This document shows positions 1 through 20,000 of a stretch of 20,000 nucleotides of DNA, piece by piece. Made by a program: the position numbers and the translations under genes. The notes under the pieces were generated by a model. That model saw only the letters and a program-made list of their open reading frames with translations. It did not search any database and had not been told where the DNA came from. The stretch lies in the sequence record SRR31156797_636, one strand, 5' to 3'. Position 1 is the first letter of the stretch; each line of letters opens with the position of its first letter.

Positions 1-1221
1 CGTAACCGTCGTTGCACAAGCTGCACCCAAATACGAAAAACTCGGGATAAACAGCAGATTAAGAACCATATTCAACGGAACAAGCCAGAGATACACCCGC
101 ATGAGGCATTGCTGTTCGTTTCCGGCAATGATCATATTCCCGTGCAACTCGCCAATGAACATCATGGCTGAAGTGGGTAACAGTATGAGAAAAGTCAACG
201 CAGTGGGCGACAGGCCATGCATGGCTGCCGTAGAAAAGATGCTCGCCCCGTCGCCAAAACCGGGCCCGGTTATGAGTTTCATGAGCGGATTGGCGAGAAT
301 AACGCCTCCCACCAGCATGGGAACGGCCGCCAATGAAAGTGTTTTGTATGCCCGCGCGTAATGCCTTGGCAAATCCCCCTTCGACTCGGCAAAAGCCCTA
401 GACAAAAGCGGAAAGAGGATTCCCATAAAAACACTGGGAATCACTGACCCTACCTCTATAATGCGATAGGCCGCGCCATAAATTCCTGAGTGGCTCACCG
501 GTTTGAGCCAGGAGAGCATCATGATGTCCAGACGGAAATAAACGATGGCCATAAAGCCGGAGATGCCAAGTGGCACGGCAGGAACAACCATGGACCACAT
601 TGTCGGTCCGGAAATAGAAAACGAGAGCCGGGCCAGAGGACGGGAGAATACCCAATTTAAGAGACAGATGAGCACTTTCCCGAAAACAAGAATGGCGACT
701 ATGGCCAGCAAGCCGTAGCCTGCGCCCAGAAAATACCATGACAGGACAAGAATACTCACCGAGGCTATGGACTCAGACAATGCCATGAAATGCATCTTGA
801 GCCGTATCTGAAAAATCCCCTGAAACACTGCTGCCAACGAGATGAAGACAACAGCACACAACCCGACATGCAATGCGTTCTTTAACGGCTGCGCATATGG
901 CATGAAGGGGATGAAGACAAAGGCAATCGCGAGTGCCGCCAGAGAATACAGCAATTTGATTAGAAATAGATTTCCGGCCACAGCCGAAAACGACGAACCG
1001 GCGATGGACATTTCCCTGATACCGGTCTTTGATAGACCGAAGTCGGCCAGGGCTGCCGTCACCCCCAGCCAAGCCATAATAACGGAGTAGTCACCAAACC
1101 CTGTCTCTCCCAAGCCACGAGTGAGGACTCCCGCCAAAACCAATCCGCAGACCATCACAGAAACCTTGCCAGCAAGGATGATCATTGTATTGATATTTAT
1201 GTCGTCAAAAAATCTGTGCAT
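1..1221 (-). CDS. wzx: Wzx-type oligosaccharide flippase (MOP/PST family); 3' end lies beyond the left window edge
   Basis: Not in the ORF track. I translated both ends by hand. ATG at 1221 gives MHRFFDDININTMIILAGKVSVMVCGLVLAGVLTRGLGETGFGDYSVIMAWLGVTAALADFGLSKTGIREM (RxLGxxxFGxY and DFGL flippase patterns). Bases 60..1 in the same frame give NLLFIPSFSYLGAACATTVT, the typical C-terminal NLLLIPxxGxxGAAxAT pattern. It starts 7 bp after the GT9 stop. Confidence 0.9.
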   Translation of the reverse strand, partial: MHRFFDDININTMIILAGKVSVMVCGLVLAGVLTRGLGETGFGDYSVIMAWLGVTAALADFGLSKTGIREMSIAGSSFSAVAGNLFLIKLLYSLAALAIAFVFIPFMPYAQPLKNALHVGLCAVVFISLAAVFQGIFQIRLKMHFMALSESIASVSILVLSWYFLGAGYGLLAIVAILVFGKVLICLLNWVFSRPLARLSFSISGPTMWSMVVPAVPLGISGFMAIVYFRLDIMMLSWLKPVSHSGIYGAAYRIIEVGSVIPSVFMGILFPLLSRAFAESKGDLPRHYARAYKTLSLAAVPMLVGGVILANPLMKLITGPGFGDGASIFSTAAMHGLSPTALTFLILLPTSAMMFIGELHGNMIIAGNEQQCLMRVYLWLVPLNMVLNLLFIPSFSYLGAACATTVT

Positions 1222-1228
1222 GGACAAA

Positions 1229-2326
1229 TCAGCGCTGTTGAAAAGACAGCGAGGCCGCAGATTGGATAAATTGGTCGGAGGTATCGACTATCCTGACATT
1301 GTCCCCCAGCGGCCTCCACATTTCCGGGGAGCTCTCGCCTTTCCTATAATAGGCAATCGTCTGCGTACCGGAGGTGCCGCCCAAGTGGGCGGACAGGGAT
1401 TCGAGCGCAAACACGACTGAAGCCTCTCCATACAGAGAAAGCAACTCCTCCAATTGAAAATGACCTGTGTAATCATGCAAACGACGATCAGTCATCGCCT
1501 GAATTTCCAACCCCAGTTTGCCTTCATCTGCAGTACCACATACGAGTATCGCTACTCCTTCAGGCAGGGCGTCAGCCGTTGCGGCCCATACATCCGATGG
1601 CAACATTCTTTCTGTTGCCCCGCTACCAGGCTGGAAGATGACAAAAGGGGACAATTCCCGTTCCACGACCATATCCCGAACCCCGCTCCGCACAGATTCG
1701 GAGACTGACATTTCACACCGTAGCTCTTCGAGGCTCGCCTCTATCCCCAGCGGCGCGAGAACTTCCAAGTAATGCTCGACTTCGTGTTTCCCGGGAATCC
1801 AGGGGACTTCTTCATCAAAAAACCAACCGCCGCCGCCAGTCCCGTGACCAACGCAATATCGGCTCCCGGACAAACCGCAGAACGTCACGAGATTACCGCC
1901 GAAGGCCCGGAGATTCAGGCACAGGTCATATTCAACTTTCCTGACCTCGCGAATCGTAAAGTAGAATGATTTCATAAAAATTATTAACTTGTGCCACAGG
2001 GAGGCTTTGGACCGATTGAGCATCCAGTGGTCAACGACGAACACATGATCGACGATGGTGCTATCGCGAATCACAGGCAAACTTCCAGAATTGACGACCA
2101 TGTCGATCCGGGAATCTGGAAACCGTTTGCGAAGGAGCGGAAGAACGGAACTCGTCAGCAGCAAGTCCCCAAGATGGTCCGGCTTAATGACAAGAATGCT
2201 GCGCACTTGCCGTGGCATCCCCCGCTTCTTGATCGCCAGCCGTCGCATCACGCCGTCAATGCAGGAGAGCAGCAGCACGACTGCTTTGTTGTTGTATAAG
2301 TAGCCATGGCACAATTTCCGAATCAT
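1229..2326 (-). CDS. Glycosyltransferase family 9 (ADP-heptose:LPS heptosyltransferase-like)
   Basis: SILVIKPDHLGDLLLTSSVLPLLRKRFPDSRID, HEVEHYL, FQPGSG and ESLSAHLG match GT9 motifs. Start moved from 2476 to the ATG at 2326 (MIRKLCHGY) to avoid head-to-head overlap with the 2388 gene; exact start uncertain. Confidence 0.85.
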   Translation of the reverse strand: MIRKLCHGYLYNNKAVVLLLSCIDGVMRRLAIKKRGMPRQVRSILVIKPDHLGDLLLTSSVLPLLRKRFPDSRIDMVVNSGSLPVIRDSTIVDHVFVVDHWMLNRSKASLWHKLIIFMKSFYFTIREVRKVEYDLCLNLRAFGGNLVTFCGLSGSRYCVGHGTGGGGWFFDEEVPWIPGKHEVEHYLEVLAPLGIEASLEELRCEMSVSESVRSGVRDMVVERELSPFVIFQPGSGATERMLPSDVWAATADALPEGVAILVCGTADEGKLGLEIQAMTDRRLHDYTGHFQLEELLSLYGEASVVFALESLSAHLGGTSGTQTIAYYRKGESSPEMWRPLGDNVRIVDTSDQFIQSAASLSFQQR

Positions 2327-2387
2327 AACGTTTAGTCTGTACTTCACGGTACTTCTATTGTAAAGATTAACCGTTGGAGGACAGCGG

Positions 2388-3512
2388 ATGAGCATGACCA
2401 TCGGAGTCGATGCGCGGCACCTTGACGGGACCATGCATGGCATAGTCAGATACACGATAAAAACCATGGAGCACATGGTACAATCTCGCCGCTACCATTT
2501 TGTCCTCCTGTCTAACAATCCCATTGACCATCCATTCAAAAATAAAGACGCCGTCAGTGTTCATGTTGACTCAAAGTTCTCCCAGATGCCCGGTACCCTA
2601 TGGCTTGCCCTCCGAGCCGGACACCTTCTCCGCAAGCTCGGCATAAACATTTTTTGGAGCCCCCTGCACGCACTCCCTCTCTACGGAGCATCAAACATTC
2701 CACTGGTTGTCACCATCCACGATTTGGCCCACATCTATTTCCCAAAATCAATGACATTGAAAAACCAGATCGTTCACCGGGTCTTTTTCTCCAAAGCCAT
2801 CGCCAAGGCAACACAAATCATCGCCGTATCCCAAACAACTCGGAACGACCTGAAAAAAGAATTCGGCGCAGATGCCGCTGCAAAAACCTCAGTAATTTAC
2901 GAAGGCAGATCTGAGCTTCCTCCGTCATCCAGCCCCCCACTGATCAAGGGAGATTACTTGTTGTGCATCGGGTCAGTAGAACCACGCAAGAATATCGCCA
3001 GCACAGTCGAAGCTCTCCGCCTCCTTATCCAGGATTACCCACAACTGCGCTTGGTCGTTGCCGGAGGACGCAGTTGGAAGCAGGCGTCCTTATTCAAGAG
3101 CATCGCGAAGCAGGGACTCTCGGGAAAAGTCATCTTTACCGGTCAGTGTACTGACGAAGAACTTTCCAATTATATAGCGCATACCAAGGCATTCCTTTTC
3201 CCTTCACTCTATGAAGGATTCGGGCTCCCACTGCTGGAAACACTCAAACAATGTCCGGCAGTCATCTCTGACATTCCGATTTTTCGAGAGCTTGGTCAAC
3301 ACCTCTCCGGCGTTCTATACGCCGACTTTCAGCAACCGTCGTCTGCTGCAGCCCAAATACGACAAATTCTTAGCACTCCCTCCTCAGAAAATTCAGATTT
3401 CGTCACCCCTGCAGCATCAAAAATTTTCTCTTGGGAAACGTGCGCATCCCAGCATGAAGAACTTTTCATGCAGTCCACCGTCTCCACTCGCTTAAGGCAC
3501 GAATTGCCTTGA
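2388..3512 (+). CDS. Glycosyltransferase family 4 (MtfB/WbaZ-like, GT-B fold)
   Basis: IGVDAR...GIVRY, VVTIHDL, IIAVSQTT, GSVEPRKN, FPSLYEGFGLPLLE and FSWE motifs. GGAGG RBS at 2376-2380. Confidence 0.93.
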   Translation: MSMTIGVDARHLDGTMHGIVRYTIKTMEHMVQSRRYHFVLLSNNPIDHPFKNKDAVSVHVDSKFSQMPGTLWLALRAGHLLRKLGINIFWSPLHALPLYGASNIPLVVTIHDLAHIYFPKSMTLKNQIVHRVFFSKAIAKATQIIAVSQTTRNDLKKEFGADAAAKTSVIYEGRSELPPSSSPPLIKGDYLLCIGSVEPRKNIASTVEALRLLIQDYPQLRLVVAGGRSWKQASLFKSIAKQGLSGKVIFTGQCTDEELSNYIAHTKAFLFPSLYEGFGLPLLETLKQCPAVISDIPIFRELGQHLSGVLYADFQQPSSAAAQIRQILSTPSSENSDFVTPAASKIFSWETCASQHEELFMQSTVSTRLRHELP

Positions 3513-3624
3513 CGTTTTCAGCTTTTTTGAAAATATTAAAATTATACTGTTTATACAATTTTTATGTATGGTGCATATTGAATTTATACTGACAAACACT
3601 CCCCCCAAAACCAAGTAGAGAGTT

Positions 3625-4671
3625 ATGAACAAAGCTTTTTTTCAAGATAAATGTATCCTGGTCACTGGCAGTTGCGGAACCATCGGTAGCGAGCTTATTC
3701 ATCAGTTACTCAAAGAATACGGCGTCAAGAAACTCATCGGTATTGACAATAATGAAACCGAACTTTTCTTCCTCAGCCAGCGCCACCTCGAACACAAGGA
3801 AGCCGAATTTTATCTGGCAGACATCCGTGACCACCAAAAACTTTACAATCTCATGCAAGGTGTTGACATCGTTTTCCATGCAGCGGCCTATAAGCATGTC
3901 GCCATGTGCGAGATATCTCCCTTCGAAGCAGTTCAAACCAACATTCTAGGCGTGAAAAACATTGTTTCCGCAGCTGCGGAAAACGGCGTCGAAAAAGTCA
4001 TTTTCACTAGCTCGGACAAGGCCGCAAACCCCACCAACGTCATGGGTACATCCAAACTCATGGGAGAACGTCTGATTACGGCGGCCAACCAGACAGTTAA
4101 CTACAACGGAACCATTTTCGCCTCCACCCGATTCGGCAACGTGCTAGGCTCCAACGGTTCCGTCATTCCCATTTTCAGGGAACAGATTCGTGAAGGTAAA
4201 CCCATCACCCTAACCGACCCTCAGATGACCCGCTTCATCATGAGCATTCCCGGAGCTGTCCAATTGGTCATCAATTCCGCCCAGATCGCATGCGGCGGCG
4301 AGGTCTTCGTCACAAAGATGCCCGTCATCAGGATTCAGGATCTTGCCGAAGTCATGATTGAAGAACTTCCATCGCAGTTCGGCAGAAAACCCGAGGACAT
4401 CGACATCAAGATCATCGGCATCAAACCCGGCGAAAAGCTGTACGAAGAACTGATGACAGACGAAGAGACCAGCAGAACCGTTGAACTTGAACAATACTTC
4501 AGCGTGCTCCCGGCCCTGAGAATGCACTACGGCAACATCGATTATAGCTACGAAGGAGTCCTTTCCGAGACCATCGACAACGCTTATAACTCTCACAACG
4601 AGACCCCATTAAGCAAAGCAGACCTCAAAGACTTTCTGATTCGCAGCAAGCTGATTGAAGGGCTTGACTAA
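3625..4671 (+). CDS. Soluble UDP-N-acetylhexosamine 4,6-dehydratase/epimerase (CapD/FnlA/PseB-like extended SDR)
   Basis: VTGSCGTIG Rossmann motif, HAAAYKHV, SSDKA, MGTSK (MxxxK variant of YxxxK), RFGNVLGSNGSV, MTRF and PGEKLYEEL. No N-terminal membrane domain. Confidence 0.92.
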   Translation: MNKAFFQDKCILVTGSCGTIGSELIHQLLKEYGVKKLIGIDNNETELFFLSQRHLEHKEAEFYLADIRDHQKLYNLMQGVDIVFHAAAYKHVAMCEISPFEAVQTNILGVKNIVSAAAENGVEKVIFTSSDKAANPTNVMGTSKLMGERLITAANQTVNYNGTIFASTRFGNVLGSNGSVIPIFREQIREGKPITLTDPQMTRFIMSIPGAVQLVINSAQIACGGEVFVTKMPVIRIQDLAEVMIEELPSQFGRKPEDIDIKIIGIKPGEKLYEELMTDEETSRTVELEQYFSVLPALRMHYGNIDYSYEGVLSETIDNAYNSHNETPLSKADLKDFLIRSKLIEGLD

Positions 4672-4673
4672 GA

Positions 4674-5702
4674 ATGCGCAAACTTGGAAGAGCTATTATG
4701 AAGAAAGTAAAAGCACACCCCAGACAAAAAAAGTCCCCCTTCTCCGGTGTTGGAAAACTTTTTTTTGTTGCCTGCCTGGCTATGACTCTTCTTATACTGG
4801 ATGGGGAGCGGCAGGCCGCTGCGCAGGACACTCTCAATCTGGATGGAAAAATCTATTACAGGGCCGTCAGAAAGATCAAAAACAAGTACCCTGGCAAAAT
4901 AGTTGAAATCAATGTAAAAAAGTTTCAACCAGTTTCGAAAAACGAAGTTCTCGCTGCTTACAGAATAACCCGAGCGGAACAACAGGAACTTCAGCACGAG
5001 ATCGATTTCCCTTCTATAAGAAAAACAGAGATATCCATCGAAGAGGTCCAGACTGACATAAAAGGAAAAGAAAGAAAAAAAAAATCGCTCATGGTCCTCG
5101 TCAACGAGGGGCTGGCCTCGTCACAAAATATGGACACATTGGACGAGGACATCCGAATTCTCAACCTCAGAAAGGAATTCCTTGAGGAAGAGCTAAAACA
5201 CTTCAAACGACAGCAGGCCAGGGAAAAGAGCAGGATATCAGAAGAATTGGGAGGAATCTCCCTTGCTTCCGGTGTTATTCCGCGTGATATCCCCATCACA
5301 ACCAAACTCCCCGGACACGTTGTGAAGGTAGGTATCCTTGCAAGCAGTAAAATAAAGAAAAACAGGGTGTGCTTTGAAATCACTAGGTTGAACCGAATAC
5401 TGGTGCGCTGCAAAGTCTACGAAGAGGATTACATCAAGCTTGCCCTCGGCCAAAAGGCATTCATAATTTCACAAGGGACACCTGGGAAAGAATATCCTGC
5501 ACACTTGTCACGGCTTCCTCTTCGCCCGACAGACAAAGGCTATGCGGCATTGTCATATTATCTGGTAGACTTCATCATGAACAACCCAAATTTAAAATTC
5601 AGAGCCGGTAACCGCGTTACGGTAAAAGTCGACCTTGCTAGCAAGCCCGAACCTATTGCTCCGAAAAAAAACAGAACAAATAAACCGACAAGAAAACAAT
5701 AA
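4674..5702 (+). CDS. HlyD/MacA-like periplasmic adaptor (membrane fusion protein), paralog 1
   Basis: N-terminal basic plus hydrophobic segment, YPGKIVEINVK lipoyl half-motif, central coiled-coil, ITTKLPGHVV second half-motif and C-terminal beta-barrel pattern (VYEEDYIKLALGQ...NPNLKFRAGNRVTV). Start could be 4698. Confidence 0.8.
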   Translation: MRKLGRAIMKKVKAHPRQKKSPFSGVGKLFFVACLAMTLLILDGERQAAAQDTLNLDGKIYYRAVRKIKNKYPGKIVEINVKKFQPVSKNEVLAAYRITRAEQQELQHEIDFPSIRKTEISIEEVQTDIKGKERKKKSLMVLVNEGLASSQNMDTLDEDIRILNLRKEFLEEELKHFKRQQAREKSRISEELGGISLASGVIPRDIPITTKLPGHVVKVGILASSKIKKNRVCFEITRLNRILVRCKVYEEDYIKLALGQKAFIISQGTPGKEYPAHLSRLPLRPTDKGYAALSYYLVDFIMNNPNLKFRAGNRVTVKVDLASKPEPIAPKKNRTNKPTRKQ

Positions 5703-5818
5703 GACTCTGAGCAAGAAGCGGAGATCTGGAATGTCACTGTCCAAACAGAAAGAGGTTCCTTTTCACACTTACCTACGAGCGAGCATCTCTCCTCTTTCAA
5801 CAGGAGAAGCTTTCCGTC

Positions 5819-5834
5819 CGGCCCGTTGCATGCT
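5819..5834 (+). promoter_or_regulatory. Candidate sigma54 (-24/-12) promoter for wbaP
   Basis: CGGCCCGTTGCATGCT has GG and GC at the canonical spacing, in the intergenic gap about 125 bp upstream of the likely wbaP start. Confidence 0.45.
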
Positions 5835-5960
5835 ATAAGGCCCTAAGCTAATTTACTGAAACAATTTGAAGCGGAAACAAACGAGGCAACCTTATTGCCC
5901 TCATACGCCCCGGGCTGCCAAGTGGCATCGCCTGCGGGACATTGGAAATTGCGAAGAAGG

Positions 5961-7376
5961 ATGATTGACAACAAAACCAATCTTATCGCCTGCCGTCCAT
6001 GGCTCATGCCTGTCACGCTCGCGTGTTCCGACTTTCTGGCCGTCACCATTTCCGGTGCGGCAAGCGTTCTTCTTCGATATGCCTTTGGCGGCGAATTCGA
6101 ACTGATTTCTTATCTTTACCTCTGGCCAACCGCCCTCCTGTTTGTCCTAGCCTATGCTTTCATGGGGGCTTACAGGGTCTTGATGCCGCTTCCGCTGGAA
6201 CTAAAACGATGTTCATTTGGAACAGTCTTCATAATCTTTGTTCTGGCAGCAATCACCTTCTGGTCAAGAAACGCCGATGACTATTCAAGACTCGTCCTTC
6301 TTTTTTCCTTTGCAACCATCCTCGTTGCCGTGCCGTATTGTCGAAAAAAATGTAGGGAACACTTTGCCTCGCTCCCGGGCTGGGGTCTTCCTGTTATCAT
6401 TTATGGAGACGGCGAAACTGCGCAAAGCGTCATACAAAACCTTCAGTTACGCGTCAGCCTTGGCCTGACCCCAGTGGCTATCGTCAAACACAGCGAAACT
6501 TCAGACACTTCAATAAACAACATCCCGGCATGGGATCGCTCTTCGCTTCAGGAATTGGCGAAAACATACCCGTGTTCGTATTTTATTGTCGCTGAATCCG
6601 GGCTGGACAATAACGAATACCGTGAACTCCTTAACACTTCTTATAAGCACTTCCCAAAAACTATCGTCATCCCAGACCTTTTTGGACAGGCAAGCATATG
6701 GGCCACCACTGTTGACATAAGCGGTATCCTCGGCTTGGAAACAGGGCAAAAACTTCTTTCCCCGCCATCGCAGTTCTACAAGCGAATAATGGATGTCACA
6801 AGCTCCTTTCTCGGATTGATCGTTCTGCTCCCGGTTTTCCTGATCATCGGCCTCATCATCAAGATGGATAGCCTCGGCCCCGTTCTCTACAGGCAGAAGC
6901 GTCTTGGCAAAGGGGGGGGGGAAGTGGACGTATGGAAATTCAGAACCATGGTCCAAAATGCGGACGAGGTGCTCAAGGACTACTTGCAGCAGGATCCCGT
7001 CTTGAAAACAAAATGGGAGCAGGATCACAAGCTTGACAACGATCCCCGAATCACCCGGGTTGGCGGCTTCATGAGAAAATACAGCATAGACGAACTGCCG
7101 CAACTGTTCAATGTACTCAAAGGTGAAATGAGCCTCGTCGGCCCAAGACCCATCGTCAAAGCCGAAGTCGCAAAATACATGGACAATTACGAACTGTACT
7201 CGAAAGTACTTCCCGGAATGACGGGCTTATGGCAAGTATCAGGGCGAAGTAATCTTTCATACAGCGAAAGAATCAATCTCGATGTCTATTACATCCGCAA
7301 CTGGTCTGTCTGGTTTGATCTGTACATCCTCACCAGAACTCCAGCTGCAATTTTCAATTGTGTCGGCGCCTTCTGA
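5961..7376 (+). CDS. wbaP: Undecaprenyl-phosphate hexose-1-phosphate transferase (WbaP/WcaJ type)
   Basis: Four N-terminal TM segments, IIYGDG CoA-binding-like domain, [54 protein letters not shown] and [12 protein letters not shown] at 5961 after GAAGAAGG is preferred over TTG at 5895. Sugar specificity not determinable. Confidence 0.93.
6912..6921 (+). repeat. G10 homopolymer inside wbaP
   Basis: GGC AAA GGG GGG GGG GAA (GKGGGE); currently in frame. Confidence 0.9.
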
Positions 7377-7414
7377 CAACCGCACTGACTAAGTACCCAG
7401 CTGCAATTTAGATA

Positions 7415-8596
7415 ATGAACCTGAAGTCCGTCCTAAACACTTTTCTCGTCAGCTTTGTCTGCTTTCAGAGCGTATTCCTGACGCCATACGTCATCATTGT
7501 CTCCACTGACAGAAGCAATCTCTTCACGCCGATTCTGGCGGGGACAGCGCTTGTCATTATCGCTTTCACTCAAGGACGACGAACCGTCTTCGCCAAATGG
7601 GACGTCCTGCTATGGTTGGCCCTCGGAGCAACCATGGCTTACGGGGTCACCCTGACAACCGATGTGCCATCGTCAGCCTATCGCGCATTCTCCCTCTATA
7701 TTCCGGCCTTAAGCGGATACTGGGTTGGACGTCTGCTGTCCTATGATCAGTATTGGAAAAAGATGGCGCCATATATAATGAGCGGTCTCTTCTTCCTCAT
7801 GTCATCCATTCAAATCATAAACGGGGTTGGTGCTCCCATACTACAACTGCATCACCATGCGCTGTCCAACCTTCTGCTTCTTTTGGCAGTCGGGCCAGCC
7901 ACTTTCCTCATGCGTGGCCCCCTCTACATCAAGGCAGCGTGTGCCACGATTTTAAGCATGGGCTATTTCGCATGTTACATCGTCGGTTCACGCTTCACGG
8001 TCGTTTTGCCGATACTGCTGCTGCCTCTCATGTCAATCCTTAAACTGCTACGATTCAAATGGCTCCTTATTGCCGGAATCCCCTTTCTCGCAGCAGCGTG
8101 CATCTTCTTCATTCAAAAGCCTGAAAAAATACTCAAAATTCATGATTACGAATCTGTTTTCTACAGGGTCGAAGGTCTTCCAGCCGCGATCCACCTCATC
8201 AAGAAACACCCTTTTTTCGGCATTGGACTTCGCACCGAACGCGAACCGTATCTTGAAGACTATAAAATGACTTTCGACATGACAAGCCGCGAACGATTCA
8301 TGCTGGTCGTTCGAAAGAACGTGACGCAGGACAACATGCTAATGACGCTGCTTGTGGGCCTTGGGATCATACCCACACTCTTGTATCTCGGTTTGATCTG
8401 GGCCTATCTCAAACGTCTCATCAAGGCCATCAAAACACAACGCGACGGGCCGCTCAACTCCATAGCGCTTGCTTTTGCCTTATGTGCCAGCGTACTTCAT
8501 TTCAGTGTTCAGGACGGACTTCTTTATCCGCAGGTCAGTTGGCTCTTCCATCTGCTCATAGGCATGATCCCGAGCAAGGACAGCTCAGCTACATAA
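7415..8596 (+). CDS. O-antigen ligase/polymerase-like membrane protein (Wzy_C family)
   Basis: About 10-12 hydrophobic segments, GSR after a TM helix, and a periplasmic loop with SVFYR...HPFFGIG...TQDN. Lies directly downstream of wbaP. Confidence 0.82.
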   Translation: MNLKSVLNTFLVSFVCFQSVFLTPYVIIVSTDRSNLFTPILAGTALVIIAFTQGRRTVFAKWDVLLWLALGATMAYGVTLTTDVPSSAYRAFSLYIPALSGYWVGRLLSYDQYWKKMAPYIMSGLFFLMSSIQIINGVGAPILQLHHHALSNLLLLLAVGPATFLMRGPLYIKAACATILSMGYFACYIVGSRFTVVLPILLLPLMSILKLLRFKWLLIAGIPFLAAACIFFIQKPEKILKIHDYESVFYRVEGLPAAIHLIKKHPFFGIGLRTEREPYLEDYKMTFDMTSRERFMLVVRKNVTQDNMLMTLLVGLGIIPTLLYLGLIWAYLKRLIKAIKTQRDGPLNSIALAFALCASVLHFSVQDGLLYPQVSWLFHLLIGMIPSKDSSAT

Positions 8597-9659
8597 GGTC
8601 AGTGACGATATCGCACAGTTGGTCGGCTGCCTTGTTCCAATCAAATAATTCAGCCTGCTTGTACCCTTCTACCCTCATCAGCTCCTGGCCTTCCCCATCC
8701 TCGACAAAGTCCAGAATCGTTGCGGCGATATCATCGACGCTGTAAGGATCGAAGTATCGTGCAGCTCTGCCGCAAACTTCGGGCAAAGACGTGGTATTTG
8801 CCGCCAGAACAGGACAGCCGCACGCCATTGCCTCTGCAGCAGGCAGACCGAAGCCCTCATACAATGAAGGCATAATCAGTGCATTGGCCTTGGCAACGAT
8901 CTTTATGAGTGACTCTTGTTCCAGTTCGCCCACCAATTCAACTTGGTCACCCCTAGTCAGTTCATCCAAATCATGAAAACCGGAGATAAACCCGTCGTAC
9001 CGCCCCACAAGCACAAGCTTGTGAGGAACCTGTCTGCTTACTAGTTGGAATGCATCCACAAGCCTCTTCAAATTTTTATGCGGCTTAATATTTCCCACAT
9101 ACACGAAATACGGCTCCTGCTGCACGATTGGGGTATGCAGACGTTTCCAGACATTGTCCACTCCATTCCAAACGACTTTCACCGCCTGAGATGCGTATCC
9201 CAACTTCGAGACCAGCTCGCTCTTGGTGAACTCCGAAACGGTAATAATCTTTTCTGATCGCAATCTCACCGCCCTGAACATCAGGGTCGCATACAGACGA
9301 ACTAACGGATTCGTGTGAATATCCCTCAAGGAAAGATGGCAAATGTCATGGACGGTGGTCAGGATTTTACCCGGATACAGTGCCGGGATATTGTAATGAG
9401 GAGCCCAGAAAAGGTCTGATGTGCGAGGGATGGCAAAGGGGAGGGTCACTTGCTCACTGATGGAATAGATGGGGGCGTCAAACCGAAGGAATGTCACATT
9501 GGTCACTCCGGATTCGACCATGAGCCGACATAAAGAGTCCGGGGCTCCCAAAAGAGTTATGGGCAGCGTATGGAGACGCTTGGCCATCCTTGGGATCAGA
9601 TTCCTAATGTAGACACCGATTCCGGAATGATCAGCCATACGACAATCTATGGTCAGCAT
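8589..9659 (-). CDS. Glycosyltransferase family 4 (MtfB-like), paralog 2
   Basis: TIDCR...SGIGVY, TTVHD, ITVSEFTK, VGNIKPHKN, PSLYEGFGLPAAEAMACGCPV and SLPEV. RBS GGAGG upstream on the minus strand. Confidence 0.94.
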   Translation of the reverse strand: MLTIDCRMADHSGIGVYIRNLIPRMAKRLHTLPITLLGAPDSLCRLMVESGVTNVTFLRFDAPIYSISEQVTLPFAIPRTSDLFWAPHYNIPALYPGKILTTVHDICHLSLRDIHTNPLVRLYATLMFRAVRLRSEKIITVSEFTKSELVSKLGYASQAVKVVWNGVDNVWKRLHTPIVQQEPYFVYVGNIKPHKNLKRLVDAFQLVSRQVPHKLVLVGRYDGFISGFHDLDELTRGDQVELVGELEQESLIKIVAKANALIMPSLYEGFGLPAAEAMACGCPVLAANTTSLPEVCGRAARYFDPYSVDDIAATILDFVEDGEGQELMRVEGYKQAELFDWNKAADQLCDIVTDLM

Positions 9660-9731
9660 GGATCCCTCCTTTACTGCGGTATAGGCAGGCGCAACACCTC
9701 ATGCGCGCAGGTCTTGCGGCCGACTTAATTG

Positions 9732-11438
9732 TTATTCCGGACTTCCTGAAATATTTGCGGCCATCTTTTTGACGTCAAGGACTTTGACTCCCGGACCGAT
9801 AATTACTCCCGGCAAATCCGCATCCAGCACCGCGAAACCATCTCCATGAGCTGCCAGCGCCCGAATCTCATCGTCGAAAGGTGCAAAGAATGCACCTCCG
9901 GCAATAAACTCATCCTCGAAAAACTGTTCATCGACAACAAAATAATCAACGCTGTTTCTTTGACAAAAACTCACAATTTCAAGCAAATCTGAAGAGTAAT
10001 AGGCTTTAAATAGATCTTCCAGTCGGGGCTGAATGACTTTCCAGTAACCGACGCACCAAGGATGCGCCAATTCATAAGAAACAAAAACATTCCGCTGTCC
10101 GAACATGAGCAAATTGTCCATCTGGTAGGGGTGTCCGGCAACAAGAACATCCTTGTCAGTGGTAGAGCGAACAAACTCGCAAACCGGACGATCATGGGTA
10201 TAATCATACAGTGCGACCCCTTGGAGGCGCACACATCCGATGACGAATCCCGTGACAAGAACGCAAACCATAAACGTCTCACGCTTCAGGCGGAAATATC
10301 GGCATACCCCGACGAGTGCGCACCCCAGAAGACAACAATATAAAATATTCATCGTGTATTCCAGATAACGGGACGGGATGAACAGCTGCAACAAAATCAA
10401 TCTGGCCAAGATGTAAAGAGCAAAGGAAGCACTACCGATACTCAGCCACACCACTACGCTGGATTTGACACTCTTCCACTGAAAACCCCGAATACCAAAA
10501 AAGAGAAGACCAACGCACACCGCCACTCCAATTCCACCCACAACAGGCCCCCCGTCACGGAATGGAGCAATGTACTCAAAAGGCCGGACAAATAATTCCC
10601 AAAAGAGTGAAGGCACCGGCAAAATTCCAAAACGACCAGCTTCATAGAATTCAGGCCTGCCAGTCATGTCAGCCATACTTGCCATAGGGCCAAAACCCGC
10701 CAGATGCATTTGAAAACGCCAAGCCAGAAGCCCGCAACAGGCAAGGGCTGAGATAACGTAATCCGACCATTTGACGAGGAATGGCGGCGGCGATGTCAAC
10801 TCGAAACGCCAAGCAATCATGGCTAGACCGATGCTGCCACCACACAGAATAAAAATATATGGGATAAAAAAGGCCTGAAGCAATAGAGCCCCGGCCATCA
10901 GCCAACGCACACGGCGGACCCAGGCCAAAATGAACAGGAGCATTAGTGGCCCCGCGAATGCCCTGGACAATCCCCCGGATATGGAATGCAAAAATATGGG
11001 CATCGCCCAGTACACGGCCACCATGGACAAGCCTAAAGCCTCATCGGCCATGGACTTGCCGACCCAATAGGCAAACATCGCCATCAGAACGAACAGAACC
11101 CCTGTCAGCAACTTGGAGAACAACAAGGGAGACACGACCATGGCAGCTACAAAGTACAGCGACTGCACCCCCCAGGGAACATAGCGCATGGCATATTCAT
11201 TCAAAATGCTCTCTGGATACAGGGCCGGATCAAGCCACCGTTGCATCCAGTAAAGCTGCTGGCGCGTATCATCATTGATGATATATGAATTCAGGAATCC
11301 GGTATGATGTGATATGAGAAAAAGAAGAGTCGAAAAAATTAAAACAAAAAAGGGTGCATATCTGCACACTGCCCCCCAAAGGGTAGCGGTGAATTGGCCT
11401 GTCCCAGACACAACACCCGTTCCTCTATGGAGCGTCAT
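9732..11438 (-). CDS. Multi-pass membrane protein, putative GT-C fold glycosyltransferase
   Basis: 568 aa with about 11-13 hydrophobic segments, an acidic pair (INDD) in the loop after TM1, a PSRY motif near the last TMs and a C-terminal soluble domain of about 160 aa. The CDS is certain; the function is inferred. Confidence 0.6.
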   Translation of the reverse strand: MTLHRGTGVVSGTGQFTATLWGAVCRYAPFFVLIFSTLLFLISHHTGFLNSYIINDDTRQQLYWMQRWLDPALYPESILNEYAMRYVPWGVQSLYFVAAMVVSPLLFSKLLTGVLFVLMAMFAYWVGKSMADEALGLSMVAVYWAMPIFLHSISGGLSRAFAGPLMLLFILAWVRRVRWLMAGALLLQAFFIPYIFILCGGSIGLAMIAWRFELTSPPPFLVKWSDYVISALACCGLLAWRFQMHLAGFGPMASMADMTGRPEFYEAGRFGILPVPSLFWELFVRPFEYIAPFRDGGPVVGGIGVAVCVGLLFFGIRGFQWKSVKSSVVVWLSIGSASFALYILARLILLQLFIPSRYLEYTMNILYCCLLGCALVGVCRYFRLKRETFMVCVLVTGFVIGCVRLQGVALYDYTHDRPVCEFVRSTTDKDVLVAGHPYQMDNLLMFGQRNVFVSYELAHPWCVGYWKVIQPRLEDLFKAYYSSDLLEIVSFCQRNSVDYFVVDEQFFEDEFIAGGAFFAPFDDEIRALAAHGDGFAVLDADLPGVIIGPGVKVLDVKKMAANISGSPE

Positions 11439-11439
11439 A

Positions 11440-12387
11440 CTATTTTACATCAGCCTTTTCATTTTCCGTAAACATGATCCGGACCTTATAGCCTTCCTTC
11501 AGGAAATTGTCAGGATTGTCGATTTCCAATTCAGCAGCATAATATGACGGCGCATCGATATTGGTGTCAACCGGCAACCACGACATAGACACCAGCTTGG
11601 CCTTCATGACCTTGTCAGGATTGAATTCCACTATGACCTCAGCTGTATCACCCGGCTTCAAACGATACATGTCAGCTTCATATACCTGAGTCCGAATGAT
11701 CATCGGGTCCATAACACCGATAGCAAAAACGGATTCATCAACGATTGCTCCCAACTCCACATTGGTGTTTTCCCATATAATATAGCCCTCGATGGGAGAA
11801 CGAACATACATCTGGGACGTATCCAACCTACGGTCACCTTTTTGCCCAAGCATTTCAGCAATCAACAACCTATCATCAGCAGCCCGTTTTTGATCTTGAG
11901 TCAACTCTTTCTTTGCCTGCTCGACCTGAAACGAGATGAGGGATATCTGATCCCTCAAGGAAGCAACACCCTTATCCGTCGCCAGTCCCTGCTGACTCAG
12001 AGTCTTGTTTGACTCAAGCTGTTTATTGAGAGTCTTGAGTCTAGCTTTCCACTTCTTGATCTCCAGCTCTTGGCGAGTAAATTCAAGCTTCTTGTCAACC
12101 CTGGCTTCAAGGCCGAGAGCGTCCTTGCGCTTGAGACGTACTTTCATCAGCACGTCGTCCTTTTTCACCAATTGGCCAACGCTCACCTTCTTCTCAATCA
12201 CCTCGCCGGAATAGGGCAGCTTTACGGGATGTGTCATCGAGCAATAGACCTTCCCCTGAAAAATCGTCTCAACCGCATTCGCAGCAGAACTAATACCATG
12301 CTTCTGCTGACCATACGCAAACGAGCAGGCCAGCAGCAGAGTGGTCATTAAAACTATCGCAGCAAGTCTAATTTTCCAGGTCATCAT
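11440..12387 (-). CDS. HlyD/MacA-like periplasmic adaptor, paralog 2
   Basis: Signal-like N-terminus (possible lipobox LLAC), YSGEVIEKKVSVGQLVKKDDVL, coiled-coil, VRSPIEG, VYEADMYRLKPGD and NPDNFLKEGYKV. ATG at 12387 or 12384 overlaps the end of the tolC-like gene. Confidence 0.88.
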   Translation of the reverse strand: MMTWKIRLAAIVLMTTLLLACSFAYGQQKHGISSAANAVETIFQGKVYCSMTHPVKLPYSGEVIEKKVSVGQLVKKDDVLMKVRLKRKDALGLEARVDKKLEFTRQELEIKKWKARLKTLNKQLESNKTLSQQGLATDKGVASLRDQISLISFQVEQAKKELTQDQKRAADDRLLIAEMLGQKGDRRLDTSQMYVRSPIEGYIIWENTNVELGAIVDESVFAIGVMDPMIIRTQVYEADMYRLKPGDTAEVIVEFNPDKVMKAKLVSMSWLPVDTNIDAPSYYAAELEIDNPDNFLKEGYKVRIMFTENEKADVK

Positions 12388-13822
12388 CTTTAATCTCAAT
12401 GTACTGTTCCAACAACCTACCCGTCAGGGCATAAGTCTCCAATTTACGTACTATATAACTTTGTTGTTTGGACAACAAAGTTATTTCCTTGAGTACAACG
12501 GCAACTTTTGCCGACACGAAATCCCTGAATGTCGCTTCTCCAGCGTCAAACAAAATCTCCTTCTTTCTCAGCATCATCTCCTGCAACTCCAGATCGACCT
12601 TAGCAAGTTCAAGCTCGCGTTGCATGCTGCGCAATTCCGTCAACCCTTTGTACCAGTTATCTTCTTTGGTCAAGTTTGAGAGCTGACGCCTAAATCCTTC
12701 ATTCTTTTTGACAAGTTCGGCCCTATCGGTATTTCGGCCAAGTTCGCCCCAATGCAAAACCGGAACTGTAATGCCAAGGGTCAAATAAAAATCTTCCTTG
12801 CCGTCTGTCGATGAGCTGATCGGATCAGGAGTTCTTACGGAAACGGAAAACTTAGGCACATAATTAGCCCAAGCTGCATAAACACCATAATTCGATAATT
12901 CTTTACGGATGACGTTCATTTTCGAAAAAAGTGCGCTGCTCTTCATCTCCTGATAAGTAATCTTGTGTGGAGCATACACCGCATCAACCACGCTGGCAAA
13001 GTCGCTTTTTTTCAGAACTATTTTTTGTTCGACCGGAATACCGATCATCCGCTTGACCCGCATCTCCATATCGGAACGCTGCTCAATGAAAGTCCGCCTG
13101 TTGCAGGCAACTTTTTGCAGTTCCTGTTCAGCCAAACGGACTTCGAGTGGCACCACTGGAGCGTTGGGGTACATTTTCTGGATATATGAGAGAGTTTCAT
13201 TTCCGAATGCCTCAAGTTTCCGCTGCTCATCCATTATTTTATCAAAAAACTCAGCATGAATATAAACCTTGATGACATTGGCAATTAGCTCGTTGGCAGC
13301 CTGAAGTTTTTGATATTTTGCAAGCTTGGTCACGAGCAAACTGGCATCATGACTCAAATAAGACCCAATGGGGTCCCATGTGCCACTACTAAAGCTCACC
13401 GACAACTTGTTACGCGACTTGTCGTCCTTCGTTGTCAGATTCACGTTGTTGCTGACGTAAAGATTCAGCTTGGGAAACATCCTCCACCACTTATTTTCTT
13501 CATCAATCTTCTTGATGTCGATTTCGACCTCGGCCATCTTCATGTACGGAGATTTTTCCAGAGTCAGCTGGATGCATTCTTCAAGAGTCAGGGGATCTGT
13601 CACAAAAGATTCGGTCGAAGTAGGAGTAGCACCATTCCCGGTAGAAAGTGTCGCACTAGCGGTTTCCCAATCCACAGGGGACGGAGTTTCACTCGTGGCC
13701 CCACAGCCAAAAGCAACGAGCATCATAAGCAGCATGCACCCCAAAGTCAGCTTGCAGCCGACCAAGGACGCGAAACGCTTTTTTTTGATATTATATTTTT
13801 CTACCCTGCTTTTCATAAGCAT
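12368..13822 (-). CDS. TolC-family outer membrane efflux protein, probable lipoprotein
   Basis: Basic N-region, hydrophobic stretch and AFGC lipobox-like motif; LTLEECIQL, FPKLNL, YVPKFSV, GITVPVLHWG and FDAGEATFRD fit the duplicated OEP architecture. Confidence 0.85.
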   Translation of the reverse strand: MLMKSRVEKYNIKKKRFASLVGCKLTLGCMLLMMLVAFGCGATSETPSPVDWETASATLSTGNGATPTSTESFVTDPLTLEECIQLTLEKSPYMKMAEVEIDIKKIDEENKWWRMFPKLNLYVSNNVNLTTKDDKSRNKLSVSFSSGTWDPIGSYLSHDASLLVTKLAKYQKLQAANELIANVIKVYIHAEFFDKIMDEQRKLEAFGNETLSYIQKMYPNAPVVPLEVRLAEQELQKVACNRRTFIEQRSDMEMRVKRMIGIPVEQKIVLKKSDFASVVDAVYAPHKITYQEMKSSALFSKMNVIRKELSNYGVYAAWANYVPKFSVSVRTPDPISSSTDGKEDFYLTLGITVPVLHWGELGRNTDRAELVKKNEGFRRQLSNLTKEDNWYKGLTELRSMQRELELAKVDLELQEMMLRKKEILFDAGEATFRDFVSAKVAVVLKEITLLSKQQSYIVRKLETYALTGRLLEQYIEIKDDDLEN

Positions 13823-13968
13823 TAAGAGTCCGATCAGATGAGTCCTTCAATTTCGTTGCTGTAGTTCGACTCATGTATAACCATGTCGAGTAGCCCCCTT
13901 TGTTTAACGACAAAAATCTTTTATGTACACATATTTCACTAGGCAAAAGGAGCAACTCCCGACAAGAT

Positions 13969-13984
13969 TGCACTTTCTATTCCA
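13969..13984 (-). promoter_or_regulatory. Candidate sigma54 (-24/-12) promoter for the tolC-adaptor-GT-C unit
   Basis: Minus strand TGGAATAGAAAGTGCA has GG and GC at canonical spacing within the 209-bp gap upstream of the tolC-like gene. Confidence 0.35.
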
Positions 13985-14031
13985 TGGCAAAAGCATGTGC
14001 AGAAAAAAGCTCCGATTTTTTGGCAACGATT

Positions 14032-14715
14032 TTACTGTTCCTTCAGTATTCCATCTTCAAGGAGAAATCTTCGGGTACAACGCTTGGCAACTTCCGTATC
14101 ATGAGTAACCAAAACCATGGCCTTCCCTTTGATAGAAACAATTTTCTCAAAATATTTCATTATCTTCTCACCCGTCTTCCGATCAAGCTGTCCTGTAGGC
14201 TCGTCCCCCAACAAAACTTGAGGACGATTCACTAGGGCACGGGCAATGGCGACACGCTGCTGTTCACCGCCGGACAGGCGGTTCGTAGCGTGATGAATCC
14301 TGTGAGACAGATTTACCTCCTTCAGTGATTCTTCAATGATTCCAGCACGTTTAGCTCTCGATATCTTTCCGTAAATAAGCGGATACTCGAGATTTTCATA
14401 GACCGTAGAATTTTCAAACAGGTTGCACGACTGAAGCACAAAACCAAGATTATCCCGTCTGAATCCGGCCCTCTCCTTAACATTCAGACCGAGCACATCA
14501 CGACCAAGTATCTTGTAGCTGCCAGAGGTAGCTGGCTGCAACATCCCCATAATATACAACAAGGTGGATTTTCCACAACCTGAAGGCCCCATGATGGAAA
14601 CCATCTCGCCAGGATAAATATTGACATCCACACCGGTCAACACAGGCACCTTGCCCGCCGGAGTGACGTACTCCTTCCGAAGATTCTTAACTGAAATGAT
14701 AGGATCAGGTTTCAT
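14032..14715 (-). CDS. ABC transporter ATP-binding protein (MacB/LolD/DevA-like)
   Basis: Walker A GPSGCGKST, signature LSGGEQQRVAIARAL, Walker B LLGDEPTGQLD and H-loop VTHD. Confidence 0.96.
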   Translation of the reverse strand: MKPDPIISVKNLRKEYVTPAGKVPVLTGVDVNIYPGEMVSIMGPSGCGKSTLLYIMGMLQPATSGSYKILGRDVLGLNVKERAGFRRDNLGFVLQSCNLFENSTVYENLEYPLIYGKISRAKRAGIIEESLKEVNLSHRIHHATNRLSGGEQQRVAIARALVNRPQVLLGDEPTGQLDRKTGEKIMKYFEKIVSIKGKAMVLVTHDTEVAKRCTRRFLLEDGILKEQ

Positions 14716-14719
14716 ATCG

Positions 14720-15949
14720 CTACTCGAACCGTATTGCGGTCACGGCATCCAATCTCGATGCCCTCAATGCCGGATAATATCCTGTAACAAGTCCAAGCAT
14801 TCCGGAAAAGACAATACTCATACCGGCATAGGTAATGAACACATCTCGCGACGGGCTGCTCCCGAGGAAATGACTGGCGAACTCAACAACCACATATCCC
14901 AATAGCACCCCGAATATGGCAGCACTTATACTCAGACAAAAAGCCTCACAAAGAAACTGACTCTTGATGTCCCGCCCCTCGGCTCCCATCGCTTTTTTCA
15001 GTCCGATCTCACGAGTCCTGGCAATGACGGAACTCATCATACCATTCCAGATACCAAAACCGCCAAGCGTCAGAGTTGCGCCGATAGACAAAAAAATGAA
15101 CAGCTCCACCCACCACACGATGAGCACCAACCGATGCAACTGCTCCCAAGAGACATGACTGACCAGATAATCTGCGGACTGGTGAGCCTTGACCGTGGCC
15201 ACCAACGCGTCGGCCACAGGTTTAACATCGTCCCATGTCTTGCAACGCAGGTATATCCTGTCCGAACGGTATTCCTTGCCGCTCCGGTCAATGGCCGCCG
15301 TCAACGGAACAAAGGCATAGGAATTGCGCTGTCCGATCTGAAGCCCCCCGACAACGCCAAGAACCTTATAAAGGTCCTTACCGATACGGATGTAGTTGCC
15401 CAAGGCGCTTTCTTGACCAAACAACGACTCTGCGAGCTCTTCACCAATCACGCAAACCAGTGACCGTTCATCGACAAAGGATTTGCCAAACAGGAATCCG
15501 GCAACCGGCTCCAGGCTGTTGGCGGACCAGTAATCGGCATCAACTCCCTGGACCGGAACGATATTTTTTTCCCCGTTAACAAGCATCGGAACCCAGTTGA
15601 TGGTCTCGGTTGCGGCGCTAACAACATCAACGCCCGGCAATGCCCGCAAGGCATCCTGAGTTTCGTCGGTAAAGAATTTGTCCCTGGCTCCGGGGTGCTT
15701 TTCCTCTTCAAATCCCAACTTGATAAGGGTCGCACCTCCAAGAAGATCAAGGTCATGGTTGAGCTTCTTCTTGACCTCATCACCCATGGCCATCACTGCA
15801 AGCAAACTCGCCGTCCCCAAGGCAATAGCCAACATCACGCCGAAACTGCGGCGGCGCTGTCGGAACACCTGACGAACGCTGATGTGTATTAGATCTCGTG
15901 CTGTGATCATATTCTGAAGACATCCCCGTTCAAGGGGATCTAAAGGCAT
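14720..15949 (-). CDS. ABC transporter permease (MacB/FtsX family)
   Basis: TM1, large periplasmic domain, then three TMs; GGFGIWNGMMSSVIARTREIGLKKAMGA, QFLCEA and YPALRASRLDAVTAIRFE. Start may be the downstream Met (MITARD). Confidence 0.94.
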   Translation of the reverse strand: MPLDPLERGCLQNMITARDLIHISVRQVFRQRRRSFGVMLAIALGTASLLAVMAMGDEVKKKLNHDLDLLGGATLIKLGFEEEKHPGARDKFFTDETQDALRALPGVDVVSAATETINWVPMLVNGEKNIVPVQGVDADYWSANSLEPVAGFLFGKSFVDERSLVCVIGEELAESLFGQESALGNYIRIGKDLYKVLGVVGGLQIGQRNSYAFVPLTAAIDRSGKEYRSDRIYLRCKTWDDVKPVADALVATVKAHQSADYLVSHVSWEQLHRLVLIVWWVELFIFLSIGATLTLGGFGIWNGMMSSVIARTREIGLKKAMGAEGRDIKSQFLCEAFCLSISAAIFGVLLGYVVVEFASHFLGSSPSRDVFITYAGMSIVFSGMLGLVTGYYPALRASRLDAVTAIRFE

Positions 15950-15972
15950 CCTTGAGGTATGCCATCACCATT

Positions 15973-17178
15973 CTAATTGACGATGCCAACGCCAAGAGCG
16001 GAAGCAACTTTTTTAAAGCAATTCAAAACCTGTTCAATATGCTTGTCTTCGTGCGTACTCATGAACGCCACCCGAATGATGGCCTCTCCCTTCGGAACCG
16101 CAGGGTAGACCGCAGGCAGAGCAAAAACGCCTACATTCAACAATTCCAAAGAAAACTTGAAGGCTTTGACTTCGTCTCCGATCAAAACGCCGATGACAGG
16201 GCTGGCTCCTTCAACCATCTCTAGCCCAATGTCCTTGAATCCCTGACGGGCTTTTCTGGTGTTCTCCCACAACTTCTGAACCAGCTCAGGCTCTTCCCGA
16301 ATGATCTTGCAGGATTCAAGCGCGGCTGCAGCGCTGGCCGCTGGCAATGCTGCGGAAAAAATCAAAGTCCGACTTTTATGCTTCACATAGTCCAGAAAAT
16401 CGAGATCATCCGTCACGATGAACCCCCCGATGGAAGCAAGGGCTTTACTGAAAGTCCCCATGATGACATCGACATCCTTTGTGACACCGAAATGGTGGGC
16501 AGTTCCCCTGCCACCTCCCATCACGCCTAAGCCATGAGCGTCATCAAGGTAGACGACCAGATTCGGGTCCTCCTCCTTGAGGGAGATCAAGCCGGGCAAG
16601 TCCGCAACGGAACCGGACATGCTAAACACGCCTTCCGAAACAGCAACCCGCTGTGCTTCAGGATGTCTGTCCATGGATTTTTTCAGAATCTTGCGTGCAT
16701 CATCCATGTTGTTATGGGCAAAGCTACGCATCTTGGCTCTGGAGTTAAGACCACCCTCAAGAATACTCGCATGACTGTCGCGGTCGCACAGCAAGAGATC
16801 ACCAGGGTCGACAAGGCAGGTGAATATTCCAGCATTCGCCAAAAAACCCGTAGTATGAACGACAGCCCCTTTCTTCCCAAGCAGATCGGCCACGGCCTCT
16901 TCAAGTTCGGTAATCACGGATATGTTCCCACACAGGAACCGGGAGCCGCCAGGGCCGCTCCCCCAACGTTCAATAGCCTTCTGAGCGGCCTCACAAACCC
17001 TCGGGTGCTGCGTTAGCCCCAAATAGTCATTGGAACCGACCATGATGGCTTTCTTCCCATTGGTCATTACCTCAGGGCCCATACTCGATTCAATTTCCTG
17101 AAAAAAGACGTAAACCCCGTCTCGTTTATATCCTGCTAATAGGGCATTGAACTCACGATTATTAAAGTACGATGGCAT
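15973..17178 (-). CDS. PLP-dependent alpha-oxoamine synthase, serine palmitoyltransferase-like (BioF/Kbl/Spt family)
   Basis: MVGSNDYLGLT, GSRFLCG, TGFLAN, DRDSHASI, FAHN, EGVFSM, DDAHGLG, GTFSKA (PLP lysine), IFSAA, PAVP loop and IIR. The family is certain; the SPT subtype is inferred from recalled similarity to Bacteroidetes-type Spt. Confidence 0.85.
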   Translation of the reverse strand: MPSYFNNREFNALLAGYKRDGVYVFFQEIESSMGPEVMTNGKKAIMVGSNDYLGLTQHPRVCEAAQKAIERWGSGPGGSRFLCGNISVITELEEAVADLLGKKGAVVHTTGFLANAGIFTCLVDPGDLLLCDRDSHASILEGGLNSRAKMRSFAHNNMDDARKILKKSMDRHPEAQRVAVSEGVFSMSGSVADLPGLISLKEEDPNLVVYLDDAHGLGVMGGGRGTAHHFGVTKDVDVIMGTFSKALASIGGFIVTDDLDFLDYVKHKSRTLIFSAALPAASAAAALESCKIIREEPELVQKLWENTRKARQGFKDIGLEMVEGASPVIGVLIGDEVKAFKFSLELLNVGVFALPAVYPAVPKGEAIIRVAFMSTHEDKHIEQVLNCFKKVASALGVGIVN

Positions 17179-17841
17179 TTATCTTCTTCACTTAATATTG
17201 AAACAATTTATGATTAGCGACTATATTTAAGCTTAAAACAAGAGGCTTAACCGGATAGCCAGCCAATATACTTCGTACACCCACTGCTTCTACTTCCTAA
17301 CCTGAGTTCATAGATTGGGTATTTTAAAGCCACTCGCTTTTCTTCAGATATCTACAAGCGGCATATATTTGTATATAAATATTATAAAAAACGCAATGTA
17401 TCAAACTCGGCCCTAAACGCATTATCCAACCGTGGAGTCAGGTTATTAAAATCATTGATCTGACTTTTCCTCTTTCCCATATTACCCCAGCTCCCTTGAA
17501 ACAACTTGCGCCAAAGACACTCCTGCCTAACACTTTTTTTAATCGAGTGCATAAGAAAAAGTACTCATATGGACTGAGTTGAGAGACAATCTCAAACCGA
17601 CACTTCAACTCCACGCTTTGACCAGCCCCTTCGAAAGACTAATCTACGGATGCTCGTTAAAAGAACAACGTCGGAAGCCGAACATGGACGCAAAGAGAGA
17701 TACTCTCATACAAGTCCTCTTCAAGCTCAGAGGAGTCGGCGTTGCCTAGAGGTGTGAATGCCTGCCATCAATTAAGCACAACCGGACAGGCGTGTCTCCT
17801 GCATGGCGACTTGAAGACAAGTCAAATCTAACTAAATATTT

Positions 17842-19032
17842 TTATAATTGAATATAGTCCTTGACCACCAATTCAGCAAAATACATGGAGCTTGTGAAAG
17901 CGGGAGAGATGGAGTTGAGGATGTGGACAGTATTTTCATGTCTTTTTACCACGAAATCCATGACCATCTCGTTGGTCGTCATATCTACCAATTGGGGCCG
18001 GATGCCTGCCTTGGAGCTAGGGAGCACATCTCCTGGTTCGATGTGTTTGACCAGCTTGCAGGCATCCTTGAAAAAGTATTTGAAGAAATATTTGCGAGGT
18101 TCTTCCAGAGCCACGCCCCTGAATTTAGAATTTCCGAAAAACATCTGGGACTCCCGCAACAAAATGGAAAACAGTTCTGAATCGATGCCTTTGAGGACAC
18201 CGTAATTTTCGCGCCCTAAGGCCGGAATCGAGGTAGGGCCAACGTATACATCACCGTGCACACTGCGGGTGAAGTGAACGCCAAGGAACGGATTCTTGAT
18301 GTTGGGGACAGGGTAAATGGAACCACGAATTTTGTCGGCAGCAGACTTTTTCAACACCCGATAGATGCCTTTGAATGGCAACAGTCGGTAGTTTTGAGCG
18401 ACGCCGAAAGCCTGGGCCACTTTGTCGCTAAACGCCCCCGCAGCATTGATAAAAACGCCGTAGCCGATATCGCCTGCTGAGGTTTTGATTTGCCCCTTTC
18501 CTCCTTCAAGAAAACGAGTGTTGAAAAGGAAACGGACCTTACCCGACTGTTCCAGTTCCTCACGCATTTGGGCAAGCACGGCCTTGGGGTCTACCACGGC
18601 GGTAAGCGGGGAGTGCAAGGCGCGCTCACAGGTCTTGGCATTGGGTTCGATTTCGGCCAATTGCTGACTGTCAACCATGTGAACAGTGCCGCCGTTGGCA
18701 ATGGCCCGGCGTTCCAGTTCTTCCAGAGTTGCCAGCTCGGAATGCTCGCCGGCGACAATAACCTTACCGGATTTAAAAAGAGGCAGGTTATGCTCTTCAC
18801 AATAAGCCTGCATGCGGAGGTTCCCCTTAAGGCACATTTGCGCTTTCAAGGTACCAGGATCGTAATAAATACCAGCGTGCAACACACCGCTGTTGCGGCC
18901 TGAGGCATGGCACCCCGTGCCGTCCTCCTTGTCGAAAATGATGACAGAGCCTGCACCATTTCGAACAAGTTCGCGGGCAATGGTCAGGCCGATGATGCCT
19001 GCTCCGCAGATAGTAAAATCAGCTGTTAGCAT
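17842..19032 (-). CDS. lhgO: FAD-dependent oxidoreductase, L-2-hydroxyglutarate oxidase (LhgO) family
   Basis: GAGIIG FAD motif, HASGRNSGVLHAGIYY, LPFKG, IYPVP, PFLGVHFT, AGIRPQ and SPAFTSS. Confidence 0.85.
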   Translation of the reverse strand: MLTADFTICGAGIIGLTIARELVRNGAGSVIIFDKEDGTGCHASGRNSGVLHAGIYYDPGTLKAQMCLKGNLRMQAYCEEHNLPLFKSGKVIVAGEHSELATLEELERRAIANGGTVHMVDSQQLAEIEPNAKTCERALHSPLTAVVDPKAVLAQMREELEQSGKVRFLFNTRFLEGGKGQIKTSAGDIGYGVFINAAGAFSDKVAQAFGVAQNYRLLPFKGIYRVLKKSAADKIRGSIYPVPNIKNPFLGVHFTRSVHGDVYVGPTSIPALGRENYGVLKGIDSELFSILLRESQMFFGNSKFRGVALEEPRKYFFKYFFKDACKLVKHIEPGDVLPSSKAGIRPQLVDMTTNEMVMDFVVKRHENTVHILNSISPAFTSSMYFAELVVKDYIQL

Positions 19033-19068
19033 TGATTAAGCCTTGCTCAATAGTTAGAGGCCACTCTT

Positions 19069-19086
19069 CTGCGCAATTTTGCGCAG
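19069..19086. promoter_or_regulatory. Palindrome upstream of the lhgO-like gene (possible operator)
   Basis: CTGCGCAA-TT-TTGCGCAG, 36 bp before the start codon. Confidence 0.35.
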
Positions 19087-19665
19087 CGCACCCGAATCAA
19101 AGATTTCCATATTGACGCCCCCTACCAATCAGGCATTCAAGTCGGAACGAATACAGTCGGCATGTGTTTTGTCGCCACATATCAGAACGTCATGCATGTG
19201 CAGTGGGCAAATTGGTTTCATGGTCCCGAGCGAATTGTTCGAAGACATCGAACACGCGCGCCGCTATCCATAAAAAGGACAAAGGCCCTGTCGATTTCAT
19301 CTTCGGCATACTGCATATTTCCCTGATGAACGTACGGAACTTTGATGTTGTATCATCCTGCCAATTTGCCGAGGACAACGACCTGTAGGCTGTCGAAATC
19401 GTGTTACACATCTGCCCGAAAATCATGTGATGCGCAAGGTACAGTTCGACATCGATTTTGCACAGCAGGAGTAATGGGATAGCCCCGTACCGTTACTGCT
19501 AACGGCTTGCTCGACAGTACCTTTTTAGATGGAAAAAGGCATCAGCGTCTTATCCCATCTTCACCACTAGAGACACTCTAACACCAGCTTCGAAGTAGCC
19601 TGCCCCACCTCCAAGACTTAGCAGGCTGGACCATCTAAGCCACACAGCAGTCACCGTGCCAAACA

Positions 19666-19732
19666 AGAAAACGGGCCACCCAAGTTTCTCAACTTATGTG
19701 GCCCGTTTTCTCAACTTACGTGTCAGCTTACA
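19666..19732 (-). mobile_element. Tn7-like (TnsB/DDE) transposon end
   Basis: Minus strand from 19732 reads TGTAAGCT + GACACGTAAGTTGAGAAAACGG + GCCACATAAGTTGAGAAACTTG: an 8-bp TGT terminus followed by two tandem 22-bp repeats (17/22 identical). A partial inverted copy creates a perfect 14-bp IR (19666-19679/19698-19711). Confidence 0.65.
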
Positions 19733-19882
19733 TCGGGCAGTACGCTCAAGGAAGTCAGCGGCATGATTGGACACAAGACCTTGCGAATGACCAACCGGTA
19801 TTGCAACCTGGAAGGCGTTACAGACAACAAGGCGCAGGAACGTTTGGCTGCACGCTACGCAATGGCGAGCAACGACGAATAA
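19733..19882 (+). pseudogene. C-terminal remnant of a tyrosine recombinase/phage integrase
   Basis: Hand translation gives SGSTLKEVSGMIGHKTLRMTNRYCNLEGVTDNKAQERLAARYAMASNDE*, containing the GH-x4-MT-x-RY catalytic-tyrosine motif. The upstream HxxR motif and the rest of the gene are missing; similarity stops at the putative transposon end. Confidence 0.8.
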
Positions 19883-19925
19883 CAGCCTGCACACCATGCA
19901 CGTCCGAAACACCCCGTCGGAAGCG

Positions 19926-20000
19926 GCGGACACATAGCGGACATTTTCCCGAAATCATCCATCAGGCAAGAAAAAAGGACCTCGGATAATTATCCGAAGT
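19926..20000. repeat. att-region-like repeats: tandem GCGGACA repeats and a palindrome
   Basis: GCGGACA at 19926-19932 and 19937-19943 (11-bp period). Perfect 16-bp palindrome TCGGATAATTATCCGA at 19982-19997, preceded by an A-run and extending imperfectly to the window edge. Confidence 0.55.

Follow-up and report, generated by a model that had tools for sequence, protein, structure and literature searches.

A conserved operon encoding an alpha-oxoamine synthase (AOS) resembling serine palmitoyltransferase (Spt), a MacB-type ABC permease, its ATPase, a TolC-like channel, a periplasmic adaptor and a predicted GT-C membrane glycosyltransferase was found on the minus strand (17178-9732) of the window, that is, of the whole 20,000-nucleotide stretch analysed here, which comes from a sulfate-reducing bacterium of the genus Pseudodesulfovibrio. 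Judged from gene content and conservation, the operon probably (about 0.6) makes an N-acylated, ceramide-like amino-lipid, to which a sugar would be added on the periplasmic side and which the pump would carry to the outer membrane or the cell surface. No published description of this cassette was found in literature searches.

Organization of the cassette

Genes were called from an open reading frame listing together with Pfam and NCBIfam scans, and 14 genes were found at the positions given in the first-pass annotation, including the 23-bp gap between the synthase and permease genes. From the synthase onwards, and with the region upstream of it, the minus-strand run was found to contain the following features.

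15973..17178, minus strand: Spt-like AOS, a PLP enzyme and the first gene of the cassette (Aminotran_1_2, 157.6 bits)
14720..15949, minus strand: MacB-type ABC permease (MacB_PCD, the periplasmic core domain, 97.9 bits; FtsX, 51.9 bits)
14032..14715, minus strand: ABC ATPase of the LolD/MacB/DevA type (ABC_tran, 113.7 bits)
12368..13822, minus strand: TolC-like outer-membrane factor, OMF (OEP, 87.1 bits, in two stretches)
11440..12399, minus strand: MFP2, the periplasmic adaptor of the pump (HlyD_D23, 44.1 bits; HlyD_3, 40.3 bits)
9732..11438, minus strand: membrane glycosyltransferase of 568 aa with a predicted GT-C fold, from a family without a name
8589..9659, minus strand: GT4 glycosyltransferase closing the run (Glycos_transf_1, 104 bits)
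17179..17841, no strand: low-G+C intergenic stretch of 663 bp upstream of the cassette, at the right edge of the accessory island described below

The ATPase gene was found to be separated by 4 bp from the permease gene and by 209 bp from the TolC-like gene, followed by a 32-bp overlap between the TolC-like and MFP2 genes. The ATPase scored 210.8, 193.7 and 172.7 bits against the NCBIfam models LolD, DarD and DevA, respectively, each score lying under its cut-off. The closing GT4 enzyme was found to be 74% identical to its counterpart in the second island-bearing species, and 15 of the 80 loci compared below (around the best 80 of 471 synthase relatives) contained relatives of it, at varying positions. 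The G+C content was 0.418 across 17001-18000, and the intergenic stretch contained short open reading frames only, followed beyond 17841 by a gene for L-2-hydroxyglutarate oxidase, which was absent at the corresponding place in the second species.

Conservation of the cassette in relatives

The 80 loci were fetched around the best 80 of 471 synthase relatives, whose synthases were 50-59% identical; most belong to Thermodesulfobacteriota, and the majority are MAGs from related lineages, not independent samples. A gene was counted when its match lay on the strand of the synthase and started within 9 kb downstream of it, and the denominators comprise only the loci with enough downstream sequence, hence 60 to 73 of the 80. 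Within this sample, the synthase was found to be followed by a MacB permease in 69/73 loci, by an ATPase in 70/73, by a TolC protein in 70/73, by an adaptor in 64/70, by a tandem-GNAT acyltransferase in 51/68 and by the 568-aa GT-C protein in 39/60, and the complete set of four pump genes was present in 54 of the 60 loci having at least 8.8 kb downstream. The adjacency of synthase and pump is far beyond chance, given the frequency of the MacB permease after the synthase. These counts support the synthase, the ABC/TolC/adaptor pump and the GT-C protein as one conserved unit, as the first-pass annotation had grouped them. In the two pump-less loci (L015 and L035), the GNAT gene comes directly after the synthase.

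Near the cassette of relatives, a GT2 resembling polyprenyl-phosphate hexose synthases (c8) was found. Radical-SAM genes were also observed to keep company with the cassette in relatives.

The GT-C protein

The 568-aa protein was found to have no match in Pfam and NCBIfam scans. Its AF2 model (pLDDT 91.8) had DPY19, STT3, PglB, AglB and ArnT as top Foldseek matches (E 1e-7 to 5e-5), with a probability of 1.0 for DPY19, STT3, PglB and ArnT and TM-scores of only about 0.5. By this model the protein has a GT-C fold, in agreement with the GT-C-like character assigned to it from the sequence at first pass. The NDD motif was found to be invariant, and N55-D56-D57-R59-Q60-Q61 were kept in at least 41 of 42 alignment rows. 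The acceptor is predicted to be a lipid; a protein or a glycan is also conceivable.

The accessory island and the distant partner genes

The cassette, the glycan genes and the genes for GNAT, PKS, PPTase and SDR were all found inside one 73-kb accessory island, which is present in 2 of 42 genomes of the genus; the GNAT, GT-C and Wzy_C genes are each present in the same two. The second species keeps the gene order of the island, except for a 15-kb stretch of genome G001 without a counterpart there, and the two island-bearing members may represent one acquisition. Candidates for the parts missing from the window were found 44-52 kb to the left, namely a PfaA-like PKS with ACP domains, a PPTase, an SDR and an N-acyltransferase with the tandem-GNAT amine acyltransferase fold, the last lying 44 kb left of the cassette, outside the operon and beside the other three. 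Homologues of the usual neighbours of the cassette (GT4, GT21-like, Wzx-like and an MJ1255-type glycosyltransferase) were found beside that PKS in the nearest genome, and the closest relative locus (L008) contained a PKS-PPTase-GNAT-SDR run within 3 kb upstream of the cassette. The PKS and SDR are not obligatory partners, since of five other genomes with the cassette they were found in only two, and there distant from it.

Glycan genes beside the cassette

The remainder of the window was found to contain genes of glycan synthesis, together with a second adaptor.

1..1227, minus strand: Wzx/MOP-family flippase, truncated at the edge of the window (Polysacc_synt, 80.4 bits)
1229..2476, minus strand: GT9 (heptosyltransferase-family) glycosyltransferase (Glyco_transf_9, 45.3 bits)
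2388..3512, plus strand: GT4 glycosyltransferase (Glycos_transf_1, 88.7 bits), missing from the first-pass list
3625..4671, plus strand: UDP-GlcNAc 4,6-dehydratase-like enzyme of the PseB/FnlA/CapD family (Polysacc_synt_2, 341 bits)
4674..5702, plus strand: second periplasmic adaptor, MFP1 (HlyD_D23, 39 bits)
5895..7376, plus strand: WbaP-type polyprenyl-phosphate hexose-1-phosphate transferase (TIGR03022, 487.4 bits, passing the cut-off of 403)
7415..8596, plus strand: Wzy_C-family protein (Wzy_C, 34.6 bits; cut-off 31.7)

The plus-strand run from the dehydratase through MFP1 and WbaP to Wzy_C is convergent with the cassette run. The dehydratase scored 291 bits against PseB and 250 against FnlA of NCBIfam, each under its cut-off, and the GT9 protein scored 90 bits against the Heptosyltransferase III model, also under the cut-off. 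The full flippase gene of the nearest genome encodes 485 aa. The Wzy_C family includes ligases as well as polymerases, so the protein is of the O-antigen ligase or polymerase type; a second Wzy_C-family gene is carried elsewhere in the island.

The first-pass annotation had proposed a single system spanning all 17 kb, in which WbaP would start a glycan on Und-P, GT4 and GT9 would extend it, Wzx would flip it, the Wzy_C protein would ligate it to the amino-lipid in place of lipid A and the pump would export the product. Relatives of Wzy_C were found in 21 of the 80 loci (best 80 of 471), typically some 2.4 kb upstream of the synthase, and resemble the Wzy_C gene of the window, not the other one of the island; their modest similarity, 28% across 379 residues or 42% across 143, is why they are termed relatives and not orthologues, and it counts against the proposal. 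WbaP relatives occurred in 7 of the same 80 loci, all convergent with the cassette and at the far edge of the 10-kb flank, so that further ones may sit just outside it. The gene for MFP1, a paralogue of the pump adaptor MFP2 (23% identity across 301 residues, E 6e-21), is flanked by those for the dehydratase and WbaP. Across 95 kb, the Wza, Wzc and Wzz families were found neither among the 15 window proteins, as noted at first pass for the window, nor among 43 proteins encoded nearby in the nearest genome, and no PF04932 match was found in three island-less congeners. The Wzy_C orthologues and the GT-C gene share the same two genomes of the genus, but these are probably sister species, whose shared inheritance counts only once. 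Against the proposal, relatives of the dehydratase, Wzx and GT9 were found in 0 of the 80 loci (best 80 of 471), six of the seven GT9 matches of the nearest genome lie outside the island, as expected for LPS core, and the island with both Wzy_C genes could be the O-antigen locus of the species acting on lipid A. The expected co-occurrence thus held in part for Wzy_C and WbaP and failed for the dehydratase, Wzx and GT9; transfer of an Und-PP glycan from the WbaP/Wzy_C run and Wzx/GT9 to the amino-lipid is weakly supported, and the single system is considered possible yet rather unlikely. These genes could form a set of the ordinary O-antigen type that shares the island with the cassette.

Identity of the synthase

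The best NCBIfam model for the synthase was found to be the CFB-type serine palmitoyltransferase. The scores against the Spt models were 401 bits (cut-off 640), 318 (500) and 247 (670), and because all are under the curated cut-offs, the amino-acid and acyl substrates are predicted only; BioF gave 337 bits (cut-off 426) and Kbl 327 bits. The closest solved structure was Spt of S. multivorum (317.8 bits), followed by BioF/Kbl of Thermus (255 bits) and, distantly, by CqsA-type structures (100 bits). The residues holding PLP and serine in the S. multivorum structure, as given in the available part of its description (PMC10196870), were used as active-site positions, and 15 of 17 were found to be identical in all 17 synthase-family members. 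The best model, the best structure and the active-site residues thus agree with the earlier comparison of the synthase to Spt.

Besides lipids, the substrates exported by MacB-type pumps with TolC include peptides, siderophores and toxins, and AOS enzymes such as CqsA produce diffusible signals. The synthase and GNAT might accordingly make a small secreted amphiphile (an N-acyl amino-ketone signal, a surfactant or an antibiotic) expelled by the pump, and not a structural envelope lipid; the distant CqsA match, the accessory nature of the island, which is common for secondary-metabolite clusters, and the radical-SAM genes beside the cassette in relatives are consistent with such a product. However, the synthase is far nearer to Spt than to CqsA, and the GT-C enzyme with its predicted polyprenyl-sugar donor, the Wzy_C proteins and the many envelope glycosyltransferases fit a membrane-anchored glycolipid better, which makes a secreted product improbable.

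The nearest genome was found to contain a single AOS-family gene, that of the cassette, together with bioA and bioB, which lie about 0.4-0.5 Mb from it. In the congeners G004 and G017 a different AOS (32-34% identical) adjoins bioA, and G005 contains bioA and bioB with no AOS match whatever, so the bio set of the lineage needs no AOS gene. That the adjacency is functionally meaningless, the synthase being the BioF or Kbl of the cell and the pump a general drug or peptide efflux system, would accommodate the lone AOS gene and the BioF score, but is scarcely credible given the higher Spt score, the BioF score under its cut-off, the distance to bioA and bioB, the situation in these congeners and the retained synthase-pump order. 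A second role of the synthase in biotin synthesis may nevertheless exist, since it is the sole AOS-family gene of a genome with bioA and bioB.

Proposed pathway

In the preferred reading, that of a glycosylated ceramide-like lipid, the synthase would condense a long acyl thioester with a small amino acid, serine or some other, followed by N-acylation of the product by the tandem-GNAT acyltransferase and reduction of the 3-keto group by the SDR; GNAT is an operon member in most relatives, and in the present genome GNAT and SDR are encoded 44 kb off. Cytoplasmic glycosyltransferases (the GT4 of the window and the GT21-like, GT4 and MJ1255-type enzymes near the PKS) would attach a head-group sugar, and the GT-C enzyme would attach a sugar from a polyprenyl-phosphate donor. 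MacB-type pumps handle substrates on the periplasmic side, and the pump would collect the lipid at the inner membrane, from the outer leaflet, for passage through the adaptor and the TolC channel.

Comparison with known systems

DevBCA-HgdD of Anabaena exports heterocyst glycolipids. The pump shares with it and with MacAB-TolC a permease with a periplasmic domain, a separate ATPase, an adaptor and a TolC-type channel, and shares with DevBCA-HgdD the position beside genes for a PKS-related glycolipid and the predicted export of a surface glycolipid, whereas the DevB model gave 30 bits against a cut-off of 129 and the DevA model 172.7 bits against one of 295.8, and the predicted lipid, unlike the heterocyst glycolipid, would contain nitrogen and be made by an oxoamine synthase. 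The GT-C protein resembles ArnC/ArnT and PglB/STT3 in its fold and in an acidic motif in the first loop, and the ArnC/ArnT pair also in the GT2 close by in relatives, but differs from ArnT, PglB and STT3 in its lack of a Pfam match and its low TM-scores, its donor and acceptor being predicted. The WbaP above its cut-off, the Wzx and the two Wzy_C-family genes of the island recall the Wzx/Wzy-dependent O-antigen pathway with WaaL, from which the island differs in that no Wzz was seen in 95 kb and that, in other orders, relatives of one of its Wzy_C genes are linked to the synthase cassette.

As far as the available parts of the reports describe it, the ceramide pathway of Caulobacter crescentus comprises Spt, bCerS and CerR with transport by LptF2-LptG2 (PMC11087976, PMC11324152, bioRxiv 10.64898/2026.04.12.717747). 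Compared with that description, the present system likewise contains an Spt-like PLP enzyme, a candidate N-acyltransferase and a candidate SDR reductase, and its locus encodes a transporter for a lipid predicted to be bound for the outer membrane. It differs in that the synthase scores below the Spt cut-offs and GNAT and SDR are candidate counterparts of bCerS and CerR, in that neither a small dedicated ACP nor an acyl-ACP synthetase was seen and the candidate for the acyl source is the PKS, which has ACP domains, in the GT-C enzyme within the operon, and in the transporter, which is not made up of LptF/G paralogues but is a MacB-type ABC pump that has an adaptor and a TolC channel of its own. 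In Myxococcus xanthus, a former deltaproteobacterium, an MmpL transporter gene adjoins spt and was proposed, in the accessible part of the source, as an alternative sphingolipid export route (bioRxiv 10.64898/2026.04.12.717747); the non-Lpt transporter gene beside an spt-type gene is shared with it, but an ABC/adaptor/TolC set is present here instead of the RND-type MmpL.

According to the accessible parts of two reports, LptF2/G2 of Caulobacter are the only bacterial sphingolipid transporters known, and sphingolipid transport is expected to vary among taxa (bioRxiv 10.64898/2026.04.12.717747; PMC11087976). If the reading proposed here is true, the cassette would provide a surface transport route for a ceramide-like lipid, a step that is poorly understood in bacteria.

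Gene organization and the proposed reading

The genes and the arrangement described in the first-pass annotation were confirmed, as every gene named there was found again by ORF listing and family scans. Window positions 1-19732 were found to be 98.9% identical to a complete 3.7-Mb Pseudodesulfovibrio genome (G001), and the closest named proteins to the window proteins also came from this genus. The features were found to be located as follows.

Gene features of the window (position, strand, product)
left end of the window: Wzx flippase, GT9 and one more GT4
3625-4671, plus: PseB/FnlA-like dehydratase, converging on the minus-strand run
4674-5702, plus: second adaptor, converging run
5895-7376, plus: WbaP, converging run, score above the model cut-off
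7415-8596, plus: Wzy_C-family protein, converging run
8589-9659, minus: GT4, end of the minus-strand run
9732-11438, minus: 568-aa membrane protein without family match, last before the GT4
11440-12399, minus: adaptor
12368-13822, minus: TolC-like channel, preceded by a 209-bp gap
14032-14715, minus: ABC ATPase
14720-15949, minus: MacB-type permease, 23 bp downstream of the synthase
15973-17178, minus: alpha-oxoamine synthase (AOS), head of the minus-strand run

The minus-strand genes from the synthase to the 568-aa protein are called the cassette here. The favoured reading, given a probability of about 0.6, is that the cassette serves the synthesis and export of a glycosylated ceramide-like amino-lipid, all of the chemical steps being predicted ones.

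The scan for promoters and terminators in the window gave no clear signal, with counts close to the shuffled expectation, and inspection of the 209-bp gap between the ATPase and TolC genes likewise gave no clear terminator or promoter. No Rfam or tRNA match was found in the window. The match to G001 ended after position 19732, leaving 19733-20000 outside it, and the segment 19033-20000 did not contain any ORF of at least 100 aa.

Conservation of the synthase-pump order

The DNA around synthase relatives was fetched with one genome per species; 492 pattern matches were obtained, of which 471 encoded synthase relatives, and the best 80 of these 471 loci, with synthase identity of 50-59%, were retained. 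They were mostly from Thermodesulfobacteriota MAGs labelled Desulfovibrionaceae, Desulfobaccales, Syntrophobacterales, Desulfobacterales and Desulfarculaceae, along with a few bearing Verrucomicrobiota or Lentisphaerae labels. The window proteins were searched by tblastn, a match being required to lie on the synthase strand and to start no more than 9 kb downstream, and only loci with sufficient downstream sequence were counted in each denominator.

The synthase was found to be followed by the MacB permease in 69/73, the ATPase in 70/73, TolC in 70/73, the adaptor in 64/70, a tandem-GNAT protein in 51/68 and the 568-aa protein in 39/60 testable loci. Where the downstream sequence reached 8.8 kb or more (60 loci), all four pump genes were present in 54 and both the tandem GNAT and the 568-aa protein in 34. 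The loci of the set are akin to each other and are not independent samples. The MacB gene was absent downstream of the synthase in four loci: the pump was absent in L015, L027 and L035, and L056 contained the permease upstream of the synthase instead. In L015 and L035 the GNAT gene directly followed the synthase. Even among such akin loci, the order of the cassette persists at a protein identity of only about 50%, and the arrangement is maintained over several orders of sulfate reducers.

Loci of Desulfobaccales and Syntrophobacterales also encoded, immediately ahead of the synthase, conserved proteins without family match. One of about 454 aa (26 loci, e.g. L047:8126-9490) and one of about 718 aa (8 loci, e.g. 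L019:7363-9519) appear to be of membrane type, and the third contained 323 aa (26 loci, e.g. L047:4961-5932).

The export pump and the 568-aa protein

The pump was found to contain the full MacB-type tripartite set of permease, ABC ATPase, adaptor and TolC-family channel, with Pfam scores of 97.9 (MacB_PCD), 51.9 (FtsX), 113.7 (ABC_tran), 44.1 (HlyD_D23) and 87.1 bits (OEP), all above the cut-offs. It differs from DevBCA in that the DevB model (TIGR02971) scored 30 against a cut-off of 129 and the DevA model (TIGR02982) 172.7 against a cut-off of 295.8 bits.

The 568-aa protein did not match any Pfam or NCBIfam family and so falls in no named GT-C family (PMT_2, STT3, ArnT); PMT_2 and STT3 were present only in more distant Atlas clusters. 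Its AF2 model was obtained with a pLDDT of 91.8 and a pTM of 0.90, and the 26 PDB matches at E <= 0.001 were all GT-C enzymes with a TM of about 0.5, including DPY19, STT3, PglB, AglB, ArnT, AftA and AftD. Behind the first helices the protein contained N55-D56-D57-R59-Q60-Q61, conserved in 41 or more of the 42 aligned relatives, with N55, D56 and D57 as the acidic motif of a first loop that would lie on the extracytoplasmic side. The earlier label of this protein as GT-C-like was right, given the high-confidence fold, the restriction of the PDB matches to GT-C enzymes and the conserved motif.

The accessory island and its candidate lipid genes

The cassette was found in a 73-kb accessory island of G001, which also contains glycan genes and a second candidate lipid module. 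This module, located 44-52 kb to the left of the window at L084:3727-14281 (a stretch of G001), contained in order an MJ1255-type GT, a protein of 501 aa without family match, a PKS, a PPTase, a tandem GNAT and an SDR. The PKS (2616 aa) was of PfaA-like type I, with an N-terminal FabK/NMO-like ER followed by KS, AT, ACP, KR and DH. The tandem GNAT is predicted from its fold to be an amine acyltransferase, and no match was found for it in NCBIfam; in G001 it lies outside the cassette operon, the homologue being 44 kb to the left. The best matches of the SDR, all sub-threshold, were HpnA and the keto-lipid reductase OleD. Beside the PKS run, on the opposite strand, a GT4, a GT21-like GT and a Wzx-like flippase were present whose homologues are neighbours of the cassette in other taxa.

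Locus L008, the closest relative with a synthase identity of 59%, contained the PKS-PPTase-GNAT-SDR genes no more than 3 kb upstream of its cassette, with only one GT21-like and one radical-SAM gene between, so that the two lipid modules are contiguous there. In Pseudodesulfovibrio the modules lie at opposite ends of the island with the glycan genes between them. Orthologues of the PKS and SDR were present in 2/5 other cassette-bearing genomes, distant from the cassette, and in 3/5 none were found; they are not universal partners of the cassette.

In a second species, G002, whose synthase is 84% identical, the gene order of the entire island was found to be conserved, save for 15 kb of G001 without a counterpart. 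Among 42 genomes of the genus, G001 and G002 were the only ones in which the GNAT, GT-C and Wzy_C genes were each found, and the Spt-like synthase was found only in the same two among the 25 genomes searched for it. The 15-kb stretch (L085:19132 to L086:14191) contained two genes of GT2 type, a GT-C enzyme of the PMT_2 family, an LPG_synthase_TM protein, another Wzx-like gene, a methyltransferase, an amidotransferase-domain protein and several genes without family match. In G002 a TAA splits the match to the WbaP orthologue (C1:3542155-3543569) in two, and the GT-C orthologue (C1:3545919-3547613) contained one in-frame TAG; either decay or an error in sequencing could account for these stop codons. 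To the right, at about 25-39 kb from the window start, L088:545-14580 of G001 encodes a 3832-aa cadherin/Ig/VWA/RTX-repeat protein followed by a second TolC-family gene, a pair resembling the genes for an adhesin with type I secretion.

Possible association with the Und-PP glycan genes

The first-pass annotation had proposed that an Und-PP-built glycan is ligated to an amino-lipid anchor and then exported by a dedicated pump. The initiating phosphoglycosyltransferase (WbaP, 487.4 against a cut-off of 403), the MOP flippase (Polysacc_synt, 80.4) and the Wzy_C-family protein (34.6 against 31.7 bits) of an Und-PP pathway were present, and no Wza, Wzc or Wzz was found among the 15 window and 43 neighbouring proteins (95 kb) at the thresholds used. 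Many loci of Desulfobaccales contained a Wzy_C-family gene some 2.4 kb ahead of the synthase; Wzy_C relatives were present in 21/80 loci by tblastn and in 20 by clustering, and they matched the Wzy_C gene of the window, not the other Wzy_C gene of the island. WbaP relatives were convergent to the cassette in 7/80 loci, each at the end of the fetched flank, and the adaptor of the glycan run was a paralogue of the pump adaptor (E 6e-21). Both PF04932 (Wzy_C) matches of G001 lay inside the island, and none was found at E <= 0.001 in three island-less congeners (G004, G005 and G017). However, the Wzy_C similarity is modest, G001 contained six other GT9 matches elsewhere, and an island with a Wzx/Wzy set may just be the O-antigen locus of the species. 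The conserved synthase-pump unit upholds part of the earlier interpretation, but the dehydratase, Wzx and GT9 had relatives in 0/80 loci. Weighing these points for and against the glycan-gene link, ligation of such a glycan to the amino-lipid is considered a rather unlikely extension of the favoured reading.

A further and less probable scheme would make the product a second, lipid-A-independent surface glycolipid: a PKS acyl chain would enter a sphingoid-type anchor, the WaaL-like Wzy_C protein would ligate the Und-PP glycan, and the dedicated MacB-adaptor-TolC pump, with two alternative adaptors, would place it on the cell surface, bypassing Lpt.

Identity of the synthase

The synthase was found to have the PLP fold of the AOS family (Pfam Aminotran_1_2, 157.6 bits). 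Its best NCBIfam model was the CFB-type serine palmitoyltransferase (Spt) at 401.3 bits against a cut-off of 640, with lower scores for BioF (337), Kbl (327), the beta-proteobacterial Spt (318.1 against 500) and the alpha-type Spt (247.4 against 670). None of these models, the NCBIfam Spt equivalogs included, scored above its curated cut-off. The closest solved structure was the Spt of Sphingobacterium multivorum (317.8 bits), followed by a Thermus BioF/Kbl (255), with 202 for a cysteate acyltransferase and 100 bits for CqsA.

The residues binding PLP and serine in an Spt structure are named in PMC10196870, the serine contacts in the solved Spt-serine complex being Asn52, Gly80, Ser81, Ser243 and His138 in the excerpt of that paper. 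K245, H136, D212/D213 and H215 of the synthase were found to align to K244, H138, D210 and H213 of the S. multivorum enzyme, and in the alignment with 17 relatives the Schiff-base lysine and the PLP-binding His/Asp/His positions were identical in 17/17 relatives. All five serine-contact residues were identical in the window synthase and in 17/17 relatives. Altogether 15/17 of the PLP/serine positions were identical across all 17 aligned family members; the exceptions were Met271 (Ile or Met) and Asn85 (Cys or Ser), which in the window synthase are occupied by Ile and Cys, respectively. The first enzyme of the cassette thus appears Spt-like, and may, as Spt does, make 3-ketodihydrosphingosine from serine and a long-chain acyl thioester.

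A housekeeping BioF-type enzyme was also considered, as G001 contained bioA and bioB and this synthase was its only AOS-family gene. However, the BioF score of 337 lies below the cut-off of 426.45. The reading is unlikely because bioA and bioB of G001 are about 0.4-0.5 Mb distant from the synthase, because another AOS (32-34% identical) adjoins bioA in G004 and G017, and because G005 contained bioA and bioB with no AOS match. The bioA gene was part of a longer open frame (about 700 aa) in G001 (C1:1886622-1887848), G002 and G005 (C1:489279-490505), which suggests a fusion.

Two further readings of the locus were rejected, namely a defence system (weak 'GT4-conflict' Pfam matches, with GT4a below the cut-off, GT4b matching over 44 residues only and no defence-system match for five proteins in a PADLOC scan) and hopanoid synthesis (weak HpnI, HpnA and HpnR/J matches, all far below the cut-offs).

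Relation to known systems and biological meaning

In Caulobacter, ceramide synthesis relies on Spt together with an N-acyltransferase and a reductase (PMC11324152). According to the excerpt of PMC11087976, no flippase or transporter had been identified as of 2024, also for Caulobacter. The LptF/G paralogues LptF2/LptG2 have been implicated in Caulobacter, an MmpL gene adjoins spt in Myxococcus, and transport is expected to differ among taxa (bioRxiv 10.64898/2026.04.12.717747, in part). The cassette can be likened to known systems, in that it would unite sphingolipid synthesis of the bacterial kind, a pump for export of the DevBCA/MacAB type and a GT-C enzyme. In the literature searched, no description was found of an Spt-like gene joined to both a GT-C enzyme and a MacB/TolC pump, nor was the cassette found in that on Desulfovibrio ceramides or on bCerS with GNAT.

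With a complete ABC pump that spans the envelope encoded right after an Spt-like enzyme, the operon is a concrete, testable candidate for a sphingolipid transport route. The same island holds a candidate acyl source (the PKS), a putative N-acyltransferase (the tandem GNAT) and a putative reductase (the SDR), the latter two as candidate counterparts of bCerS and CerR. As the cassette lies amid Und-PP glycan genes, the notion that the amino-lipid carries a glycan can be put to the test as well. Pseudodesulfovibrio has named species and complete genomes, and the absence of the island in 40/42 of the genus genomes searched provides natural comparison strains. Ceramides have been reported in anaerobic sediments and euxinic waters and partly attributed to Desulfobacterota, and Black Sea deoxyceramides have been linked to Desulfobacterota encoding Spt-like proteins (both in the excerpt of PMC11334938); in view of these attributions in anoxic settings, the locus may help to tie lipid biomarkers to their producers.
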